The position numbers were made by a program, and so were the translations under genes. A stretch of 32,000 nt of DNA from Deltaproteobacteria bacterium (GTDB taxonomy: Bacteria > Desulfobacterota > Desulfomonilia > Desulfomonilales > Desulfomonilaceae), in NCBI GenBank assembly GCA_021777225.1, contig JAJYDQ010000037.1:2006-34005 (forward strand), read 5' to 3'. Positions within the stretch are counted from its first letter, which is position 1. Each line of letters starts with the position of its first letter. The notes below the pieces were generated by a model. The model saw nothing but the letters and a program-made list of their open reading frames with translations, was not told the origin of the DNA and searched no databases. This document shows positions 1 to 32,000 of this stretch, piece after piece.

Positions 1-78
1 GACCCAATTTATAAATACCTCCCTTGACACCACTATGCCTGATTCATACCTAATTAAAGTTAAATGAAATAGGGAATT

Positions 79-112
79 AACTTATTAAATTATCGTGTGA
101 CTTTAATAAGTT
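79..112. repeat. Perfect inverted repeat with 11-bp arms, AACTTATTAAA-N12-TTTAATAAGTT, overlapping the first possible start codon of the methyltransferase ORF
   Basis: Read directly: 79-89 and 102-112 are exact reverse complements. It is AT-rich with no trailing T-tract, so operator-like or RNA-hairpin-like rather than a terminator. Confidence 0.5.
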
Positions 113-959
113 GGATAAGTATGCGCGATCCGGTATAATACCCCCTCATGAACTTCAATCGATACCGGAATCCGTCAAGGTATGGCTTATTTATATGTCC
201 AAGGAGCGTCGCCTGCCATCCATAGAAATCAAAAAGAGATTTGAAACCAAGCTCAAGTATGCTCATTTCGCAAGAATACGGGAATCTCTTCAGCAGATTG
301 CGGTAACGGCGCCGGGATCACAAATCAAAGTAGTAGATATGGCCTGTGGCCCAGGCAATATGGCTCTGTTTTGTGACGATGTCTCTGCGATGGAGTGGTT
401 CGGACTCGAACTGTGGCCGAATGAATTGAGGCAAGCCACCGACACCGGCGCTTATATTGGATTGGTTCAGGCGAATCTCGTGGAACGATTACCTCTTAAA
501 AAACAAACTGCCGACGCGATTGTGCTCAATGAAATCCTTATGTACCTCCAAAACTCCGCAGAACTCTTGTCAGAGTTGTTTGATATTATCAAACCCTCGG
601 GCATGTTATACGTTTACAACCCAATTTACACAGTCCCTACGTTGTTCTCCACACTTAAAAAGATCGGTAGACGGATCCGCTTGTCTGATGAAGCCGTGTC
701 TTTTGATTCTCAATACGACTGGAAAAAGTCTTCAAGAGCTTCCAGAATAAATTTTTATTCTTTTGATTCTTTGGTCACAGAGATTCAAGACGCAGGATTC
801 AATATCCTTGAAACAACAGGGTTCCGGATTTTTCGTAATCGCATCCGTTTAATGCGTGAACTTGAGAATTTCCACTGGTATAGGGAAATCACGAAAAAAT
901 TTGCCGATCGCAATCCCCGGTTGGCCTCGGATATTTTGGTAATCGCGCGAAAACCATAG
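111..959 (+). CDS. Class I SAM-dependent methyltransferase
   Basis: 282-codon ORF. Motif I VVDMACGPGNMA, later AIVLNEILMYL and LKPSGMLYVYNP are typical of the Rossmann-fold MTase. Start is uncertain: TTG 111 lies inside the inverted repeat, there is an in-frame ATG at 195, and neither has a clear SD. Confidence 0.6.
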   Translation: MDKYARSGIIPPHELQSIPESVKVWLIYMSKERRLPSIEIKKRFETKLKYAHFARIRESLQQIAVTAPGSQIKVVDMACGPGNMALFCDDVSAMEWFGLELWPNELRQATDTGAYIGLVQANLVERLPLKKQTADAIVLNEILMYLQNSAELLSELFDIIKPSGMLYVYNPIYTVPTLFSTLKKIGRRIRLSDEAVSFDSQYDWKKSSRASRINFYSFDSLVTEIQDAGFNILETTGFRIFRNRIRLMRELENFHWYREITKKFADRNPRLASDILVIARKP

Positions 960-980
960 GCCAAGTTGGTCCATTTGGCC
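959..980. terminator. Possible bidirectional hairpin between convergent genes (GGCCAA-N10-TTGGCC)
   Basis: A 6-bp GC-rich stem read directly, lying between the stop at 959 (+) and the stop at 989 (-). A short T-run follows only on the minus strand (GGTTTTCG). Confidence 0.3.
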
Positions 981-988
981 AATAGTGT

Positions 989-1204
989 TCAAGAAATAGA
1001 GAACCTGCAGGAATCGCCTTCACATGTTCCCTTGATGGTTGGGTCCACCGCTGAGAGAGCGTCAATAGCGTCGGAATTCACTATATCTATGTAATCAGGA
1101 TTTGCTGCGAGATACTCTCCAGAGTCAGCAGCCTCCAAAATGTTCTTGATTAACCCAAGCGTTTGTCTTAGCGCGTCGAATAAAATTTTTTCGTTAACAG
1201 TCAT
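989..1204 (-). CDS. Small acidic hypothetical protein (71 aa)
   Basis: ORF with TGGAG about 10 nt upstream of ATG 1204. It directly follows the Zn-ribbon ORF on the same strand. No recognisable family. Confidence 0.4.
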   Translation of the reverse strand: MTVNEKILFDALRQTLGLIKNILEAADSGEYLAANPDYIDIVNSDAIDALSAVDPTIKGTCEGDSCRFSIS

Positions 1205-1250
1205 TTTGAAAGGGCTCCATTAGTCGGTCAATCCATGTCTCCAAATGGGA

Positions 1251-1490
1251 TCACTGAATGATGTCGCAAATTCTCTGATATTCGAGGTAATCCAACAATC
1301 CGGATTCACAGGTAGCCGGTAGGCGATAACCACATTTCCCACATTCGTATCCCACAAAATCACAATCCTCGATCCTAATGTTTCCATGTCCTATTTCATC
1401 ACCTAGAAAAACTATTTCGGAAGAAACTTTGGCCCCGTTGCAAACCTCAACTATCTTATCATTTCCACATTTCGGACATTTCCAATACAT
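1251..1490 (-). CDS. Four-cysteine zinc-ribbon protein (79 aa)
   Basis: Two CxxC pairs (CPKC near the N-terminus, CGKC near residue 50). AGGGGG SD about 9 nt upstream of ATG 1490. Confidence 0.5.
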   Translation of the reverse strand: MYWKCPKCGNDKIVEVCNGAKVSSEIVFLGDEIGHGNIRIEDCDFVGYECGKCGYRLPATCESGLLDYLEYQRICDIIQ

Positions 1491-1674
1491 TTCAGGCGGC
1501 CCCCTATAAGGGTACTTATATTTTCTAAAATCACACGTGGCGCTCTCGTCTTCTTTCTTTATGGTCCTTTTTGTCTTTGTTGTCCAGGAAAGTAAAAAGA
1601 GTTCGGTTCAAAGCATCGCGCCAAAGCTTTGTTGTGAAAAACCCTGAGCGCCTAGATCACATAACCGAGACGAG

Positions 1675-2886
1675 TTATCTAACCATTGAGTCCAGGACGC
1701 TTACAACATGTTCAGCAAACTTCTCGTCATTGATATGCGCCTCAATTTCAATGATCTCGACTCGTGGATCGAGTCTAGTTTTAAGCTCCGAAACAAATAT
1801 CTGATCGGCATTCTTATCATGCAAAGGAGCCCCTTCAGCGTCTGCTTCCGAGAATCCCCCCATCGGAATGACCACCTTGGTAGGACCCTTCGACCGGTTT
1901 AACTTTTCCGAAATTATTGCCGCAAGTCTGACCATGTCCTCAGTCGATGTCCTGACGCCGGACCTGAAATCGTACCAAAAAACGGCGCGGTCACGGAGAT
2001 GAGTCGGCATCGTTTCTCTTGAGTTAAATTCCAATACTATACAATCAAGACCTCCAGGGACCACCACTTGGGGCAAGCCTAAGCGCCCGGCGGTTTCTAG
2101 TCGGCTCGGCCCAATGTCTCCGCAATAACCCCCATACAAATAGTCGGAGAATTCATGAAGCGCTAAGTCCACGACCACATTGATAATTCCCTGTTCTATT
2201 AAGTCCTCCATGGCCATGCCACCTGTGCCATTGGCGTGGAATGGGGCAACTTCGTAGCCTTTTTGTTCAAGCTTGGCTTTGACATGCATGGCTCCCTCTG
2301 TGATGAAGCCAAAAGATGTCAACCCTACAATGGGTTTTTCAGAGTCAATCCTTCGGGAATCGAAAGCCATGCCCGCCATGGCTGCAACCGCATTGGAAAG
2401 TATCTTCCTGCTAATAGGATTGAGCCCGAGAATATCAACAACGGAGTGCATTACCGTGATATCCTTGGTTCCAATTAGTTTGCTCATGTCTCGGGATGCG
2501 ACAGTGGACACCATAAGCTTCGGAACACCAAGCGGCAGACTTCTCATTACTCCTGTCCCGATGTGGGTCCCAGTTCCTCCTCCAATGGACACTATTCCAG
2601 ACAACCTACCGGCATTATGAAGTTTTTTAACTATTGAGGCCGCTCCGAGGATCATATTTTCTACAGCGAACCTCCTGTCGCCCCTTCGATATATCTCCTC
2701 TATGGTAGTGCCAGCAGCCAGAGCGACGTCTGTGCGTGAAATGTCAGATGGACACATTGGAGGACAAAGTGTTCCAACGTCGATCACTATCGTACGACAC
2801 GCGTGATGTGAGAGTTCATCCCTCATGAACTCCACCTCTTCTCCTTTTGTGTCCAATGTTCCGACTATTGCTACGATTGGGTTCAT
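1675..2886 (-). CDS. Tm-1-like / UPF0261 family putative ATP-binding protein, copy 1
   Basis: Motifs IVGTLDTKG, SIGGGTGTHIGTGVM and VVPGGLD. Clear paralog of the ORF at 11559-12806. The track ORF (to 2949) is trimmed to ATG 2886, which has GAGG 6 nt upstream and aligns with the start of the paralog. Confidence 0.75.
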   Translation of the reverse strand: MNPIVAIVGTLDTKGEEVEFMRDELSHHACRTIVIDVGTLCPPMCPSDISRTDVALAAGTTIEEIYRRGDRRFAVENMILGAASIVKKLHNAGRLSGIVSIGGGTGTHIGTGVMRSLPLGVPKLMVSTVASRDMSKLIGTKDITVMHSVVDILGLNPISRKILSNAVAAMAGMAFDSRRIDSEKPIVGLTSFGFITEGAMHVKAKLEQKGYEVAPFHANGTGGMAMEDLIEQGIINVVVDLALHEFSDYLYGGYCGDIGPSRLETAGRLGLPQVVVPGGLDCIVLEFNSRETMPTHLRDRAVFWYDFRSGVRTSTEDMVRLAAIISEKLNRSKGPTKVVIPMGGFSEADAEGAPLHDKNADQIFVSELKTRLDPRVEIIEIEAHINDEKFAEHVVSVLDSMVR

Positions 2887-2945
2887 CGAAACCTCACGCA
2901 TAAGGATTGTGAGCCAGACGGGTGCGAAATCCATGTTTTTAGTTC

Positions 2946-3866
2946 TCACTGTTTGGGGATTGTGTCTAGAGAATTCTCCTCTCGCTTCCTGATAGCTATT
3001 CTTAAGAACTTTCGGACTGGAGGCATCATGGGTTTTTCTCTAAGGACTACAATATCCGCTGGGAACTCAATGTTGCCTTCAACAAGGTCAATCTTTTTCA
3101 AGGCGCCTTTGGCAAGCTCTTCAGCCACCTCGTTAGCCATAACGAAAGAAATCCCCATGCGGCGTTCCACATAAGCCAGCATAAAACTTAAACTGCCTGA
3201 CTCTATGATAGCGGAAGGTTTAACATCGTGTTCCGCTAGCTTCTTCAGGATAGCATCACGAGAACCTGAACCTTTTTCACGTATTATCAGGAAGGCTTCG
3301 GAGAGGTTCTTAATGGAAACTCTGTCCTGTTGGGAAAACGGGTGGTCAGGCCTGGCTACTAATACCAATTCAACAATTGCAAAGGGAAACGACTTGAAGC
3401 AAGCGTCATAATTAGTTCTGGCGACAACAATCAAATCTTCTTTTCGATTCCTCAAACGGGCCAACAAGTCAAACGAGTTTCCCTCATTCAATTTCACCAG
3501 AATTTTGGGAAACTGATCCTGAAACCTTGAGACCAGTTCCGGCATTAGTGTTACCGCATAATCTTTGGTTGTTCCAATTCTCAAAACACCAGAACTTGGT
3601 CGCCTCGATTCATCAAGAAGAGACTCAATTTGCCCTAGCCGAGCAAATATAACCTTGCTCAACAAGAATATTGATTCCCCAACGTCTGTAAGCTTGTATT
3701 GGTTTCCTTCTCGATAGAACAATTTTACTGCGCATTCTTCCTGGAACCGCTGAATTTGTTGTGAGATCGCTGATTGACTGACGTTCATAATTTCAGCAGC
3801 GCGAGTCATGCTATGAAAGAGGCAGAAATGATAAAATGTTTCCAGGTGCTTCAGGTTGATTGCCAT
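2946..3866 (-). CDS. LysR-family transcriptional regulator 1
   Basis: N-terminal HTH MTRAAEIMNVSQSAISQQIQRFQEE followed by a LysR substrate-binding-type domain (IIREKGSGSR). Trimmed to ATG 3866 (MAINLKHLETF), the usual LysR N-terminus. Divergent from the ubiX operon. Confidence 0.85.
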   Translation of the reverse strand: MAINLKHLETFYHFCLFHSMTRAAEIMNVSQSAISQQIQRFQEECAVKLFYREGNQYKLTDVGESIFLLSKVIFARLGQIESLLDESRRPSSGVLRIGTTKDYAVTLMPELVSRFQDQFPKILVKLNEGNSFDLLARLRNRKEDLIVVARTNYDACFKSFPFAIVELVLVARPDHPFSQQDRVSIKNLSEAFLIIREKGSGSRDAILKKLAEHDVKPSAIIESGSLSFMLAYVERRMGISFVMANEVAEELAKGALKKIDLVEGNIEFPADIVVLREKPMMPPVRKFLRIAIRKREENSLDTIPKQ

Positions 3867-3894
3867 ACCGGAACCCCGCTTTGCCAGAGTATAG

Positions 3895-3911
3895 TATAAG
3901 ACAGACTTATA
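3895..3911. promoter_or_regulatory. LysR-type operator (T-N11-A dyad) TATAAG-acaga-CTTATA
   Basis: Perfect 6-5-6 palindrome read directly. It contains the T-N11-A LysR box, lies between lysR1 and the ubiX operon, and has arms identical to the site at 15150-15166. Confidence 0.55.
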
Positions 3912-3931
3912 AACATATAACTTTTTCTGTC

Positions 3932-3961
3932 TTGACTTGACAGCCACAAAAAGTTGATAAT
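3932..3961 (+). promoter_or_regulatory. Candidate sigma70-type promoter for the ubiX operon (TTGACT-N18-GATAAT)
   Basis: Hexamers read directly. The -35 starts exactly 20 nt after the LysR box, the same spacing as at the second locus. It would place the box near -65, the classical LysR activation position. Confidence 0.35.
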
Positions 3962-4292
3962 TTTGGTCATGTAAGACACTTGCGGAAATGGCACGAGATC
4001 TGAAGTCCCTGGTTACGTCATAGACGTCTGGGGCATAAGTTTTATTGTTTCCTCCGATGTTGATTCATGCCATTTTTATGAGATTGTGTAGGCCTTGCGA
4101 TCTTGATTTTACACTTCCCAACGACTCATGACGGAAAGCATGAGAACCAAAATTGGCGAACCTTTAGCCTGTCGGTTCATTATTGTTTTTGTCGGGCGAA
4201 CAATGCTGCGACGAAGCATCAGCAGCACATTCTCAACGTAGACAGACCATATTAACAAACCTGATTCGACCTGATTGCTGGAAAGGCATGTA

Positions 4293-4856
4293 GTGAAGAG
4301 AATTGTTGTCGGCATAAGCGGAGCAAGTGGAACCATCTACGGGGTTCGCTTGCTAGAAGTTTTAAATCAACTTGATGGCATCGAGACTCATTTGATTCTT
4401 TCGCGGGGAGCAAGGGTTACAATGGAACATGAGACTTCGATCAGACCAGAAGCCCTGGAAAGACTAGCTCATGTATCTCACTCCCCTGACAATCTTGCAG
4501 CTTGTATTTCAAGTGGATCTTTCAAGACTCACGGTATGGTAGTAGCTCCTTGCTCAATGAAAAGCCTATCTATGATCGCCAACTCTATAGATGATAACCT
4601 TTTGATTCGATCAGCCGATGTAACCTTAAAGGAAAGAAGAAAACTTATTTTGATTGTCCGGGAAACCCCTCTCCATCTCGGCCATCTCCGTCAGATGACC
4701 GCCGTGACAGAGATGGGCGCGATAATATTGCCACCTGTCCCATCTTTCTACCACAAGCCAAAGACAATAGAGGATATTGTGGATCAGACGATAGGCAAGG
4801 CTTTAGATCAATTGGACATTGACCATTATCTGTTCCAACGCTGGTCAGGAGGATGA
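4293..4856 (+). CDS. ubiX: Flavin prenyltransferase UbiX (prFMN synthase)
   Basis: MKRIVVGISGASG N-terminus, CSMKSLSMIANS and LKERRKLILIVRETPLH are hallmark UbiX/Pad1 motifs. GTG 4293 is preferred over TTG 4275 because GGAAAGG lies 6 nt upstream. Confidence 0.9.
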   Translation: MKRIVVGISGASGTIYGVRLLEVLNQLDGIETHLILSRGARVTMEHETSIRPEALERLAHVSHSPDNLAACISSGSFKTHGMVVAPCSMKSLSMIANSIDDNLLIRSADVTLKERRKLILIVRETPLHLGHLRQMTAVTEMGAIILPPVPSFYHKPKTIEDIVDQTIGKALDQLDIDHYLFQRWSGG

Positions 4857-5365
4857 AAAAAGAAGAGCTTGAGAAAATAATTATCAACCTACTGGACTCA
4901 TCCACAACAATGACATTAAGCTGCACTTTATCGGATGAACCATGGGTGTGTTCAGTATTTTACGCTCGGCAAGGATTCGACCTCGTTTTTTTTTCGTCAC
5001 GGAATTCCAGACACTCTAAAGTTTTCAAGGAGAATCGTCGAGCCGCAGCATCAATTTATAAAGACTGCGATAGTTGGAGAGATATCAGAGGATTACAGAT
5101 AGAAGGTCGGGTAGACATTTTAACTAAAATACCAGCGGTGGCTAAGGGTACGGTAACTTATTTTAGGAAATATCCATTTGCAAGGGAGTTTTTCAAAGCA
5201 GGTTCAATTTTGTCTGATGGACTTGCGGGAAAAATGAGTGCCGTCGCTCTGTATGTTTTCCGACCGTCAAGCATATGGTACCTCAATAATCTGGATGGCT
5301 TGGGCGTTAGGTGGAAGCTAGATATACGCAACGGGCTGGCAGTTGACCCACCTGTTCAGGCCTGA
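4853..5365 (+). CDS. Pyridoxamine 5'-phosphate oxidase-like (split-barrel) FMN-binding protein
   Basis: 170 aa. The pattern TMTLSCT..DEPWVCSVFYA..DLVFFSS.NSRHSKVF.EN..AAASIY is typical of the PNPOx-like family. Its ATG overlaps the ubiX stop (GGAGGATGA), indicating translational coupling. Confidence 0.7.
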   Translation: MKKEELEKIIINLLDSSTTMTLSCTLSDEPWVCSVFYARQGFDLVFFSSRNSRHSKVFKENRRAAASIYKDCDSWRDIRGLQIEGRVDILTKIPAVAKGTVTYFRKYPFAREFFKAGSILSDGLAGKMSAVALYVFRPSSIWYLNNLDGLGVRWKLDIRNGLAVDPPVQA

Positions 5366-5454
5366 CCTTTAGGATTGATCATGATGCGTGGTCGTTTCAT
5401 GAAACGAAGGACGTGTAATATCGAATCATTAAGGAAGACAGAGGAGGATCAAAC

Positions 5455-7287
5455 ATGGCCGCGATGAATTTTCCGAATCCCCATGAGGCGGAGAGGATCC
5501 CAGGCACTGAAGGCTGGGAAAGAATGTATCCGTATCACTACCAGTATACTACTGATGATCCGGATCGGAAAAAATACGAAGAAAACATGTTTTGGTTTTA
5601 TGACGGGTTGCACTACCCAGAACCGATGTATCCTTTTGATATAATATGGGATGAAGCTTGGTTCCTGGCGTTATCCCAGTTCAACACCAGAATTTTTATA
5701 GTTCCTCCCGCCCTTGGTATCGATCACCGTATTCACAACGGTTATATTTACATAACCCCATTACCCGTCGCCGATCCTTCAGACATACCGAAGAGAGCCG
5801 AACTTTTCATGAAACGCGCCGGGTATTATTACCAAAACTGGGATCGATTGCATGACAACTGGGAAGCCAAGATGCGAGGTATTATTGAGCGTTTGGCTGA
5901 TTTGAAGATCCCGGAACTCCCCGAAATGGAAGAGGAGTCAGTGGTTACGGAGGGAATTGGAGTTTCAACGGGATACAAGCTACTCAAAGCTTACGATGAA
6001 CTTATCGACCTCGGAATCCTGGCATGGCAGTATCATTTTGAATTCCTTAACCTTGGATATGCCGCCTACGTAGTGTTCGTTGATTTTTGTCAGAAGGCTT
6101 TTCCGGACATCCCACTTCAACGGATAACCCAAATGGTGGGAGGCATAGATGTCATAATTTATAGGCCTGACGAGGAACTCAAGAAACTTGCAAAGCTAGC
6201 GATAGATCTCAAAGTTGATGAGATTGCCATGAAAGGTTCTGCAGCCGTTATCCTGAAAGAAATGGCAGCTTCTGAAAATGGAAGAAAATGGCTGGAGGCC
6301 CTTGAAACAGCTCGGCAACCATGGTTTTACGTTTCCACGGGCACAGGATGGTACCACCACGACAAGTCATGGAATGACGATCTTGATATCCCTTTATCAT
6401 CTATGGGTATTTACATTGAAAAGTTACGAAAAGGAGAAAACATAGACAGGCCCACCAAGGCCATTATCGCTGAAAGGGACCGACTGGCTTCCGAGTACAG
6501 GGCATTGCTCAAGACGGAGGCTGATATACAAACCTTCGATCAACTGCTTGGGACCTCCAGAACCGTTTTCCCATACGTGGAAAATCACCTCTTTTACGTT
6601 GAACATTGGTTTCATAGCCTTTTTTGGAACAAGATAAGGGAAGTATCGAAGATATTGGTTGATTTCAAATTTATAGAAGATGTTGAGGACATTTGGTATT
6701 TGAAGAGGTCCGAAATTAAGGATGCTCTTTGGGACGTGGTTACCGGTTGGGCTACCGGTAGCAATCCGAGGGGCCCGTTGGTATGGCCCAAGGAGGTGGC
6801 CTGGCGCAAAGAGGTCATGGCCAAGTTCCGTGAGTGGACACCGCCGGATGGTATGGGAACCATTCCGGAAACAATTAATGAGCCTTTTACGATTGTTCTC
6901 TGGGGTATTACATCCGAATCGATGTCTCATTGGGCTAAACTCAAGAGTATATCCGAAGGTGATCTGACGAAGATATACGGCTTTCCTGGTTCCCCTGGAG
7001 TGGTGGAAGGTAAGGTTCGCGTATGCCGCACAGTCAAAGAGGTGGGACAACTTCAGGAAGGGGAAATACTAGTCGCTCCTACAACTTCTCCTAGCTGGGC
7101 TCCGGCCTTCCAAAAAATCAAGGCTGCCATTACTGATGTTGGAGGGGTTATGTGCCATGCGGCTATAGTCTGTCGCGAGTATGGCCTTCCGGCCATCGTG
7201 GGAACAGGATCTGCGACATCGAGGCTGAAAACCGGCCAAAGAATAAGGCTTGATGGCTCCAAAGGTGAAATCAACATAATCGACTAG
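5455..7287 (+). CDS. ppsA: PEP-utilizing enzyme, phenylphosphate synthase alpha (PpsA)-like subunit with phospho-histidine swivel domain
   Basis: 610 aa. C-terminal mobile domain GSPGVVEGKVRV...LVAPTTSPSWAP...GGVMCHAAIVCREYGLPAIVG carries the catalytic His. The N-terminus (GTEGWERMYPYHYQ, FWFYDGLHYPEPMYPFD) matches my recollection of PpsA-type proteins. GAGGAGG SD lies 7 nt upstream. Confidence 0.8.
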   Translation: MAAMNFPNPHEAERIPGTEGWERMYPYHYQYTTDDPDRKKYEENMFWFYDGLHYPEPMYPFDIIWDEAWFLALSQFNTRIFIVPPALGIDHRIHNGYIYITPLPVADPSDIPKRAELFMKRAGYYYQNWDRLHDNWEAKMRGIIERLADLKIPELPEMEEESVVTEGIGVSTGYKLLKAYDELIDLGILAWQYHFEFLNLGYAAYVVFVDFCQKAFPDIPLQRITQMVGGIDVIIYRPDEELKKLAKLAIDLKVDEIAMKGSAAVILKEMAASENGRKWLEALETARQPWFYVSTGTGWYHHDKSWNDDLDIPLSSMGIYIEKLRKGENIDRPTKAIIAERDRLASEYRALLKTEADIQTFDQLLGTSRTVFPYVENHLFYVEHWFHSLFWNKIREVSKILVDFKFIEDVEDIWYLKRSEIKDALWDVVTGWATGSNPRGPLVWPKEVAWRKEVMAKFREWTPPDGMGTIPETINEPFTIVLWGITSESMSHWAKLKSISEGDLTKIYGFPGSPGVVEGKVRVCRTVKEVGQLQEGEILVAPTTSPSWAPAFQKIKAAITDVGGVMCHAAIVCREYGLPAIVGTGSATSRLKTGQRIRLDGSKGEINIID

Positions 7288-7317
7288 ATATTTGTCGTAA
7301 TACTATAGGAGTCCGCG

Positions 7318-8397
7318 ATGGACACATCAGGGTATGTGATTCCCTTTGAAAATTGCGATAACAGCATGGTGGGCATCGTAGGAGGAAAATGCGCCAGTCT
7401 GGGGGAACTAATGAAGGCCAGAATCCCGGTTCCCCCGGGCTTTGCTATCACAACCGCCGCATATGAACAATTCCTCAATGACAATGACCTGAAAAAAAAG
7501 ATTATCAATCGTCTGACCAATCTAAATGATGAGGACCTTTCTAAACTAGAAGAAGCGTCAAAAGATATCCGAAGCTGGATTGAGGCCGGAACGATAAACG
7601 AAACATTGGAAGACATCATCGCTTCGCATTACCGCCTCCTGTCCCGCCGTTCCCGCATACCGGCACTGCCGGTTGCGGTTCGATCTTCAGCAACAGCGGA
7701 AGATCTTCCTGGCGCCAGCTTTGCCGGCCAACAGGACACTTTCCTTTGGATAAGGGGAGTGGATCAGTTGCTCGACAGAACAAAAAGGTGCTGGTCCAGC
7801 CTGTTCACACCCAGAGCAATCGCTTACAGAATAAAAATGGGATTTGATCATTCCGTGGTGCTTATTAGCGTTGCGATCCAGAAGATGGTCAGATCGTTTA
7901 CGGCAGGAGTTATGTTTACACTGAATCCAGCCACGGGTGATAGGGCTACAGTAGTTATAGACTCGAACTACGGTTATGGGGAAAGTGTAGTGTCCGGGGA
8001 AGTAACGCCTGACCAGTTTCACGTGAACAAAATCACTATGGATGTTGTAAAGAAGACCGTTTCAGAGAAGAAGATTTATTACACGACGGACCCGGAATCC
8101 GATGAAGTTCTAAAACTCGATTTACATCCAGAACGACAAACATCACAGAGTCTTCTGGACGAAGAGATAATTCAGCTTGCCAAAGTCGGGAAAATTATTG
8201 AGCAACATTACGGGCGTCCTATGGATATAGAATGGGCCACAGAAAAGGGACTGCCCTACAAAGGGGAAATCTTTATTCTTCAGAGCCGCCCTGAAACCGT
8301 TTGGAGCCAAAAGGAGGCTAAACCGTTAGTAGAGCCCAAGGCTTCTGCGATCGAACAAATAATCGCTGGGCTGATCAAGGGACGAACCATTACATGA
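7318..8397 (+). CDS. ppsB: Pyruvate phosphate dikinase N-terminal (ATP-grasp) domain protein, phenylphosphate synthase beta (PpsB)-like
   Basis: 359 aa. VGGKCASLGEL, PVPPGFAITT, AVRSSATAEDLPGASFAGQQDT and DIEWA...ILQSRPET form the PPDK_N / PEP synthase ATP-binding module. AGGAG SD present. Confidence 0.85.
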   Translation: MDTSGYVIPFENCDNSMVGIVGGKCASLGELMKARIPVPPGFAITTAAYEQFLNDNDLKKKIINRLTNLNDEDLSKLEEASKDIRSWIEAGTINETLEDIIASHYRLLSRRSRIPALPVAVRSSATAEDLPGASFAGQQDTFLWIRGVDQLLDRTKRCWSSLFTPRAIAYRIKMGFDHSVVLISVAIQKMVRSFTAGVMFTLNPATGDRATVVIDSNYGYGESVVSGEVTPDQFHVNKITMDVVKKTVSEKKIYYTTDPESDEVLKLDLHPERQTSQSLLDEEIIQLAKVGKIIEQHYGRPMDIEWATEKGLPYKGEIFILQSRPETVWSQKEAKPLVEPKASAIEQIIAGLIKGRTIT

Positions 8398-8434
8398 GCG
8401 TCAAATAACCTAAGATAAGGAGATGTGGATTCGT

Positions 8435-9841
8435 ATGAAAGACATGAGAGATTTTGTCAGGGAAGCTGAGGCAAAAGGACTCTGCAAAAGGATTAAGGCG
8501 GAGGTGGACTGGGACCTCGAACTGTCACATATCGCCAAACTCAACGAGGAACAAAGCGGTCCCGCTCTGTTATTTGAAAATGTAAGGGATTATCACACAC
8601 CGGTAATCACCAGCGTATGCACTACGACGGAACGTCTGTCATTGATCATGGGGCAGCCACTCGGCTCAACCTTAGTGAATCTTTATGACGCGTGGGCCAG
8701 GTTAGGCGAGAATCTGCTTCCTCCTAAGTATATTGACAAGGCGGCAGCGCCGTGCAAGGAAAATATTTTGACCGGAGACCAGATCGATCTCTACAAGTTC
8801 CCGGTTCCCCGATGGTACCCACTGGATGGCGGGCGTTATATAGGCACTGCCCACTTTTACATTACGAAAGATCCTGAAACAGGCTGGGTCAACCTGGGTA
8901 CTTACCGCGCGCAACTACTGGGAAAGGACAAGATCGGAACCCAGTTCATCAAGGGCAAACACGCCGACATCATGCTAAAAAAATATAAGGCATTGGGCAA
9001 ACCGATGCCTGTGGCCTCGATAATTGGATGTGACCCTTTGCTTTTCATCATGGGGGCGGCCCGAATATCCGCTTCCGTGTCGGAATATGACGTGGCCGGA
9101 GCCCTCAGGGGAACTCCTGTTGAAGTAGTAAAGGGAGAAACCGTCGATCTGCCCATCCCAGCGCATGCCGAAATCGTTATCGAAGGTGAGGTGGACGCCG
9201 ACAAATTCATGGAAGAAGGACCGTTTGGCGAGTACACCGGTTATTACTCTGGCGTGGGCGCCGACCCGCGAAATTTCGTGAATGTGAAATGCGTCACTCA
9301 CCGAAATAATCCCATTCTGTGGGGAACCACAGTGGGTCGGGCAGTGACCGACACTCATATGACCATGGCGCTTTCCTACGGAGCGACCCTCTGGCAGCAA
9401 CTCCTCGCTATGAAGATACCGGGTTTAAAAGCCGTTTACTGTCCCCCCGAAGGGTCGGGCAGATTCCTTGCTATCATCTCTGTTAAACAGATGTATCCAG
9501 GCCATGCGGACCAAGTGCTGACAGCGGCAATCTCTACGGAGATGGGCGCATATGGTCTAAAAACAGTGATCGTTGTAGATGAAGACATCGATCCATGGGA
9601 TATCCCACGAGTGATGTACGCGCTCAGCTTCAGATTTCAACCCAACCGTTCTCAGGTCATCAAGCGGGGCAGATCAACACCGTTGGATCCTTCACTGCCG
9701 ATCGACGCCAGAGACATAACTGGCCGTCTCCTCCTGGATGCTACCATTCCTTATGACTGGAAAGAGAAGCCAATTCCTATCGAACTGGACCCAAAAGTGG
9801 TGGAAAGAGTCAAGGGAAGGTGGTCCGAACTGGGACTTTGA
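8435..9841 (+). CDS. UbiD-family prFMN-dependent (de)carboxylase
   Basis: MKDMRDFV N-terminus, NLGTYRAQL, HAEIVIEGEV and EGPFGEYTGYYSG are UbiD-family signatures. ATG 8435 is preferred because AAGGAG abuts ATG 8423 with zero spacing. Confidence 0.9.
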   Translation: MKDMRDFVREAEAKGLCKRIKAEVDWDLELSHIAKLNEEQSGPALLFENVRDYHTPVITSVCTTTERLSLIMGQPLGSTLVNLYDAWARLGENLLPPKYIDKAAAPCKENILTGDQIDLYKFPVPRWYPLDGGRYIGTAHFYITKDPETGWVNLGTYRAQLLGKDKIGTQFIKGKHADIMLKKYKALGKPMPVASIIGCDPLLFIMGAARISASVSEYDVAGALRGTPVEVVKGETVDLPIPAHAEIVIEGEVDADKFMEEGPFGEYTGYYSGVGADPRNFVNVKCVTHRNNPILWGTTVGRAVTDTHMTMALSYGATLWQQLLAMKIPGLKAVYCPPEGSGRFLAIISVKQMYPGHADQVLTAAISTEMGAYGLKTVIVVDEDIDPWDIPRVMYALSFRFQPNRSQVIKRGRSTPLDPSLPIDARDITGRLLLDATIPYDWKEKPIPIELDPKVVERVKGRWSELGL

Positions 9842-9897
9842 ATATTAGATTACCAAACAGAAAATGCTGATCAGTTCGGTCTATGGAGGATGTCTAG

Positions 9898-11559
9898 ATG
9901 AAACCTATTCGTTATAAGCAGAAAATGGTGGATGAATTCGTAAAGGACGGATACTGGACTCAAGAGACCTTTTATGATTTCTGGGACAGAAACGCCCGTG
10001 AATATGGAGAAAGAGAGGCCCTGGTCGATTCCAAATACCGGTTGACTTGGGCCGAGGCTAAGCATCTCGTGGACGCAATGGCTATTTCATGGGTTGAAAT
10101 GGGAATTCCGAAGCATTCCCGTATTATCATTCAGTCCCCCAACAGCGTTTACGGTTTTTTGTCCAGGATCGCTTGTGAAAGAGCCGGCCTCATCTCATTG
10201 ACGGTTTATCCATACCTTCGTCAAAGAGAACTTGAATACATGGTTGAGCGGACAGAGGCATCGGCCGTTATCATCCTAAACATTTACAACAAATTCAATT
10301 ACCTGGAAATGTATAAAGGACTGCAAAAGCAGTTTCCGCATTTGAAAAATATATTTCTGTTTGACAACGAAGTACCGGATTCCGCGCCCGAAGGAACATT
10401 TTCGCTTACCCGCATCGTAAATGAACGTGCCCAAAAGCCCGTGGACGAATCCATCCTTGCGGAAAGAAGACTCGATCCCATATGGAATGTGGCGCTACTG
10501 ACCACTACATCGGGAACTACCGGAATCCCTAAACTTGTGGAATGGCCTATAGCCCCGCGGCTTTGTACGTCCAAGGGCCGTGTGGATATCTGGAAACTGA
10601 ACATGGATGATATCACTATGGCAATCGCTCCCCATGCCGGAGGCGCCGCTGGCACACTCACCTATTTTGCAGCGCCACTTGTCGGGGCAAAGACTGCCAT
10701 GTTGGAGGAATTCTCTCCGGACGGGGCCTTGGCGCTTATTGAAAAGGAAAAGGCGACTGCCATCGGTGTCGTGCCCACTCACTTGGTGAGAATGCTCGAC
10801 GCGGATACGTCCAAGTATGATATGAACTCGCTTCGTTTTATCCGTTCAGCTGGAGGCTATCTTTCTCCACAGGTTGCAGAGGAAGCCGAGCGGGCTTTCG
10901 GCGCATCCATTACGAGCGATCTTGGCACACAGGACATGGGATCGGTATCAGGATGTCGCGTTGAGGATTCCAGAGATTTACGACGTAGGACAGTGGGGCG
11001 GATGCTTCCGGGAAACCAGGTTCGCCTCATAGACGAGGAAAACAAGAACGAAGTTCCAGACGGAGAACCCGGTGTCCTTTATTTCAGAGGCCCCCATGCG
11101 CCGGCCGGTTACTACCGCGACGAAGAACTCACGGCCACGGTCTTCGATCCGAACGGATGGACCACCACCGGCGATATCGTCAAATTCGACCAGGAGTGCC
11201 TGTGGATACTTGGAAGGGCCAAGGATATGATCATCCGGGGAGGACAGAATATTTATCCGGCTGAAATCGAGGGCCTATTGAACGATCATCCCAAGGTGGC
11301 ATCGGTTGCGGTTGTCGGATACCCGGATAGGGAAATGGGAGAACGGGCATGCGCATACGTAATTCCCAAAGCCGGTGACCAATTCACCTTCAAGGAAATG
11401 GTGGAGTTCTTGAAATCTAGGAATATCGCAATGTTCAAACTCCCGGAGCGACTGGAATTGGTGTCCGAGTTTCCCACCGTGGGAGATTCCGGAAAGGTTA
11501 ACAAAGAGGCTCTGAAGAAGGACATCAGGGAAAAGGTCGAAACGGAGGGCAAATCTTGA
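9898..11559 (+). CDS. AMP-forming acyl/aryl-CoA ligase (adenylate-forming superfamily)
   Basis: 553 aa. TTTSGTTGIPKLV (AMP-binding P-loop), GWTTTGDIV and GRAKDMIIRGGQNIYPAEIE. The N-terminus resembles aryl-acid (EntE/benzoate-type) ligases. GGAGGA SD present. Confidence 0.9.
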   Translation: MKPIRYKQKMVDEFVKDGYWTQETFYDFWDRNAREYGEREALVDSKYRLTWAEAKHLVDAMAISWVEMGIPKHSRIIIQSPNSVYGFLSRIACERAGLISLTVYPYLRQRELEYMVERTEASAVIILNIYNKFNYLEMYKGLQKQFPHLKNIFLFDNEVPDSAPEGTFSLTRIVNERAQKPVDESILAERRLDPIWNVALLTTTSGTTGIPKLVEWPIAPRLCTSKGRVDIWKLNMDDITMAIAPHAGGAAGTLTYFAAPLVGAKTAMLEEFSPDGALALIEKEKATAIGVVPTHLVRMLDADTSKYDMNSLRFIRSAGGYLSPQVAEEAERAFGASITSDLGTQDMGSVSGCRVEDSRDLRRRTVGRMLPGNQVRLIDEENKNEVPDGEPGVLYFRGPHAPAGYYRDEELTATVFDPNGWTTTGDIVKFDQECLWILGRAKDMIIRGGQNIYPAEIEGLLNDHPKVASVAVVGYPDREMGERACAYVIPKAGDQFTFKEMVEFLKSRNIAMFKLPERLELVSEFPTVGDSGKVNKEALKKDIREKVETEGKS

Positions 11560-12806
11560 TGGAACGAGTAGTGCTGCTCTTGTCGACACTGGACACAAAA
11601 GGTCTCGAAACCTTTTATCTTAGAGATTCTATTAAAAGTAAGGGTGGCACGTGCTCTATCCTGGACATGAGTATGTCCGGAGAATTTCCCGGCGCGGATA
11701 TATCCTCCTCCGAGACCGCTCGTGCCGCAGGAGCAGATATCGAGGACATTCGGGTTTCCAAAGAGAGAAAGAAAATAACCAGGCAGATGATTGAAGGCGC
11801 AATTAAAATTGTGACCGATTTCTTCAAATCAGGGCGTCTAGCGGGTGTAATAGGTCTGGGAGGTTCTACTGGCAGCCTGATGGCGACTGATGTCATGAGA
11901 GCCTTGCCATTTGGGGTTCCAAAATTTATGGTCAGCTCCACTGCCGCTCTGCCGGGCCTGGCTACGCGATACATAGGAACTGGAGATATCGCAGTGTTGC
12001 ACACTGTGGTAGAGATTGCCGGTTTGTCTAAACCTCTAATGAACCTACTCGATAGGGCGGCGGCGGCCATCACTGGAATGGCCATGGTTGATTCACTTAC
12101 TGTAGAATCATCGCGGAATAGTGGAATTCCTCTTGTCGCCATGTCTATGTTCGGTCCCACCGAACGCTGCGCCCATTACGTGCGACAAAGTCTAGAATCC
12201 AAAGGATATCAGGTAATCGGATTCTCGGCCGCTGGAGTTTGTGACAGGGCCATGGAACAAATGATTTCGGAAGGTTTCTTTGACGGTGTCGTGGAATTAG
12301 CGCCAGGTGGAGTGGGAGAAGAATATCTTGGCGCCATGAGAGCCGCTGGCGCAAATCGTCTGACCAGCGCAGCTAAAATGGGCATTCCCCAGGTAATCAC
12401 GCCGGGTGGGGTCAATCTCACCAGCCCACGAAAATCACATTACAAACCAGAGCATCATGAACGCCGCAAATTCGAACTAGATGAACTCCGAACGTTCTTG
12501 AGGGTCTCTGATGAAGAGATTGTCGGAGTGGCCAGGGTTTTTGCCGAGAAGCTCAACCAGGCAAAAGGGCCTATTATTTTTCTCTTTCCCGCACAAGGTT
12601 GGTCCGCCGTCGACCCAACAACGGGACATATGTTTGATAGAGATCAGGACAGGTTGTTTCTCAGGACTCTAAAAGAGGCCCTTGCATCTAATCAGATCAC
12701 CATTAGAGAAGTAGACGCCAATCTGGAGGAACAGACTTTTGCTGAGGCAGTCGCATCCGCTTGTCTGGATATCTTCCCTAAGACTTTTAAATCTCTAAAA
12801 GATTAG
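11559..12806 (+). CDS. Tm-1-like / UPF0261 family putative ATP-binding protein, copy 2
   Basis: LLSTLDTKG, GLGGSTGS and ITPGGVN motifs. Roughly one-third identical by eye to the ORF at 1675-2886. Its ATG overlaps the ligase stop (TGATG), and GGAGGG lies 8 nt upstream. Confidence 0.8.
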   Translation: MERVVLLLSTLDTKGLETFYLRDSIKSKGGTCSILDMSMSGEFPGADISSSETARAAGADIEDIRVSKERKKITRQMIEGAIKIVTDFFKSGRLAGVIGLGGSTGSLMATDVMRALPFGVPKFMVSSTAALPGLATRYIGTGDIAVLHTVVEIAGLSKPLMNLLDRAAAAITGMAMVDSLTVESSRNSGIPLVAMSMFGPTERCAHYVRQSLESKGYQVIGFSAAGVCDRAMEQMISEGFFDGVVELAPGGVGEEYLGAMRAAGANRLTSAAKMGIPQVITPGGVNLTSPRKSHYKPEHHERRKFELDELRTFLRVSDEEIVGVARVFAEKLNQAKGPIIFLFPAQGWSAVDPTTGHMFDRDQDRLFLRTLKEALASNQITIREVDANLEEQTFAEAVASACLDIFPKTFKSLKD

Positions 12807-12905
12807 AATTCTGATTCCAGGTTCTGGGAAACTATTGGTTGCAAAAACCTCGGCTTGAATTCGATAACGTGGAATTACTCCCTACAAACGATTCAGGAGG
12901 CTATA

Positions 12906-13547
12906 ATGTTTGTTAGAAATTGGATGCATCCTCAAGAATTGTCAATCTCAAGTGACGCTTTGGCGACCGAAGCTGTTACGCTAATTTCGCAGAATAACCT
13001 GAAAATGCTTCCGGTGGTTGACAACGGCCGATTAAGGGGAGTTGTCCACAGAAGAGACCTTAGCGAGGCGGCGACCTGTGTAAGTGAAAGTGGTAACACA
13101 TGTGAAATGAACTACTTCTGCAACAAGCTCAAGGTAAAGGATGTCATGGTCCGCATGCCTGTGACTGTCTCTGTCGATGACAGTGTTGAAGACGTGCTTA
13201 TGAAGGGTCGAGAACGAACAATGAGCACTTTTCCTGTAATGGACGGGGACAAAGTGGTGGGGGTGCTTTCCGACCGAGAGATTTTTGTGATGCTTTTCAA
13301 ACTCTTGGAGGTAGGGCTGGAATGCACTCGAATTACGCTTACGGATGTAAATCTTCAAGAAGGAACCTTGTCGAAGATTCTAAAAATTGTGGAGGACAGT
13401 AACTGTATGATCCGTGCGGTCTTTACCGTACCGGAAGGGAAGAACGGGATAGCCCGTGTTGTGTTGCGCACTGAATGTCAGGATTCTGGAACTTTGAGAA
13501 AAAATTTGCAGGATAGTGGCTTTCATATATTAGAATTCAAGGAATAA
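12906..13547 (+). CDS. CBS-domain pair protein, comparable to phenylphosphate synthase stimulatory protein PpsC
   Basis: Two CBS signatures (LKMLPVVDNGRLRGVVHRRDL; TFPVMDGDKVVGVLSDREI) plus a C-terminal ACT-like region. About 213 aa after trimming to ATG 12906, which has AGGAGG 5 nt upstream. Confidence 0.7.
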   Translation: MFVRNWMHPQELSISSDALATEAVTLISQNNLKMLPVVDNGRLRGVVHRRDLSEAATCVSESGNTCEMNYFCNKLKVKDVMVRMPVTVSVDDSVEDVLMKGRERTMSTFPVMDGDKVVGVLSDREIFVMLFKLLEVGLECTRITLTDVNLQEGTLSKILKIVEDSNCMIRAVFTVPEGKNGIARVVLRTECQDSGTLRKNLQDSGFHILEFKE

Positions 13548-13565
13548 GTTAAAGAGGAGCCTGAC

Positions 13566-14165
13566 ATGTTTGGACCTTTCCATGAAGTATATGAATTAGC
13601 AAAGCCATTTCTCAATACCAGGAATAACGAAATCCACATGAAGATATCATATGCGTTTTGTAGTAAATTGCTGGAAAGAGAAGGTGGTGTGGAAACTGTG
13701 GCTAAGCCAGCCATAATACTTCACGATGTGGGATGGAAAATGGTACCAGAAGAATTGCAACTTAAAGCATTCGGTCCGCATGAATACGACAGAAAAATTA
13801 ATCGAATACACGAGGTAGAAGGAGCGCGAATAGCGCGTGAGATCCTTGAAAAAGTAAAATATGATCCCGTGTTGATCGATGAAATTGCTGAGATCATTTT
13901 GGGACACGATTCCCGTCAAGACCCTTTGTCCATTAGTGACGCCATTGTAAAAGACGCCGACAAACTGTGGCGTTTTTCTCAAGAAGCTTTAATAATCGAT
14001 AGCGAGCGGTTTAGTATAGATCCTCGCGTCCATGCAGTATGGCTAGGTCAACAAATAGACGGATGGTTAATAACCGAAACCGGTCGCAAGACAGCTCGTG
14101 AAGAACAACAACTTAGGATCGCAGGCCTCGAAAAGCCTACGGTCAACCCGAGTGGCCAAAAATAA
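13566..14165 (+). CDS. HD-domain metal-dependent phosphohydrolase, paralog 1
   Basis: H...HD motif (AIILHDVGW), ILGHDS and VKDADKLW. Close paralog of 23791-24372. Confidence 0.8.
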   Translation: MFGPFHEVYELAKPFLNTRNNEIHMKISYAFCSKLLEREGGVETVAKPAIILHDVGWKMVPEELQLKAFGPHEYDRKINRIHEVEGARIAREILEKVKYDPVLIDEIAEIILGHDSRQDPLSISDAIVKDADKLWRFSQEALIIDSERFSIDPRVHAVWLGQQIDGWLITETGRKTAREEQQLRIAGLEKPTVNPSGQK

Positions 14166-14212
14166 AGGCTTCGGAAACGGATTCCAGGTAAACTTTCGGC
14201 ATCGAATACCTT

Positions 14213-15133
14213 TCACAGAACCGGGTTCCGTTCCAATGGAGGTTGCGCCGGGAGCAGGAACTCAAGGAAGGCGGTGTCAGCCTTCGATAGCGTGCGTTGT
14301 TTCTTCACGATTACATCAATTCCCAATATAAAAGGCCCTTCCAAAAGAGGAATCTCAACCAATCGTCCTGCCTGAAGGTCCGGCTCAACGCCCATTTTCG
14401 CCAACATAGCCATACCTTTTCCCATTTCTACAAGTTCTTTTATAAAATCAACGTTCCCTGTTTCAATAAATGCTGAGGGAGCAAAACCCTGGGTTTCAAA
14501 AATTTCATCCACAAGTCGTCGCGTTCCAGATCCTTTTTCCCTTAGAATGAGATTTTCATGACGCAAATCCTGAATTGAGATTGCCGATCGAGAACAAAAT
14601 AGGTGCCCTGGAGCAGTAACCAGGACGATTTGATCCCGGCTGAATGGGATTACTTTCAATTTTTCGTCATAAATTAAGCGCCCGACAATGGCCAAATCAA
14701 TTCGATCTTCTAGAACACTTCTAATCATTTCTTCGGAACTGCCTTCATCAATCTGAATCTGTACTGTTGGATATGCTTCCCTAAATTTTGAGATATAACG
14801 ACTCATGAGGTATTTTACCAGAGTCTTGGTGCTTCCAATTTTTAAGATTGCAAGTGACGTTTTAGCATCTCGCTTCAAAAGATTGTCCACCTCTGCAACA
14901 AGTTCAAAGATTCTCCCAGCAATCATGTAAACTTTCTTGCCGGTTTCTGTTAATTCGAGGCCTCTCTTCTTTCTGACTAGAAGTCGTACACCATATTGTT
15001 CCTCCATTGCCTTGATCTGCATACTTACAGCCGGTTGGCTGATGAAGAGTTTTTCCGCCGCAAGGGAGATGCTCCCACAACTGGCGGCGAGATAGAATGC
15101 CCTAAATTGATTGAGGTTAAGGTCTATTCCCAT
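14213..15133 (-). CDS. LysR-family transcriptional regulator 2
   Basis: HTH ISLAAEKLFISQPAVSMQIKAMEEQ plus a LysR effector domain (ILREKGSGTR). Start set at ATG 15133 (MGIDLNLNQFRAF), which aligns with the N-terminus of LysR 1; ATG 15145 is also possible. Confidence 0.85.
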   Translation of the reverse strand: MGIDLNLNQFRAFYLAASCGSISLAAEKLFISQPAVSMQIKAMEEQYGVRLLVRKKRGLELTETGKKVYMIAGRIFELVAEVDNLLKRDAKTSLAILKIGSTKTLVKYLMSRYISKFREAYPTVQIQIDEGSSEEMIRSVLEDRIDLAIVGRLIYDEKLKVIPFSRDQIVLVTAPGHLFCSRSAISIQDLRHENLILREKGSGTRRLVDEIFETQGFAPSAFIETGNVDFIKELVEMGKGMAMLAKMGVEPDLQAGRLVEIPLLEGPFILGIDVIVKKQRTLSKADTAFLEFLLPAQPPLERNPVL

Positions 15134-15149
15134 GTCCAGCCGCATCAAA

Positions 15150-15166
15150 TATAAGTTTTTCTTATA
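15150..15166. promoter_or_regulatory. LysR-type operator (T-N11-A dyad) TATAAG-ttttt-CTTATA
   Basis: Perfect 6-5-6 palindrome with arms identical to the site at 3895-3911. It lies between lysR2 and the flavoprotein operon. Confidence 0.55.
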
Positions 15167-15186
15167 AGAGCATAAAATTTAGTGAT

Positions 15187-15216
15187 TTGACATGTCAAGC
15201 AAAATACTGTGATCCT
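15187..15216 (+). promoter_or_regulatory. Candidate promoter TTGACA-N18-GATCCT; the -35 sits in the 12-nt palindrome TTGACATGTCAA, which presents TTGACA on both strands
   Basis: Read directly. The -35 starts 20 nt after the LysR box, as at the first locus. On the minus strand, TTGACA (15198-15193) followed by 18 nt and TATGCT (15174-15169) could drive lysR2. Confidence 0.35.
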
Positions 15217-15341
15217 AACATTCAACATGATCTGACCGTAACCAAGGTTGCGCTTGGCTGTTTTCGGCTTGGCACAACAACACGTGTATGGATCCAAACA
15301 CTCCACGGCCCAACTTAACCCTCAGCAAGGAGGAACCGGAA

Positions 15342-16967
15342 ATGGCTGAAGAGTACGACGGGATTATCCTCGGCGCCGGCCCCAATGGTTTGACTGTAGC
15401 GGCATATCTCGCCAGAGCCGGCCTGAAGATTCTTCTTTTGGAAAAACGTTTCGAAGCAGGAGGAGGACTGGCCACGGAACAGGTAACGTTACCGGGGTTC
15501 CTTCATAACACACATGCGGTTTACATGCCCATGGTCGATTACGCGCCTCCGTTGAGAGATTTCGACGATTACCTGACAAAGGATTATGATTTGCAATTTG
15601 TGTTCCCGTCACTAGTAATGGCCATGCCATTCGCTGATGGGACCTCGCTCCGACTTTACCAGGATGTTGAAAAAACATGTGAATCCATCGCTGAATTTTC
15701 GAAGAAGGACGCGGAAACTTACAACACGATTCAAAACAGGTTCAGAGAGCTAACAGAGGATTTTCTTGGACCGGCCACCTATGAAATGGCCAAGCCCGCA
15801 TTCGAGCAGATGATAAAGTTACATGCCACGGATGTTGGCAGAGAAATTACAGCATATACTGAAAAAACCCCCAGAGACATTGTAAACGAATTGTTTGAAA
15901 ACGACCGGGTCAGGACTCTGTTTCTTTATCTGTCCTGTATGTGGGGACTGAATTACGACCTGGAGGGGGTCAGTTATCTGGTTCCTTTGTTGTTCAACAG
16001 GGCTACCAATTACAGATTGGTCGTTGGCGGTTCACATCATCTGGCCCATTTGTTCACAAAAGTTCTTTACCGAAACGGTGGGATGATTATTTCTCCTGTC
16101 ACGGTAAAGCGAATCATCATCGAAAACGGCGCTGCCACCGGGGTCGAACTCGAAGATGGTGTTCAATATAAGGCCAGAAAGTTCGTCGCCAGTAGTCTCG
16201 ATCCATTCCAGACTTTTTTCAAGTACGTTGGGGAGGACAACCTCGAGTCGTCCTTTGTAACAAGGACCAAGGATTGGCAATGGGAAAAGTCTAGTCTGTT
16301 TCACGTGCATCTTGCACTGAATGAGGCCCCAAAATTCAAAGCTGCAGAGCAGAACGCGGACATGAATAACGCCTTTATCACGGTTTTGGGTTATGAGAAT
16401 CTCAATAATCTTATCAAACATTACGATGCTATACACCAGGGCGTGTTGTTCCCCGGTGGTTTCAATTGTTGTTTTCCGTCAATACACGACCCAAAGCAGG
16501 CGCCTCCTGGAAAACATACCGCGTTGATTTCACTGCATGCGCCACACGACCTGAAAGATGGCGGAGCGGAGAAATGGTACCGCGTTCGCGAACAGGAAGC
16601 GGATCGATGCGTCGAGATGTTAAGACAATATGCTCCCAATATTTCAGGTGATAACATTATATGGCGATACATAACCAGTCCTCTGGACATAGGAAACAAG
16701 TTCTCGGACATGGTTAAAGGGTCTTACAAACAGGGGGCCTACCTTCCTCTCCAAATGGGATACCTGCGCCCCAACGAAGAGTGTTCCCAGTATGCGACCC
16801 CCGTGAAGAATCTTTATGTCTGCGGCGCCAGCACCTTCCCCGGTGGACTCATAACATTCGGCCCCGGATACAACGCTGCCAATAAAATTGCCGAAGACTT
16901 GGGAATAGACAAATGGTGGGGTGAACCGGATTGCGTTCAAAAGGCAAAGGCAAAAGGGACGTTGTAG
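15342..16967 (+). CDS. FAD-dependent oxidoreductase, phytoene dehydrogenase/amine oxidase-like (CtmA/CtmB-like), paralog 1
   Basis: N-terminal dinucleotide fold YDGIILGAGPNGLTVAAYLARAGLKILLLEKRFEAGGG and a C-terminal FAD motif CGASTFPGGLITFGPGYNAANKI. Trimmed to ATG 15342, with AAGGAGGA 7 nt upstream. Confidence 0.85.
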   Translation: MAEEYDGIILGAGPNGLTVAAYLARAGLKILLLEKRFEAGGGLATEQVTLPGFLHNTHAVYMPMVDYAPPLRDFDDYLTKDYDLQFVFPSLVMAMPFADGTSLRLYQDVEKTCESIAEFSKKDAETYNTIQNRFRELTEDFLGPATYEMAKPAFEQMIKLHATDVGREITAYTEKTPRDIVNELFENDRVRTLFLYLSCMWGLNYDLEGVSYLVPLLFNRATNYRLVVGGSHHLAHLFTKVLYRNGGMIISPVTVKRIIIENGAATGVELEDGVQYKARKFVASSLDPFQTFFKYVGEDNLESSFVTRTKDWQWEKSSLFHVHLALNEAPKFKAAEQNADMNNAFITVLGYENLNNLIKHYDAIHQGVLFPGGFNCCFPSIHDPKQAPPGKHTALISLHAPHDLKDGGAEKWYRVREQEADRCVEMLRQYAPNISGDNIIWRYITSPLDIGNKFSDMVKGSYKQGAYLPLQMGYLRPNEECSQYATPVKNLYVCGASTFPGGLITFGPGYNAANKIAEDLGIDKWWGEPDCVQKAKAKGTL

Positions 16968-16976
16968 GAGGTAAAA

Positions 16977-17237
16977 ATGAAGGTTAATTCGACTGGATTA
17001 GGAAAAACAACCATGGTGGCCCATTTTGCCAACCTTGAAAAAGTTAACGGTGATTCAGCCCCGGCGATGAGACTTAGCATAGAAGCTACAGAACCTGTGC
17101 ATTGGTCTATAAAAGCCACTGTTGGAGGAGACGACCTTAGAGCGTTCGCCTGCATGATGCTAAGACCTTCCAACCTTTTCTGTGTATTAAAGTTACTTAT
17201 TTTTGGGAAAAAGCTCACGCCGCCGGAATCCAATTAG
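16977..17237 (+). CDS. Small hypothetical protein (86 aa) between the two flavoprotein genes
   Basis: Strong AGGAGG SD 5 nt upstream of the ATG and tight packing between neighbours. Hydrophobic C-terminal stretch LFCVLKLLIFG. No family recognised. Confidence 0.55.
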   Translation: MKVNSTGLGKTTMVAHFANLEKVNGDSAPAMRLSIEATEPVHWSIKATVGGDDLRAFACMMLRPSNLFCVLKLLIFGKKLTPPESN

Positions 17238-17281
17238 GCAGAGTTTTTGTCCAATCTTCGCAAAGATAAAGGAGCCTCTCC

Positions 17282-18946
17282 ATGCCAGATAAGACTTACG
17301 ACGCGATAGTGGTCGGCGGTGGACATCAGGGAACTATTATAGCTTGTTACCTCCAACACGCCGGCATGAAGACGGTTGTATATGAAAGGCAACACGAATT
17401 GGGAGGCGGGGCCTGTGGTGAGGAATTACCCCTACCCGGCTTCCTTCAGAACCCTTGCGCTCACTGGACCAGATTTTATGGTCATCCGGCATATGATGAT
17501 TTCAAACTCAGGAACCTCGGCCTGTCGTACGTGTTCCCTGACCATAGCGAAGGAATGATTTACGACGACGGTATGCATTTCATGGGCTATACGGCATGGA
17601 AAGTAGTCGATGAAAATACCGGCAGAGCTGAATTTAACGAACTGAACGCTCAAAAGACCATTGATCAGATATCCAGATTTTCCAAGAGAGACGCTGACAC
17701 CGCTTATGACCTTTTGGAAAAGTATAAAAAGAAGTGGAGGGCCGCTTTCCACGAATGGAGATACAATCCTCCAACCCCATGGGGAGTCAATGACGCGTTC
17801 GAACGTTTGATAGGTGACAAAGATGCTCCTATACCACCCGAATATCAGTTTTACACTTCTCAACAGGTGGCGTTTGATCTTTTCGAAAGTGATTACCTTC
17901 GCACTCTGTTCATGCGTTCATGTATGACATCAAGCGGGGTTTTCCCTAACGATGGCATCGGAATTTACAAGATTTTGCATACTCTCGGATTGATTCTTTC
18001 GTGGGAACCCGCTTCCATTGCTATTGGAGGAACCCACGCAATTACTCATGCTCTTCAAAGGGCTTTCAGTTCCATGGGTGGCGAATTTGTCGTAGAAACC
18101 GGCGTAGAAAGGGCCATTATTGAAAACGGCCGTGCTGTAGGAGTGCTGCTCAAAGATGGAAGGGAAATCGCCGCAAGACATGCTGTCGTCAGCGATATGA
18201 ACACTACTCAAACGATTTTGCAACTTATCGGTGAAGAACATGTCCCAGAAAAAATAGCACATAGGGCCAAGAATATACTTAGAGACAGGGCCCAGCTATT
18301 CTGGGGTAATTTTGCGCTTCATGAACTTCCCGAATACACGGTCGCAAAAGACAATCCGGAAATAGGAATGTGCCCTCGACTAAATTGGGGTCCCAAAGAC
18401 GCTGACTATTTCGCTACAAGGCATCAGGCTGAACTCTTTGTGAAAGGCATTCCAAATAAGCTTGTCGCCATCGTAGCGCCGGATAGCATTTGGGATAAGG
18501 GGCGGGCTCCGGAAGGAAAACATACCATCCTGATCGAACAGTTTACCGCCCCCTACAGGTTCTTCAGCGATAGAGAATGGTTGCGCATGAAAAGCGAAAT
18601 CGTTGAGACAATGAGGGAGCAATGGTCATGGTACGCTCCCAATATGACCAAAGACAACGTGATAGCCACCCATATCACCACCCCCATGGATGTTCAGATG
18701 CGAAATCTGAATATGCCTCAAGGGGGTTGGACAGGCGAAGATATGATCGCTTCCCAGATGGGCCGTATGAGACCCTTCCCAGAACTGGCGTTTTACCGAT
18801 TACCGGTTAAAAACTTGTACCTCGCGTCTGCCGCCGCTCACTCGGGTCCTGGAATTGGAAGGGGCAGCGCTTACAACTGCTTCAAGGTCATTGCGGAAGA
18901 CTTCGGTCTCCCTAAAATTTGGGAGCAAAAGGGCAGACCCTATTAG
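17282..18946 (+). CDS. FAD-dependent oxidoreductase, phytoene dehydrogenase/amine oxidase-like (CtmA/CtmB-like), paralog 2
   Basis: YDAIVVGGGHQGTIIACYLQHAGMKTVVYERQHELGGG, with C-terminal SAAAHSGPGIGRGSAYNCFKVI. Colinear with paralog 1 (shared PEGKHT, ITSP/ITTP and VKNLY motifs). AAGGAG SD present. Confidence 0.85.
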   Translation: MPDKTYDAIVVGGGHQGTIIACYLQHAGMKTVVYERQHELGGGACGEELPLPGFLQNPCAHWTRFYGHPAYDDFKLRNLGLSYVFPDHSEGMIYDDGMHFMGYTAWKVVDENTGRAEFNELNAQKTIDQISRFSKRDADTAYDLLEKYKKKWRAAFHEWRYNPPTPWGVNDAFERLIGDKDAPIPPEYQFYTSQQVAFDLFESDYLRTLFMRSCMTSSGVFPNDGIGIYKILHTLGLILSWEPASIAIGGTHAITHALQRAFSSMGGEFVVETGVERAIIENGRAVGVLLKDGREIAARHAVVSDMNTTQTILQLIGEEHVPEKIAHRAKNILRDRAQLFWGNFALHELPEYTVAKDNPEIGMCPRLNWGPKDADYFATRHQAELFVKGIPNKLVAIVAPDSIWDKGRAPEGKHTILIEQFTAPYRFFSDREWLRMKSEIVETMREQWSWYAPNMTKDNVIATHITTPMDVQMRNLNMPQGGWTGEDMIASQMGRMRPFPELAFYRLPVKNLYLASAAAHSGPGIGRGSAYNCFKVIAEDFGLPKIWEQKGRPY

Positions 18947-18958
18947 CGGGAGGAACCC

Positions 18959-19714
18959 ATGGGAAGACTTGATGGCCGAGTGGCTATTGTAACAGGCGCC
19001 GGCAAGGGCTTAGGGCAGGCTTTTTGTGTAAAGTTGGCAGAGGAAGGCGCCGACATAGTAGCTGTTACTAGAGCCGACATACAGGGCCTGAAGCAAACTG
19101 AAAAGATGGTAAGAAATTTAGGGAAACAAGCTCTAATAAGCCAGGTTGATGTCACCAATGAAAACGACACCATCAGGATGGTTGGTGAAACAGTTGATCG
19201 GTTTAGCCGTATAGATATTTTGGTAAACAACGCAGCATACTATTATGGCGTAAAGAGGAAACCATTCACTGAGATAAGTTCTGACGAGTGGGATAAAATG
19301 ATGGCTGTTAATGTAAAGGGTCCGTGGATTTGCACCAAAGCGGTCTTCGAAACTATGAAATCCCAAGGCAAAGGGAAAATAATCAACTTGACATCGGAGG
19401 TTTTCTTCACTGGTTCCCACGGGTTTGTCCATTATGTAACTTCTAAAGGAGGAGTTGTGGGGCTGACGCGAGCTTTGGCCGTAGAGCTTGGCCTTTATGG
19501 AATATGCGTGAACGCTGTAGCCCCAGGATACACGGATACTGAGGCGAGCCGGACAATTGCAGACGTCGGTAAATATGATACCAGTAAAACACCTTTGAAA
19601 AGACTGGAAACTCCGGAGGACCTCGTTGGAGTAGTCGCCTTTCTAGCATCAGATGACAGTAATTTTATAACAGGCCAGACAATCTTGGTCGATGGAGGGA
19701 GGGCTATGCACTAG
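18959..19714 (+). CDS. Classical short-chain dehydrogenase/reductase (SDR)
   Basis: TGAGKGLG cofactor motif, NNAA, and catalytic S...YVTSK (YxxxK). 251 aa. GGGAGGA SD present. Confidence 0.9.
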   Translation: MGRLDGRVAIVTGAGKGLGQAFCVKLAEEGADIVAVTRADIQGLKQTEKMVRNLGKQALISQVDVTNENDTIRMVGETVDRFSRIDILVNNAAYYYGVKRKPFTEISSDEWDKMMAVNVKGPWICTKAVFETMKSQGKGKIINLTSEVFFTGSHGFVHYVTSKGGVVGLTRALAVELGLYGICVNAVAPGYTDTEASRTIADVGKYDTSKTPLKRLETPEDLVGVVAFLASDDSNFITGQTILVDGGRAMH

Positions 19715-19943
19715 TCATGTAATATCACCGACGTCGGAGCTGGTTTATTCTTTTACTTATATTGTTGTTGCATCGAATTTCTTACTGTTTGCGGGGAAAA
19801 CCTAATTTGATTCCCCCTACCCTTTGTACTGAATTGTATTCGTGGATCCCTCCGACGAGTGTCGATAAATATAGCAGGGCCAATCGTCATTTCACAGTGT
19901 TCTATTAACCGTTTCACAATCCTTAAAGGAAGAGAGAGAACCC

Positions 19944-21626
19944 ATGAAAGTTTACGATGTTGTACCTGGCTTGGAATTCGACGCGGAGCGCGATCTGGCT
20001 CAATCCCCAGCATGGTTTTTGGACGCTACCCATTCTGTCCCACCTTGGACCCCAATGTTTGGCTGGTTTTGGATTAATTTTTGTCGTCACGGCATGCAAT
20101 ACGGCGCTGAGAAGTTGTCTCTACCTACTGTCCATGGATGGGATTGGCGTTTCATGAATGGAGGTGGCTATCTGACTCTGCTCTTAGTTAAGAGCGAAGA
20201 AGAAAAACAACGACGAGAAGTGGAGTTTAGAAAGGCCATTCTCCCGTTAATCAAAGATTACGATGGGATTTGGAATGGTTTCGTAAAAGAAGTTCTTGGA
20301 CGTTATAAAAAGCTAAAAGAGTTGGACGTAGATACCGCTTCAAATATCGAACTTCTGGACAACTTCGAGGAGACTATCAATACTTGTAGGCGAATGTGGG
20401 AAATACACATGTATATGATGTACGGGACTTATACCGCCTACATCCTTTTTGAAAATATGTGTCGTGAACTTGTTGGGATAGACGACACATCCCCGTCATT
20501 TCATCGCATAGTGTCCGGTTTCGACAACAAGGTATTTCAGGTTGACCGTCGTCTCTGGGAGTTTTCCAAGATCGCGTCCGACATGGGACTTGAAGACGTC
20601 TTCCTAAAGAATGAAGAAGTTGACATTCGCGAGAAACTAGAAGAATCAGATAGCGGCCACAATTTCCTCAAACAATTTAGAGAGTTCCTTAACGAAGACG
20701 GTTGGCGTATGCAACGAATGTCCGAAATCAACCTGCCCACCTGGGTGGAAGATCCTACCCCGGCTCTTTCGATGGTGAAACAATTTATCCAAAAGGGGGG
20801 GGCATTTAATCTCGACGAAGAGCGAAAGAAAATAAGCGTTGAAAGAATCGAAACAGAGAAAGAAATTCTTGCCAAGGTTCCTTCCGAGCAACGAGCTTGG
20901 TTTGAACCTCTTATGCGTCTCGCTCAAAAAAGCGGTATATTTAGTGAGGAGCATGATCATTATCTTGATTTATACACACATGCGATGATGCGCCGAAGCG
21001 CTCTAGGGATGGGAAGACGCTTCGTAAAGGCTGGCGCAATTGATGATCACGAAGACATCTTTTTTCTTATCCCCGATGAAGTTCGTCGCGCTGGAATCAA
21101 TCCTGGCCAGTTCGATCTCCGTTACATAGTAGACAGGCGACGCTCCGAATGGTTGGAATGGCAAAAAACTCCCAATCCACCGGCTATTTTAGCTGAGGGA
21201 TTCGATTTGGACCAAGCGATGGGCGTCCTGGTCAAATCAAATGACCCTATTGCCCTTAAGGTAGTTGTTGGTTCCATGCCTCAAGTACGGCCTGAACTGA
21301 AGGCCGACCTGTACGGGACGTGCGGATCACCGGGTGTGGCTGAAGGAACGGCAAGGGTTATCGTAACTGAGGATGAATTACACCTTATCAAAGAAGGGGA
21401 CATCCTTGTGGCGGTAAGCACCTCACCGAGCTGGACCCCTGTATTTTCAATGATCAGTGGGGTTGTAGTCGACCGAGGAGCGAGCCTTTCACACGCCGCT
21501 ATTGTCGGCCGGGAATATGGAATTCCGGTCGTTATGAACGTGTTTGAGGGTACCGCCAAGATTCAATCAGGTCAACGCATCAGGGTCGACGCTAACCTGG
21601 GCGCTGTTTACATACTCGACAAGTAA
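19944..21626 (+). CDS. PEP-utilizing enzyme with phospho-histidine swivel domain, second divergent PpsA-like subunit
   Basis: 560 aa. C-terminus GSPGVAEGTARVI...LVAVSTSPSWTP...GASLSHAAIVGREYGIPVV carries the catalytic His. The N-terminal two-thirds are only distantly related to 5455-7287. Confidence 0.8.
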   Translation: MKVYDVVPGLEFDAERDLAQSPAWFLDATHSVPPWTPMFGWFWINFCRHGMQYGAEKLSLPTVHGWDWRFMNGGGYLTLLLVKSEEEKQRREVEFRKAILPLIKDYDGIWNGFVKEVLGRYKKLKELDVDTASNIELLDNFEETINTCRRMWEIHMYMMYGTYTAYILFENMCRELVGIDDTSPSFHRIVSGFDNKVFQVDRRLWEFSKIASDMGLEDVFLKNEEVDIREKLEESDSGHNFLKQFREFLNEDGWRMQRMSEINLPTWVEDPTPALSMVKQFIQKGGAFNLDEERKKISVERIETEKEILAKVPSEQRAWFEPLMRLAQKSGIFSEEHDHYLDLYTHAMMRRSALGMGRRFVKAGAIDDHEDIFFLIPDEVRRAGINPGQFDLRYIVDRRRSEWLEWQKTPNPPAILAEGFDLDQAMGVLVKSNDPIALKVVVGSMPQVRPELKADLYGTCGSPGVAEGTARVIVTEDELHLIKEGDILVAVSTSPSWTPVFSMISGVVVDRGASLSHAAIVGREYGIPVVMNVFEGTAKIQSGQRIRVDANLGAVYILDK

Positions 21627-21714
21627 TCCAAGGCCTGCAGGATCAAAAGTTTAACTATTGATTCGGGTAGTTTTTGTACCCGGACCTGCTCTCTCCGGAA
21701 AGGATCGGATTGAA

Positions 21715-22740
21715 ATGGCCAAGAAATGGATCTACTGGTTCGACGAAATCGGCTCCGATTTTAACGACCTCGTTGGGAAAAAGTGCGCTAACCTTGGAGA
21801 GATGACAAAGCTTGGCATGAAGGTACCTCCAGGCTTTGCCATATCCGTGGATGGTTATGAGCAGTTTATGGAAGAGAGTGGCGCTGCGAAAGAAATTCAA
21901 AGCTACTTCCATGAAAATAGGGCCATGATGTCTCTGGTTGGCAAACAAGTCGAAGCAAGTCGTGAAATACGCCGAATAATTGAGTCAAAGAGCTTGCCTA
22001 AGGAAATGGCCCAAGAACTCCGTCACAGCTACGAGACCCTTTGTCATCAGGTAGGGATTCCTGATCTGGCGGTGGCTGTGCGATCCAGTGGGGCGGTCAG
22101 CATGCCCGGTCAGATGGAGACTTATCTCAATGTGCGAGGCAAAAGCGAACTTGAGAGAAAAGTCACACAGGTTTGGGCCAGCGCATTCACCGCACGTGCA
22201 ATCGCTTTTCGGCTTGAAAAGAATATGGACATAGCAAAAGCCCCGATCGGTGTGGCCGTGCTCAAAATGGTGAACGCTAAATGCGCCGGAGTTGTTCTCA
22301 CTGTTCAACCTACGACGGGAAACTTGAACAAGGTGGTGGTGGAAGGTAACTGGGGACTTGGCGAAAGTGTTGTCAGCGGAGAAATCACACCGGACCAATT
22401 TATTGTTGACAAGGCAAGTGGCTCCTGCGAAACCACCATCAGCCCAAAAAACAAAATGGTTTGTTATGGCCAAGTAGGAACTAGGGTGGCTGAAGTTCCC
22501 AAGCACTTACAGTGTGAGGCATGCTTGGCTCCTGACGAGTTATCTGAAATTGTAAGGATTGCGACAGATGTTGAGAATTATTTCAACCTTCCACAGGACA
22601 TGGAATGGGTCATAGATCAGGACCTCCCTTTTCCTGAAAACATTTACTGGGTGCAGGCCCGTCCCGCCAAATACTCCAAGGTGGAGCAGGATGAGTCAGT
22701 TTACCTGGCGGACCTAATGTCAAGGATCTTCAGAATGTAA
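21715..22740 (+). CDS. PPDK N-terminal (ATP-grasp) domain protein, second PpsB-like subunit
   Basis: VGKKCANLGEM, VPPGFAISV, AVRSSGAVSMPGQMETYLN and DMEWV...WVQARPA. Trimmed from TTG 21658 to ATG 21715. Confidence 0.85.
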   Translation: MAKKWIYWFDEIGSDFNDLVGKKCANLGEMTKLGMKVPPGFAISVDGYEQFMEESGAAKEIQSYFHENRAMMSLVGKQVEASREIRRIIESKSLPKEMAQELRHSYETLCHQVGIPDLAVAVRSSGAVSMPGQMETYLNVRGKSELERKVTQVWASAFTARAIAFRLEKNMDIAKAPIGVAVLKMVNAKCAGVVLTVQPTTGNLNKVVVEGNWGLGESVVSGEITPDQFIVDKASGSCETTISPKNKMVCYGQVGTRVAEVPKHLQCEACLAPDELSEIVRIATDVENYFNLPQDMEWVIDQDLPFPENIYWVQARPAKYSKVEQDESVYLADLMSRIFRM

Positions 22741-22775
22741 ACAGGGCCAATGGCTTTTTAGCGGAGGAGGCGGAA

Positions 22776-23435
22776 ATGACCAGCCTATTTACTCAATATT
22801 GGGACGTAATTCCTGGAAGGTTCGATGATTACTCTGCATTCGTGACAAAAGAGTACGTGCCTACAATGGAAAAGCTGGGCCTGAAACTTCTCGGCGGTTT
22901 CTACGTGGCTGTCGGTCAGGGACCCAGGATAATCGTTGTAGGCACGGTAGAGGAACAGGACTATCTACGACGTATCCTGTCTACGGAACAATACAGGATT
23001 GTCATGGAAGGACTTTTCGAATTCACATGTAAATATTCGAGTAAACTTTATGTATCCAGCGGAAGAGTAACTCAAGGGCCATACGCCATTCAAACAGGCG
23101 CATGGAAATTTAACCAGTATTATAACATCATCCCTGGTAAAGAAACTGAGCACTATCATTTTGTTAAGAACGAGTGCATGCCGGGAATGAAAGAGTTGGG
23201 TGTCCCTGTGACAGGGGCGTGGCGCATGGTCATAGGAGAAGGCCCTAGAATTCTTGCGGAATGCACATCCCGTAACATGATGGGCATTGCAGAGTGTATC
23301 GATACTTCGTTGTTTCGAAAACTGGTGCGGCGACTCAAGAAACATTTCGCTACTGATTACAACAGCAGGATACTGGCACCTACAGGGAGGATAGAAATTC
23401 CCTCACTCATGCAAAACATGATGAAAGGCTTTTAG
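22776..23435 (+). CDS. Hypothetical protein with an internal tandem duplication (two ~105-aa ferredoxin-like / dimeric alpha-beta-barrel-type halves)
   Basis: GGAGGAGG SD. The halves align by eye: QYWDVIPG..F..FV.KEYVPTMEKLG...GQGPRI...GRV versus QYYNIIPG..H..FVKNECMPGMKELG...GEGPRI...GRI. Confidence 0.6.
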   Translation: MTSLFTQYWDVIPGRFDDYSAFVTKEYVPTMEKLGLKLLGGFYVAVGQGPRIIVVGTVEEQDYLRRILSTEQYRIVMEGLFEFTCKYSSKLYVSSGRVTQGPYAIQTGAWKFNQYYNIIPGKETEHYHFVKNECMPGMKELGVPVTGAWRMVIGEGPRILAECTSRNMMGIAECIDTSLFRKLVRRLKKHFATDYNSRILAPTGRIEIPSLMQNMMKGF

Positions 23436-23455
23436 GGGAACGAAAGGAGTTCAAA

Positions 23456-23776
23456 ATGTACGTCAGAATGACGTTCTTCCGTGTTAAAGAAGGAAAAATG
23501 GATGACCTTCGAAACATCTACAACAAACAGGTCATCTCCGCCCACAAAGGCCATAAAGGGATTCGGTTTGTGCATCTACTTGAGTGCATGGATAGCGTTA
23601 ACGATGGCATTTCCATCACCGCATGGGACACCAAAGCTGACGTTGACGCATACGAAAAAAGCGGTGATTATGAAAAACTTGTTGCAATGTTTAAAGAAAT
23701 GTACGCTGCTGAGCCGATCTTGAAATCTTATGAGATAACGGCCAGTTCCGAGCCAATCCTTCTTCGAATTTTTTAG
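23456..23776 (+). CDS. ABM (antibiotic biosynthesis monooxygenase)-like dimeric alpha-beta-barrel protein
   Basis: 106 aa. The MYVRMTFFRVKEG..D start and ITAWDTKADVDAYEKSGDY pattern are typical of ABM/ferredoxin-like small proteins. AAAGGAG SD present. Confidence 0.55.
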   Translation: MYVRMTFFRVKEGKMDDLRNIYNKQVISAHKGHKGIRFVHLLECMDSVNDGISITAWDTKADVDAYEKSGDYEKLVAMFKEMYAAEPILKSYEITASSEPILLRIF

Positions 23777-23790
23777 GACATTGGAGGAAA

Positions 23791-24372
23791 ATGAAATTCC
23801 TAAATCCACAGACGCGGTTTCAGGAAATACGCGAGATGGCGGAATCATTCCTGGACACACGAAACAATCTAATTCATATGGAGGTTTCAAGCGCGTTCGC
23901 CTTGAGATTGCTGAACTCTGAACCTGGCGATGAGACTGTGGTAATGCCTGCAATAATCCTTCACGACGTAGGATGGAAAATGGTACCCGAAGAATTGCAG
24001 ATTCAAGCTTTCGGGCCAAAAGCCAAAGACATGGAGACTAACAGAATTCATGAGGTTGAGGGAGCGCGAATAGCACGCGAAATTCTGGAAAAGCTCGAAT
24101 ACGAAGCTTCTTTGGTGGACGAGATAGTTGAGATCATTCTCGGACATGATTCCCGTAGAAACCCATTATCTTTTAACGACGCTATTGTAAAAGACGCAGA
24201 TAAACTATGGCGTTTTTCTAAGGAAGCGTTCAAAATCGACCCTGAGCGCTTTGGAATCGATCCCTTGGCGCACATGCATTGGCTTGGCCAACAAATAGAT
24301 GGATGGTTTGTAACAGAAACCGGTAGAAAAGTTGCCCGTGAAGAGCAACGACTCCGGGTCGTAAGTCTTTAA
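23791..24372 (+). CDS. HD-domain metal-dependent phosphohydrolase, paralog 2
   Basis: AIILHDVGWKMVPEELQ, NRIHEVEGARIAREILEK, ILGHDSR and AIVKDADKLWRFS are near-identical blocks shared with 13566-14165. GGAGGA SD present. Confidence 0.8.
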   Translation: MKFLNPQTRFQEIREMAESFLDTRNNLIHMEVSSAFALRLLNSEPGDETVVMPAIILHDVGWKMVPEELQIQAFGPKAKDMETNRIHEVEGARIAREILEKLEYEASLVDEIVEIILGHDSRRNPLSFNDAIVKDADKLWRFSKEAFKIDPERFGIDPLAHMHWLGQQIDGWFVTETGRKVAREEQRLRVVSL

Positions 24373-24397
24373 ACAATCCGTTGATTAGGAAATTGTT

Positions 24398-27058
24398 ATG
24401 AAAAGAGTTCAGCTAACCATTAACGGGGTCCCACACACATTGGACGTTGATTACCAGCTAGTCCTGGTGGATTTATTACGTGACAAACTTTCTCTGACAG
24501 GGACCAAGCAATCTTGCGATAGAAAGGGACAATGCGGTTCTTGCACAGTAATAGTAAACGACAAGGCAGTACATTCCTGTCTTGTAAAGGTAGCTGATCT
24601 TGATGGAGCCGAAGTCATTTCCATAGAGGGACTTGGCACACCAGAAAACCCTCATCTAATCCAGGAAGCTTTTGCGCTTGCTGGAGCAGTTCAGTGCGGT
24701 TTTTGCACACCTGGTATGGTCATGTCTACCAAGGCTCTCCTCGACAAAGCCCCCAATCCCGGAACTGAACAAATCATGAAAGCCCTCAGGGGGAATTTGT
24801 GTCGATGTACCGGGTACAAAAAAATAATTGAGGCGGTAGAATTGGCGGCAAGATTCTTGAGAGGAGAAATTTCCCCTGAACAGGTACGACCAAAGGCTTC
24901 AGCCGGCCTAATCGGTATGTCACGCCCTAGACCCCATGCCTTGACGCTGGCTTGCGGTACCGCAAAATTTTCTGCGGACATCCGGATGGATGGCATGCTT
25001 GAATTGGCGGTCGTTCGCAGTCCTCATCAGCACGCTATAATAAAATCCGTTGACACTTCTCATGCCGAGAAGATACCCGGCGTTATTGGGATAATGACAG
25101 CCAGTGACATTAGGGGATCAAATCGGATTAGAGAAGATCAGCCACTGTTGTGTGACAAGAAAATTCACGTCTTGGGTGACGCCATTGCAATAGTAGCGGC
25201 GGAAACCAAGGCACAGGCTTTAGCCGGCGTCGAAGCTGTGAAAATAGAATACGAAACGCTGCCCGCCGTAACGACAACTTCGGAGGCCCTAAAGCCAGAG
25301 TCTCCCAGGGTTCATGATGAATCGCCTAACCTTTGCTATGAACACCCTCAGATTAAAGGAAACGCTGAAGAAGCGCTAAAGCAAGCAGCCGCAACAGTGG
25401 AGAGTAAATTTTCAACTCAACTCATCCATCAGGCGGCTTTGGAGCCGGAAGCGTCAGTGGCCTACCTTGAACCCGCTGAAGAAGGTGAAGATCCAAAACT
25501 TATAGTAATAGGACGCAGCATTTATATCCATTATCATTTGATGGTATTACAGGAAGCCCTAGGCTGGAACAATATGCGTTACGAGCAGGCATTTATTGGC
25601 GGCCAATTTGGAATGAAGATGGACATCACGGCAGAGGGTATTGCGGGGGCTGCAGCTCTTCATTTTAAGCGTCCCGTGCGGTATGTGTGTTCACTAGCGG
25701 AGTCAATGCAAATAACCACGAAGAGACACCCATTCGAAATGAAGACACGTCTCGGGGTCGACGACAAAGGTAAGCTTACGGCATACGCTATAGATTTTAC
25801 AGTCGAAAACGGGGCCTACACGTCTGCGGGTAAATCGGTCCTAAACCGGGCGTTGTATATGCTCAGCGGATCATACGATATTCCGAATGTCCGAGCTAAA
25901 GGTCAGTTGGTTTACACTAATAACGCTTGGGGTGGAGCCGCTAGAGGAGCGGGTCCACCTCAAGTCAACTTTGCTTTGGAGTCGGCCATTGAGCTTTTGG
26001 CCGCCAAAATTGGCATGGATCCTCTGGAATTTCGCCTGTCAAACTCTTTGCAACCAGGCAAATCAATATCTACGGGCCAGATTGTGGAAGAGTGGCCCTA
26101 TCCAGGGTGCCTCCAGGCTCTAAGACCGCACTATCAAAGGGCCCTCAAAGAATCTACCGATCAGAAGAAAGGTAAGATCAGACGAGGTGTTGGAATCGCC
26201 GGAGGAAGTTTTGGCATAGGTAGAGGCGGCCCTGACAGGTCGAATGTGGCCGTGGAAATCGACCCCGACGGAGGACTCACGGTTTACGGGTCCATCGCCG
26301 ACCCAGGGGAAGGGAACGACGCTATGCTTACACAGATAGCTTCTCACCTGACCAATATACCTCCAGAAAAAATTCGTCTGGTCATCCGGGACACGGACAG
26401 GACTCCCGACGCTAGCTCGGCCTCGGGTAGCCGTGTTACATATATGAGCGGCGGGGCTATGGTAAAAGCCATAGAAGCCCTCAAGGCCGGAATGGCAGAA
26501 GTTGGAGCCGCTTCTTACGATGCGCTTGTCGCAGCAGGAAAACCCACCAGGTACCTGGGTTCCAGGATCTCTGAAACCACGTTCCTGGATAATAAAACGG
26601 GTCAGGGCTCACCTTTCGAATCCCGTGTTCATGGCGTTCAAATGGCTGAAGTTGAGGTTGACATTGAGACAGGCGGCGTCAGAATCCTTAAGATAACTGC
26701 TGTTGTTGATCCTGGAACCATCATTAATCCGATGATAGTTGAAGGGCAGATCGAAGGTGGAGTGGATATGGGCGCGGGGATGGCTCTCCGTGAGCATTAC
26801 GTTCATGGTCTGACTACTGATTGGAAAGGAATCAAGTTTCCAACCATGGGGACAGCGTTTGACATTGACGTAATCCTCCTTCAGACACATCGTAAACGAG
26901 GCACACTGGGAGCGGTAGGCGTGGGAGAATTTGTTCTATTACCAACTGCGGCGGCAATAGTTTCCGCTATTCAGAACGCCACAGGAGGGTCCCGCATCTG
27001 TCACCTTCCGGCTACCCCCGAACGAGTCCTTGAATCTTTGAAGCCAGGAGTAAGTTAA
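24398..27058 (+). CDS. Molybdenum hydroxylase of the xanthine oxidase family, single-polypeptide MOP-type aldehyde oxidoreductase (2x[2Fe-2S] plus Moco domains, no FAD domain)
   Basis: 886 aa. N-terminal CDRKGQCGSCTV...C (plant-type 2Fe-2S) and QCGFCTPG...CRCTGY (second 2Fe-2S). Moco-domain motifs GGQFGMK and C-terminal GAVGVGEF, which holds the catalytic Glu. Confidence 0.9.
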   Translation: MKRVQLTINGVPHTLDVDYQLVLVDLLRDKLSLTGTKQSCDRKGQCGSCTVIVNDKAVHSCLVKVADLDGAEVISIEGLGTPENPHLIQEAFALAGAVQCGFCTPGMVMSTKALLDKAPNPGTEQIMKALRGNLCRCTGYKKIIEAVELAARFLRGEISPEQVRPKASAGLIGMSRPRPHALTLACGTAKFSADIRMDGMLELAVVRSPHQHAIIKSVDTSHAEKIPGVIGIMTASDIRGSNRIREDQPLLCDKKIHVLGDAIAIVAAETKAQALAGVEAVKIEYETLPAVTTTSEALKPESPRVHDESPNLCYEHPQIKGNAEEALKQAAATVESKFSTQLIHQAALEPEASVAYLEPAEEGEDPKLIVIGRSIYIHYHLMVLQEALGWNNMRYEQAFIGGQFGMKMDITAEGIAGAAALHFKRPVRYVCSLAESMQITTKRHPFEMKTRLGVDDKGKLTAYAIDFTVENGAYTSAGKSVLNRALYMLSGSYDIPNVRAKGQLVYTNNAWGGAARGAGPPQVNFALESAIELLAAKIGMDPLEFRLSNSLQPGKSISTGQIVEEWPYPGCLQALRPHYQRALKESTDQKKGKIRRGVGIAGGSFGIGRGGPDRSNVAVEIDPDGGLTVYGSIADPGEGNDAMLTQIASHLTNIPPEKIRLVIRDTDRTPDASSASGSRVTYMSGGAMVKAIEALKAGMAEVGAASYDALVAAGKPTRYLGSRISETTFLDNKTGQGSPFESRVHGVQMAEVEVDIETGGVRILKITAVVDPGTIINPMIVEGQIEGGVDMGAGMALREHYVHGLTTDWKGIKFPTMGTAFDIDVILLQTHRKRGTLGAVGVGEFVLLPTAAAIVSAIQNATGGSRICHLPATPERVLESLKPGVS

Positions 27059-27071
27059 GAGGACAGACGCC

Positions 27072-27419
27072 GTGATTAAGGGTGATTGTCCTGAAGTTCC
27101 GGAGCCTGATATCGACGATCAGAAGGGTCCGAATTCGTTGTTTGACGAAGAGGGATTCCTTAACAATCCTGAATCGTGGAACGAAACCATTGCGAAGAAA
27201 ATAGCTCAGGGGCAAGGTTTACCTGAGCTAAATGATTCTCACTGGCAAGTCATACGTTTCCTCAGAAATTACTACCTGACAATGGGTAAGGCTCCGTTGA
27301 ACAGCGAGTTAAAAAAGGGCGTAGGTTTGAACATGACGCAGATCGAGAAGATGTTTCCCACCGGCATCAGGCTTGGAGCGCGACGCATAGCAGGGTTGCC
27401 GAATCCAAAAAACTGTTGA
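27072..27419 (+). CDS. TusE/DsrC-family sulfur-carrier protein (single C-terminal Cys)
   Basis: 115 aa. FDEEGFL..PESW.E.IA, HWQVIRFLRNYY and a C-terminal arm AGLPNPKNC ending in Cys. The second conserved Cys of true DsrC, about 10 residues upstream, is absent. GTG start with AAGAGGA upstream. Confidence 0.8.
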   Translation: MIKGDCPEVPEPDIDDQKGPNSLFDEEGFLNNPESWNETIAKKIAQGQGLPELNDSHWQVIRFLRNYYLTMGKAPLNSELKKGVGLNMTQIEKMFPTGIRLGARRIAGLPNPKNC

Positions 27420-27423
27420 ATTT

Positions 27424-28575
27424 ATGTATCCGGAAACGATTTATTTAGATAACGCCGCTACTAGTTTCCCCAAGCCTCCTGAAGTTATTCACGCCATGTT
27501 GGAGGATTACAAACGCTTCGGGGTATCGCCGGGACGCGGTAGCTACGACCTGGCGGTTAGGGCGGAAGAACTGGTGAACGGTATAAGGCGCCAGGTTACA
27601 GATTTTTTTTCTGGGTACGATCCCAATAGGGTCATATTTTCGTACAACGCCACAGACGCTTTAAACACCCTGATCCTGGGACTGGCTGAACCCGGGATCC
27701 ATGTTATCAGTTCGAGGCTTGAACACAATTCTGTTCTCAGGCCCTTACACCACCTCAGAGAACATGGAATCATTAGTTTGGACCTCGTACCTTTTGATTC
27801 TCAAGGCTTTATTGACCCGGATGATGTCAAGAAGGCCATTAATCCTAAGACCTCTTTGGTAATAATTAATCACGCTTCCAATGTTATGGGGACTATTCAG
27901 CCAGTTCAGGAAATAGGGCGTATTTGCCATGAACAAAGTGTAGCGTTTGCCATTGACGTATCTCAAAGCGCCGGGATCATTCCTGTAGATATGAAATCAT
28001 GGCACGTGGACGCAATAGCGTTTACTGGGCATAAGTCTCTGTTGGGACCCACCGGTATTGGAGGCCTGGCGCTCAGGGATGGCCTGGATATTCCTGCCAG
28101 CCGCTTTGGAGGCACTGGAGTCGATTCCTACAGTCTTTTCCAAACTTCGGACTATCCTTACCGTCTCGAAGCCGGCACGATAAATGTTCTTGGGATTATT
28201 GGCCTTTCGGCGGGGTTAGCGCATATTTCGCAAGTTGGAATTGAGAACATTTACCGTCATGAAATGGATCTTTTGAACAAGTTACGCGACCGTTTGTCAG
28301 CCCTCAAAAGGCTGCGTCTCTATTGCTGTGACAGTTTGATTAATCATCTCCCGCTACTCACGTTAAACATAGAAGGCATGAACCCTGCGGATTTAGGCGC
28401 TATTCTGGACGGCGACTTCAATATCTCGGTTCGCACCGGCCTGCATTGCGCCCCTCTCGTGCACGAGGATTTGGGCACAACGCCCCACGGTAGCGTGAGA
28501 TTCAGCTTGGGACTTTTCAATACCGAAGAGCACATTGTAGCCGTCGAAAAAGCCTTCAAGACAATATTGGAATAA
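27424..28575 (+). CDS. Cysteine desulfurase (class V aminotransferase fold, NifS/CsdA-like)
   Basis: IYLDNAATSFP N-terminus, PLP-lysine motif FTGHKSLLGP, and active-site loop RTGLHCAP. Starts 4 nt after the upstream stop. Confidence 0.85.
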   Translation: MYPETIYLDNAATSFPKPPEVIHAMLEDYKRFGVSPGRGSYDLAVRAEELVNGIRRQVTDFFSGYDPNRVIFSYNATDALNTLILGLAEPGIHVISSRLEHNSVLRPLHHLREHGIISLDLVPFDSQGFIDPDDVKKAINPKTSLVIINHASNVMGTIQPVQEIGRICHEQSVAFAIDVSQSAGIIPVDMKSWHVDAIAFTGHKSLLGPTGIGGLALRDGLDIPASRFGGTGVDSYSLFQTSDYPYRLEAGTINVLGIIGLSAGLAHISQVGIENIYRHEMDLLNKLRDRLSALKRLRLYCCDSLINHLPLLTLNIEGMNPADLGAILDGDFNISVRTGLHCAPLVHEDLGTTPHGSVRFSLGLFNTEEHIVAVEKAFKTILE

Positions 28576-28591
28576 ACATGATGAAAATGAC

Positions 28592-28825
28592 TTATTTCTT
28601 AAGACTCTTTCCCGTTTTTATGTAAAGACTCGCTTCATTATTCAATATGAACGGTTTGGCGACTTCCTGTTCCCAATCATCCTGGGCAACTTCGTCGATA
28701 GAGACAGTGACGGCGTCCATGGGGCATTTGGCTATGTTTACAACGTCCAGGGCAATTTGTTCCGCTAGGCGCATTTTCTGATCTTCCGTTCTTCCAGGAT
28801 ACATTTTCACCATGACGTAGGGCAT
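28592..28825 (-). CDS. 4-oxalocrotonate tautomerase family protein
   Basis: Catalytic Pro-1 (MPYVMVKMYPGRTEDQKMRLAEQI...VTVSIDEV..DDW). GAGGAG SD 8 nt upstream. Confidence 0.75.
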   Translation of the reverse strand: MPYVMVKMYPGRTEDQKMRLAEQIALDVVNIAKCPMDAVTVSIDEVAQDDWEQEVAKPFILNNEASLYIKTGKSLKK

Positions 28826-28864
28826 TTGTTGGCTCCTCTAAGGATAATAGAAATTTAATCCGGG

Positions 28865-29890
28865 TTAGAATATGTTGCCACTCAGCAGGGAGGAGCTGAA
28901 TGGAATAGAAATTTTGCCTCCAAAGATTAGATTGGATCGTTCGTACAAGAAGTCTACGTTAGCGGACGTAATTGTTTCTGGTGGTCCTGCGTCCCTGCGC
29001 TCAAGGTTCATTGTACAGGTCCCGCGATAGGATTCCCAGGTCAAAAACCCCGACAATTCAGAAGCCCCGGAATTCATAAAACCAATCTCACCGGTAGCCT
29101 CAATGAAATAGCCGCTATTGACATTGTTGTTTCCCACATGCGCAAAAGGTACTCCCCTGTTATTACATGTGTTGAAGTGTTCGATCGAACCCAACATAAC
29201 TGGAAAACCAATCAATCTCAGTAACGCCTTGCCAACTCTTGATCTCTGTTCGATCTCAGCGCCTATGAACGGTTGATAACTGGCCACAGACAAGGCTGAT
29301 TCCATGCCCGAAGCCGTAAAATAATAATTGGGATTGGGATCTCCGAAATTGGTAACCAGGGATTCCCACCGAAAACCACCTACCAAATTGAGGCCTGATC
29401 CAGCACAATAATCTATCTCGGCCTGCAAAGCGTAAAGGGAACTCCTGGTCCAATCCCATTCACGAACACCCGGTGGGAATGTGAGCCATGTGATTTCCTG
29501 GTCAGCGTTGGTTTTCATAGCGATGAGATATGATCCACCGAGTTGCACGGACAGATTTTTGGAGACATTGATGGGCTTTTGCGCGGCTAACACTATACCC
29601 TGAAGATTATAGACAAAATATGAAGATACGCACGTGCCCGGCAGTACAAGTCCCGTATAGCCGGCTCTGACCCCATTTCCCGGGCTCATGTATCCTACAT
29701 AAATGGCGGGATCAAACCGCGACGCACCGGCAGATGAGGGAGAGCTTGGAACATGCGGAAAGATCGACACCTGTTCCGAAGTTCTGGTGGTTCCTGCAAA
29801 GCTCAATTCTGCTATGGCTTTTCCTGACCAGCAAATCGCGATCAAAACTAAACAACAAATCGCTATCCCGCTCCGATAATTCACGGCCAT
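28865..29890 (-). CDS. Putative outer-membrane beta-barrel protein (unclassified)
   Basis: Signal peptide with AIA-E cleavage site (MAVNYRSGIAICCLVLIAICWSGKAIA), alternating-polarity strands rich in G/Y/S, and a terminal Phe. Trimmed to ATG 29890, with AAGGGGG 8 nt upstream. Confidence 0.55.
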   Translation of the reverse strand: MAVNYRSGIAICCLVLIAICWSGKAIAELSFAGTTRTSEQVSIFPHVPSSPSSAGASRFDPAIYVGYMSPGNGVRAGYTGLVLPGTCVSSYFVYNLQGIVLAAQKPINVSKNLSVQLGGSYLIAMKTNADQEITWLTFPPGVREWDWTRSSLYALQAEIDYCAGSGLNLVGGFRWESLVTNFGDPNPNYYFTASGMESALSVASYQPFIGAEIEQRSRVGKALLRLIGFPVMLGSIEHFNTCNNRGVPFAHVGNNNVNSGYFIEATGEIGFMNSGASELSGFLTWESYRGTCTMNLERRDAGPPETITSANVDFLYERSNLIFGGKISIPFSSSLLSGNIF

Positions 29891-30049
29891 CGAAATTACC
29901 CCCTTCAAATCTGAAATTTCTAATTGTCCCGTCTTCAGCTCATTAACGTCTATTGGTAGGAATAATCCTATATTTTATTCAGACAGGGGTCAATTTTATT
30001 TCGGCGCAAGGACCATTTGCTGAAGTGTGGTTGGCTAAGATCCTAAGAA

Positions 30050-31083
30050 TCACTCATCATCGTCAAAGTCATAAATAGCGCCTTGTGGATTCTTGACCTT
30101 GTCAAACAGACACCCGGAGTTTTGGTTTATACTAGCACTTGTTGCTTAGACGCCGGTCAAAAAACGACGTTGAATGGCCTTCATCAAAAGCGCAGCCTTT
30201 CGTATTTCTCTTATGAATTTTCCCTCAAATGCCTCAGTTTGTCGATGCCCTCGGATGCAATTGTCCAATTATTGGACCCCAAACCGGTTTGAACTACACA
30301 TTTCTCCCTTGCCAAGCGACGGGCCGCTCTCTGAATGAACTTGAACAAGAGCTTTTCCACAGGGGAAAGATCATTGGGATCATCTGTAACAGTGAACAAT
30401 CCGTGTTGCTAAGCCACCTGCGTTATCATTTCATAACTTACAAATTCTGCGGATAATTCGTGCACTGCCTGCAGGATGTCCCTTTCCTGTTCGATTTCTG
30501 CCACCGACCAAAACGAATATCTCTTTTGCTGACAGCAATAGCGTTCTGGTCCCGATTCGATTACCGTTACAAAGCGTCTAATTACTCGTTTGTGGACTTC
30601 TTACCATAAAACAAATTGTGATAGTTGTTTAGCGAAAAAAGTTCTCTAAAGTATTTTCCTGCGGTCTCGTTGTACAATTTTGGTCCCAAGAGAAGGGTCT
30701 GGTTGGTCACGGGCCGAAAAGAGGACTGATAGGCTGCGGCGGCTTCCCTGTAGGATTCATAGAGATCAGCCATGGCCATGGTAGGGGAGGGTTCTGACGC
30801 CATTCGTCTATATTTGTCCTCAATTTCATCCCAGGCTACGCTCTGATTTGACCTGAAATTCCCGTTTTCCCGAAGGTTCAGATTGACTGTTTCAGATTTC
30901 CTTTTTCTAAGATAGGCGTTCATGGATCTGGACTGGCTGGAGAACCTTTCGGACAGGTAAGACCATCTCCCTTGTTCAACGCAGGACACCGGTATAACAG
31001 TTTCAGATTTTGGCGCTACCAGGATCGTTGTGTTTAGCGCCTAACCGGATTTGACTCAAAAAATCGCTTAGTCGAACAGTCAT
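30050..31083 (-). pseudogene. Decayed gene(s) of unknown family: intact SD and ATG followed by frame breaks and an in-frame amber codon
   Basis: AAGGAGG (31095-31089) and ATG 31083 open only a 26-codon ORF. Removing one A from the A4 run at 31008-31011 would fuse it to the 135-aa ORF (30989-30582). A further frame from about 30600 to 30211 is open except for TAG at 30411-30409. A last fragment ends in ...IYDFDDDE at 30050. Confidence 0.3.
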
Positions 31084-31235
31084 TGGGACCTCCTTGTCGT
31101 CATGATGACCCCAATTATATTCCGTACGTGTGCCAGATAAGGACATACGTTCTGAGCCGAATCATTGAAAATCCGGCTCGATCAATGTAACATTGAGAAA
31201 TAGTAAACATACTGATTTCCCGAATAGGATTCAGA

Positions 31236-31433
31236 GTGCCGAGAAAAATACGCTACCTTATAGAGGATTTAAAGAAGGCCGGATTTGTTGACAGAGGAGG
31301 GAAAGGAAGTCACAGGAATTTTACCCATCCTAACGTTAGAAAGCCAGTGACTGTTTCAGGAAAAATAGGCGATGACGCCCTACACTATCAGGAAAGAGCG
31401 ATACGCCTGGCTATTGAGGAGTCCAAGAAATGA
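31236..31433 (+). CDS. hicA: HicA-family toxin (mRNA interferase)
   Basis: 65 aa. LKKAGF...GGKGSHRNFTHP...VTVSGK is typical of HicA/YcfA. GTG start with AGGA 6 nt upstream. Confidence 0.8.
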   Translation: MPRKIRYLIEDLKKAGFVDRGGKGSHRNFTHPNVRKPVTVSGKIGDDALHYQERAIRLAIEESKK

Positions 31434-31669
31434 GCAGAGGTGATAGGTATCTCAAAATAGTTGAGTGGTCTGATGAGGATGGATGTTTTGTAGGTAGTTG
31501 TCCTGAATTGTTCTACGGAGGTTGTCATGGCTCAGACGCCAAGGCCGTCTTTGCTGAGCTATGTGACATAATTGAAGAAACTGTATTGATTTACGAACAG
31601 GATGGTAAGTTGCTGCCTGCTGCTATGTCCGGTCGAGATTTTGTAAATTTCATCGCAAAAATTGCATAA
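31430..31669 (+). CDS. hicB: HicB-family antitoxin (UPF0150-like)
   Basis: 79 aa. YLKIVEWSDEDGCFVGSCPELFYGGCHGSD..AVF.EL..IIEE matches the HicB N-terminal fold pattern. ATGA overlap with the hicA stop. Confidence 0.7.
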   Translation: MSRGDRYLKIVEWSDEDGCFVGSCPELFYGGCHGSDAKAVFAELCDIIEETVLIYEQDGKLLPAAMSGRDFVNFIAKIA

Positions 31670-31774
31670 ATCCAGCCGACTCAATGCGATGAGATTGTTT
31701 GGCGTCTCTTATAAAAGTCCTTGATGGGTCTGGCGGCTATGCGTAATGATTCGCCGCGCATTTGGCAGTAAATA

Positions 31775-32000
31775 TTAATCGTCATCATTACCCACAAAAG
31801 GATTTCTATCAGAATCACCAGTGGATGACCCTGCATAGCCGCCTTCGTCATCTTTAAAGGTCCAACCATCGCCGTCACGTTCAGCGGATCCAGCGTAATC
31901 ACCATAAGCGTCTTTGTATATCCTCTGATGGCCGTCGCCCTCCCAACTGCCGGCATATCCGCCATATTTATCGCGATATTCGCCGCTGGTGTAGGCTATG
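31775..32000 (-). CDS. C-terminal part of a Gly/Asp/Tyr-rich repeat protein (5' end outside the window)
   Basis: My own translation of the minus strand: ...YGGYAGSWEGDGHQRIYKDAYGDYAGSAERDGDGWTFKDDEGGYAGSSTGDSDRNPFVGNDDD*, open to the window edge, with a threefold G-x-YAGS repeat. It competes with the track ORF 31681-31965 in another frame. Confidence 0.4.
   Translation of the reverse strand, partial: IAYTSGEYRDKYGGYAGSWEGDGHQRIYKDAYGDYAGSAERDGDGWTFKDDEGGYAGSSTGDSDRNPFVGNDDD

What the first reader, a model, noticed from the sequence alone, without database searches (positions are those of the whole stretch)
4293..28575. Composite O2-independent aromatic/alkyl-aromatic activation island combining chemistries that I do not know to co-occur
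All on one strand within 24 kb: (1) two divergent phenylphosphate-synthase-like split kinases (5455-8397 and 19944-22740); (2) a UbiD/UbiX prFMN (de)carboxylase system; (3) an aryl-acid CoA ligase; (4) a CtmAB-like pair of phytoene-dehydrogenase-type flavoproteins plus an SDR; (5) a MOP-type Mo aldehyde oxidoreductase with its own sulfur relay. The first two operons have divergent LysR regulators with identical operators. The parts give a coherent chain: methyl to alcohol (flavoproteins), to aldehyde (SDR), to acid (Mo enzyme), to CoA thioester (ligase). This could be combined with phosphorylation and para-carboxylation of a phenolic OH, or with decarboxylation of a dicarboxyl-CoA by UbiD. Known anaerobic pathways use subsets only: phenol uses Pps plus Ppc, phthalates use ligase/transferase plus UbiD plus UbiX, and limonene uses CtmAB plus dehydrogenases. 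Candidate substrates are cresols or alkylphenols, phenolic monoterpenoids, or toluates via phthalates. The substrate cannot be read from the sequence.
Basis: partly seen in the sequence, partly recalled or inferred. Interest (0 to 1): 0.8.

Follow-up and report, generated by a model that had tools for sequence, protein, structure and literature searches.

The report
Phenol module beside anaerobic Cre-like module
Two gene sets for breaking down phenolic compounds without oxygen lie side by side in an uncultured sulfate-reducer relative: one matches a known phenol cluster, and the other looks like an uncharacterised, oxygen-free counterpart of the 'phosphorylate first, then oxidise the methyl group' cresol pathway of Corynebacterium, and it is widespread in uncultured anaerobes.

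Summary
The genes are there as described, in a Desulfomonilaceae MAG. They are two units, not three blocks.

Unit A (4275-14165) is a phenol-type activation set. Its UbiD is 83% and its ANL ligase 81% identical to the phenol-induced phe cluster of Desulfatiglans anilini, in the same order UbiD-ligase-UPF0261-UbiX. It also has its own PpsAB-type dikinase, a CBS protein and an HD hydrolase. Unit A is a 12.7-kb block that is missing at the same site in sister genomes.

Unit B (15150-28575) is one module conserved across at least four phyla: CtmAB-type flavoproteins with a small ORF, an SDR, a divergent PpsAB-like kinase, an aldehyde oxidoreductase (Mo-type MOP, or W-type AFOR elsewhere) and an HD phosphohydrolase. 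Its kinase, SDR and HD have homologues in actinobacterial cre (4-cresol) clusters. There a P450 system and an NAD-dependent aldehyde dehydrogenase take the places of the flavoproteins and MOP.

Best reading: unit B is an O2-independent Cre-like route (alkylphenol, aryl phosphate, phospho-alcohol, phospho-aldehyde, phospho-acid, hydroxybenzoate), next to a phenol carboxylation set and probably co-regulated with it. The substrate is not proven. An aniline-type (Pas-like) kinase could not be excluded. All related loci are MAGs.

The parts
1675..2949 (-). UPF0261 family protein (copy a), co-oriented with LysR1 and overlapping it
   Evidence: Pfam UPF0261 N- and C-terminal domains. D. anilini has the same arrangement, a UPF0261 gene beside a LysR gene divergent from UbiD; 47% identity.
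2946..3866 (-). LysR-type regulator 1, divergent from unit A
   Evidence: Pfam HTH_1 and LysR_substrate. Start set at the Met before the HTH. 31% identical to LysR2.
3895..3911 (.). LysR box TATAAG-N5-CTTATA, upstream of LysR1 and unit A
   Evidence: One of only two matches in the window; 0.04 expected by chance.
4275..4856 (+). UbiX flavin prenyltransferase (makes prFMN for UbiD)
   Evidence: NF004685, 279 bits against a cut-off of 188. 61% identical to the D. anilini phe-cluster UbiX.
4853..5365 (+). PNPOx-like split-barrel (FMN-binding type) protein, overlapping the end of ubiX; role unknown
   Evidence: Weak Pfam PNPOx_N and Pyridox_ox_2 matches. Conserved in L009-L011.
5455..7287 (+). PpsA1: substrate-binding and swivel-His subunit of a phenolic-substrate dikinase
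   Evidence: NF006152, 996 bits against a cut-off of 723. 42-43% identical to D. anilini Pps-alpha and to Rhodococcus CreH-like proteins. Phospho-His motif CHAAIV.
7318..8397 (+). PpsB1: ATP-grasp subunit of the dikinase
   Evidence: PPDK_N, 389 bits. 43-45% identical to CreI-like proteins.
8423..9841 (+). UbiD-family carboxylase, orthologue of D. anilini phenylphosphate carboxylase Ppc-beta2
   Evidence: TIGR02724, 488 bits against a cut-off of 469. 83% identical to H567DRAFT_02059. Only 69 bits to phthaloyl-CoA decarboxylase.
9898..11559 (+). ANL-family adenylating enzyme (presumed aryl-acid CoA ligase)
   Evidence: AMP-binding domains. 81% identical to D. anilini H567DRAFT_02058, which is phenol-induced and of unknown function (PMC6114531). 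Closest solved structures are DhbE and salicylate-AMP ligases, but the DhbE His234/Asn235/Tyr236 pocket residues are Gly/Gly/Ala here.
11556..12806 (+). UPF0261 family protein (copy b), always next to the ligase
   Evidence: Pfam. The ligase-UPF0261 pair is also found in D. anilini, L035 and L040.
12855..13547 (+). Protein with two CBS domains, candidate PpsC-like stimulatory subunit
   Evidence: Two CBS stretches. The parallel to Thauera PpsC is from memory; D. anilini's putative pps-gamma is an AcuB-type protein (PMC6114531).
13566..14165 (+). HD-domain phosphohydrolase, copy 1
   Evidence: Pfam HD. 70% aa identity to HD2. 34-38% identical to the HD proteins of Rhodococcus cre-type clusters.
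14213..15133 (-). LysR-type regulator 2, divergent from unit B
   Evidence: Pfam. Conserved next to the flavoprotein gene in most Desulfomonilaceae loci.
15150..15166 (.). LysR box TATAAG-N5-CTTATA, upstream of LysR2 and FlaA
   Evidence: The same box lies at the same place in L005, L006, L008, L012, L013, L015, L055 and L062.
15342..16967 (+). FlaA: CtmAB/delta24-desaturase-type flavoprotein subunit carrying the covalent-FMN His motif
   Evidence: CrtI/CrtO-like matches. The motif GFLHNTHA fits the published consensus (PMC11061730) and is conserved in homologues.
16977..17237 (+). Conserved small ORF (86 aa) between FlaA and FlaB, possibly a third subunit
   Evidence: Present in 45 of 49 loci. 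Called as a gene in L001, L003, L004, L088 and L089. No Pfam match.
17282..18946 (+). FlaB: paralogous flavoprotein subunit, with Cys where CtmB and delta24-SD-beta have the flavinylated His
   Evidence: 30% identical to FlaA. The motif GFLQNPCAH is conserved across loci.
18959..19714 (+). Classical SDR (alcohol dehydrogenase step)
   Evidence: adh_short. 43% identical to the SDR of Rhodococcus cre-type clusters. Present in 47 of 49 loci.
19944..21626 (+). PpsA2: divergent substrate-binding and swivel-His kinase subunit (560 aa)
   Evidence: PEP-utilizers and Rph_4th domains. 25-27% identical to PpsA1, D. anilini Pps-alpha and CreH-like proteins. SHAAIV phospho-His motif. At least 79% conserved in 120 clusters, with only metagenome or MAG names among those that carry one.
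21658..22740 (+). PpsB2: ATP-grasp partner of PpsA2
   Evidence: PPDK_N, 280 bits. 35% identical to PpsB1 and 34% to CreI-like proteins.
22776..23435 (+). 219-aa protein made of two NIPSNAP/ABM-like halves; role unknown
   Evidence: Internal repeat, E = 2e-18. Weak NIPSNAP match. Present in 30 of 49 loci. The AF2 single-sequence model failed.
23456..23776 (+). ABM-domain protein (106 aa); role unknown
   Evidence: Pfam ABM. Present in 31 of 49 loci.
23791..24372 (+). HD-domain phosphohydrolase, copy 2 (candidate for the CreD-like dephosphorylation step)
   Evidence: Pfam HD. Its only PLSDB plasmid homologues lie inside Rhodococcus cre-type clusters, at 38-42% identity. Replaced by DUF89/ARMT1-like or HAD phosphatases in other loci.
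24398..27058 (+). MOP-type molybdenum aldehyde oxidoreductase (fused 2x[2Fe-2S] and Mo domains, no FAD domain)
   Evidence: Pfam domains. 583 bits over the full length to 1DGJ/1SIJ, with the GVGE catalytic Glu kept. Replaced by W-type AFOR in other loci.
27072..27419 (+). TusE/DsrC-family protein with a single C-terminal Cys (persulfide carrier type)
   Evidence: TIGR03342, 75 bits against a cut-off of 53.5. The sequence ends ...PKNC.
27424..28575 (+). Class-V PLP cysteine desulfurase (TIGR01977 / EF2568-SclA family), presumed donor of the Mo sulfido ligand
   Evidence: TIGR01977, 424 bits against a cut-off of 377. The role is inferred from adjacency to MOP.

Best explanation
The stretch holds two catabolic gene sets for phenolic compounds. 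They work without O2, sit next to each other, and are probably controlled through the same kind of LysR operator.

Unit A (4275-14165) is a phenol-type activation set:
1. A PpsAB-type dikinase (PpsA1/PpsB1, perhaps helped by the CBS protein) phosphorylates a phenolic OH at the cost of ATP.
2. The prFMN enzyme UbiD carboxylates the aryl phosphate to a hydroxybenzoate. UbiX supplies the cofactor.
3. The conserved ANL ligase and UPF0261 partners act on or with that product.

Unit B (15150-28575) is a single conserved module. It works like the aerobic Cre pathway for 4-cresol, rebuilt with O2-independent enzymes:
1. PpsA2/PpsB2 phosphorylates the hydroxyl of a methyl- or alkyl-substituted phenol.
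2. The CtmAB-type flavoprotein FlaA/small ORF/FlaB hydroxylates the methyl group, taking the oxygen from water.
3. The SDR oxidises the alcohol to the aldehyde.
4. The Mo enzyme MOP oxidises the aldehyde to the acid. MOP receives its sulfido ligand from the TusE-like protein and the cysteine desulfurase.
5. The HD hydrolase removes the phosphate and gives a hydroxybenzoate. This can enter the same downstream route as the product of unit A.

Shown here: gene content, homologies, synteny and the insertion/deletion boundary. Inferred: every catalytic step of unit B, the order 'phosphorylate first', and the substrate (a p-cresol-like compound is the leading guess).
For: Unit A:
- UbiD is 83%, the ligase 81%, UPF0261 53% and UbiX 61% identical to the D. 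anilini cluster. The order UbiD-ligase-UPF0261-UbiX is the same, and a UPF0261 gene lies beside the divergent LysR gene in both.
- The D. anilini cluster is phenol-induced, and phenylphosphate synthase activity was measured in that organism (PMC6114531).
- PpsA1 passes NF006152. It is 42-43% identical to Pps-alpha and CreH-like proteins, the distance reported between characterised phenolic dikinases (PMC12167813).

Unit B as one unit:
- Among 49 loci with at least 9 kb downstream of FlaA: FlaB 49, small ORF 45, SDR 47, PpsA-type 47, PpsB-type 46, aldehyde oxidoreductase 39 (MOP 18, AFOR 23), phosphatase 31.
- These loci come from Thermodesulfobacteriota, Bacillota, Chloroflexota and Actinomycetota.
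- Non-homologous replacement of MOP by AFOR, and of HD by DUF89/ARMT1-like or HAD phosphatases, shows that the functions are conserved: aldehyde oxidation and phosphate removal.

Link to the Cre pathway:
- tblastn of HD2 against all PLSDB plasmids hits only two Rhodococcus plasmids. Both hits lie inside clusters with the order IclR-P450-PEP/pyruvate-binding-PEP-utilizing-SDR-ferredoxin-reductase-HD-ALDH.
- Identities to those clusters: HD2 38-42%, SDR 43%, PpsB2 34%, PpsA2 26-27%.
- The CreH-like protein passes NF006150.
- The role of CreHI and the Cre enzyme list are given in PMC9618137, PMC12167813 and PMC8796525.

Flavoprotein family: FlaA carries the covalent-FMN motif shared by limonene dehydrogenase CtmAB and delta24-desaturase (PMC11061730).

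Aromatic effector: XylR_N/V4R-type regulators sit next to the module in two unrelated loci.

Regulatory link: an identical LysR box lies before both units and is conserved before FlaA in distant loci.

Recurrent neighbourhood: a second UbiD clade, the ligase, UPF0261 and UbiX lie next to unit B in L001/L068, L040 and L046, and a ligase-UPF0261 pair follows it in L035.
Against: - No enzyme of unit B has been assayed, and no organism carrying it is cultured. All 80 genome loci are MAGs.
- PpsA2 is only 25-27% identical to any phenolic kinase compared here. It has the size (560 against 554 aa) and the divergence (26.7% to Pps-alpha) reported for the aniline kinase Pas-alpha of D. anilini (PMC7500099). 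It might therefore phosphorylate an amine or another group.
- A free para-OH would help benzylic hydroxylation, so the reason for phosphorylating first is not obvious.
- No electron acceptor for the flavoprotein is encoded in the window.
- The ABM, 219-aa and 86-aa proteins have no assigned role.
- The ligase lacks the DhbE pocket residues, and its D. anilini orthologue is of unknown function (PMC6114531).
- No 4-hydroxybenzoyl-CoA reductase gene is in the window, unlike the D. anilini cluster.
- Unit A is absent next to unit B in most Desulfomonilaceae loci, so the two need not act on one substrate.
- The family assignment of CreD and CreG in C. glutamicum itself rests on memory. Only the Rhodococcus cre-type clusters were examined here.
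Confidence: 0.5

Rival explanations
1. One linear pathway. A single methylated phenol (o- or m-cresol, a xylenol, thymol or carvacrol) is phosphorylated, carboxylated para to the OH by UbiD, and also has its methyl group oxidised. Units A and B would be two halves of one route.
For: - UbiD, UbiX, the ligase and UPF0261 turn up next to unit B in at least four lineages: the window clade, L040/L045/L046, and L001/L068, with a ligase-UPF0261 pair in L035.
- The same LysR box precedes both units.
- L040 shows only one (PpsA2-type) kinase together with UbiD within the 21.6 kb fetched.
Against: - Only 9 of 49 loci have a UbiD within 10 kb, and only 8 have the ligase.
- Sister Desulfomonilaceae genomes carry unit B at the same site without unit A.
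- Unit A's core is orthologous to a cluster that handles plain phenol in D. anilini (PMC6114531).
Confidence: 0.15
2. Unit B acts on aromatic amines. PpsA2/PpsB2 would be a phenylphosphoamidate-synthase-like (Pas) N-kinase, as in aniline degradation by D. anilini. The module would oxidise the methyl group of an N-phosphorylated toluidine-like or other amino- or N-heteroaromatic compound, and HD would act as a phosphoamidase.
For: - Pas-alpha is 554 aa and only 26.7% identical to Pps-alpha (PMC7500099). PpsA2 is 560 aa and 25-26% identical to PpsA1 and Pps-alpha.
- The ani cluster also holds UPF0261, an acyl-CoA synthetase and a second-clade UbiD about 52% identical to Ppc-beta2 (PMC7500099).
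- The UbiDs next to unit B in L001, L040 and L046 form a second clade, 52-57% identical to Ppc-beta2.
Against: - PpsA2 was never compared directly with Pas-alpha, because the sequence could not be obtained.
- HD and SDR homologues sit in cre (cresol) clusters.
- The module is common in peat, lake sediment, groundwater and soil MAGs, where methylated anilines are not expected to be abundant (inference).
Confidence: 0.12
3. Unit B is a terpenoid or isoprenoid route like the limonene pathway of Castellaniella. The flavoprotein would hydroxylate an allylic methyl group, followed by alcohol and aldehyde oxidation and CoA ligation. The kinase would serve an ATP-dependent dehydration of an alcohol, as in anaerobic cholesterol side-chain activation.
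For: - FlaA/FlaB belong to the CtmAB/delta24-desaturase flavoprotein type (PMC11061730).
- An ATP-dependent dehydration through a phosphoester, followed by allylic hydroxylation, is documented (PMC7411048).
- The ligase scores nearly as well to cyclohexanecarboxylate-CoA and medium-chain ligases.
Against: - The kinase, SDR and HD trio matches cresol clusters.
- XylR_N/V4R aromatic-type regulators sit next to the module.
- Phenol-type UbiD and Pps genes are repeated neighbours.
- The kinase of the cholesterol pathway is not identified in that paper, so no homology supports the parallel.
Confidence: 0.1
4. Pure neighbours. Units A and B have no functional or regulatory connection, and their adjacency in this clade is an accident of a 12.7-kb insertion.
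For: - The insertion/deletion boundary is clean relative to L013 and L015.
- Most unit B loci lack unit A.
Against: - An identical operator precedes both units, with 0.04 matches expected by chance.
- Related UbiD/ligase sets have been recruited next to unit B independently in other phyla.
- An HD paralogue 70% identical to HD2 closes unit A.
Confidence: 0.1

Closest known systems
Cre pathway for 4-cresol in Corynebacterium glutamicum (CreHI, CreJEF, CreG, CreC, CreD), and the cre-type clusters on Rhodococcus plasmids
   Same: - Unit B has the same set of functions: a two-component PpsAB-like kinase, methyl-group oxidation, an SDR alcohol dehydrogenase, aldehyde oxidation and an HD phosphohydrolase.
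- The kinase, SDR and HD are homologous to the Rhodococcus proteins: PpsA2 26-27%, PpsB2 34%, SDR 43%, HD2 38-42%.
   Different: - The O2-dependent P450 with its ferredoxin and reductase is replaced by a CtmAB-type flavoprotein pair plus a small ORF.
- The NAD(P)-dependent aldehyde dehydrogenase is replaced by a Mo (or W) aldehyde oxidoreductase.
- The kinase is far more divergent than the known phenolic dikinases are from each other.
- The hosts are strict anaerobes.
- There are extra ABM and NIPSNAP-like genes.
phe (phenol) gene cluster of Desulfatiglans anilini
   Same: Unit A shares UbiD (Ppc-beta2, 83%), the ANL ligase (81%), UPF0261 (53%) and UbiX (61%) in the same order. Both have a divergent LysR gene with a UPF0261 gene beside it, and a PpsAB-type kinase.
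   Different: - The window lacks the three 4-hydroxybenzoyl-CoA reductase genes.
- The kinase comes first and is only 42% identical (NF006152 rather than NF006153 only).
- The window adds PNPOx-like, CBS and HD genes.
Limonene dehydrogenase CtmAB (Castellaniella defragrans) and delta24-steroid desaturase (Sterolibacterium denitrificans)
   Same: Two paralogous subunits of about 550 aa, and the N-terminal covalent-flavin motif in FlaA (PMC11061730). The expected chemistry is an O2-independent attack on an activated methyl or alkyl carbon.
   Different: - FlaB has Cys in place of the flavinylated His.
- A conserved small ORF lies between the subunit genes.
- The genes are always linked to a kinase.
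- No direct sequence comparison with CtmA or CtmB could be made.
Phenylphosphoamidate synthase and carboxylase (ani cluster) of D. anilini
   Same: A short (about 555-560 aa) PpsA-like subunit about 26% identical to Pps-alpha, with UPF0261, an acyl-CoA synthetase and a second-clade UbiD as partners (PMC7500099).
   Different: The paper does not report flavoprotein, SDR or aldehyde oxidoreductase genes in the ani cluster. The identity of PpsA2 to Pas-alpha is unknown.
Desulfovibrio gigas / D. desulfuricans aldehyde oxidoreductase (MOP/MOD)
   Same: Same domain order without an FAD domain, full-length alignment at 583 bits, and the catalytic Glu conserved.
   Different: It scores below the NCBIfam equivalog cut-off (780 against 1100). 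It is embedded in a catabolic module, with adjacent TusE-like and SclA-family desulfurase genes.

Membership tests
Phenolic-substrate two-component dikinases (PpsAB / CreHI / HpeHI) | Two proteins: an ATP-grasp (PPDK_N) subunit, and a subunit with the substrate-binding and swivel-His (PEP-utilizers) domains | tested here: met
   Both pairs have this architecture. The Rph_4th domain is recorded on PpsA2 homologues.
Phenolic-substrate two-component dikinases (PpsAB / CreHI / HpeHI) | Conserved phospho-histidine in the swivel domain, preceded by Ser or Cys | tested here: met
   PpsA1 has ...MCHAAIV... and PpsA2 has ...LSHAAIV.... The motif is described in PMC12167813.
Phenolic-substrate two-component dikinases (PpsAB / CreHI / HpeHI) | About 45% pairwise identity of the large subunit to characterised members | tested here: inconclusive
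   PpsA1 is 42-43% identical to D. anilini Pps-alpha and to Rhodococcus CreH-like proteins, so it meets the feature. PpsA2 is 25-27% identical, so it does not.
Phenolic-substrate two-component dikinases (PpsAB / CreHI / HpeHI) | ATP-dependent phosphorylation of a phenolic OH | not testable with these tools
   Needs an enzyme assay.
Phenylphosphate carboxylase, D. anilini (strict-anaerobe) type | UbiD subunit orthologous to Ppc-beta2, with UbiX in the same cluster | tested here: met
   83% identity; TIGR02724 above its cut-off; UbiX 61%.
Phenylphosphate carboxylase, Thauera type (alpha-beta-gamma-delta) | Second UbiD-like alpha subunit, small gamma subunit and HAD/KdsC-type delta phosphatase encoded together | tested here: not met
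   There is only one UbiD gene and no HAD gene in the window. An HD hydrolase is present instead.
Phthaloyl-CoA decarboxylase (UbiD family) | Close sequence similarity to Pcd | tested here: not met
   69 bits to 8OZ5/8PMK, against 298 bits to the best UbiD structure.
CtmAB / delta24-SD heterodimeric flavoenzymes | Two paralogous subunits of about 550 aa, about 26-30% identical, encoded side by side | tested here: met
   FlaA and FlaB are 30% identical. Delta24-SD alpha and beta are 26% identical (PMC11061730).
CtmAB / delta24-SD heterodimeric flavoenzymes | Covalent-FMN motif G-F-L/R-X-N/S-T/L-H-A in both subunits | tested here: inconclusive
   FlaA has GFLHNTHA, which meets the motif. FlaB has GFLQNPCAH, with Cys replacing His, and this is conserved across loci.
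CtmAB / delta24-SD heterodimeric flavoenzymes | Sequence identity to CtmA/CtmB, and water-dependent hydroxylation | not tested
Activity needs experiment.
Cre (4-cresol) pathway gene set | Kinase pair, SDR and HD phosphohydrolase homologous to those of cre clusters | tested here: met
   Identities to the Rhodococcus cre-type clusters: HD2 38-42%, SDR 43%, PpsB2 34%, PpsA2 26-27%.
Cre (4-cresol) pathway gene set | Cytochrome P450 CreJ with ferredoxin and reductase, and an NAD(P)-dependent aldehyde dehydrogenase CreC | tested here: not met
   None of these is in the window. Flavoproteins and MOP occupy those functional slots.
MOP-type aldehyde oxidoreductase (xanthine oxidase family) | Fused 2x[2Fe-2S] and Mo-cofactor domains, no FAD domain, catalytic Glu (Glu869 of D. 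gigas MOP) | tested here: met
   Pfam domain order. Full-length alignment with GVGE conserved.
MOP-type aldehyde oxidoreductase (xanthine oxidase family) | NCBIfam NF045668 equivalog score | tested here: not met
   780 bits against a cut-off of 1100.
Phenylphosphoamidate synthase (Pas-alpha/Pas-beta) | Orthology of PpsA2/PpsB2 to H567DRAFT_03871/03868 | not tested
   Only size and divergence agree (PMC7500099). The sequence was not retrievable: the look-up of ten representatives returned no D. anilini name.
LysR-regulated divergent operons | Inverted repeat fitting T-N11-A in the divergent intergenic region | tested here: met
   TATAAG-N5-CTTATA lies 29 and 17 bp upstream of the two LysR starts. 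It is conserved in other loci.

The most novel reading that the evidence does not exclude
Unit B encodes a third, so far unrecognised anaerobic route for cresols or alkylphenols, alongside p-cresol methylhydroxylase and fumarate addition. The phenol would first be phosphorylated at the expense of ATP. A CtmAB-type flavoenzyme would then hydroxylate the methyl group of the aryl phosphate with water, and the side chain would be oxidised to the carboxylate before dephosphorylation. The route would be widespread in uncultured Desulfomonilaceae, other Thermodesulfobacteriota, Bacillota, Chloroflexota and Actinomycetota of sediments, peat, soil and groundwater. It would also extend limonene-dehydrogenase-type flavoenzymes to benzylic carbons.
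Probability: 0.35. Interest if true: 0.8.

Novelty: new variant of a known kind. Interest (0 to 1): 0.62.

Why it matters
- p-Cresol and related alkylphenols are common products of anaerobic tyrosine and lignin breakdown. Only two anaerobic activation mechanisms are established for them.
- A phosphorylation-initiated, flavin-dependent route would add a third. It would also explain what a very conserved and widespread but unannotated gene module does in uncultured anaerobes from peat, sediments and aquifers.
- It would show that the 'phosphate handle' logic of the aerobic Cre and Hpe pathways also exists in strict anaerobes.
- It would give the small CtmAB/delta24-desaturase flavoenzyme family a new substrate class.
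- Unit A adds a conserved UbiD-ANL ligase-UPF0261-UbiX block. Its ligase and UPF0261 parts are still unexplained even in the studied D. anilini phenol cluster.

Tried and rejected
- **Phthalate-type reading of UbiD:** rejected. It scores 69 bits to phthaloyl-CoA decarboxylase and is 83% identical to Ppc-beta2.
- **Salicylate or DHB specificity of the ligase:** considered because DhbE and salicylate-AMP ligases are the best solved relatives. Not supported: the DhbE His234/Asn235/Tyr236 positions are Gly/Gly/Ala.
- **The 2026 paper on a flavoprotein in anaerobic benzene degradation (PMC13416013):** a different family (glycolate oxidase / VAO-PCMH type), not relevant.
- **ATP-dependent steroid dehydratase as a model for the kinase:** the genes are not identified in that paper, so it stays an analogy only.
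- **Promoter and terminator scans:** no better than shuffled sequence.
- **Other negative scans:** no tRNA or Rfam element.
- **AF2 on the 219-aa protein without an alignment:** failed, pLDDT 36. No fold search was run.
- **Attempts to obtain D. anilini Pas-alpha:** the paper's supplements hold images only, and the look-up of ten representative-search hits gave no named hit.
- **Literature:** Du et al. 2016 and Schmeling et al. 2004 are not held. One literature search was wasted by a loose min_terms setting. Searches that paired the phytoene-dehydrogenase-type flavoprotein with phenylphosphate synthase or with cresol, or phenylphosphate synthase with aldehyde oxidoreductase and UbiD, found no paper. 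A search for limonene dehydrogenase alone found nine papers, none on such a module.
- **Exact-sequence look-up of the window's UbiD:** found nothing, probably because of a different start codon.

Full report
**What is in the window**

Cluster look-ups place the sequence in an uncultured Desulfomonilaceae (Thermodesulfobacteriota) MAG lineage.

- an 86-aa ORF between the two flavoprotein genes;
- a PNPOx-like gene overlapping the end of ubiX;
- two UPF0261 genes;
- a 2xCBS protein;
- two HD-domain paralogues, 70% identical in protein and about 73-76% in DNA;
- an ABM protein;
- a 219-aa protein made of two NIPSNAP/ABM-like halves.

The two kinase pairs are distant paralogues: 26% for the large subunits and 35% for the ATP-grasp subunits. 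The two flavoproteins are 30% identical.

The 'identical operators' are two copies of TATAAG-N5-CTTATA, 29 and 17 bp upstream of the corrected LysR starts. They are the only matches in 32 kb, against 0.04 expected by chance, and their spacers differ. LysR1 and LysR2 are 31% identical.

**Unit A (4275-14165) is a phenol-type set with a studied orthologue**

The UbiD passes the phenylphosphate-carboxylase-beta model (TIGR02724, 488 bits against 469). It is remote from phthaloyl-CoA decarboxylase (69 bits).

A homology search found the Desulfatiglans anilini protein named phenylphosphate carboxylase subunit beta at 83% identity. Its genomic context is a UPF0261 gene and a divergent LysR gene, then UbiD-ANL ligase-UPF0261-UbiX, three 4-hydroxybenzoyl-CoA-reductase-like genes, and PpsA-PpsB. 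Identities to the window are UbiD 83%, ligase 81%, UPF0261 53%, UbiX 61%.

That cluster (H567DRAFT_02049-02059) is phenol-induced at RNA and protein level, and phenylphosphate synthase activity was measured in that organism. The authors state that the function of the '2,3-dihydroxybenzoate-AMP ligase' 02058, the orthologue of the window's ligase, is unknown (PMC6114531).

The window's kinase PpsA1 is not the orthologue of D. anilini Pps-alpha (42%). It belongs to the same group of phenolic dikinases: it passes NF006152 (996 bits against 723), while D. anilini Pps-alpha passes only NF006153 and a Rhodococcus CreH-like protein passes NF006150. About 45% is the distance reported between PpsA, CreH and HpeH (PMC12167813).

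The closest solved relatives of the ligase are DhbE and salicylate-AMP ligases. The DhbE pocket residues His234/Asn235/Tyr236 are Gly/Gly/Ala here, so no substrate can be read from the sequence.

**Unit B (15150-28575) is a single module conserved across phyla**

A search with flavoprotein A found more than 3000 relatives. The 120 listed are 57-97% identical to it, and every listed hit that carries an organism name is a MAG.

A scan of one genome per species gave 166 relatives. All of the best 80 are MAGs of Desulfomonilaceae and other Thermodesulfobacteriota, Syntrophorhabdus, Desulfobacterales, Bacillota (including Dethiobacter), Anaerolineales/Dehalococcoidia and Actinomycetota/Thermoleophilia; a Peptococcaceae MAG came from a separate contig look-up.

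tblastn of all window proteins against these loci gives the following counts for the 49 loci with at least 9 kb downstream:

| Gene | Loci (of 49) |
|---|---|
| FlaB | 49 |
| Small ORF | 45 |
| SDR | 47 |
| PpsA-type subunit | 47 |
| PpsB-type subunit | 46 |
| Aldehyde oxidoreductase | 39 (MOP 18, tungsten-type AFOR 23) |
| Phosphatase | 31 (HD 25, DUF89/ARMT1-like 9) |
| ABM protein | 31 |
| 219-aa protein | 30 |

Compact examples:
- L088: XylR_N/V4R regulator-AFOR-HAD hydrolase-FlaA-small ORF-FlaB-SDR-PpsA-PpsB-HD.
- L001, a Peptococcaceae MAG: the whole composite, including UbiD, ligase, UbiX, an HD-HAD fusion and MOP.

The non-homologous swaps (MOP for AFOR; HD for DUF89 or HAD) show that aldehyde oxidation and phosphate removal are the conserved functions.

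**What unit B resembles**

FlaA carries GFLHNTHA. This fits the covalent-FMN consensus G-F-L/R-X-N/S-T/L-H-A shared by both subunits of limonene dehydrogenase CtmAB and of the steroid delta24-desaturase (PMC11061730). FlaB has a conserved GFLQNPCAH, with Cys in place of that His.

The decisive lead came from the phenolic kinases. [quoted passage not shown] The step assignments (P450 methyl oxidation, alcohol dehydrogenase, aldehyde dehydrogenase, phosphohydrolase) are from my memory of Du et al. 2016, which is not held.

A tblastn of HD2 against all 72,556 PLSDB plasmids hit only two records. Both hits lie inside Rhodococcus clusters with the order IclR regulator-P450-PEP/pyruvate-binding protein-PEP-utilizing enzyme-SDR-2Fe-2S ferredoxin-FAD reductase-HD protein-aldehyde dehydrogenase.

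Identities to those clusters:

| Window protein | Identity to Rhodococcus cre-type cluster proteins |
|---|---|
| HD2 | 38-42% |
| HD1 | 34-38% |
| SDR | 43% |
| PpsB2 | 34% |
| PpsA2 | 26-27% |
| PpsA1 | 43% |

Unit B therefore has a counterpart for each Cre function. Three are homologous: kinase, SDR and HD. Two are replaced by O2-independent enzymes: the flavoprotein stands in for the P450 system, and a Mo or W aldehyde oxidoreductase stands in for the NAD-dependent aldehyde dehydrogenase.

XylR_N/V4R regulators beside the module in two unrelated loci fit an aromatic effector.

**How the two units relate**

Compared with sister Desulfomonilaceae loci L013 and L015, the window matches on the left through the methyltransferase and a small zinc-ribbon ORF (window 239-1495). 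It matches on the right from LysR2 onward (14206 onward). The 12.7 kb in between (UPF0261a, LysR1 and unit A) is replaced there by about 1 kb holding a DUF89-like gene.

Unit A lies next to unit B only in the closest relatives, L005-L012. Even so, three observations argue for a link:
- A second UbiD clade, 70-95% identical within itself and 52-57% to Ppc-beta2, lies next to unit B in L040, L046 and L001/L068 with UbiX, and with the same ligase family (63-69%) in L040 and L001/L068. The ligase is followed by UPF0261 in L040, as is a 60% ligase after unit B in L035.
- The LysR box is conserved in front of FlaA in loci as distant as L055 and L062.
- The same box precedes unit A.

I read this as selected adjacency and probable co-regulation of two peripheral routes that feed one downstream pathway, not as one linear pathway. 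The single-pathway reading is not excluded.

**Open problem with the kinase**

D. anilini also has an aniline (ani) cluster. Its kinase Pas-alpha is 554 aa and only 26.7% identical to Pps-alpha. It is encoded with UPF0261, an acyl-CoA synthetase and a UbiD 52% identical to Ppc-beta2 (PMC7500099).

PpsA2 (560 aa, 25-26% to PpsA1 and Pps-alpha) has the same size and divergence. The UbiDs that accompany unit B elsewhere are at the same distance from Ppc-beta2. I could not obtain Pas-alpha to compare. An N-kinase role, and hence aromatic-amine substrates, remains a live rival.

The representative search shows that PpsA2 belongs to a large group of short PpsA-like proteins: 831 cluster representatives at E <= 1e-30, with the nearest outside its own cluster at 41-54%. 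PpsA2 itself is at least 79% conserved over 120 clusters, and those that carry an organism name are MAGs.

**The Mo enzyme and its helpers**

The MOP aligns over its full length with the Desulfovibrio enzymes and keeps the catalytic Glu.

The adjacent TusE-like protein has a single C-terminal Cys. The desulfurase belongs to TIGR01977, the family of Enterococcus SclA. A role in delivering the Mo sulfido ligand is inferred from adjacency. These two genes are conserved only in near relatives, as far as the 10-kb flanks allow one to see.

**Verdict**

- The oxidation chain is well supported.
- The 'unknown combination' has a clear precedent in the Cre pathway.
- Unit A is a new member of a studied phenol cluster type.
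- Unit B is an uncharacterised, widespread, O2-independent variant whose substrate and first step need experiments.

Noticed in passing
window 4853-5365: A PNPOx-like split-barrel (FMN-binding type) gene overlaps the stop of ubiX, and is conserved in L009-L011. It could take part in prFMN handling or maturation in an anaerobe, where the oxidant for prFMN maturation is unknown.
   Followed up: partly
window 8423-12806; L090 10001-15258; L040 1347-6333: The block UbiD-ANL ligase-UPF0261-UbiX is conserved from D. anilini to this MAG and to other lineages. The ligase is phenol-induced but of unknown function in D. anilini, and the aniline-induced ani cluster also holds a UPF0261 protein. The ligase and UPF0261 may belong to the carboxylation system itself rather than to a later CoA-ligation step.
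   Followed up: partly
window 17282-18946 (FlaB residues about 52-60): FlaB and its homologues have a conserved Cys (GFLQNPCAH) where CtmAB and delta24-desaturase subunits have the flavin-linked His. This suggests a cysteinyl-flavin link, or no covalent flavin, in this subunit.
   Followed up: partly
L003 6623-9136 (same contig as L064): An 837-aa ORF joins a PpsA2-like N-terminal substrate-binding region (60% identical) to AFOR domains 2 and 3, with no swivel domain and no AFOR_N. It is either a true fusion linking the kinase's substrate domain to the aldehyde oxidoreductase, or a deletion or assembly artefact.
   Followed up: no
L003 14841-21549: In a Chloroflexi MAG the flavoprotein-SDR genes are followed by CCG-domain (HdrD-like) proteins and a 1224-aa HdrA/MvhD-like protein, with a small ferredoxin upstream. 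This may point to the electron route for the flavoprotein, which is not encoded in the window.
   Followed up: no
window 27424-28575 and 24398-27058: The desulfurase falls in the TIGR01977 family of Enterococcus selenocysteine lyase SclA, a marker of selenium-dependent molybdenum hydroxylases. The MOP scores 583 bits to the Se-dependent xanthine dehydrogenase model, below its cut-off of 830. A selenium rather than sulfur ligand was not examined further.
   Followed up: no
window 1251-1490 (minus strand); L013 7573-7833: A conserved 79-aa Cys-rich (zinc-ribbon-like) ORF marks the left edge of the 12.7-kb block that is present in the window but absent in L013 and L015. No tRNA, repeat or integrase was seen at the boundaries.
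   Followed up: partly
L013 7998-8963; L040 17240-18142; L088 9398-9943; L001 4631-5911: Different phosphatase families (DUF89/ARMT1-like, HAD, and an HD-HAD fusion) take the place of, or accompany, the HD protein in unit B of other lineages.
   Followed up: partly
window 22776-23435: The 219-aa protein is an internal duplication of two halves of about 100 aa (29% identical, E = 2e-18) with a faint NIPSNAP match. Together with the adjacent ABM protein, that makes three alpha+beta-barrel-type units of unknown role in the module.
   Followed up: partly
window 30582-30989 (minus strand): A 135-aa ORF matches only positions 98-192 of the 297-position ARPP-1 profile, so it is probably a truncated gene remnant. 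It is outside the finding.
   Followed up: no
L089 14440-21626: One metagenome locus has two PpsA2-like genes after the SDR, separated by a PaaK-type (AMP-binding_C_2) ligase and small unknown ORFs. This is a variant architecture of unit B.
   Followed up: no

What the first reader, a model, noticed from the sequence alone, without database searches (positions are those of the whole stretch)
4293..14165. Phenylphosphate-synthase-like / UbiD operon with a non-canonical accessory set
The kinase part resembles the three-protein phenylphosphate synthase of Thauera aromatica: a His-swivel protein, an ATP-grasp protein and a CBS-pair stimulatory protein. The carboxylase part differs. There is only one UbiD-type gene, and nothing in the window resembles the small gamma subunit or the HAD-type phosphatase delta subunit of phenylphosphate carboxylase. 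The operon instead carries an HD phosphohydrolase, a Tm-1-like putative ATP-binding protein and a PNPOx-like protein. The CBS gene is separated from the kinase genes by three other genes. The HD protein could replace the delta-subunit phosphatase function. That would be a differently built phospho-aryl carboxylase, or the substrate may not be phenol at all.
Basis: partly seen in the sequence, partly recalled or inferred. Interest (0 to 1): 0.65.

Follow-up and report, generated by a model that had tools for sequence, protein, structure and literature searches.

The report
Strict-anaerobe phenol activation operon
This is a nine-gene operon of the kind sulfate-reducing bacteria use to turn phenol into 4-hydroxybenzoyl-CoA without oxygen; the type is already known and studied, but how its single carboxylase subunit works is unsolved, and the always-present extra gene is a Tm-1-like (UPF0261) protein, not the HD protein.

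Summary
Window 4293-14165 is one tightly packed plus-strand operon: UbiX, a PNPOx/YhbP-like protein, PpsA, PpsB, one PpcB-type UbiD, a DhbE-like aryl-acid AMP/CoA ligase, UPF0261 (Tm-1-like), a CBS pair and an HD protein. LysR genes flank it. No PpcA, PpcC or PpcD homolog is in the window.

It is not a new design. PpcB (83%), the ligase (81%), UPF0261 (53%) and UbiX (61%) are orthologs of the phenol-induced 'phe' cluster of Desulfatiglans anilini. That paper and the Geobacter metallireducens work it cites already report that only ppcB is in the cluster and that the carboxylase may work differently.

Across 80 related Desulfobacterota loci the core is PpsA-PpsB-PpcB-ligase-UPF0261-UbiX:
- UPF0261 follows PpcB in 60 of 60 informative loci.
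- The ligase is present in 56 of 60.
- CBS, HD and PNPOx-like genes are present in only 13, 12 and 11 of 37.

The D. anilini UPF0261 protein is about 50-fold more abundant on phenol. UPF0261 is the family of MarK, an aromatic kinase described in 2025, but the in-operon copy has a remodelled acceptor pocket (His219 to Ser).

The HD protein has a 70% identical paralog in a UbiD-less dikinase cluster nearby. HD as a PpcD substitute is poorly supported; UPF0261 is the better candidate.

The parts
1675..2949 (-). UPF0261 paralog (upstream copy), co-oriented with the LysR gene and overlapping it by 4 bp. It keeps the MarK-type signature D-T-K, Gly195 and His219.
   Evidence: Pfam UPF0261 plus UPF0261_C. 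NF002674 scores 451 bits. It is 36% identical to the in-operon copy. His219 is present in 41 of 41 relatives of this type.
2946..3947 (-). LysR-type regulator, divergent from the operon.
   Evidence: Pfam HTH_1 plus LysR_substrate. A LysR gene lies next to the cluster in 35 of 37 fully covered loci.
4293..4856 (+). UbiX flavin prenyltransferase, which makes prFMN for the UbiD enzyme.
   Evidence: PF02441 E=2e-45. NF004685 scores 279 bits against a cut-off of 188. The GVG start at 4293 has the sequence ggaaagg upstream. It is 61% identical to D. anilini 02056.
4853..5365 (+). PNPOx/YhbP-like split-barrel protein. Its start overlaps the UbiX stop (ATGA). It is a putative flavin-binding helper; its function is unknown.
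   Evidence: PF01243 scores 22.9 bits, below the gathering score. YhbP model E=3e-9. Only 8 homologs were found. The AF2 model has pLDDT 64. Foldseek hits are all PNPOx-like FMN-, heme- or F420-binding proteins, with TM about 0.45. It is present in 11 of 37 loci.
5455..7287 (+). PpsA-like subunit of an aryl (phenol) dikinase, carrying the swivel histidine His568.
   Evidence: PEP-utilizers domain E=3e-26. NF006152 scores 996 bits against a cut-off of 723. Histidine motif. It is 42% identical to D. anilini PpsA.
7318..8397 (+). PpsB-like ATP-binding subunit of the dikinase.
   Evidence: PPDK_N E=2e-116. PpsA and PpsB lie upstream of PpcB in 61 of 62 loci.
8435..9841 (+). PpcB-type UbiD (de)carboxylase, the only UbiD gene in the window.
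   Evidence: UbiD_N, UbiD and UbiD_C domains. TIGR02724 scores 488 (cut-off 469); TIGR02723 225 (565); VdcC 320 (650). It is 83% identical to D. anilini H567DRAFT_02059. The nearest solved structure is PhdA, 7PDA.
9898..11559 (+). Aryl-acid AMP/CoA ligase of the DhbE/EntE type, the presumed 4-hydroxybenzoate-CoA ligase.
   Evidence: AMP-binding plus AMP-binding_C domains. Best PDB matches are 2,3-dihydroxybenzoate-AMP and salicylate-AMP ligases, E=4e-72 to 4e-66. It is 81% identical to D. anilini 02058, which is phenol-induced. It is the next gene after PpcB in 56 of 60 loci.
11556..12806 (+). UPF0261 (Tm-1/MarK family) protein, in-operon copy. The ATP motif is kept and the acceptor pocket is remodelled (Pro196, Ser at MarK His219, Lys301, Leu304). 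Its start overlaps the ligase stop.
   Evidence: Pfam. Full-length match to MarK 9MPY, E=1e-46. Residue counts. It lies within 6 kb downstream of PpcB in 60 of 60 loci. The D. anilini ortholog 02057 is about 50 times more abundant on phenol.
12855..13547 (+). CBS-pair protein, PpsC-like by architecture only. The likely start is 12906.
   Evidence: Two CBS domains, E=4e-20. No specific NCBIfam model matches. The product called in L003 is 213 aa. It is present in 13 of 37 loci.
13566..14165 (+). Stand-alone HD-domain metal-dependent phosphohydrolase (HD1).
   Evidence: PF01966 E=8e-10. Invariant H24, H53-D54, H82, H114-D115 and D132. AF2 pLDDT 92. Nearest folds are 2PQ7, YpgQ and 3DJB, TM 0.6-0.66. 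It is 70% identical to HD2 at 23791-24372. HD genes occur in 12 of 37 loci.
14213..15148 (-). Second LysR-type regulator, convergent with the operon's end.
   Evidence: Pfam HTH_1 plus LysR_substrate.

Best explanation
The operon is the Desulfobacterota (strict-anaerobe) version of the anaerobic phenol activation pathway. It is an ortholog of the phenol-induced 'phe' cluster of Desulfatiglans anilini and most likely sits in a Desulfomonile-like genome.

Inferred route:
1. PpsA/PpsB phosphorylate phenol, or a close phenolic analogue, with ATP to give AMP, Pi and the aryl phosphate. The CBS protein probably acts as a PpsC-like stimulator.
2. The single PpcB-type UbiD, loaded with prFMN made by UbiX, carboxylates the aryl phosphate in the para position to give 4-hydroxybenzoate and Pi.
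3. The DhbE-like ligase converts 4-hydroxybenzoate to the CoA thioester and so pulls the reaction forward.

What is shown and what is inferred:
- Shown here: family assignments, orthology and gene linkage.
- Shown in D. anilini by others: phenol induction of the cluster proteins and phenylphosphate formation in cell extracts.
- Inferred: the carboxylation step itself. It has never been reconstituted for this enzyme type.

The conserved extra component is the UPF0261 protein, not HD. I consider it most likely to be a stoichiometric partner of PpcB, and possibly of the ligase. It would bind the anionic aryl substrate in its remodelled MarK-type pocket and so supply the function that PpcC and PpcD, and perhaps PpcA, provide in Thauera. 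My confidence in that specific role is about 0.3.

The CBS, HD1 and PNPOx-like genes are accessories specific to the Desulfomonile lineage. CBS would stimulate the kinase, HD1 would act as an aryl-phosphate or nucleotide phosphohydrolase, and the PNPOx-like protein would be a flavin or prFMN helper coupled to UbiX.
For: Family assignment:
- The PpcB equivalog model passes its cut-off, while the PpcA, VdcC and UbiD models fail theirs.

Orthology with a studied cluster:
- Identity to the D. anilini genes is 83% for PpcB, 81% for the ligase, 53% for UPF0261 and 61% for UbiX, and these four genes lie in the same order, with LysR and a second UPF0261 upstream; in D. anilini PpsA and PpsB lie downstream of the Hcr genes rather than upstream of PpcB.
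- That cluster's proteins are more abundant on phenol, and extracts of phenol-grown cells make phenylphosphate (PMC6114531).

Linkage across 80 species-level loci:
- PpsA and PpsB lie upstream of PpcB in 61 of 62 loci.
- The ligase is present in 56 of 60.
- UPF0261 is present in 60 of 60.
- UbiX is present in 34 of 37.
- CBS, HD and PNPOx-like genes are present in 13, 12 and 11 of 37.

UPF0261:
- Full-length homolog of the aromatic kinase MarK (E=1e-46; PMC12624787).
- The ATP motif D-T-K is kept in 57 of 63 and Gly195 in 63 of 63.
- Subfamily-specific invariant changes cluster at the MarK substrate pocket: Pro196, Ser219, Lys301 and Leu304.

D. anilini proteomics, Table S1 of PMC7500099:
- UPF0261 (02057) has areas of 0, 5e7, 5e7 and 2.5e9 in the four conditions.
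- Its maximum is in the same condition as PpcB (1.8e10), the ligase (1.3e10) and UbiX (3.9e7, the only condition in which UbiX is detected).
- It is therefore about 65 times more abundant than UbiX, which argues for a role in the main pathway rather than in cofactor supply.

Ligase:
- Its nearest solved relatives are hydroxybenzoate-adenylating enzymes.
Against: - No carboxylase activity with phenylphosphate has ever been measured for this enzyme type. Assays in D. anilini extracts failed, and refolded Ppc-beta plus Ppc-beta2 converted phenylphosphoamidate but not phenylphosphate.
- The window's PpsA is only 42% identical to D. anilini PpsA, so the kinase substrate is not fixed by orthology.
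- D. anilini uses a PpcA-like protein encoded elsewhere that is induced on phenol. The window's genome may do the same, and I could not see the rest of that genome.
- In most orthologs the in-operon UPF0261 lacks the His219 that MarK uses to contact the phenolic oxygen, so the kinase analogy does not transfer directly. A minority of orthologs (4 of 57) keep His, so the Ser is not strictly required.
- The D. anilini cluster also contains HcrABC and a second CoA ligase, both absent from this operon.
Confidence: 0.75

Rival explanations
1. The HD phosphohydrolase replaces the HAD-type PpcD subunit: it hydrolyses the aryl phosphate at the carboxylase and hands the phenolate to the single UbiD.
For: - HD1 has a complete, invariant HD metal-ligand set and a confident HD hydrolase fold.
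- It is the last gene of the operon.
- HD relatives recur in aromatic-catabolic clusters that contain PpsAB-like dikinases, so a link with aryl-phosphate chemistry is plausible.
Against: - An HD gene is present in only 12 of 37 fully covered PpcB loci, and the studied D. anilini cluster has none.
- HD1 is 69-75% identical in the closest relatives, where most neighbouring genes are 87-97% (only the PNPOx-like gene is comparably low).
- HD2, 70% identical, sits in a cluster with no UbiD, which ties the family to the dikinase rather than to the carboxylase.
- Its nearest solved folds are nucleotide pyrophosphohydrolase-type proteins at 15-19% identity.
Confidence: 0.12
2. The substrate is not phenol but another aromatic with an -OH or -NH2 group, such as aniline, a cresol, catechol or hydroquinone. 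It would be phosphorylated and then carboxylated by the same chemistry.
For: - The window's PpsA and PpsB belong to a different lineage from D. anilini PpsA and PpsB (42% and about 48% identity), while PpcB and the ligase are 83% and 81% identical. Two kinase lineages are therefore joined to one carboxylase module.
- The D. anilini ortholog of this PpcB also takes part in aniline carboxylation through phenylphosphoamidate (PMC7500099).
- The window holds a second dikinase cluster, so the organism handles several phenolic substrates.
Against: - The PpcB, ligase, UPF0261 and UbiX orthologs are most abundant on phenol in D. anilini.
- The ani-type partner UbiD (03872 type) is absent from the window.
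- PpsA passes the cut-offs of all four PRK08296-family NCBIfam models, which are unnamed ('hypothetical protein') but are the models that match PpsA-type alpha subunits here, with full-length alignments.
Confidence: 0.15
3. UPF0261, HD1 and the PNPOx-like protein serve cofactor supply for UbiX and UbiD rather than the main pathway. UPF0261 would be a prenol kinase and HD1 a DMAPP phosphohydrolase, both making DMAP. The PNPOx-like protein would be a flavin or prFMN carrier, or an oxygen-independent maturase.
For: - The PNPOx-like gene overlaps the UbiX stop codon.
- In several Desulfobacterales-type loci an HD gene lies between UPF0261 and UbiX (L042, L046, L057, L071, L079, L080).
- How prFMN matures in obligate anaerobes is an open question, and other helper proteins exist, such as LpdD (PMC10865409).
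- It is established that UbiX uses DMAP. That statement rests on my own knowledge, not on a tool result.
Against: - D. anilini UPF0261 is about 65 times more abundant than UbiX and within 7-fold of PpcB, which does not fit a cofactor-supply enzyme.
- The UPF0261 pocket is related to an aromatic-binding pocket.
- HD and PNPOx-like genes are missing from most loci.
- HD2 sits in a cluster with neither UbiX nor UbiD.
Confidence: 0.1

Closest known systems
Desulfatiglans anilini 'phe' gene cluster (H567DRAFT_02049-02059; Xie & Muller 2018, PMC6114531; Xie et al. 2020, PMC7500099)
   Same: - Both have a PpcB-type single UbiD (83% identity) followed by a DhbE-like ligase (81%), UPF0261 (53%) and UbiX (61%).
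- Both include PpsA and PpsB, and both have a LysR gene and a second UPF0261 gene upstream.
- Neither has ppcA, ppcC or ppcD in the cluster.
   Different: - The gene order differs: here UbiX, the PNPOx-like gene, PpsA and PpsB come before PpcB.
- The window's PpsA and PpsB are of another lineage (42% identity for PpsA).
- The window's operon adds PNPOx-like, CBS and HD genes.
- It lacks the HcrABC reductase genes and the phenylacetate-CoA-ligase-like gene 02049.
Thauera aromatica phenylphosphate synthase PpsABC plus phenylphosphate carboxylase PpcABCD
   Same: - Both have a two-subunit His-swivel dikinase with a CBS protein.
- Both have a UbiD-family beta subunit; the window's passes the TIGR02724 equivalog cut-off.
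- In both, a UbiX-type gene lies nearby.
- Both lead to 4-hydroxybenzoate and then to its CoA ester (background).
   Different: - The window has only one UbiD, with no alpha subunit.
- It has no gamma subunit and no HAD-type delta phosphatase.
- Instead, UPF0261 and a DhbE-like ligase are invariably linked to PpcB.
MarK (Saro_1862, PDB 9MPY), the UPF0261-family aromatic kinase of Novosphingobium aromaticivorans (PMC12624787)
   Same: - Both have the same two-domain fold family, and the sequence alignment is full length (E=1e-46).
- Both window copies conserve the ATP-site D-T-K and Gly195.
- Both proteins sit in an aromatic catabolic context alongside PpsAB-like dikinases (HpeHI/AcvAB in the MarK case).
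   Different: - The in-operon copy has Ser for His219 and Leu for His304, plus an invariant Lys at position 301.
- The upstream copy keeps His219 but not His304.
- Identity to MarK is 28-33%.
- MarK works with a biotin carboxylase pathway under oxic conditions, not with a UbiD enzyme.
Geobacter metallireducens pps-ppcB cluster (Gmet_2100-2102; Schleinitz et al. 2009, cited in PMC6114531 and PMC1924859)
   Same: It is a strict-anaerobe phenol cluster that, as reported, contains only a ppcB homolog.
   Different: I could not read the primary paper or the sequence, so I did not test whether UPF0261 and the ligase are present there.

Membership tests
Thauera-type phenylphosphate carboxylase (PpcABCD) | A beta subunit that matches the PpcB equivalog model | tested here: met
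   TIGR02724 scores 488.2 bits against a cut-off of 468.95.
Thauera-type phenylphosphate carboxylase (PpcABCD) | A second UbiD paralog (alpha subunit) encoded alongside beta | tested here: not met
   The window has only one UbiD. TIGR02723 scores 225 against a cut-off of 565. No second UbiD lies within about 10 kb in any of the 80 related loci. The rest of the genome could not be inspected.
Thauera-type phenylphosphate carboxylase (PpcABCD) | A small gamma subunit and a HAD-type delta phosphatase | tested here: not met
   No HAD domain and no phenyl_P gamma or delta match was found in any window ORF scanned. The D. anilini cluster also lacks them.
Thauera-type phenylphosphate carboxylase (PpcABCD) | Phenylphosphate plus CO2 gives 4-hydroxybenzoate plus Pi, with K+/Mn2+ dependence and O2 sensitivity | not testable with these tools
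   This needs enzyme assays. The activity has not been obtained for the D. anilini ortholog.
Phenylphosphate synthase (PpsABC) | An alpha subunit with a C-terminal PEP-utilizers swivel domain and a catalytic His | tested here: met
   PF00391 E=3e-26. NF006152 scores 996 bits against a cut-off of 723. His568 lies in the same motif as D. anilini His571.
Phenylphosphate synthase (PpsABC) | A separate beta subunit with the PPDK_N ATP-binding domain | tested here: met
   PF01326 E=2e-116, spanning 320 of 328 profile positions.
Phenylphosphate synthase (PpsABC) | A gamma subunit, the roughly 24 kDa CBS protein | tested here: inconclusive
   A CBS-pair protein of 213-230 aa is present. No PpsC-specific model or reference sequence was available. 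It is present in only 13 of 37 related loci.
Desulfobacterota-type phenol cluster (D. anilini phe type) | The PpcB, DhbE-like ligase and UPF0261 trio together with UbiX and PpsA/PpsB | tested here: met
   All are present. Identities to D. anilini are 83%, 81%, 53%, 61% and 42%. The same core is found in 56-61 of about 60 loci.
Desulfobacterota-type phenol cluster (D. anilini phe type) | Induction by phenol | not testable with these tools
   Shown only for D. anilini (PMC6114531; Table S1 of PMC7500099).
MarK-type UPF0261 aromatic kinase | Two-domain UPF0261 fold with the ATP-site D14-T15-K16 | tested here: met
   9MPY E=1e-46 over residues 6-406. D-T-K is present in both window copies.
MarK-type UPF0261 aromatic kinase | A phenol-binding pocket made of Gly195, His219 and His304, each over 90% conserved among MarK homologs | tested here: not met
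   The in-operon copy has Gly, Ser and Leu at these positions. The upstream copy has Gly, His and Tyr. Among the 60 best family representatives, His219 is the rule.
MarK-type UPF0261 aromatic kinase | ATP to ADP phosphorylation of a phenolic OH group | not testable with these tools
   This needs an enzyme assay.
HD-domain phosphohydrolases (YpgQ-like stand-alone type) | The H...HD...D metal-ligand motif and an all-helical HD fold | tested here: met
   PF01966. Invariant H24, H53-D54, H82, H114-D115 and D132. AF2 pLDDT 92. The best Foldseek hits are 2PQ7, 5DQV and 3DJB, with TM 0.60-0.66.

The most novel reading that the evidence does not exclude
The PpcB-type UbiD of strict anaerobes may work as a phenylphosphate carboxylase with a new subunit composition. 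Its obligatory partner would be the diverged, ATP-site-bearing UPF0261 protein, possibly in a complex with the DhbE-like ligase, in place of PpcA, PpcC and PpcD. If so, the repeated failure to reconstitute the activity would be explained by leaving this protein, and a nucleotide, out of the assays.
Probability: 0.3. Interest if true: 0.7.

Novelty: new member of a known kind. Interest (0 to 1): 0.45.

Why it matters
Phenol is a major pollutant and a central intermediate of anaerobic aromatic breakdown.

The Thauera enzyme set is textbook knowledge. For sulfate reducers, iron reducers and syntrophs, however, the carboxylation step has not been reconstituted. The D. anilini authors state that a different mechanism may apply, and that the energy cost of up to four ATP equivalents is hard to reconcile with the small energy budget of these organisms.

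This window adds no new system. The comparison it prompted shows three things:
- One module, PpcB with a DhbE-like ligase and UPF0261, is shared by the 80 best of 305 matching stretches in species-representative genomes. PpcB is 83-97% identical across them.
- The only uncharacterised gene that is always present belongs to a family just shown to be an aromatic kinase.
- That protein is phenol-induced in published proteome data, yet the main text of neither paper discusses it (it is listed only in the proteome table).

Together these give a concrete and inexpensive experiment on an open question.

Tried and rejected
1. Exact-protein look-up of the window's UbiD found nothing on record. The source was inferred from 97% identical MAG loci instead.
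2. Promoter and terminator scans gave counts at chance level and say nothing about the transcription unit.
3. I checked whether the 79-aa zinc-ribbon ORF at 1251-1490(-) could be a VdcD- or PpcC-like small subunit. It has no such match, only a weak hit to the anti-CRISPR AcrVIA2 (E=0.0035), and it is found in only two close relatives. Rejected.
4. I tried to test whether UPF0261 and PpcC/PpcD have complementary distributions. The metagenome scan with the second PpcB type from L085 (49% identical) returned one 1.5-kb locus, so the test could not be done.
5. Sequence searches of the PDB with HD1 and with the PNPOx-like protein gave no significant hit. The AF2 model of the PNPOx-like protein was of low confidence (pLDDT 64), so its Foldseek result supports only a superfamily assignment.
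6. I considered a 'reverse kinase' role for UPF0261, in which phenylphosphate plus ADP would regenerate ATP. I set it aside on thermodynamic grounds, because the ester energy is needed to drive carboxylation. This is my own reasoning and was not computed.
7. The primary papers on G. metallireducens phenol degradation (PMC2698347) and on the C. glutamicum Cre pathway (PMC4813557) were not held. Statements about them rest on citing papers or on my memory.

Full report
**What is in the window**

Between 4293 and 14165 nine plus-strand genes lie with gaps of -4 to 99 nt. The Pfam and NCBIfam assignments are:

| Coordinates | Assignment | Evidence |
|---|---|---|
| 4293-4856 | UbiX flavin prenyltransferase | NF004685, 279 bits against a cut-off of 188 |
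| 4853-5365 | PNPOx/YhbP-like protein | weak, below the Pfam gathering score; its start overlaps the UbiX stop |
| 5455-7287 | PpsA-like His-swivel protein | NF006152, 996 bits; His568 in the conserved motif |
| 7318-8397 | PpsB-like protein | PPDK_N |
| 8435-9841 | UbiD | see below |
| 9898-11559 | AMP-binding ligase | see below |
| 11556-12806 | UPF0261 (Tm-1-like) | overlaps the ligase stop |
| 12855/12906-13547 | CBS-pair protein | two CBS domains |
| 13566-14165 | HD-domain protein | PF01966 |

- LysR genes flank the operon. The upstream LysR is co-transcribed with a second UPF0261 paralog (1675-3947, minus strand).
- No second UbiD, PpcC-like protein or HAD phosphatase was found in any ORF of the window.

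**Which UbiD it is**

- The PpcB equivalog model TIGR02724 scores 488 bits against a cut-off of 469.
- The other models fail their cut-offs: PpcA (225 against 565), VdcC (320 against 650) and UbiD proper (241 against 788).
- The nearest solved structure is the phenazine-1-carboxylate decarboxylase PhdA, 7PDA. No Ppc structure exists in the PDB copy.
- In the protein collection the enzyme belongs to a very tight clade. The best 120 cluster representatives are all at least 78% identical.
- That clade includes Desulfatiglans anilini 'phenylphosphate carboxylase subunit beta' at 83% identity.

**It is the published D. anilini type of phenol cluster**

- The D. anilini locus (L001) reads UPF0261, LysR(-), PpcB, AMP ligase, UPF0261, UbiX, HcrB, HcrC, HcrA, PpsA, PpsB.
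- Counting back from the tags the papers give, these are H567DRAFT_02059 to 02051. The PpsA His571 I find in L001 matches the residue the authors cite.

Xie & Muller 2018 (PMC6114531) reported that:
- the proteins of 02049-02059 are far more abundant on phenol than on benzoate;
- extracts of phenol-grown cells form phenylphosphate;
- phenylphosphate carboxylase activity could not be measured;
- only ppcB is in the cluster, ppcA-like and ppcD-like genes lie elsewhere, and ppcC is absent;
- this, as in Geobacter metallireducens, 'indicat[es] a different catalytic mechanism'.

Xie et al. 2020 (PMC7500099) showed that 02059 together with a second UbiD (03872) converts phenylphosphoamidate, but not phenylphosphate, in vitro.

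**What is conserved**

A scan of species-representative genomes found 305 matching stretches. The best 80 loci are all MAGs. Those labelled Desulfomonile, Desulfomonilaceae or 'Syntrophaceae' are the closest (90-97% identical PpcB), and Desulfobacterales-type loci follow (85-90%). I mapped the window's proteins onto these loci with tblastn.

| Gene | Loci with the gene | Identity to the window |
|---|---|---|
| PpcB | query | 83-97% (median 88) |
| PpsA | 61 of 62 | 40-95% (median 43) |
| PpsB | 61 of 62 | 46-96% (median 49) |
| AMP ligase (next gene after PpcB) | 56 of 60 | 80-97% (median 83) |
| UPF0261 (within 6 kb downstream) | 60 of 60 | 30-95% (median 52) |
| UbiX | 34 of 37 | 56-97% (median 62) |
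| LysR | 35 of 37 | not computed |
| CBS | 13 of 37 | 60-95% (median 72) |
| HD | 12 of 37 | 26-75% (median 50) |
| PNPOx-like | 11 of 37 | 46-75% (median 49) |

- PpcB and the ligase are strikingly conserved.
- The PpsA values show two kinase lineages joined to one carboxylase module.
- The CBS, HD and PNPOx-like genes are essentially confined to the Desulfomonile-type loci.

**UPF0261**

- This family had no known activity until MarK of Novosphingobium was shown in 2025 to be an ATP-to-ADP kinase for phenolic OH groups. Its crystal structure is 9MPY (PMC12624787).
- The in-operon protein aligns with MarK over its full length (E=1e-46).
- It keeps the ATP-site D-T-K (57 of 63 orthologs) and Gly195 (63 of 63).
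- In MarK, His219 hydrogen-bonds the phenolic oxygen. Here that position is Ser in 53 ligase-adjacent orthologs and His in 4.
- His304 is replaced by Leu.
- Changes that are invariant within the subfamily cluster at the MarK pocket, including an invariant Lys at position 301.
- Among the 60 best representatives of the 2973 family clusters, His219 is the rule. This signature is confined to a narrow subgroup.
- The upstream paralog keeps His219 (41 of 41).
- Where the ligase is missing, the UPF0261 next to PpcB is of the His type.
- In the published D. anilini proteome table, UPF0261 (02057) has areas of 0, 5e7, 5e7 and 2.5e9. Its peak is in the same condition as PpcB, the ligase and UbiX.
- The paper says UbiX is found only on phenol, so that condition is phenol.
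- UPF0261 is about 65 times more abundant than UbiX, which argues for a role in the main pathway. The main text of neither D. anilini paper discusses this protein: a search of the 2018 text for '02057' and 'uncharacterized' found nothing, and in the sections of the 2020 paper read here it is not mentioned, appearing only in the proteome table.

**The ligase**

- Its best solved relatives are 2,3-dihydroxybenzoate-AMP and salicylate-AMP ligases (E=4e-72 to 4e-66), which adenylate hydroxybenzoates.
- Its D. anilini ortholog 02058 is phenol-induced, and the authors call its function unknown.
- It is the only ligase in this operon, so I take it to be the 4-hydroxybenzoate-CoA ligase.

**The HD protein**

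- HD1 has an invariant ligand set: H24, H53-D54, H82, H114-D115 and D132.
- The AF2 model is confident (pLDDT 92).
- The nearest folds are small stand-alone HD hydrolases: 2PQ7, the B. subtilis NTP pyrophosphohydrolase YpgQ, and 3DJB. TM-scores are 0.60-0.66 at 15-19% identity.
- HD1 is 70% identical to HD2 (23791-24372) in the neighbouring cluster, which has a second PpsAB-like pair but no UbiD.
- Two of three sampled relatives lie in that same 'cluster 2' context.
- The family therefore follows the dikinases rather than the carboxylase, and it is absent from most PpcB loci. A role as an aryl-phosphate phosphohydrolase remains possible, but as an accessory rather than as the general PpcD substitute.

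**The PNPOx-like protein**

Only eight homologs were found. The model is poor (pLDDT 64), although all fold matches are FMN-, heme- or F420-binding split barrels. Its coupling to UbiX suggests a flavin-related helper. How prFMN matures in anaerobes is an open question (PMC10865409). This role is a guess.

**Most likely mechanism**

1. PpsA/PpsB, with the CBS protein, convert phenol (or a close analogue) and ATP into the aryl phosphate, AMP and Pi.
2. PpcB, carrying prFMN from UbiX, carboxylates it in the para position and releases Pi. UPF0261 is the conserved partner that replaces the missing Thauera subunits. This step is inferred, and my confidence in the UPF0261 role is about 0.3.
3. The ligase traps 4-hydroxybenzoate as its CoA ester.

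Confidence is about 0.75 for the overall assignment and low for each accessory role.

**Verdict**

The operon is a real and correctly described feature. It is a new member of a known, experimentally studied kind. The HD hypothesis is weak. The useful result is the invariant and so far overlooked link between PpcB and UPF0261.

Noticed in passing
window 15288-28575: A second conserved catabolic cluster lies just downstream. It holds two CrtI/amine-oxidase-like FAD proteins with an 86-aa ORF between them, an SDR, a second PpsAB-like dikinase (alpha subunit 560 aa, His517; 25% and 35% identical to PpsA and PpsB), a 219-aa unknown protein, an ABM-fold protein, HD2, a fused 2Fe2S plus molybdopterin aldehyde-oxidoreductase-like enzyme (NF045668, 780 bits against a cut-off of 1100), a DsrC-like protein and a class V aminotransferase. 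It has no UbiD and no ligase. The same module recurs in Desulfomonilaceae contigs (L085, L087), sometimes with a tungsten AOR in place of the Mo enzyme. Its logic (phosphorylate a phenol, oxidise a side chain to the acid, dephosphorylate) resembles the aerobic Cre pathway for 4-cresol, which I recall from memory. It may be an uncharacterised anaerobic alkylphenol route.
   Followed up: partly
window 13566-14165 and 23791-24372: The two HD proteins in the window are 70% identical paralogs. Each closes a dikinase-containing cluster. The family has about 1000 members, mostly in Desulfomonilaceae.
   Followed up: partly
L025-L036 and about 30 other Desulfobacterales-type loci, e.g. L035:11589-12119: In about 32 of 62 related loci a receiver-domain protein of about 175 aa (PF00072, E=4e-12) lies between PpcB and the ligase. 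It is absent from the window and from D. anilini. It could be a regulator, or a phospho-accepting Asp protein.
   Followed up: partly
window 8435-11559 compared with 5455-8397, across L004-L083: Conservation is mosaic. PpcB (83-97%) and the ligase (80-97%) are far more conserved across orders than PpsA and PpsB (medians 43% and 49%). Either the constraint on the first two is unusually strong, or the PpcB-ligase module has spread horizontally onto different kinase backgrounds.
   Followed up: partly
window 989-1490 (minus strand): Two small ORFs lie downstream of the upstream UPF0261. One is a 79-aa four-Cys zinc-ribbon protein with a weak match to the anti-CRISPR AcrVIA2 (7XMW, E=0.0035). The other is a 71-aa ORF. 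They are found only in the two closest MAGs. The zinc-ribbon ORF is 100% identical in L004, although its neighbours there are only 81-95% identical.
   Followed up: partly
L085:12269-16585: A Desulfomonilaceae MAG carries, next to its 'cluster 2', a second phenol-type locus in the order PpsB, PpsA, PpcB. Its PpcB is only 49% identical to the window's and fits the TIGR02724 model well (418 bits over 376 of about 470 residues). These organisms therefore hold more than one PpcB lineage.
   Followed up: partly
window 28592-28825 (-) and 30582-30989 (-): There is a small 4-oxalocrotonate-tautomerase-family ORF (PF01361, E=8e-9) and a fragment with an ARPP-1 domain, which covers only the C-terminal part of the profile. 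Both lie outside the clusters.
   Followed up: no

What the first reader, a model, noticed from the sequence alone, without database searches (positions are those of the whole stretch)
19944..24372. Second, divergent split-kinase module associated with ferredoxin-like-fold proteins and its own HD phosphohydrolase
The second His-swivel/ATP-grasp pair keeps all catalytic motifs, but the substrate-side N-terminal region of the large subunit is essentially unrelated to the first copy. This indicates a different phospho-acceptor. It is followed by a tandem-duplicated alpha-beta-barrel-type protein, an ABM-like protein and an HD paralog, rather than a UbiD gene. ABM and ferredoxin-like barrels commonly act as cofactor-free isomerases, tautomerases or decarboxylases. 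The module may phosphorylate a substrate, rearrange it and then dephosphorylate it. I do not recognise this gene combination from any described pathway.
Basis: partly seen in the sequence, partly recalled or inferred. Interest (0 to 1): 0.65.

Follow-up and report, generated by a model that had tools for sequence, protein, structure and literature searches.

The report
Oxygen-free Cre-like aryl-phosphate oxidation operon
The second kinase pair is part of a larger, widely conserved anaerobic gene cluster that most likely tags a phenol-type compound with phosphate, oxidises a side-chain methyl group to an acid without oxygen, and then removes the phosphate; this resembles the aerobic cresol (Cre) pathway but has not been described.

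Summary
The genes are real, but the five-gene block is only the middle of a 12-gene co-directional cluster (15288-28575) with a divergent LysR gene. The cluster holds two CtmAB-type flavoenzyme subunits, an SDR, the split dikinase A2/B2, a tandem ferredoxin-fold protein (X219), an ABM protein, an HD hydrolase, a Mo aldehyde oxidoreductase and two likely maturation genes.

In 41 related loci with full flanks:
- B2 is present in 41, X219 in 38, the flavoenzyme in 38 and the SDR in 36.
- An aldehyde-oxidising enzyme is present in 39. It is W-AFOR in 22, Mo-AOR in 11 and NAD-ALDH in 6, and the three types never co-occur.
- A phosphatase is present in 30: HD in 22 loci, DUF89 in 11.

HD2 matches only two of 72,556 plasmids. 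Both matches lie inside Rhodococcus Cre-type clusters, with one in the CreD position. The SDR is 43% identical to the CreG-like SDR.

The large-subunit N-terminus is not unrelated to copy 1 (22% identity, E 2e-20) and folds like the rifampin-binding domain.

Best reading (about 0.5): an O2-independent analogue of the Cre pathway, running alkylphenol to aryl phosphate to phospho-alcohol, -aldehyde and -acid, then to hydroxy-acid. The substrate is unproven, and the roles of X219 and ABM are unknown. I class it as a new variant of a known kind.

The parts
14213..15148 (-). LysR-type regulator, transcribed divergently from the cluster
   Evidence: Pfam HTH_1 and LysR_substrate. A LysR gene is found in 24 of 41 full-flank loci and sits in this position in the group-1 loci.
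15288..16967 (+). FAD1: CrtI/CtmAB-type flavoenzyme subunit with the covalent-flavin motif GFLHNTHA
   Evidence: Pfam NAD_binding_8 and Amino_oxidase. The sequence motif equals the consensus G-F-L/R-X-N/S-T/L-H-A of CtmAB and delta24-SD (PMC11061730). It is 30% identical to FAD2.
16977..17237 (+). 86-aa ORF between the two flavoenzyme genes; function unknown
   Evidence: No Pfam or NCBIfam hit. It is conserved in this position in more than 19 loci.
17282..18946 (+). FAD2: the core CtmAB-type flavoenzyme subunit, with the variant motif GFLQNPCAH
   Evidence: A flavoenzyme of this family is present in 38 of 41 full-flank loci. In groups 2 and 3 the single copy is FAD2-type and sits next to ETF and a membrane Fe-S/CCG oxidoreductase.
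18959..19714 (+). SDR, proposed phospho-aryl alcohol dehydrogenase (CreG-like)
   Evidence: Pfam adh_short. It is 43% identical to the SDR of the Rhodococcus Cre-type cluster; the group-3 orthologue is 51% identical. Present in 36 of 41 loci.
19944..21626 (+). A2: dikinase large subunit, with a helical substrate domain plus a swivel domain carrying His517
   Evidence: The AF2 model matches rifampin phosphotransferase 5fbu at E 3.6e-15 and TMq 0.58 over 464 columns. Precomputed PF27448 Rph_4th.
21658..22740 (+). B2: ATP-grasp (nucleotide-binding) subunit of the dikinase
   Evidence: Pfam PPDK_N, E 2.8e-83. It is 35% identical to B1. PDB matches include 9goj, which I take to be HpeI, at 179 bits, and RPH. 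Present in 41 of 41 loci.
22776..23435 (+). X219: tandem ferredoxin-like (ABM/NIPSNAP-type) protein, a constant partner of B2; role unknown
   Evidence: (all hits are 'hypothetical'). Present in 38 of 41 loci and directly after B2.
23456..23776 (+). ABM-domain protein, an accessory gene found in group-1 loci (also in L070)
   Evidence: Pfam ABM, E 3.8e-8. Present in 19 of 41 loci.
23791..24372 (+). HD2: HD-domain phosphohydrolase (CreD-like), proposed aryl-phosphate hydrolase
   Evidence: Pfam HD. It is 70% identical to HD1. Its only plasmid matches are HD genes inside two Rhodococcus Cre-type clusters, at 38-42% identity.
24398..27058 (+). Mo-dependent aldehyde oxidoreductase with a fused 2x[2Fe-2S] domain
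   Evidence: Pfam Fer2, Fer2_2, Ald_Xan_dh_C and MoCoBD_1/2. NCBIfam NF045668 gives 780 bits over the full length, below its cut-off of 1100. It is replaced by W-AFOR or NAD-ALDH in other loci, and the three never co-occur.
27072..27419 (+). DsrC/TusE-like sulfur-relay protein, probably for Mo-cofactor sulfuration
   Evidence: Pfam DsrC and TIGR03342. It travels with the Mo-AOR in 7-8 loci.
27424..28575 (+). Class-V aminotransferase / cysteine desulfurase, probably for Mo-cofactor sulfuration
   Evidence: Pfam Aminotran_5, and TIGR01977 above its cut-off. It travels with the Mo-AOR.
9898..11559 (+). Acyl/aryl-CoA ligase of the neighbouring module, a possible shared exit step
   Evidence: Pfam AMP-binding. 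In L017 a 60%-identical ligase lies inside the A2 operon, between ABM and Mo-AOR.

Best explanation
The cluster 15288-28575 encodes an oxygen-independent analogue of the Cre (4-cresol) pathway. The proposed steps are:

1. [quoted passage not shown] B2 binds ATP. His517 of A2 is pyrophosphorylated, then monophosphorylated, and passes the phosphate to a hydroxyl of a small aromatic substrate. That hydroxyl is most likely the phenolic OH of a cresol or other alkylphenol.
2. The CtmAB-type flavoenzyme FAD1/FAD2 hydroxylates the side-chain methyl group with water. Electrons go to ETF and a membrane Fe-S oxidoreductase in other lineages. The acceptor in this window is unknown.
3. The SDR oxidises the phospho-aryl alcohol to the aldehyde.
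4. The Mo aldehyde oxidoreductase oxidises the aldehyde to the acid. The DsrC-like protein and the cysteine desulfurase probably mature this enzyme.
5. HD2 hydrolyses the phospho-aryl carboxylate to a hydroxybenzoate-type acid.
6. The neighbouring CoA ligase can then activate that acid.

Shown here: the domain identities, the homologies, the conserved gene set, and the non-orthologous replacement of the aldehyde-oxidising and phosphatase steps. Inferred: the substrate class, the order of the steps, and every catalytic activity. X219 and ABM have no assigned step. X219 is probably an accessory partner of the kinase.
For: 1. Kinase architecture. A2 and B2 are a split ATP-grasp plus swivel-His protein with a rifampin-binding-like helical domain. 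This is the architecture described for PpsAB, CreHI and HpeHI (PMC12167813).

2. Link to Cre through HD2. Among 72,556 plasmids HD2 matches only two records. Both matches lie inside Rhodococcus clusters ordered P450, PEP/pyruvate-binding, PEP-utilizing, SDR, ferredoxin, reductase, HD, ALDH. This is the order of C. glutamicum creJ-I-H-G-F-E-D-C, in which creD is the phosphohydrolase. One match is the CreD-position gene and the other is an additional HD gene at the edge of the cluster; that plasmid's CreD-position HD also matches. Identities are 38-42% for HD2, 43% for the SDR (51% for the group-3 SDR) and 39% for the group-3 ALDH against the CreC-like protein.

3. Conserved gene set in 41 full-flank loci: B2 41, X219 38, flavoenzyme 38, SDR 36. 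An aldehyde oxidiser is present in 39, as W-AFOR 22, Mo-AOR 11 or NAD-ALDH 6, with zero co-occurrence. A phosphatase is present in 30 (HD in 22 loci, DUF89 in 11). Twenty-eight loci carry all five functions.

4. Flavoenzyme type. FAD1 carries the exact covalent-flavin motif of limonene dehydrogenase CtmAB and delta24-SD, which act on allylic C-H without O2. FAD1 and FAD2 are 30% identical paralogues, like those heterodimers. ETF and a membrane Fe-S/CCG oxidoreductase flank the flavoenzyme in other lineages, which fits an oxidative dehydrogenase.

5. Aromatic context. XylR_N/V4R sigma-54 activators of aromatic catabolism adjoin 12 loci. In the window the cluster adjoins a phenol-type module: A1 is 43% identical to the CreH-like protein, UbiD passes the phenylphosphate carboxylase beta cut-off, and the module ends with a CoA ligase and HD1.
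Against: - A2 is only 26% identical to both the PpsA-like copy and the Rhodococcus CreH-like protein, whereas characterised phenolic kinases share about 45%. The acceptor may therefore not be phenolic. RPH, which is equally distant, phosphorylates an aliphatic hydroxyl.
- CtmAB and delta24-SD are known only on allylic terpenoid or steroid carbons, not on benzylic methyl groups. FAD2 has Cys where those enzymes have the flavinylated His.
- I could not compare FAD1 or FAD2 directly with CtmA or CtmB sequences.
- 11 of 41 loci show no phosphatase within 10 kb.
- X219, the most constant partner after B2, has no role in the model.
- An SDR identity of 43% is not diagnostic.
- No experiment or expression data exist, and no paper in the searchable library describes this cluster.
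Confidence: 0.5

Rival explanations
1. The enzyme logic is the same (methyl to alcohol to aldehyde to acid), but the substrate is a terpenoid, isoprenoid or steroid-type compound rather than an alkylphenol. The CtmAB-like enzyme would hydroxylate an allylic methyl group, as in limonene to perillyl alcohol to perillic acid. A2/B2 would phosphorylate an aliphatic or terpenoid hydroxyl, for trapping or recognition.
For: - The only characterised relatives of FAD1/FAD2 act on limonene and on a sterol side chain.
- A2 lies outside the roughly 45%-identity phenolic kinase group.
- A2 resembles RPH, which phosphorylates an aliphatic hydroxyl, as much as it resembles PpsA.
- A continuum of uncharacterised relatives of about 555 aa exists.
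Against: - The HD phosphatase and the SDR find their nearest annotated counterparts in Cre-type aromatic clusters.
- XylR_N/V4R regulators adjoin some loci.
- HD2 is 70% identical to HD1 of the phenol-type module.
- The known limonene pathway needs no kinase or phosphatase.
Confidence: 0.2
2. One reading: the five-gene block phosphorylates a substrate, the ferredoxin-fold proteins X219 and ABM isomerise, tautomerise or decarboxylate it without a cofactor, and HD2 then dephosphorylates it.
For: - X219 follows B2 in 38 of 41 loci.
- Its fold family includes cofactor-free isomerases and decarboxylases. From my own knowledge, the ABM-family protein LsrG isomerises a phosphorylated substrate.
Against: - ABM is dispensable, being present in 19 of 41 loci.
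- The model ignores the flavoenzyme, SDR and aldehyde oxidiser that are conserved just as strongly.
- X219 has no detectable family or active-site assignment.
- The whole-chain TM-score to any solved protein is only about 0.4.
Confidence: 0.1
3. Simple redundancy: A2/B2 is a second phenylphosphate synthase, or a second cresol kinase, with the same substrate as A1/B1.
For: - The architecture and catalytic His are the same.
- The two modules are adjacent in the window and in close relatives.
- HD1 and HD2 are 70% identical.
Against: - Identities are only 26% and 35%.
- A2/B2 occurs without A1, B1 or UbiD in nearly all loci. A1-like genes were found in 2 and UbiD in 1 of 41.
- It has its own oxidative partners.
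- A2 orthologues are 70-99% conserved across classes, as a separate lineage.
Confidence: 0.05
4. Reverse or leaving-group logic: an acid is reduced to an aldehyde (W-/Mo-AOR) and then to an alcohol (SDR). A2/B2 phosphorylates the alcohol to make a leaving group, which is then eliminated or reduced. This is analogous to the ATP-dependent dehydration in sterol side-chain degradation.
For: - From my own knowledge, W-AFOR enzymes can reduce acids.
- Phosphorylation followed by elimination has a precedent in 25-HSK and 25-PSL.
Against: - In six loci the aldehyde enzyme is an NAD-dependent ALDH, which works in the oxidative direction.
- ETF and a membrane oxidoreductase indicate an electron-donating dehydrogenase.
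- 25-HSK is an unrelated ADP-forming kinase.
- HD proteins are hydrolases, and CreD is a phosphohydrolase.
Confidence: 0.05

Closest known systems
Cre pathway for 4-cresol in Corynebacterium glutamicum (CreHI, CreJEF, CreG, CreC, CreD) and its Rhodococcus plasmid counterparts
   Same: - A two-component dikinase, an SDR alcohol dehydrogenase, an aldehyde-oxidising enzyme and an HD phosphohydrolase are clustered together.
- HD2 is 38-42% and the SDR 43% identical to the Rhodococcus proteins.
- The group-3 loci add a CreC-like ALDH at 39% identity and a second HD.
   Different: - There is no P450, ferredoxin or reductase. A CtmAB-type flavoenzyme takes that place, with ETF in other lineages.
- The kinase large subunit is only 26% identical to the CreH-like protein.
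- In this window the aldehyde step is a Mo enzyme.
- X219 and ABM are extra genes.
- The hosts are strict anaerobes (Desulfomonilaceae and relatives).
Phenylphosphate synthase PpsAB(C) with phenylphosphate carboxylase (Thauera, Geobacter, Desulfatiglans); the window's own first module, 5455-14165
   Same: Split ATP-grasp and swivel-His architecture with a catalytic His. A CreD-like HD gene closes each module.
   Different: - The second module has no UbiD/UbiX carboxylase and no CBS (PpsC-like) protein.
- Identities are 26% and 35%.
- A2 is about 50 residues shorter.
- The neighbours are oxidative enzymes instead.
HpeHI hydroxyphenylethanone dikinase and rifampin phosphotransferase (RPH)
   Same: A2 models like HpeH, with a helical rifampin-binding-like domain plus a swivel domain. 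RPH is the only full-length structural match, at about 21% identity over about 470 columns. The paper reports 20% over 473 residues for HpeH.
   Different: RPH is a single fused chain and acts in antibiotic resistance. The Hpe pathway continues with a biotin carboxylase and a NagD/HAD-type phosphatase, neither of which is present here.
Limonene dehydrogenase CtmAB and sterol delta24-desaturase (heterodimeric covalent-flavin enzymes)
   Same: Two paralogous CrtI-like subunits encoded side by side, 30% identical to each other. FAD1 has the exact flavinylation motif.
   Different: FAD2 has Cys at the His position. The known substrates are allylic terpenoid or steroid carbons. Those pathways have no associated kinase or phosphatase.

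Membership tests
Two-component small-molecule dikinases (PpsAB/CreHI/HpeHI; RPH-like) | Separate ATP-grasp (PPDK_N) subunit encoded next to the large subunit | tested here: met
   B2 hits PF01326 at E 2.8e-83, and the gene starts 31 bp after A2.
Two-component small-molecule dikinases (PpsAB/CreHI/HpeHI; RPH-like) | C-terminal swivel domain with the phospho-carrier His in T/S-x-x-G-G-x-x-x-H | tested here: met
   PF00391 at residues 482-553. His517 is conserved in 73 of 75 family members. The motif is the variant V-D-R-G-A-S-L-S-H.
Two-component small-molecule dikinases (PpsAB/CreHI/HpeHI; RPH-like) | Helical substrate domain homologous to the rifampin-binding domain of RPH | tested here: met
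   - phmmer to RPH: A2 residues 224-559 against RPH 551-867, E 9e-30.
- Foldseek to 5fbu: E 3.6e-15, TMq 0.58, 464 columns, on a model with pLDDT 67.
- Precomputed PF27448.
Two-component small-molecule dikinases (PpsAB/CreHI/HpeHI; RPH-like) | Membership of the phenolic-substrate clade (about 45% pairwise identity among PpsA, CreH and HpeH) | tested here: not met
   A2 is 26% identical to A1 and 26% to the Rhodococcus CreH-like protein. A1 is 43% identical to the latter.
Two-component small-molecule dikinases (PpsAB/CreHI/HpeHI; RPH-like) | ATP converted to AMP plus Pi, with beta-phosphate transfer to the acceptor | not testable with these tools
   This needs an enzyme assay.
Cre-type pathway (phosphate-protected methyl oxidation) | HD-domain phosphohydrolase (CreD) in the cluster | tested here: met
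   HD2 is 38-42% identical to the HD genes of two Rhodococcus Cre-type clusters, which are its only plasmid matches. creD is listed as a phosphohydrolase.
Cre-type pathway (phosphate-protected methyl oxidation) | SDR alcohol dehydrogenase (CreG) in the cluster | tested here: met
   43% identity over 245 aa, E 6e-66. Present in 36 of 41 loci. That level of identity alone is not diagnostic.
Cre-type pathway (phosphate-protected methyl oxidation) | Aldehyde dehydrogenase step (CreC) | tested here: inconclusive
   The window has a Mo-AOR, not an ALDH. The step is filled in 39 of 41 loci by one of three unrelated enzymes, and the group-3 ALDH is 39% identical to the CreC-like protein. This is functional equivalence, not homology, in the window.
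Cre-type pathway (phosphate-protected methyl oxidation) | P450 CreJ with ferredoxin and reductase (CreEF) as the methyl oxidase | tested here: not met
   No P450, ferredoxin or reductase is found in the window or in the related loci. A CtmAB-type flavoenzyme is present instead.
Cre-type pathway (phosphate-protected methyl oxidation) | Substrate is 4-cresol, via 4-methylphenyl phosphate | not testable with these tools
   This needs biochemistry or physiology.
CtmAB / delta24-SD covalent-flavin oxidoreductases | Two paralogous subunits encoded together | tested here: met
   FAD1 and FAD2 are 30% identical, E 3e-74, and are separated only by an 86-aa ORF.
CtmAB / delta24-SD covalent-flavin oxidoreductases | N-terminal motif G-F-L/R-X-N/S-T/L-H-A in both subunits | tested here: inconclusive
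   FAD1 has GFLHNTHA, an exact match. FAD2 has GFLQNPCAH, with Cys at the His position.
CtmAB / delta24-SD covalent-flavin oxidoreductases | Sequence similarity to CtmA/CtmB themselves | not tested
Only generic CrtI/CrtO-family hits were obtained.
Phenylphosphate synthase/carboxylase system | UbiD-type carboxylase (with UbiX) coupled to the kinase | tested here: not met
   There is none in the second module. UbiD lies near A2 in 1 of 41 loci. The first module has it.

The most novel reading that the evidence does not exclude
This would be a widespread, previously unrecognised oxygen-independent route for oxidising the methyl group of cresols or other alkylphenols through aryl-phosphate intermediates. 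A CtmAB-type flavin hydroxylase working on a benzylic carbon would replace P450, PCMH or fumarate addition. X219 would be a new obligatory component of a new dikinase subfamily. This would give sulfate reducers and syntrophs a third anaerobic cresol strategy. It could also explain the reported methyl-group oxidation of m-cresol, which the quinone-methide mechanism cannot account for.
Probability: 0.4. Interest if true: 0.75.

Novelty: new variant of a known kind. Interest (0 to 1): 0.6.

Why it matters
Anaerobic cresol and alkylphenol degradation is known to start in two ways. One is a flavocytochrome that needs a free para-hydroxyl and a high-potential acceptor. The other is glycyl-radical fumarate addition.

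A phosphate-protected, flavin-dependent methyl oxidation would be a third chemistry. It would extend CtmAB-type water-dependent hydroxylation to aryl phosphates. It would also show that the 'phosphorylate first' logic of the aerobic Cre and Hpe pathways has an anoxic counterpart.

The cluster is common. Relatives were found in 223 of 250 candidate stretches from a species-level genome set. The protein database holds 990 proteins at E <= 0.001, and all 120 listed are at least 79% identical. Most come from sediment, groundwater and soil Thermodesulfobacteriota. The cluster may therefore matter for the turnover of tyrosine- and lignin-derived phenolics.

The mutually exclusive use of W-AFOR, Mo-AOR and NAD-ALDH is also a clear case of non-orthologous displacement that fixes one pathway step.

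Tried and rejected
- **Sterol 25-hydroxysteroid kinase and lyase as the analogue.** Rejected. 25-HSK is an ADP-forming kinase with little similarity to known phosphotransferases.
- **The 2026 anaerobic benzene flavoprotein paper.** Unrelated; it concerns the VAO/PCMH family.
- **Literature searches for an existing description.** I tried phenylphosphate synthase with phytoene or limonene dehydrogenase, cresyl and methylphenyl phosphates, and Desulfomonile. Nothing was found. One search was wasted on a term that was too broad. The primary Cre paper, PMC4813557, is not held.
- **Operon signals.** Sigma-70 promoters and terminators were no more frequent than in shuffled sequence. The same held for the sigma-54 consensus. 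There were no Rfam families.
- **HD2 against PDB sequences.** No match.
- **X219 against ABM.** No sequence similarity.
- **X219 family scans.** Pfam and NCBIfam gave nothing for the window protein. Only a sub-threshold NIPSNAP hit appeared for the group-3 orthologue.
- **Looking up P0022 to reach a cultured Desulfomonile genome.** This returned only metagenome contigs, which show the same gene order with W-AFOR and UPF0261.
- **Crude ORF clustering.** It mis-called some genes in high-GC loci, so I combined it with tblastn for the counts.

Full report
**What is in the window**

There are two modules.

Upstream module, a phenol-type set:
- LysR (2946-3947, minus strand)
- UbiX-like flavoprotein (4275-4856)
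- PNPOx-like protein (4853-5365)
- dikinase large subunit A1 (5455-7287)
- ATP-grasp subunit B1 (7318-8397)
- UbiD (8423-9841), which passes the cut-off of the phenylphosphate carboxylase beta model
- CoA ligase (9898-11559)
- UPF0261 (11556-12806)
- CBS protein (12855-13547)
- HD1 (13566-14165)

Second set, following a divergent LysR gene (14213-15148):
- FAD1 (15288-16967)
- an 86-aa ORF (16977-17237)
- FAD2 (17282-18946)
- SDR (18959-19714)
- A2 (19944-21626)
- B2 (21658-22740)
- X219 (22776-23435)
- ABM (23456-23776)
- HD2 (23791-24372)
- a Mo aldehyde oxidoreductase with fused [2Fe-2S] domains (24398-27058)
- a DsrC/TusE-like protein (27072-27419)
- a cysteine desulfurase (27424-28575)

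Gaps in the second set are 4-44 bp, except for 229 bp before A2. Consensus scans for promoters, terminators, sigma-54 sites and Rfam families gave nothing above chance.

**Checking the observation**

The domain calls are right. A2 has a C-terminal swivel domain, B2 is an ATP-grasp, ABM and HD are as stated, and HD2 is 70% identical to HD1.

His517 lies in VDRGASLSHAAIVGREYGIP, which is almost invariant in 75 family members. B2 keeps the nucleotide-binding motifs.

X219 is a genuine internal duplication. Its halves are 29% identical, E 2e-18. The AlphaFold model is of moderate confidence (pLDDT 68). It shows two beta-alpha-beta-beta-alpha-alpha-beta units. Its best structural matches are duplicated-ABM 'putative monooxygenases' (3f44, 3mcs), WhiE-ORFI and NIPSNAP proteins. 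The whole-chain TM-score is only about 0.4, against 0.6-0.7 for a single domain.

The claim that the N-terminal region of A2 is essentially unrelated to A1 is wrong. The N-terminal 450 residues align at 22% identity, E 2e-20, and the whole proteins at 26%, E 2e-48. The A2 model (pLDDT 67) has one full-length structural match, rifampin phosphotransferase: 5fbu, E 3.6e-15, TMq 0.58, 464 columns, 21% identity. That agrees with the phmmer match of residues 224-559 to RPH. It also agrees with what was published for HpeH.

**Conservation**

- The A2 protein has 990 database relatives at E <= 0.001. All 120 listed are at least 79% identical and are named only 'PEP-utilizing enzyme'.
- A scan of one genome per species found 223 encoding loci, of which 80 were fetched. 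They are mostly Desulfomonilaceae, Syntrophaceae, Desulfobacterales and Desulfatiglandales MAGs. At about 70% identity there are also Alpha- and Gammaproteobacteria MAGs.
- tblastn of the window proteins against these loci, and an all-against-all clustering of ORFs, show that the five-gene block is not the conserved unit.
- The counts for the 41 loci with full 10-kb flanks are in the table below.

| Gene or function | Loci (of 41) |
|---|---|
| B2 | 41 |
| X219 | 38 |
| CtmAB-type flavoenzyme | 38 |
| SDR | 36 |
| any aldehyde-oxidising enzyme | 39 |
| any phosphatase | 30 |
| ETF | 20 |
| ABM | 19 |
| exact five-gene block | 13 |

The aldehyde-oxidising enzyme is a tungsten-type AFOR in 22 loci, a Mo-AOR in 11 and an NAD-dependent ALDH in 6. 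No locus carries two types. HD is found in 22 loci and a DUF89/ARMT1 phosphatase in 11, so a few loci carry both.

Three gene arrangements recur:
- Group 1 (the window type): LysR | FAD1-s86-FAD2-SDR-A2-B2-X219-ABM-HD-(Mo-AOR or W-AFOR).
- Group 2: XylR_N/V4R sigma-54 activator, then SDR-A2-B2-X219-Fe-S/CCG membrane oxidoreductase-ETF-FAD2-type flavoenzyme. In several of these loci W-AFOR lies directly upstream of A2.
- Group 3 (Alpha- and Gammaproteobacteria): flavoenzyme-EtfB-EtfA-Fe-S/CCG-A2-B2-X219-SDR-UPF0261-HD-ALDH-HD.

Replacing one step with three unrelated enzymes is strong evidence that the pathway includes an aldehyde-to-acid step. The HD/DUF89 alternation argues, more weakly, for a dephosphorylation step.

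**Link to a described pathway**

A full-text search led to the two-component small-molecule dikinases: PpsAB (phenol), CreHI (4-cresol) and HpeHI (hydroxyacetophenones). All are split homologues of rifampin phosphotransferase (PMC12167813 and PMC9618137).

In C. glutamicum the cre operon runs as follows (PMC7764795):
- creC: benzaldehyde dehydrogenase
- creD: phosphohydrolase
- creE and creF: P450 system partners
- creH and creI: 4-methylbenzyl phosphate synthase
- creJ: P450

From my own knowledge of Du et al. 2016 (a paper not held), the phosphate stays on while the methyl group is oxidised to the acid, and CreD then removes it.

tblastn of HD2 against 72,556 plasmids gave only two matching records. 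Both matches lie in Rhodococcus clusters ordered IclR, P450, PEP/pyruvate-binding, PEP-utilizing, SDR, ferredoxin, reductase, HD, ALDH. One match is the CreD-position HD. The other is an extra HD gene just upstream of the IclR regulator, and that plasmid's CreD-position HD also matches.

Identities to the R. ruber proteins:

| Window or group-3 protein | R. ruber counterpart | Identity |
|---|---|---|
| HD2 | HD genes | 38-42% |
| HD1 | HD genes | 34-38% |
| SDR | CreG-like SDR | 43% |
| group-3 SDR | CreG-like SDR | 51% |
| group-3 ALDH | CreC-like ALDH | 39% |
| A1 | CreH-like | 43% |
| B1 | CreI-like | 45% |
| A2 | CreH-like | 26% |
| B2 | CreI-like | 35% |

The cluster therefore shares four homologous components with Cre: both kinase subunits, the SDR and the HD. 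A fifth function, aldehyde oxidation, is supplied by homologous or analogous enzymes depending on the lineage.

**The replaced step**

There is no P450 system. In its place stand FAD1 and FAD2, two CrtI-like paralogues that are 30% identical. FAD1 carries GFLHNTHA. This is exactly the covalent-flavin consensus reported for both subunits of limonene dehydrogenase CtmAB and the sterol delta24-desaturase (PMC11061730). These heterodimeric flavoenzymes hydroxylate or desaturate allylic carbons without oxygen.

FAD2-type subunits carry GF[LR]xN[PF]CAH, with Cys at the His position. Where only one flavoenzyme gene is present, it lies next to ETF genes and a membrane Fe-S/CCG oxidoreductase. That is the usual route by which anaerobes pass electrons from a dehydrogenase to the quinone pool.

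**Most likely mechanism**

The architecture is shown; the activities are inferred.

1. A2/B2 uses ATP to phosphorylate a hydroxyl of a small aromatic compound through His517.
2. The flavoenzyme hydroxylates a methyl group with water.
3. The SDR oxidises the alcohol to the aldehyde.
4. The Mo-AOR oxidises the aldehyde to the acid. The DsrC-like protein and cysteine desulfurase travel only with the Mo-AOR and probably supply its sulfido ligand.
5. HD2 removes the phosphate.
6. A CoA ligase activates the hydroxy-acid. It is adjacent in the window and lies inside the operon in L017.

Three observations favour an aromatic, phenolic substrate:
- the CreD-like and CreG-like partners;
- the XylR_N/V4R regulators;
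- the 70% identity of HD2 to HD1, which belongs to the phenol-type module.

**Reasons for caution**

- A2 is far outside the roughly 45%-identity group of characterised phenolic kinases.
- A2 belongs to a large, uncharacterised set of relatives of about 555 aa. There are 831 cluster representatives at E <= 1e-30, ranging continuously from 54% down to 30% identity.
- CtmAB-type enzymes are not known to act on benzylic carbons.
- 11 of 41 loci lack a nearby phosphatase.
- X219 has no role in the model, although it is the most constant partner of B2. It also has tandem paralogues in some loci.

For these reasons I put the Cre-like alkylphenol reading at about 0.5 and a terpenoid-type substrate with the same enzyme logic at about 0.2.

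**Novelty and verdict**

No paper in the searchable library describes this cluster. It is a new variant of a known kind. The dikinase family and the phosphate-protected oxidation logic are known from aerobes. The flavin-based, oxygen-independent version, the distinct kinase subfamily and the X219 partner are not.

The finding is real and conserved.

Noticed in passing
window 13566-14165 (HD1), within module 4275-14165: A CreD-like HD protein, 70% identical to HD2, closes the phenol-type module (UbiX, PNPOx-like, A1, B1, UbiD, CoA ligase, UPF0261, CBS, HD1). It might stand in for the phosphatase subunit of phenylphosphate carboxylase. That would make this HD family a general aryl-phosphate hydrolase.
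   Followed up: partly
window 24398-28575; also L003, L006, L017, L019, L021, L045, L056, L080: The Mo aldehyde oxidoreductase, a DsrC/TusE-like protein and a cysteine desulfurase travel together. The two small genes are not seen beside the W-AFOR or ALDH versions of the cluster in the loci examined. This suggests a dedicated Mo-cofactor sulfuration set.
   Followed up: partly
window 17282-18946 (FAD2) and its orthologues in L003-L082: FAD2-type flavoenzyme subunits have Cys (GFLQNPCAH or GFRGNFCAH), or rarely His (GFRQNPHAH), where CtmAB and delta24-SD have the flavinylated His. FAD1-type subunits keep GFLHNTHA. This could mean a different flavin linkage or a non-covalent flavin.
   Followed up: partly
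L028, L035, L044, L057, L058, L061, L072 (upstream of W-AFOR and A2): There are tandem arrays of two or three X219 paralogues (26-32% identity to X219) between the SDR and the W-AFOR gene. These are in addition to the X219 orthologue after B2.
   Followed up: no
window 16977-17237: An 86-aa ORF with no family assignment lies between the two flavoenzyme genes. It is conserved in this position in about 20 loci and may be a small third subunit.
   Followed up: no
window 1675-2949 (-) and 11556-12806 (+); also L008, L017, L018, L026, L031, L073, L074, L076, L085: The window holds two UPF0261 paralogues, and UPF0261 genes recur inside or beside these clusters in about 13-16 loci. Their function is unknown, and none of the models accounts for them.
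   Followed up: no
window 19944-21626 against L074 and other group-3 loci: A2 is the most conserved protein of the cluster. It is 70% identical between the Delta- and Alphaproteobacterial versions, against 57% for B2, 53% for the flavoenzyme, 50% for the SDR and 43% for X219. This is unusually strong constraint for a substrate-binding subunit.
   Followed up: no
window 30582-30989 (-): A short ORF matches only the C-terminal part of the ARPP-1 domain (ARG and Rhodanese-Phosphatase-superfamily-associated protein). It may be a truncated gene.
   Followed up: no
L006 and L056 against the window: In these relatives, whose A2 is 90% identical, the phenol-type module (second UPF0261, second LysR, UbiX and onward) follows the cysteine desulfurase instead of preceding the cluster. 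The two modules stay adjacent but are permuted.
   Followed up: partly

What the first reader, a model, noticed from the sequence alone, without database searches (positions are those of the whole stretch)
24398..28575. MOP-type molybdenum enzyme followed by a TusE-like sulfur carrier and a cysteine desulfurase: candidate dedicated Moco-sulfuration relay
Xanthine-oxidase-family enzymes need a terminal sulfido ligand on Mo. Known installers are the eukaryotic Moco sulfurases with a NifS-like domain, and XdhC working with a NifS-type desulfurase in Rhodobacter. This window has no XdhC-like gene. Instead, the Mo enzyme is followed at 13-nt and 4-nt spacings by a TusE/DsrC-fold protein with a single C-terminal Cys and by a NifS/CsdA-type desulfurase. 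In E. coli, TusE-type proteins carry persulfide sulfur in the tRNA thiolation relay. Using one to feed a Mo cofactor would be a new role. Delivery of selenium to a labile Se-Mo site is an alternative, but no selD is present here.
Basis: partly seen in the sequence, partly recalled or inferred. Interest (0 to 1): 0.65.

Follow-up and report, generated by a model that had tools for sequence, protein, structure and literature searches.

The report
Molybdenum enzyme with its own sulfur relay
A distinct clade of anaerobe molybdenum aldehyde-oxidoreductase-type enzymes is almost always encoded with a one-cysteine DsrC/TusE-like carrier and a cysteine desulfurase, which points to an undescribed route, without an XdhC gene nearby, for putting sulfur (or possibly selenium) onto the molybdenum cofactor.

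Summary
Three tightly packed same-strand genes encode:
- a MOP-type molybdenum enzyme (24398-27058);
- a DsrC/TusE-family protein with one conserved C-terminal Cys (27072-27419);
- a type II cysteine desulfurase (27424-28575).

The gaps are 13 and 4 nt. No XdhC, MOSC or SelD gene lies in the window.

- The carrier subfamily (C-terminus GARR[IL]AGLPNPxxC) was found at 186 places in 185,579 species genomes.
- All 79 of the 80 best loci that could be judged have the Mo enzyme directly upstream, and about 70 have the desulfurase directly downstream.
- These loci span at least five phyla and have unrelated flanks.
- The Mo enzymes form their own clade, 36-42% identical to Desulfovibrio gigas AOR.
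- D. gigas AOR is reported to need no sulfido ligand, and three loci of its clade lack both relay genes.
- About 78 other fused FeS-Mo enzymes lack the relay genes too.

Best reading: desulfurase, then carrier Cys persulfide, then Mo=S, without a neighbouring XdhC (inferred, about 0.47).

Main rival: selenium delivery. The desulfurase belongs to TIGR01977, the family of the E. faecalis selenocysteine lyase SclA.

I found no published description. I rate it a new variant of a known kind.

The parts
24398..27058 (+). Clade-B MOP-type molybdenum hydroxylase or aldehyde oxidoreductase. It is a single polypeptide with two [2Fe-2S] domains and a Moco domain, and it has no FAD domain.
   Evidence: Pfam finds Fer2, Fer2_2, Ald_Xan_dh_C, MoCoBD_1 and MoCoBD_2. 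It aligns over its full length with the D. desulfuricans and D. gigas AOR structures 1DGJ and 1SIJ (580-583 bits), and the catalytic Glu of the GVGE motif is kept. NF045668 scores 780, below the cut-off of 1100. TIGR03311 scores 583, below the cut-off of 830. Its clade is 36-42% identical to the DgAOR clade.
27059..27071 (+). A 13-nt intergenic spacer that carries a Shine-Dalgarno-like AAGAGGA before the GTG start.
   Evidence: Read directly from the sequence.
27072..27419 (+). DsrC/TusE-family carrier protein of the single-conserved-cysteine subfamily. The C-terminus is ...GARRIAGLPNPKNC.
   Evidence: PF04358 scores 95 bits and TIGR03342 scores 75 bits. Cys115 is invariant, and the DsrC CysB position is Arg. 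The structure model has pLDDT 80.2, a helical DsrC-like core and a disordered residues 1-19. Across the 80 loci, the Mo enzyme lies directly upstream in all 79 that can be judged.
27424..28575 (+). PLP-dependent type II cysteine desulfurase or selenocysteine lyase of family TIGR01977.
   Evidence: Aminotran_5 scores 300 bits. TIGR01977 scores 424, above the cut-off of 377. SclA (NF040779) scores 299, below the cut-off of 525. The PLP lysine K204 is invariant, and the catalytic Cys342 in R-x-G-x-x-C-A-P is conserved in at least 95% of 62 block copies. The best solved relatives are SufS-type desulfurases.

Best explanation
The three genes form a self-contained maturation and repair module for one clade of MOP-type molybdenum enzymes.

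Proposed steps, all inferred:
1. The PLP desulfurase takes sulfur from L-cysteine onto its catalytic Cys342 as a persulfide.
2. It passes the sulfur to Cys115 on the flexible C-terminal arm of the DsrC/TusE-like protein. This is the acceptor role that SufE or CsdE plays for other type II desulfurases.
3. The arm delivers the sulfur to the molybdenum centre of the neighbouring enzyme and installs or renews the terminal Mo=S ligand.

This would replace the XdhC plus NifS route. The arm may reach down the substrate funnel, as the DsrC arm reaches the DsrAB active site.

Shown here: the gene identities, the catalytic residues, and a strict, clade-specific genomic coupling. Not shown here: sulfur transfer, the target of that sulfur, and independence from XdhC at the level of the whole genome.
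For: **The block recurs.**
- The carrier subfamily motif GARR[IL]AGLPN matched 190 stretches in 185,579 species genomes, and 186 of them encode a relative.
- In the best 80 loci, 79 have the Mo enzyme directly upstream. The other one is cut by a contig end.
- About 70 have the desulfurase directly downstream on the same strand.
- The median gap from the carrier stop to the desulfurase start is 11 nt, and 59 of 72 gaps are 30 nt or less.
- Hosts include Desulfomonilaceae, Syntrophia, Syntrophobacteraceae, Syntrophorhabdus, Desulfobacterales, Bacillota, Chloroflexota, Actinomycetota and Acidobacteriota.

**Nothing else is conserved around it.**
- Only these three gene clusters are widespread (74, 67 and 65 loci). 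The next cluster occurs in 13 loci.
- Among 101 immediate neighbours, no Pfam family occurs more than 3 times. XdhC, MOSC and SelD are not among the 25 families listed.

**The coupling is specific to one enzyme clade.**
- The block-linked Mo enzymes form one clade, 53-95% identical within it.
- DgAOR-type enzymes are 36-42% identical to that clade, and three loci of that type lack both genes.
- About 78 other fused FeS-Mo enzymes from metagenomes lack both genes too. Their neighbours are instead FAD subunits (31) and XdhC (4).
- The one evaluable clade-B metagenome locus, L094, has both genes.

**The three genes diverge together.** Spearman correlations of identity to the window copies are 0.50-0.80.

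**The chemistry is in place.** The PLP lysine and catalytic Cys of the desulfurase are conserved. A single Cys ends the carrier arm in all 80 loci.

**A fitting contrast.** The clade without the relay is the one reported to need no sulfido ligand (PMC3877041, PMC10223205).
Against: - There is no biochemical evidence. The target of the sulfur is inferred from gene adjacency alone.
- An XdhC homolog elsewhere in these genomes cannot be excluded.
- Many hosts are sulfide-producing anaerobes, where a dedicated sulfur supply seems least needed. Desulfo xanthine oxidase is reactivated by sulfide plus dithionite (PMC3877041).
- The desulfurase family TIGR01977 is linked to selenium metabolism (PMC2276186).
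- In E. coli, TusE does not take sulfur directly from a desulfurase, and deleting tusBCD and tusE does not affect Moco-dependent phenotypes (PMC3831636).
- Two loci (L041, L060) lack the desulfurase next to the carrier, and in one (L074) it is inverted.
Confidence: 0.47

Rival explanations
1. Selenium relay. The PLP enzyme acts as a selenocysteine lyase. The carrier Cys holds a Cys-S-Se perselenide and delivers selenium to give a labile Mo=Se ligand. Clade B would then be a selenium-dependent molybdenum hydroxylase matured differently from the SelD/YqeB/YqeC system.
For: - The desulfurase and its counterparts in other phyla score above the TIGR01977 cut-off (403-426 against 377).
- That family contains E. 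faecalis SclA. Haft and Self linked it to selD by phylogenetic profiling and to the selenium-dependent XDH locus. That locus also encodes a sulfur-relay-type carrier with a SirA-like N-terminus, EF_2566 (PMC2276186; bioRxiv 10.1101/2020.02.07.939272).
- Clade-B enzymes score higher on the selenium-dependent XDH model (561-621 bits) than the DgAOR-type enzyme does (452 bits).
- The hosts are mostly anaerobes of groups described as selenoprotein-rich, and anaerobic conditions have been linked to the Se-cofactor trait (PMC9312934).
- In sulfide-rich cells, a dedicated and discriminating relay makes more sense for scarce selenium than for sulfur (inference).
Against: - No selD, yqeB or yqeC is in the window, and none is a conserved neighbour in the 80 loci.
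- The SclA-specific model is not met (299-317 against a cut-off of 525), and neither is the selenium-dependent XDH model (cut-off 830).
- His101, which aligns with the active-site His shared by SufS-type desulfurases and is presumed equivalent to SclA H100, does not discriminate.
- E. coli SufS/CsdB also cleaves selenocysteine in vitro, so family membership does not fix the element (my own knowledge).
Confidence: 0.25
2. The desulfurase and carrier supply sulfur for a different cofactor of the same enzyme. The candidates are its two [2Fe-2S] clusters or the dithiolene sulfurs of molybdopterin, rather than the terminal Mo ligand.
For: Cysteine desulfurases are the general sulfur source for Fe-S clusters and for molybdopterin. 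The enzyme has eight invariant cluster cysteines. TusA, another relay protein, affects Moco biosynthesis in E. coli (PMC3831636).
Against: - No Fe-S scaffold gene (IscU, SufU or SufBCD type) and no MoaD/MoeB-type gene is a conserved neighbour.
- DgAOR-type enzymes and other FeS-Mo enzymes carry the same clusters and pterin but lack the relay. The relay therefore tracks something specific to clade B.
Confidence: 0.08
3. The DsrC-like protein is a permanent subunit, a redox or regulatory partner, or a co-substrate of the Mo enzyme. For example, it could be a persulfide acceptor or donor in the catalytic reaction, or a helix-turn-helix-type regulator. The PLP enzyme would then act in substrate metabolism, for instance as a C-S lyase.
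For: DsrC is a physiological partner and co-substrate of DsrAB, and members of the family without the cysteines are considered regulatory (PMC8477390; my own knowledge of the DsrC literature). The tight, probably translationally coupled arrangement suggests near-stoichiometric expression. The block travels between very different metabolic contexts.
Against: With one conserved Cys it cannot cycle as an intramolecular disulfide or trisulfide the way DsrC does. The PLP enzyme keeps the catalytic Cys that is specific to persulfide-forming desulfurases. No precedent is known to me.
Confidence: 0.12

Closest known systems
XdhC plus the NifS4 cysteine desulfurase of Rhodobacter capsulatus (also E. 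coli PaoD/YagQ): Moco sulfuration for xanthine-oxidase-family enzymes
   Same: A cysteine desulfurase provides the sulfur for the terminal Mo=S ligand of an enzyme of the same family, and the accessory genes sit with the enzyme genes (PMC10609526, PMC2997495).
   Different: XdhC is a Moco-binding, Rossmann-type chaperone that holds the cofactor while it is sulfurated. Here no XdhC gene lies in the window or among the block's conserved neighbours. The intermediary is instead a small DsrC/TusE-fold protein with a Cys-bearing arm.
E. faecalis selenium-dependent molybdenum hydroxylase locus (SclA EF_2568, SelD, the SirA-like carrier EF_2566, YqeB/YqeC, XDH)
   Same: It has a TIGR01977-family PLP lyase, a sulfur-relay-type carrier protein and a single-polypeptide FeS-Mo hydroxylase encoded together (PMC2276186).
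   Different: The carrier here is DsrC/TusE-like, not SirA/TusA-like. SelD, YqeB and YqeC are not nearby. The SclA and selenium-dependent XDH models are not met.
FdhD plus IscS: sulfuration of Mo-bisPGD for formate dehydrogenases
   Same: In the same way, a small dedicated protein uses cysteine(s) on a flexible segment to carry sulfur from a desulfurase to a molybdenum cofactor (PMC10609526).
   Different: The fold is different, the Mo enzyme belongs to another family (DMSO reductase), and FdhD also binds the cofactor.
TusE in the E. coli tRNA 2-thiouridine relay, and DsrC with DsrAB
   Same: It has the same fold family, with a conserved Cys at the end of a C-terminal arm that carries persulfide sulfur to a partner's active site.
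   Different: - It is not TusE: NF008562 scores 49.7 against a cut-off of 191.
- It is not DsrC: CysB is Arg, and the motif AGLPKPTG(not N)CA becomes AGLPNPKNC (PMC8477390).
- No TusBCD/DsrEFH or DsrAB genes are conserved neighbours.
- In E. coli, TusE is not needed for Moco-dependent activities (PMC3831636).
Desulfovibrio gigas / D. desulfuricans aldehyde oxidoreductase (MOP, DgAOR)
   Same: It has the same single-polypeptide architecture without FAD, aligns over the full length, and keeps the catalytic Glu.
   Different: - Identity is only 36-42%, and it forms a separate clade.
- The pocket residues differ: Phe532 and Tyr535 of the DgAOR type are both Ala, and Thr420 is Gln.
- DgAOR-type genes have a different partner set: an HdrD-like Fe-S protein, a methyltransferase, a C_GCAxxG_C_C protein and a radical SAM enzyme. 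They have no relay genes.
- DgAOR is reported to need no sulfido ligand (PMC3877041).
SufS-SufE and CsdA-CsdE: type II desulfurases with a dedicated one-cysteine acceptor
   Same: It pairs a type II desulfurase (R-x-G-x-H-C-A-type catalytic loop) with a small adjacent protein that bears one conserved Cys.
   Different: The acceptor has a DsrC fold, not a SufE/CsdE fold, and the apparent destination is a Mo enzyme rather than Fe-S assembly.

Membership tests
Xanthine oxidase family, MOP-type architecture | A single polypeptide with two [2Fe-2S] domains, an a/b hammerhead and two Moco-binding domains, without an FAD domain | tested here: met
   Pfam matches Fer2, Fer2_2, Ald_Xan_dh_C, MoCoBD_1 and MoCoBD_2 and finds no FAD_binding_5. 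The eight cluster cysteines are invariant in clade B.
Xanthine oxidase family, MOP-type architecture | Catalytic glutamate near the C-terminus (Glu869 of DgAOR, GVGE motif) | tested here: met
   It aligns with the GVGE motif of 1DGJ, and E844 is invariant in 22 clade-B sequences.
DgAOR-type molybdopterin-dependent aldehyde oxidoreductase (NCBIfam NF045668 equivalog) | Score above the curated cut-off of 1100 bits | tested here: not met
   The window protein scores 780 bits and other clade-B members score 776-797. A Desulfovibrio-type protein scores 1697.
Selenium-dependent molybdenum hydroxylase system | Mo subunit above the TIGR03311 cut-off (830 bits) | tested here: not met
   The window protein scores 583 bits and other clade-B members score 561-621.
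Selenium-dependent molybdenum hydroxylase system | SelD, YqeB and YqeC present together in the genome (PMC9312934) | not testable with these tools
   None is in the 32-kb window, and none is a conserved neighbour within 10 kb either side in the 80 loci. Whole genomes could not be read.
DsrC/TusE/RspA family | Match to PF04358 and TIGR03342 above their cut-offs, with a helical DsrC fold | tested here: met
   PF04358 scores 95 bits (cut-off 24.9) and TIGR03342 scores 75.1 bits (cut-off 53.5). The best solved relatives are DsrC proteins. The AlphaFold model has pLDDT 80.2 and five helices.
DsrC proper | Two C-terminal cysteines (CysB ten residues before CysA) and the motif AGLPKPTG(not N)CA | tested here: not met
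   The CysB position is Arg in the whole subfamily, and the C-terminus reads AGLPNPKNC (motif from PMC8477390). There is no dsrAB nearby, whereas the 43%-identical true DsrC P0035 does sit next to dsrAB.
TusE (tRNA 2-thiouridine relay) | NF008562 equivalog score above 191, and association with TusBCD | tested here: not met
   The score is 49.7 bits. No DsrE/TusBCD-like cluster is conserved near the block. It shares with TusE only the single conserved Cys on the arm.
Type II cysteine desulfurase / TIGR01977 (EF2568 family) | PLP-binding lysine, a catalytic cysteine in the R-x-G-x-H-C-A-type loop, and a family score above the cut-off | tested here: met
   K204 is invariant and C342 is conserved in at least 95% of 62 copies. 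TIGR01977 scores 424 bits against a cut-off of 377 and 403-426 in other phyla.
Selenocysteine lyase SclA (NF040779) | Score above the curated cut-off of 525 bits | tested here: not met
   The scores are 299-317 bits.
XdhC-dependent Moco sulfuration | An XdhC/PaoD-type chaperone gene (PF02625 and PF13478) associated with the enzyme genes | tested here: not met
   There is none in the window, and none among the 25 families listed for 101 immediate neighbours of the block. By contrast, 4 of 133 neighbours of other fused FeS-Mo enzymes are XdhC. A copy elsewhere in the genome is not excluded.

The most novel reading that the evidence does not exclude
Clade-B enzymes are selenium-dependent molybdenum hydroxylases. 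They would be matured by a self-contained two-protein relay: a selenocysteine lyase, then a DsrC-like Cys-S-Se arm that is inserted into the enzyme's funnel. This would be a second route to the labile Mo=Se cofactor, independent of the YqeB/YqeC system, and widespread in anaerobes of at least five phyla. A related reading is that the carrier stays bound as a third subunit, so that its Cys persulfide or perselenide is itself part of the active site.
Probability: 0.2. Interest if true: 0.85.

Novelty: new variant of a known kind. Interest (0 to 1): 0.66.

Why it matters
How bacterial xanthine-oxidase-family enzymes get their terminal sulfido (or seleno) ligand is understood only for XdhC-type chaperones. 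Many enzymes have no such partner, and the sulfido status of the MOP/DgAOR type has been disputed for decades.

This module gives that question a concrete and testable candidate. It consists of three adjacent genes. At least two cultured strains carry it: Desulfocicer vacuolatum DSM 3385 and Desulforhopalus singaporensis DSM 12130.

It would also extend the roles of the DsrC/TusE fold beyond tRNA thiolation and dissimilatory sulfur metabolism. In addition, it defines an unnamed clade of Mo enzymes with an altered substrate pocket, which annotation currently lumps with aldehyde oxidoreductases.

If the element carried is selenium, the module would reveal a second pathway for the labile selenium cofactor.

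Tried and rejected
- **Promoter and terminator scan of 23300-29100.** The counts were no higher than in shuffled sequence, so it gave no operon boundaries.
- **Search for gene fusions of the carrier with either partner** (profile search of 1.84 billion representatives).
  - Only tandem multi-DsrC-domain proteins and unrelated N-terminal fusions turned up.
  - The one apparent carrier-desulfurase fusion, P0415, has lost the C-terminal arm and looks like a frameshifted assembly. I did not count it.
- **Sulfur against selenium from sequence.** His101, presumed equivalent to SclA H100, is shared by SufS-type desulfurases, so it does not discriminate.
- **Metagenome scan from the Mo-enzyme side.**
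  - It used generic Fe-S motifs and returned mostly distant enzymes. Only two were clade B, and one of those was truncated.
  - It served as a negative control set rather than as an independent count of clade-B loci.
- **The carrier as a true DsrC of sulfite reduction.** Rejected on the cysteine pattern, the motif and the gene context.
- **The window's upstream aromatic-degradation-like genes as part of the module.** Rejected, because they accompany the block only in the closest relatives (13 of 80 loci or fewer).
- **Literature.** Five searches found no description of this association. The library lacks most subscription journals, so this is not proof that none exists.

Full report
**1. The observation**

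The window holds three same-strand ORFs at exactly the stated coordinates.

- **24398-27058 (886 aa).** It has two [2Fe-2S] domains, the a/b hammerhead and both Moco-binding domains, and no FAD domain. It aligns end to end with the solved aldehyde oxidoreductases of Desulfovibrio desulfuricans and D. gigas (1DGJ and 1SIJ, 580-583 bits). The catalytic Glu of the GVGE motif is kept.
- **27072-27419 (115 aa, GTG start).** It is a DsrC/TusE/DsvC-family protein (PF04358 95 bits, TIGR03342 75 bits).
- **27424-28575 (383 aa).** It is a class V PLP enzyme. Its best curated family is TIGR01977, at 424 bits against a cut-off of 377.

The gaps are 13 nt and 4 nt. The first contains AAGAGGA just before the GTG start.

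None of the real-looking ORFs in the window matches XdhC, MOSC or SelD.

The rest of the window looks like an anaerobic aromatic-carboxylation cluster. It has UbiX, UbiD, two phenylphosphate-synthase-like pairs, a CoA ligase, FAD oxidoreductases and LysR regulators. The closest relatives are Desulfomonilaceae MAGs.

One detail needs correcting. The window's carrier has a second cysteine, Cys6. It lies in a non-conserved N-terminal extension predicted to be disordered. Only Cys115 is conserved.

**2. The carrier is a distinct subfamily**

Homologs at 50% identity or more form a tight group. Its C-terminus reads G-A-R-R-[IL]-A-G-L-P-N-P-x-x-C, followed by 0-2 residues.

- The position of the second DsrC cysteine (CysB) is Arg.
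- The published DsrC motif AGLPKPTG(not N)CA (PMC8477390) is not met.
- The TusE equivalog model is not met either (49.7 bits against a cut-off of 191).
- A 43%-identical relative, P0035, is a true DsrC that sits next to dsrAB. This shows where the subfamily boundary lies.

By sequence the protein is closer to DsrC proteins than to a solved chain deposited only as "Sulfurtransferase" (7SYB), which I take to be a TusE. It resembles TusE only in having one cysteine on the arm. An AlphaFold model (pLDDT 80.2) gives the helical DsrC-type core and a disordered N-terminus.

**3. Co-occurrence**

I scanned one genome for each of 185,579 species for the subfamily motif. The scan matched 190 stretches, and 186 of them encode a relative. 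I analysed the best 80.

- 79 of the 80 have the Mo enzyme immediately upstream. The other one is cut by a contig end.
- About 70 have the desulfurase immediately downstream on the same strand.
- Five more loci end before the desulfurase would appear. Two (L041, L060) lack it, and one (L074) has it inverted.
- The median gap from carrier stop to desulfurase start is 11 nt.
- Hosts span Desulfomonilaceae, Syntrophia, Syntrophobacteraceae, Syntrophorhabdus, Desulfobacterales, Bacillota, Chloroflexota, Actinomycetota and Acidobacteriota. They include the cultured strains Desulfocicer vacuolatum DSM 3385 and Desulforhopalus singaporensis DSM 12130. Several of these groups are not sulfate reducers.

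I then clustered all flanking ORFs. Only the three block genes are widespread (74, 67 and 65 loci). The next cluster occurs in 13 loci and is part of the window's own upstream pathway, seen only in close relatives.

Among 101 immediate neighbours, no Pfam family occurs more than three times. No XdhC, MOSC, SelD or Moco-biosynthesis family is among the 25 families listed.

The identities of the three proteins to the window copies rise and fall together across loci (Spearman 0.50-0.80). This fits inheritance as a unit.

Four independent look-ups through a different index gave the same gene order with unrelated flanks.

**4. The coupling is specific to one enzyme clade**

The block-linked Mo enzymes form one clade, 53-95% identical to each other. 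A paralog in L077 that has no relay of its own also falls in this clade.

Desulfovibrio-type enzymes form a second clade, 70-95% identical within it and 36-42% identical to the first. Only the second clade meets NCBI's aldehyde-oxidoreductase equivalog: 1697 bits against 776-797, with a cut-off of 1100.

- Three Desulfovibrio-type loci have no carrier and no desulfurase.
- They share a different partner set: an HdrD-like Fe-S protein, a methyltransferase, a C_GCAxxG_C_C protein, a radical SAM enzyme and an AMP-binding enzyme.
- The same partner set follows the second, DgAOR-type paralog that lies downstream of the block in L015. DgAOR-type paralogs (70-74% identical to that type) also lie downstream in L023, L025 and L047. 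Some organisms therefore have both types side by side.

A metagenome scan returned about 78 more distant fused FeS-Mo enzymes. None has either gene nearby. Their neighbours are FAD subunits (31 of 133), amidohydrolases (8) and XdhC (4). The only evaluable clade-B locus in that set, L094, has both genes.

Clade B also differs from the DgAOR type in pocket residues. Phe532 and Tyr535 of the DgAOR type are both Ala, and Thr420 is Gln. A different and probably bulkier substrate is likely (inference).

**5. The desulfurase**

- The PLP lysine K204 is invariant across 62 block copies. The catalytic Cys342, in the loop R-x-G-x-x-C-A-P, is conserved in at least 95% of them.
- The best solved relatives are SufS-type type II desulfurases.
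- Copies from Desulfobacterales, Bacillota and Chloroflexota all pass the TIGR01977 cut-off (403-426 bits). All fail the SclA-specific model (307-317 against a cut-off of 525).
- TIGR01977 is the family of E. faecalis EF_2568. Haft and Self linked it to selD by phylogenetic profiling and called it a probable selenocysteine lyase (PMC2276186). It was later characterised as SclA (bioRxiv 10.1101/2020.02.07.939272).

**6. Mechanism**

The most economical reading is a dedicated relay: desulfurase Cys342 persulfide, then carrier Cys115 persulfide, then the terminal ligand of the molybdenum centre of the adjacent enzyme.

The first transfer mirrors SufS-SufE and CsdA-CsdE. The last step mirrors DsrC's arm entering the DsrAB active site, and FdhD's cysteine loop sulfurating the formate dehydrogenase cofactor (PMC10609526).

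Every transfer step is inferred. What is shown is the chemistry-competent residues and the strict, clade-specific linkage.

One independent point fits. DgAOR is reported to be active with an oxo ligand in place of the sulfido ligand (PMC3877041, PMC10223205), and its clade is the one that lacks the relay.

I give the sulfur version about 0.47.

**7. Rivals**

- **Selenium delivery, about 0.25.**
  - For: the desulfurase family's link to selenium; the somewhat higher scores of clade B on the selenium-dependent XDH model; and the argument that sulfide-rich anaerobes hardly need a private sulfur supply.
  - Against: the lack of SelD, YqeB and YqeC nearby, and the failure of the specific models.
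- **Sulfur for the Fe-S clusters or the pterin, about 0.08.** This is unlikely, because enzymes with the same cofactors lack the relay.
- **A structural, catalytic or regulatory role for the carrier, about 0.12.** This cannot be excluded.

**8. Comparison with what is known, and novelty**

Functionally this resembles XdhC plus NifS4, eukaryotic Moco sulfurase, FdhD plus IscS, and the E. faecalis selenium locus. It is not a member of any of them: there is no XdhC, no MOSC domain and no FdhD, and the SclA and selenium-dependent XDH models are not met.

The carrier belongs to the DsrC/TusE family but is neither DsrC nor TusE. In E. coli, deleting tusBCD and tusE leaves Moco-dependent phenotypes intact (PMC3831636). 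A Mo-linked role for this fold would therefore be new.

Five literature searches found no description of the association. The searchable library is incomplete.

I rate it a new variant of a known kind: cofactor sulfuration by a desulfurase plus a carrier, with a new carrier and a newly delimited enzyme clade. The comparative support is solid, and there is no biochemical evidence.

Noticed in passing
L001 677-3910 (same gene as L015 2623-5856): This is a 1077-aa fusion. The N-terminal part (residues 5-700) is a DMSO-reductase-family Mo enzyme, like Fdh-alpha or PhsA. The C-terminal part (residues 753-1061) is a NifS/IscS-type desulfurase domain that matches positions 1-305 of 379 in the NifS model. 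It lies just upstream of the block with one methyltransferase gene between. FDH-like Mo enzymes also sit directly upstream of the block in L021, L023, L025 and L044. It may be a second desulfurase dedicated to a Mo enzyme, or an assembly artefact: L002 calls the gene at 1139 aa, and L003 splits it in two.
   Followed up: partly
L091-L093, and downstream of the second MOP paralog in L001/L015: Desulfovibrio-type (DgAOR-clade) MOP genes have a conserved partner set: an HdrD-like Fer4_20/CCG protein of about 750-900 aa, a SAM methyltransferase, a C_GCAxxG_C_C protein, a radical SAM enzyme with a Zn_ribbon_HMPTM domain, and an AMP-binding enzyme. A MoCF_biosynth gene lies upstream in two of the three loci. 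The HdrD-like protein may be the missing electron acceptor of this FAD-less enzyme.
   Followed up: no
window 4275-22740: Gene sets typical of anaerobic aromatic carboxylation are duplicated here: UbiX (4275-4856), UbiD (8423-9841), two phenylphosphate-synthase-like pairs (5455-8397 and 19944-22740), two UPF0261 proteins, two phytoene-desaturase-like FAD enzymes (15288-16967 and 17282-18946), an SDR, a CoA ligase and two LysR regulators. The second half (FAD enzyme, SDR, Pps-like pair, a 219-aa protein without a Pfam match, ABM, HD) accompanies the block in 5-13 of the 80 related loci.
   Followed up: partly
window 13566-14165 and 23791-24372: Two paralogous HD-domain proteins (199 and 193 aa) are present. 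The second lies directly upstream of the Mo enzyme and is conserved there only in the closest relatives (cluster 13, 5 loci).
   Followed up: no
L077 767-3460, 7224-9929 and 14062-14499: One Chloroflexi contig carries three clade-B Mo enzyme genes (58-74% identical to the window's) but only one carrier-desulfurase pair. One relay may therefore serve several enzymes. Similarly, a Desulfosarcina MAG has two blocks, and one of them (L060) lacks the desulfurase.
   Followed up: partly
proteins P0361, P0364-P0383: Many proteins consist of two to five tandem DsrC-like domains. Most lack the terminal cysteine, and some are fused to an Rrf2-like N-terminal region (P0382, P0383). They are unrelated to the block but unfamiliar to me.
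   Followed up: no
window 30582-30989 (-): This 135-aa ORF matches only positions 98-192 of the 297-position ARPP-1 domain (PF20208). It is probably a gene fragment.
   Followed up: no
L041 1607-3040, L039 11545-12999, L090 12022-13557: An NAD-type aldehyde dehydrogenase (PF00171, E = 4.6e-162 in L041) lies next to the block. The other two ORFs belong to the same cluster, cluster 43. This is a hint that clade-B enzymes act in aldehyde metabolism.
   Followed up: no
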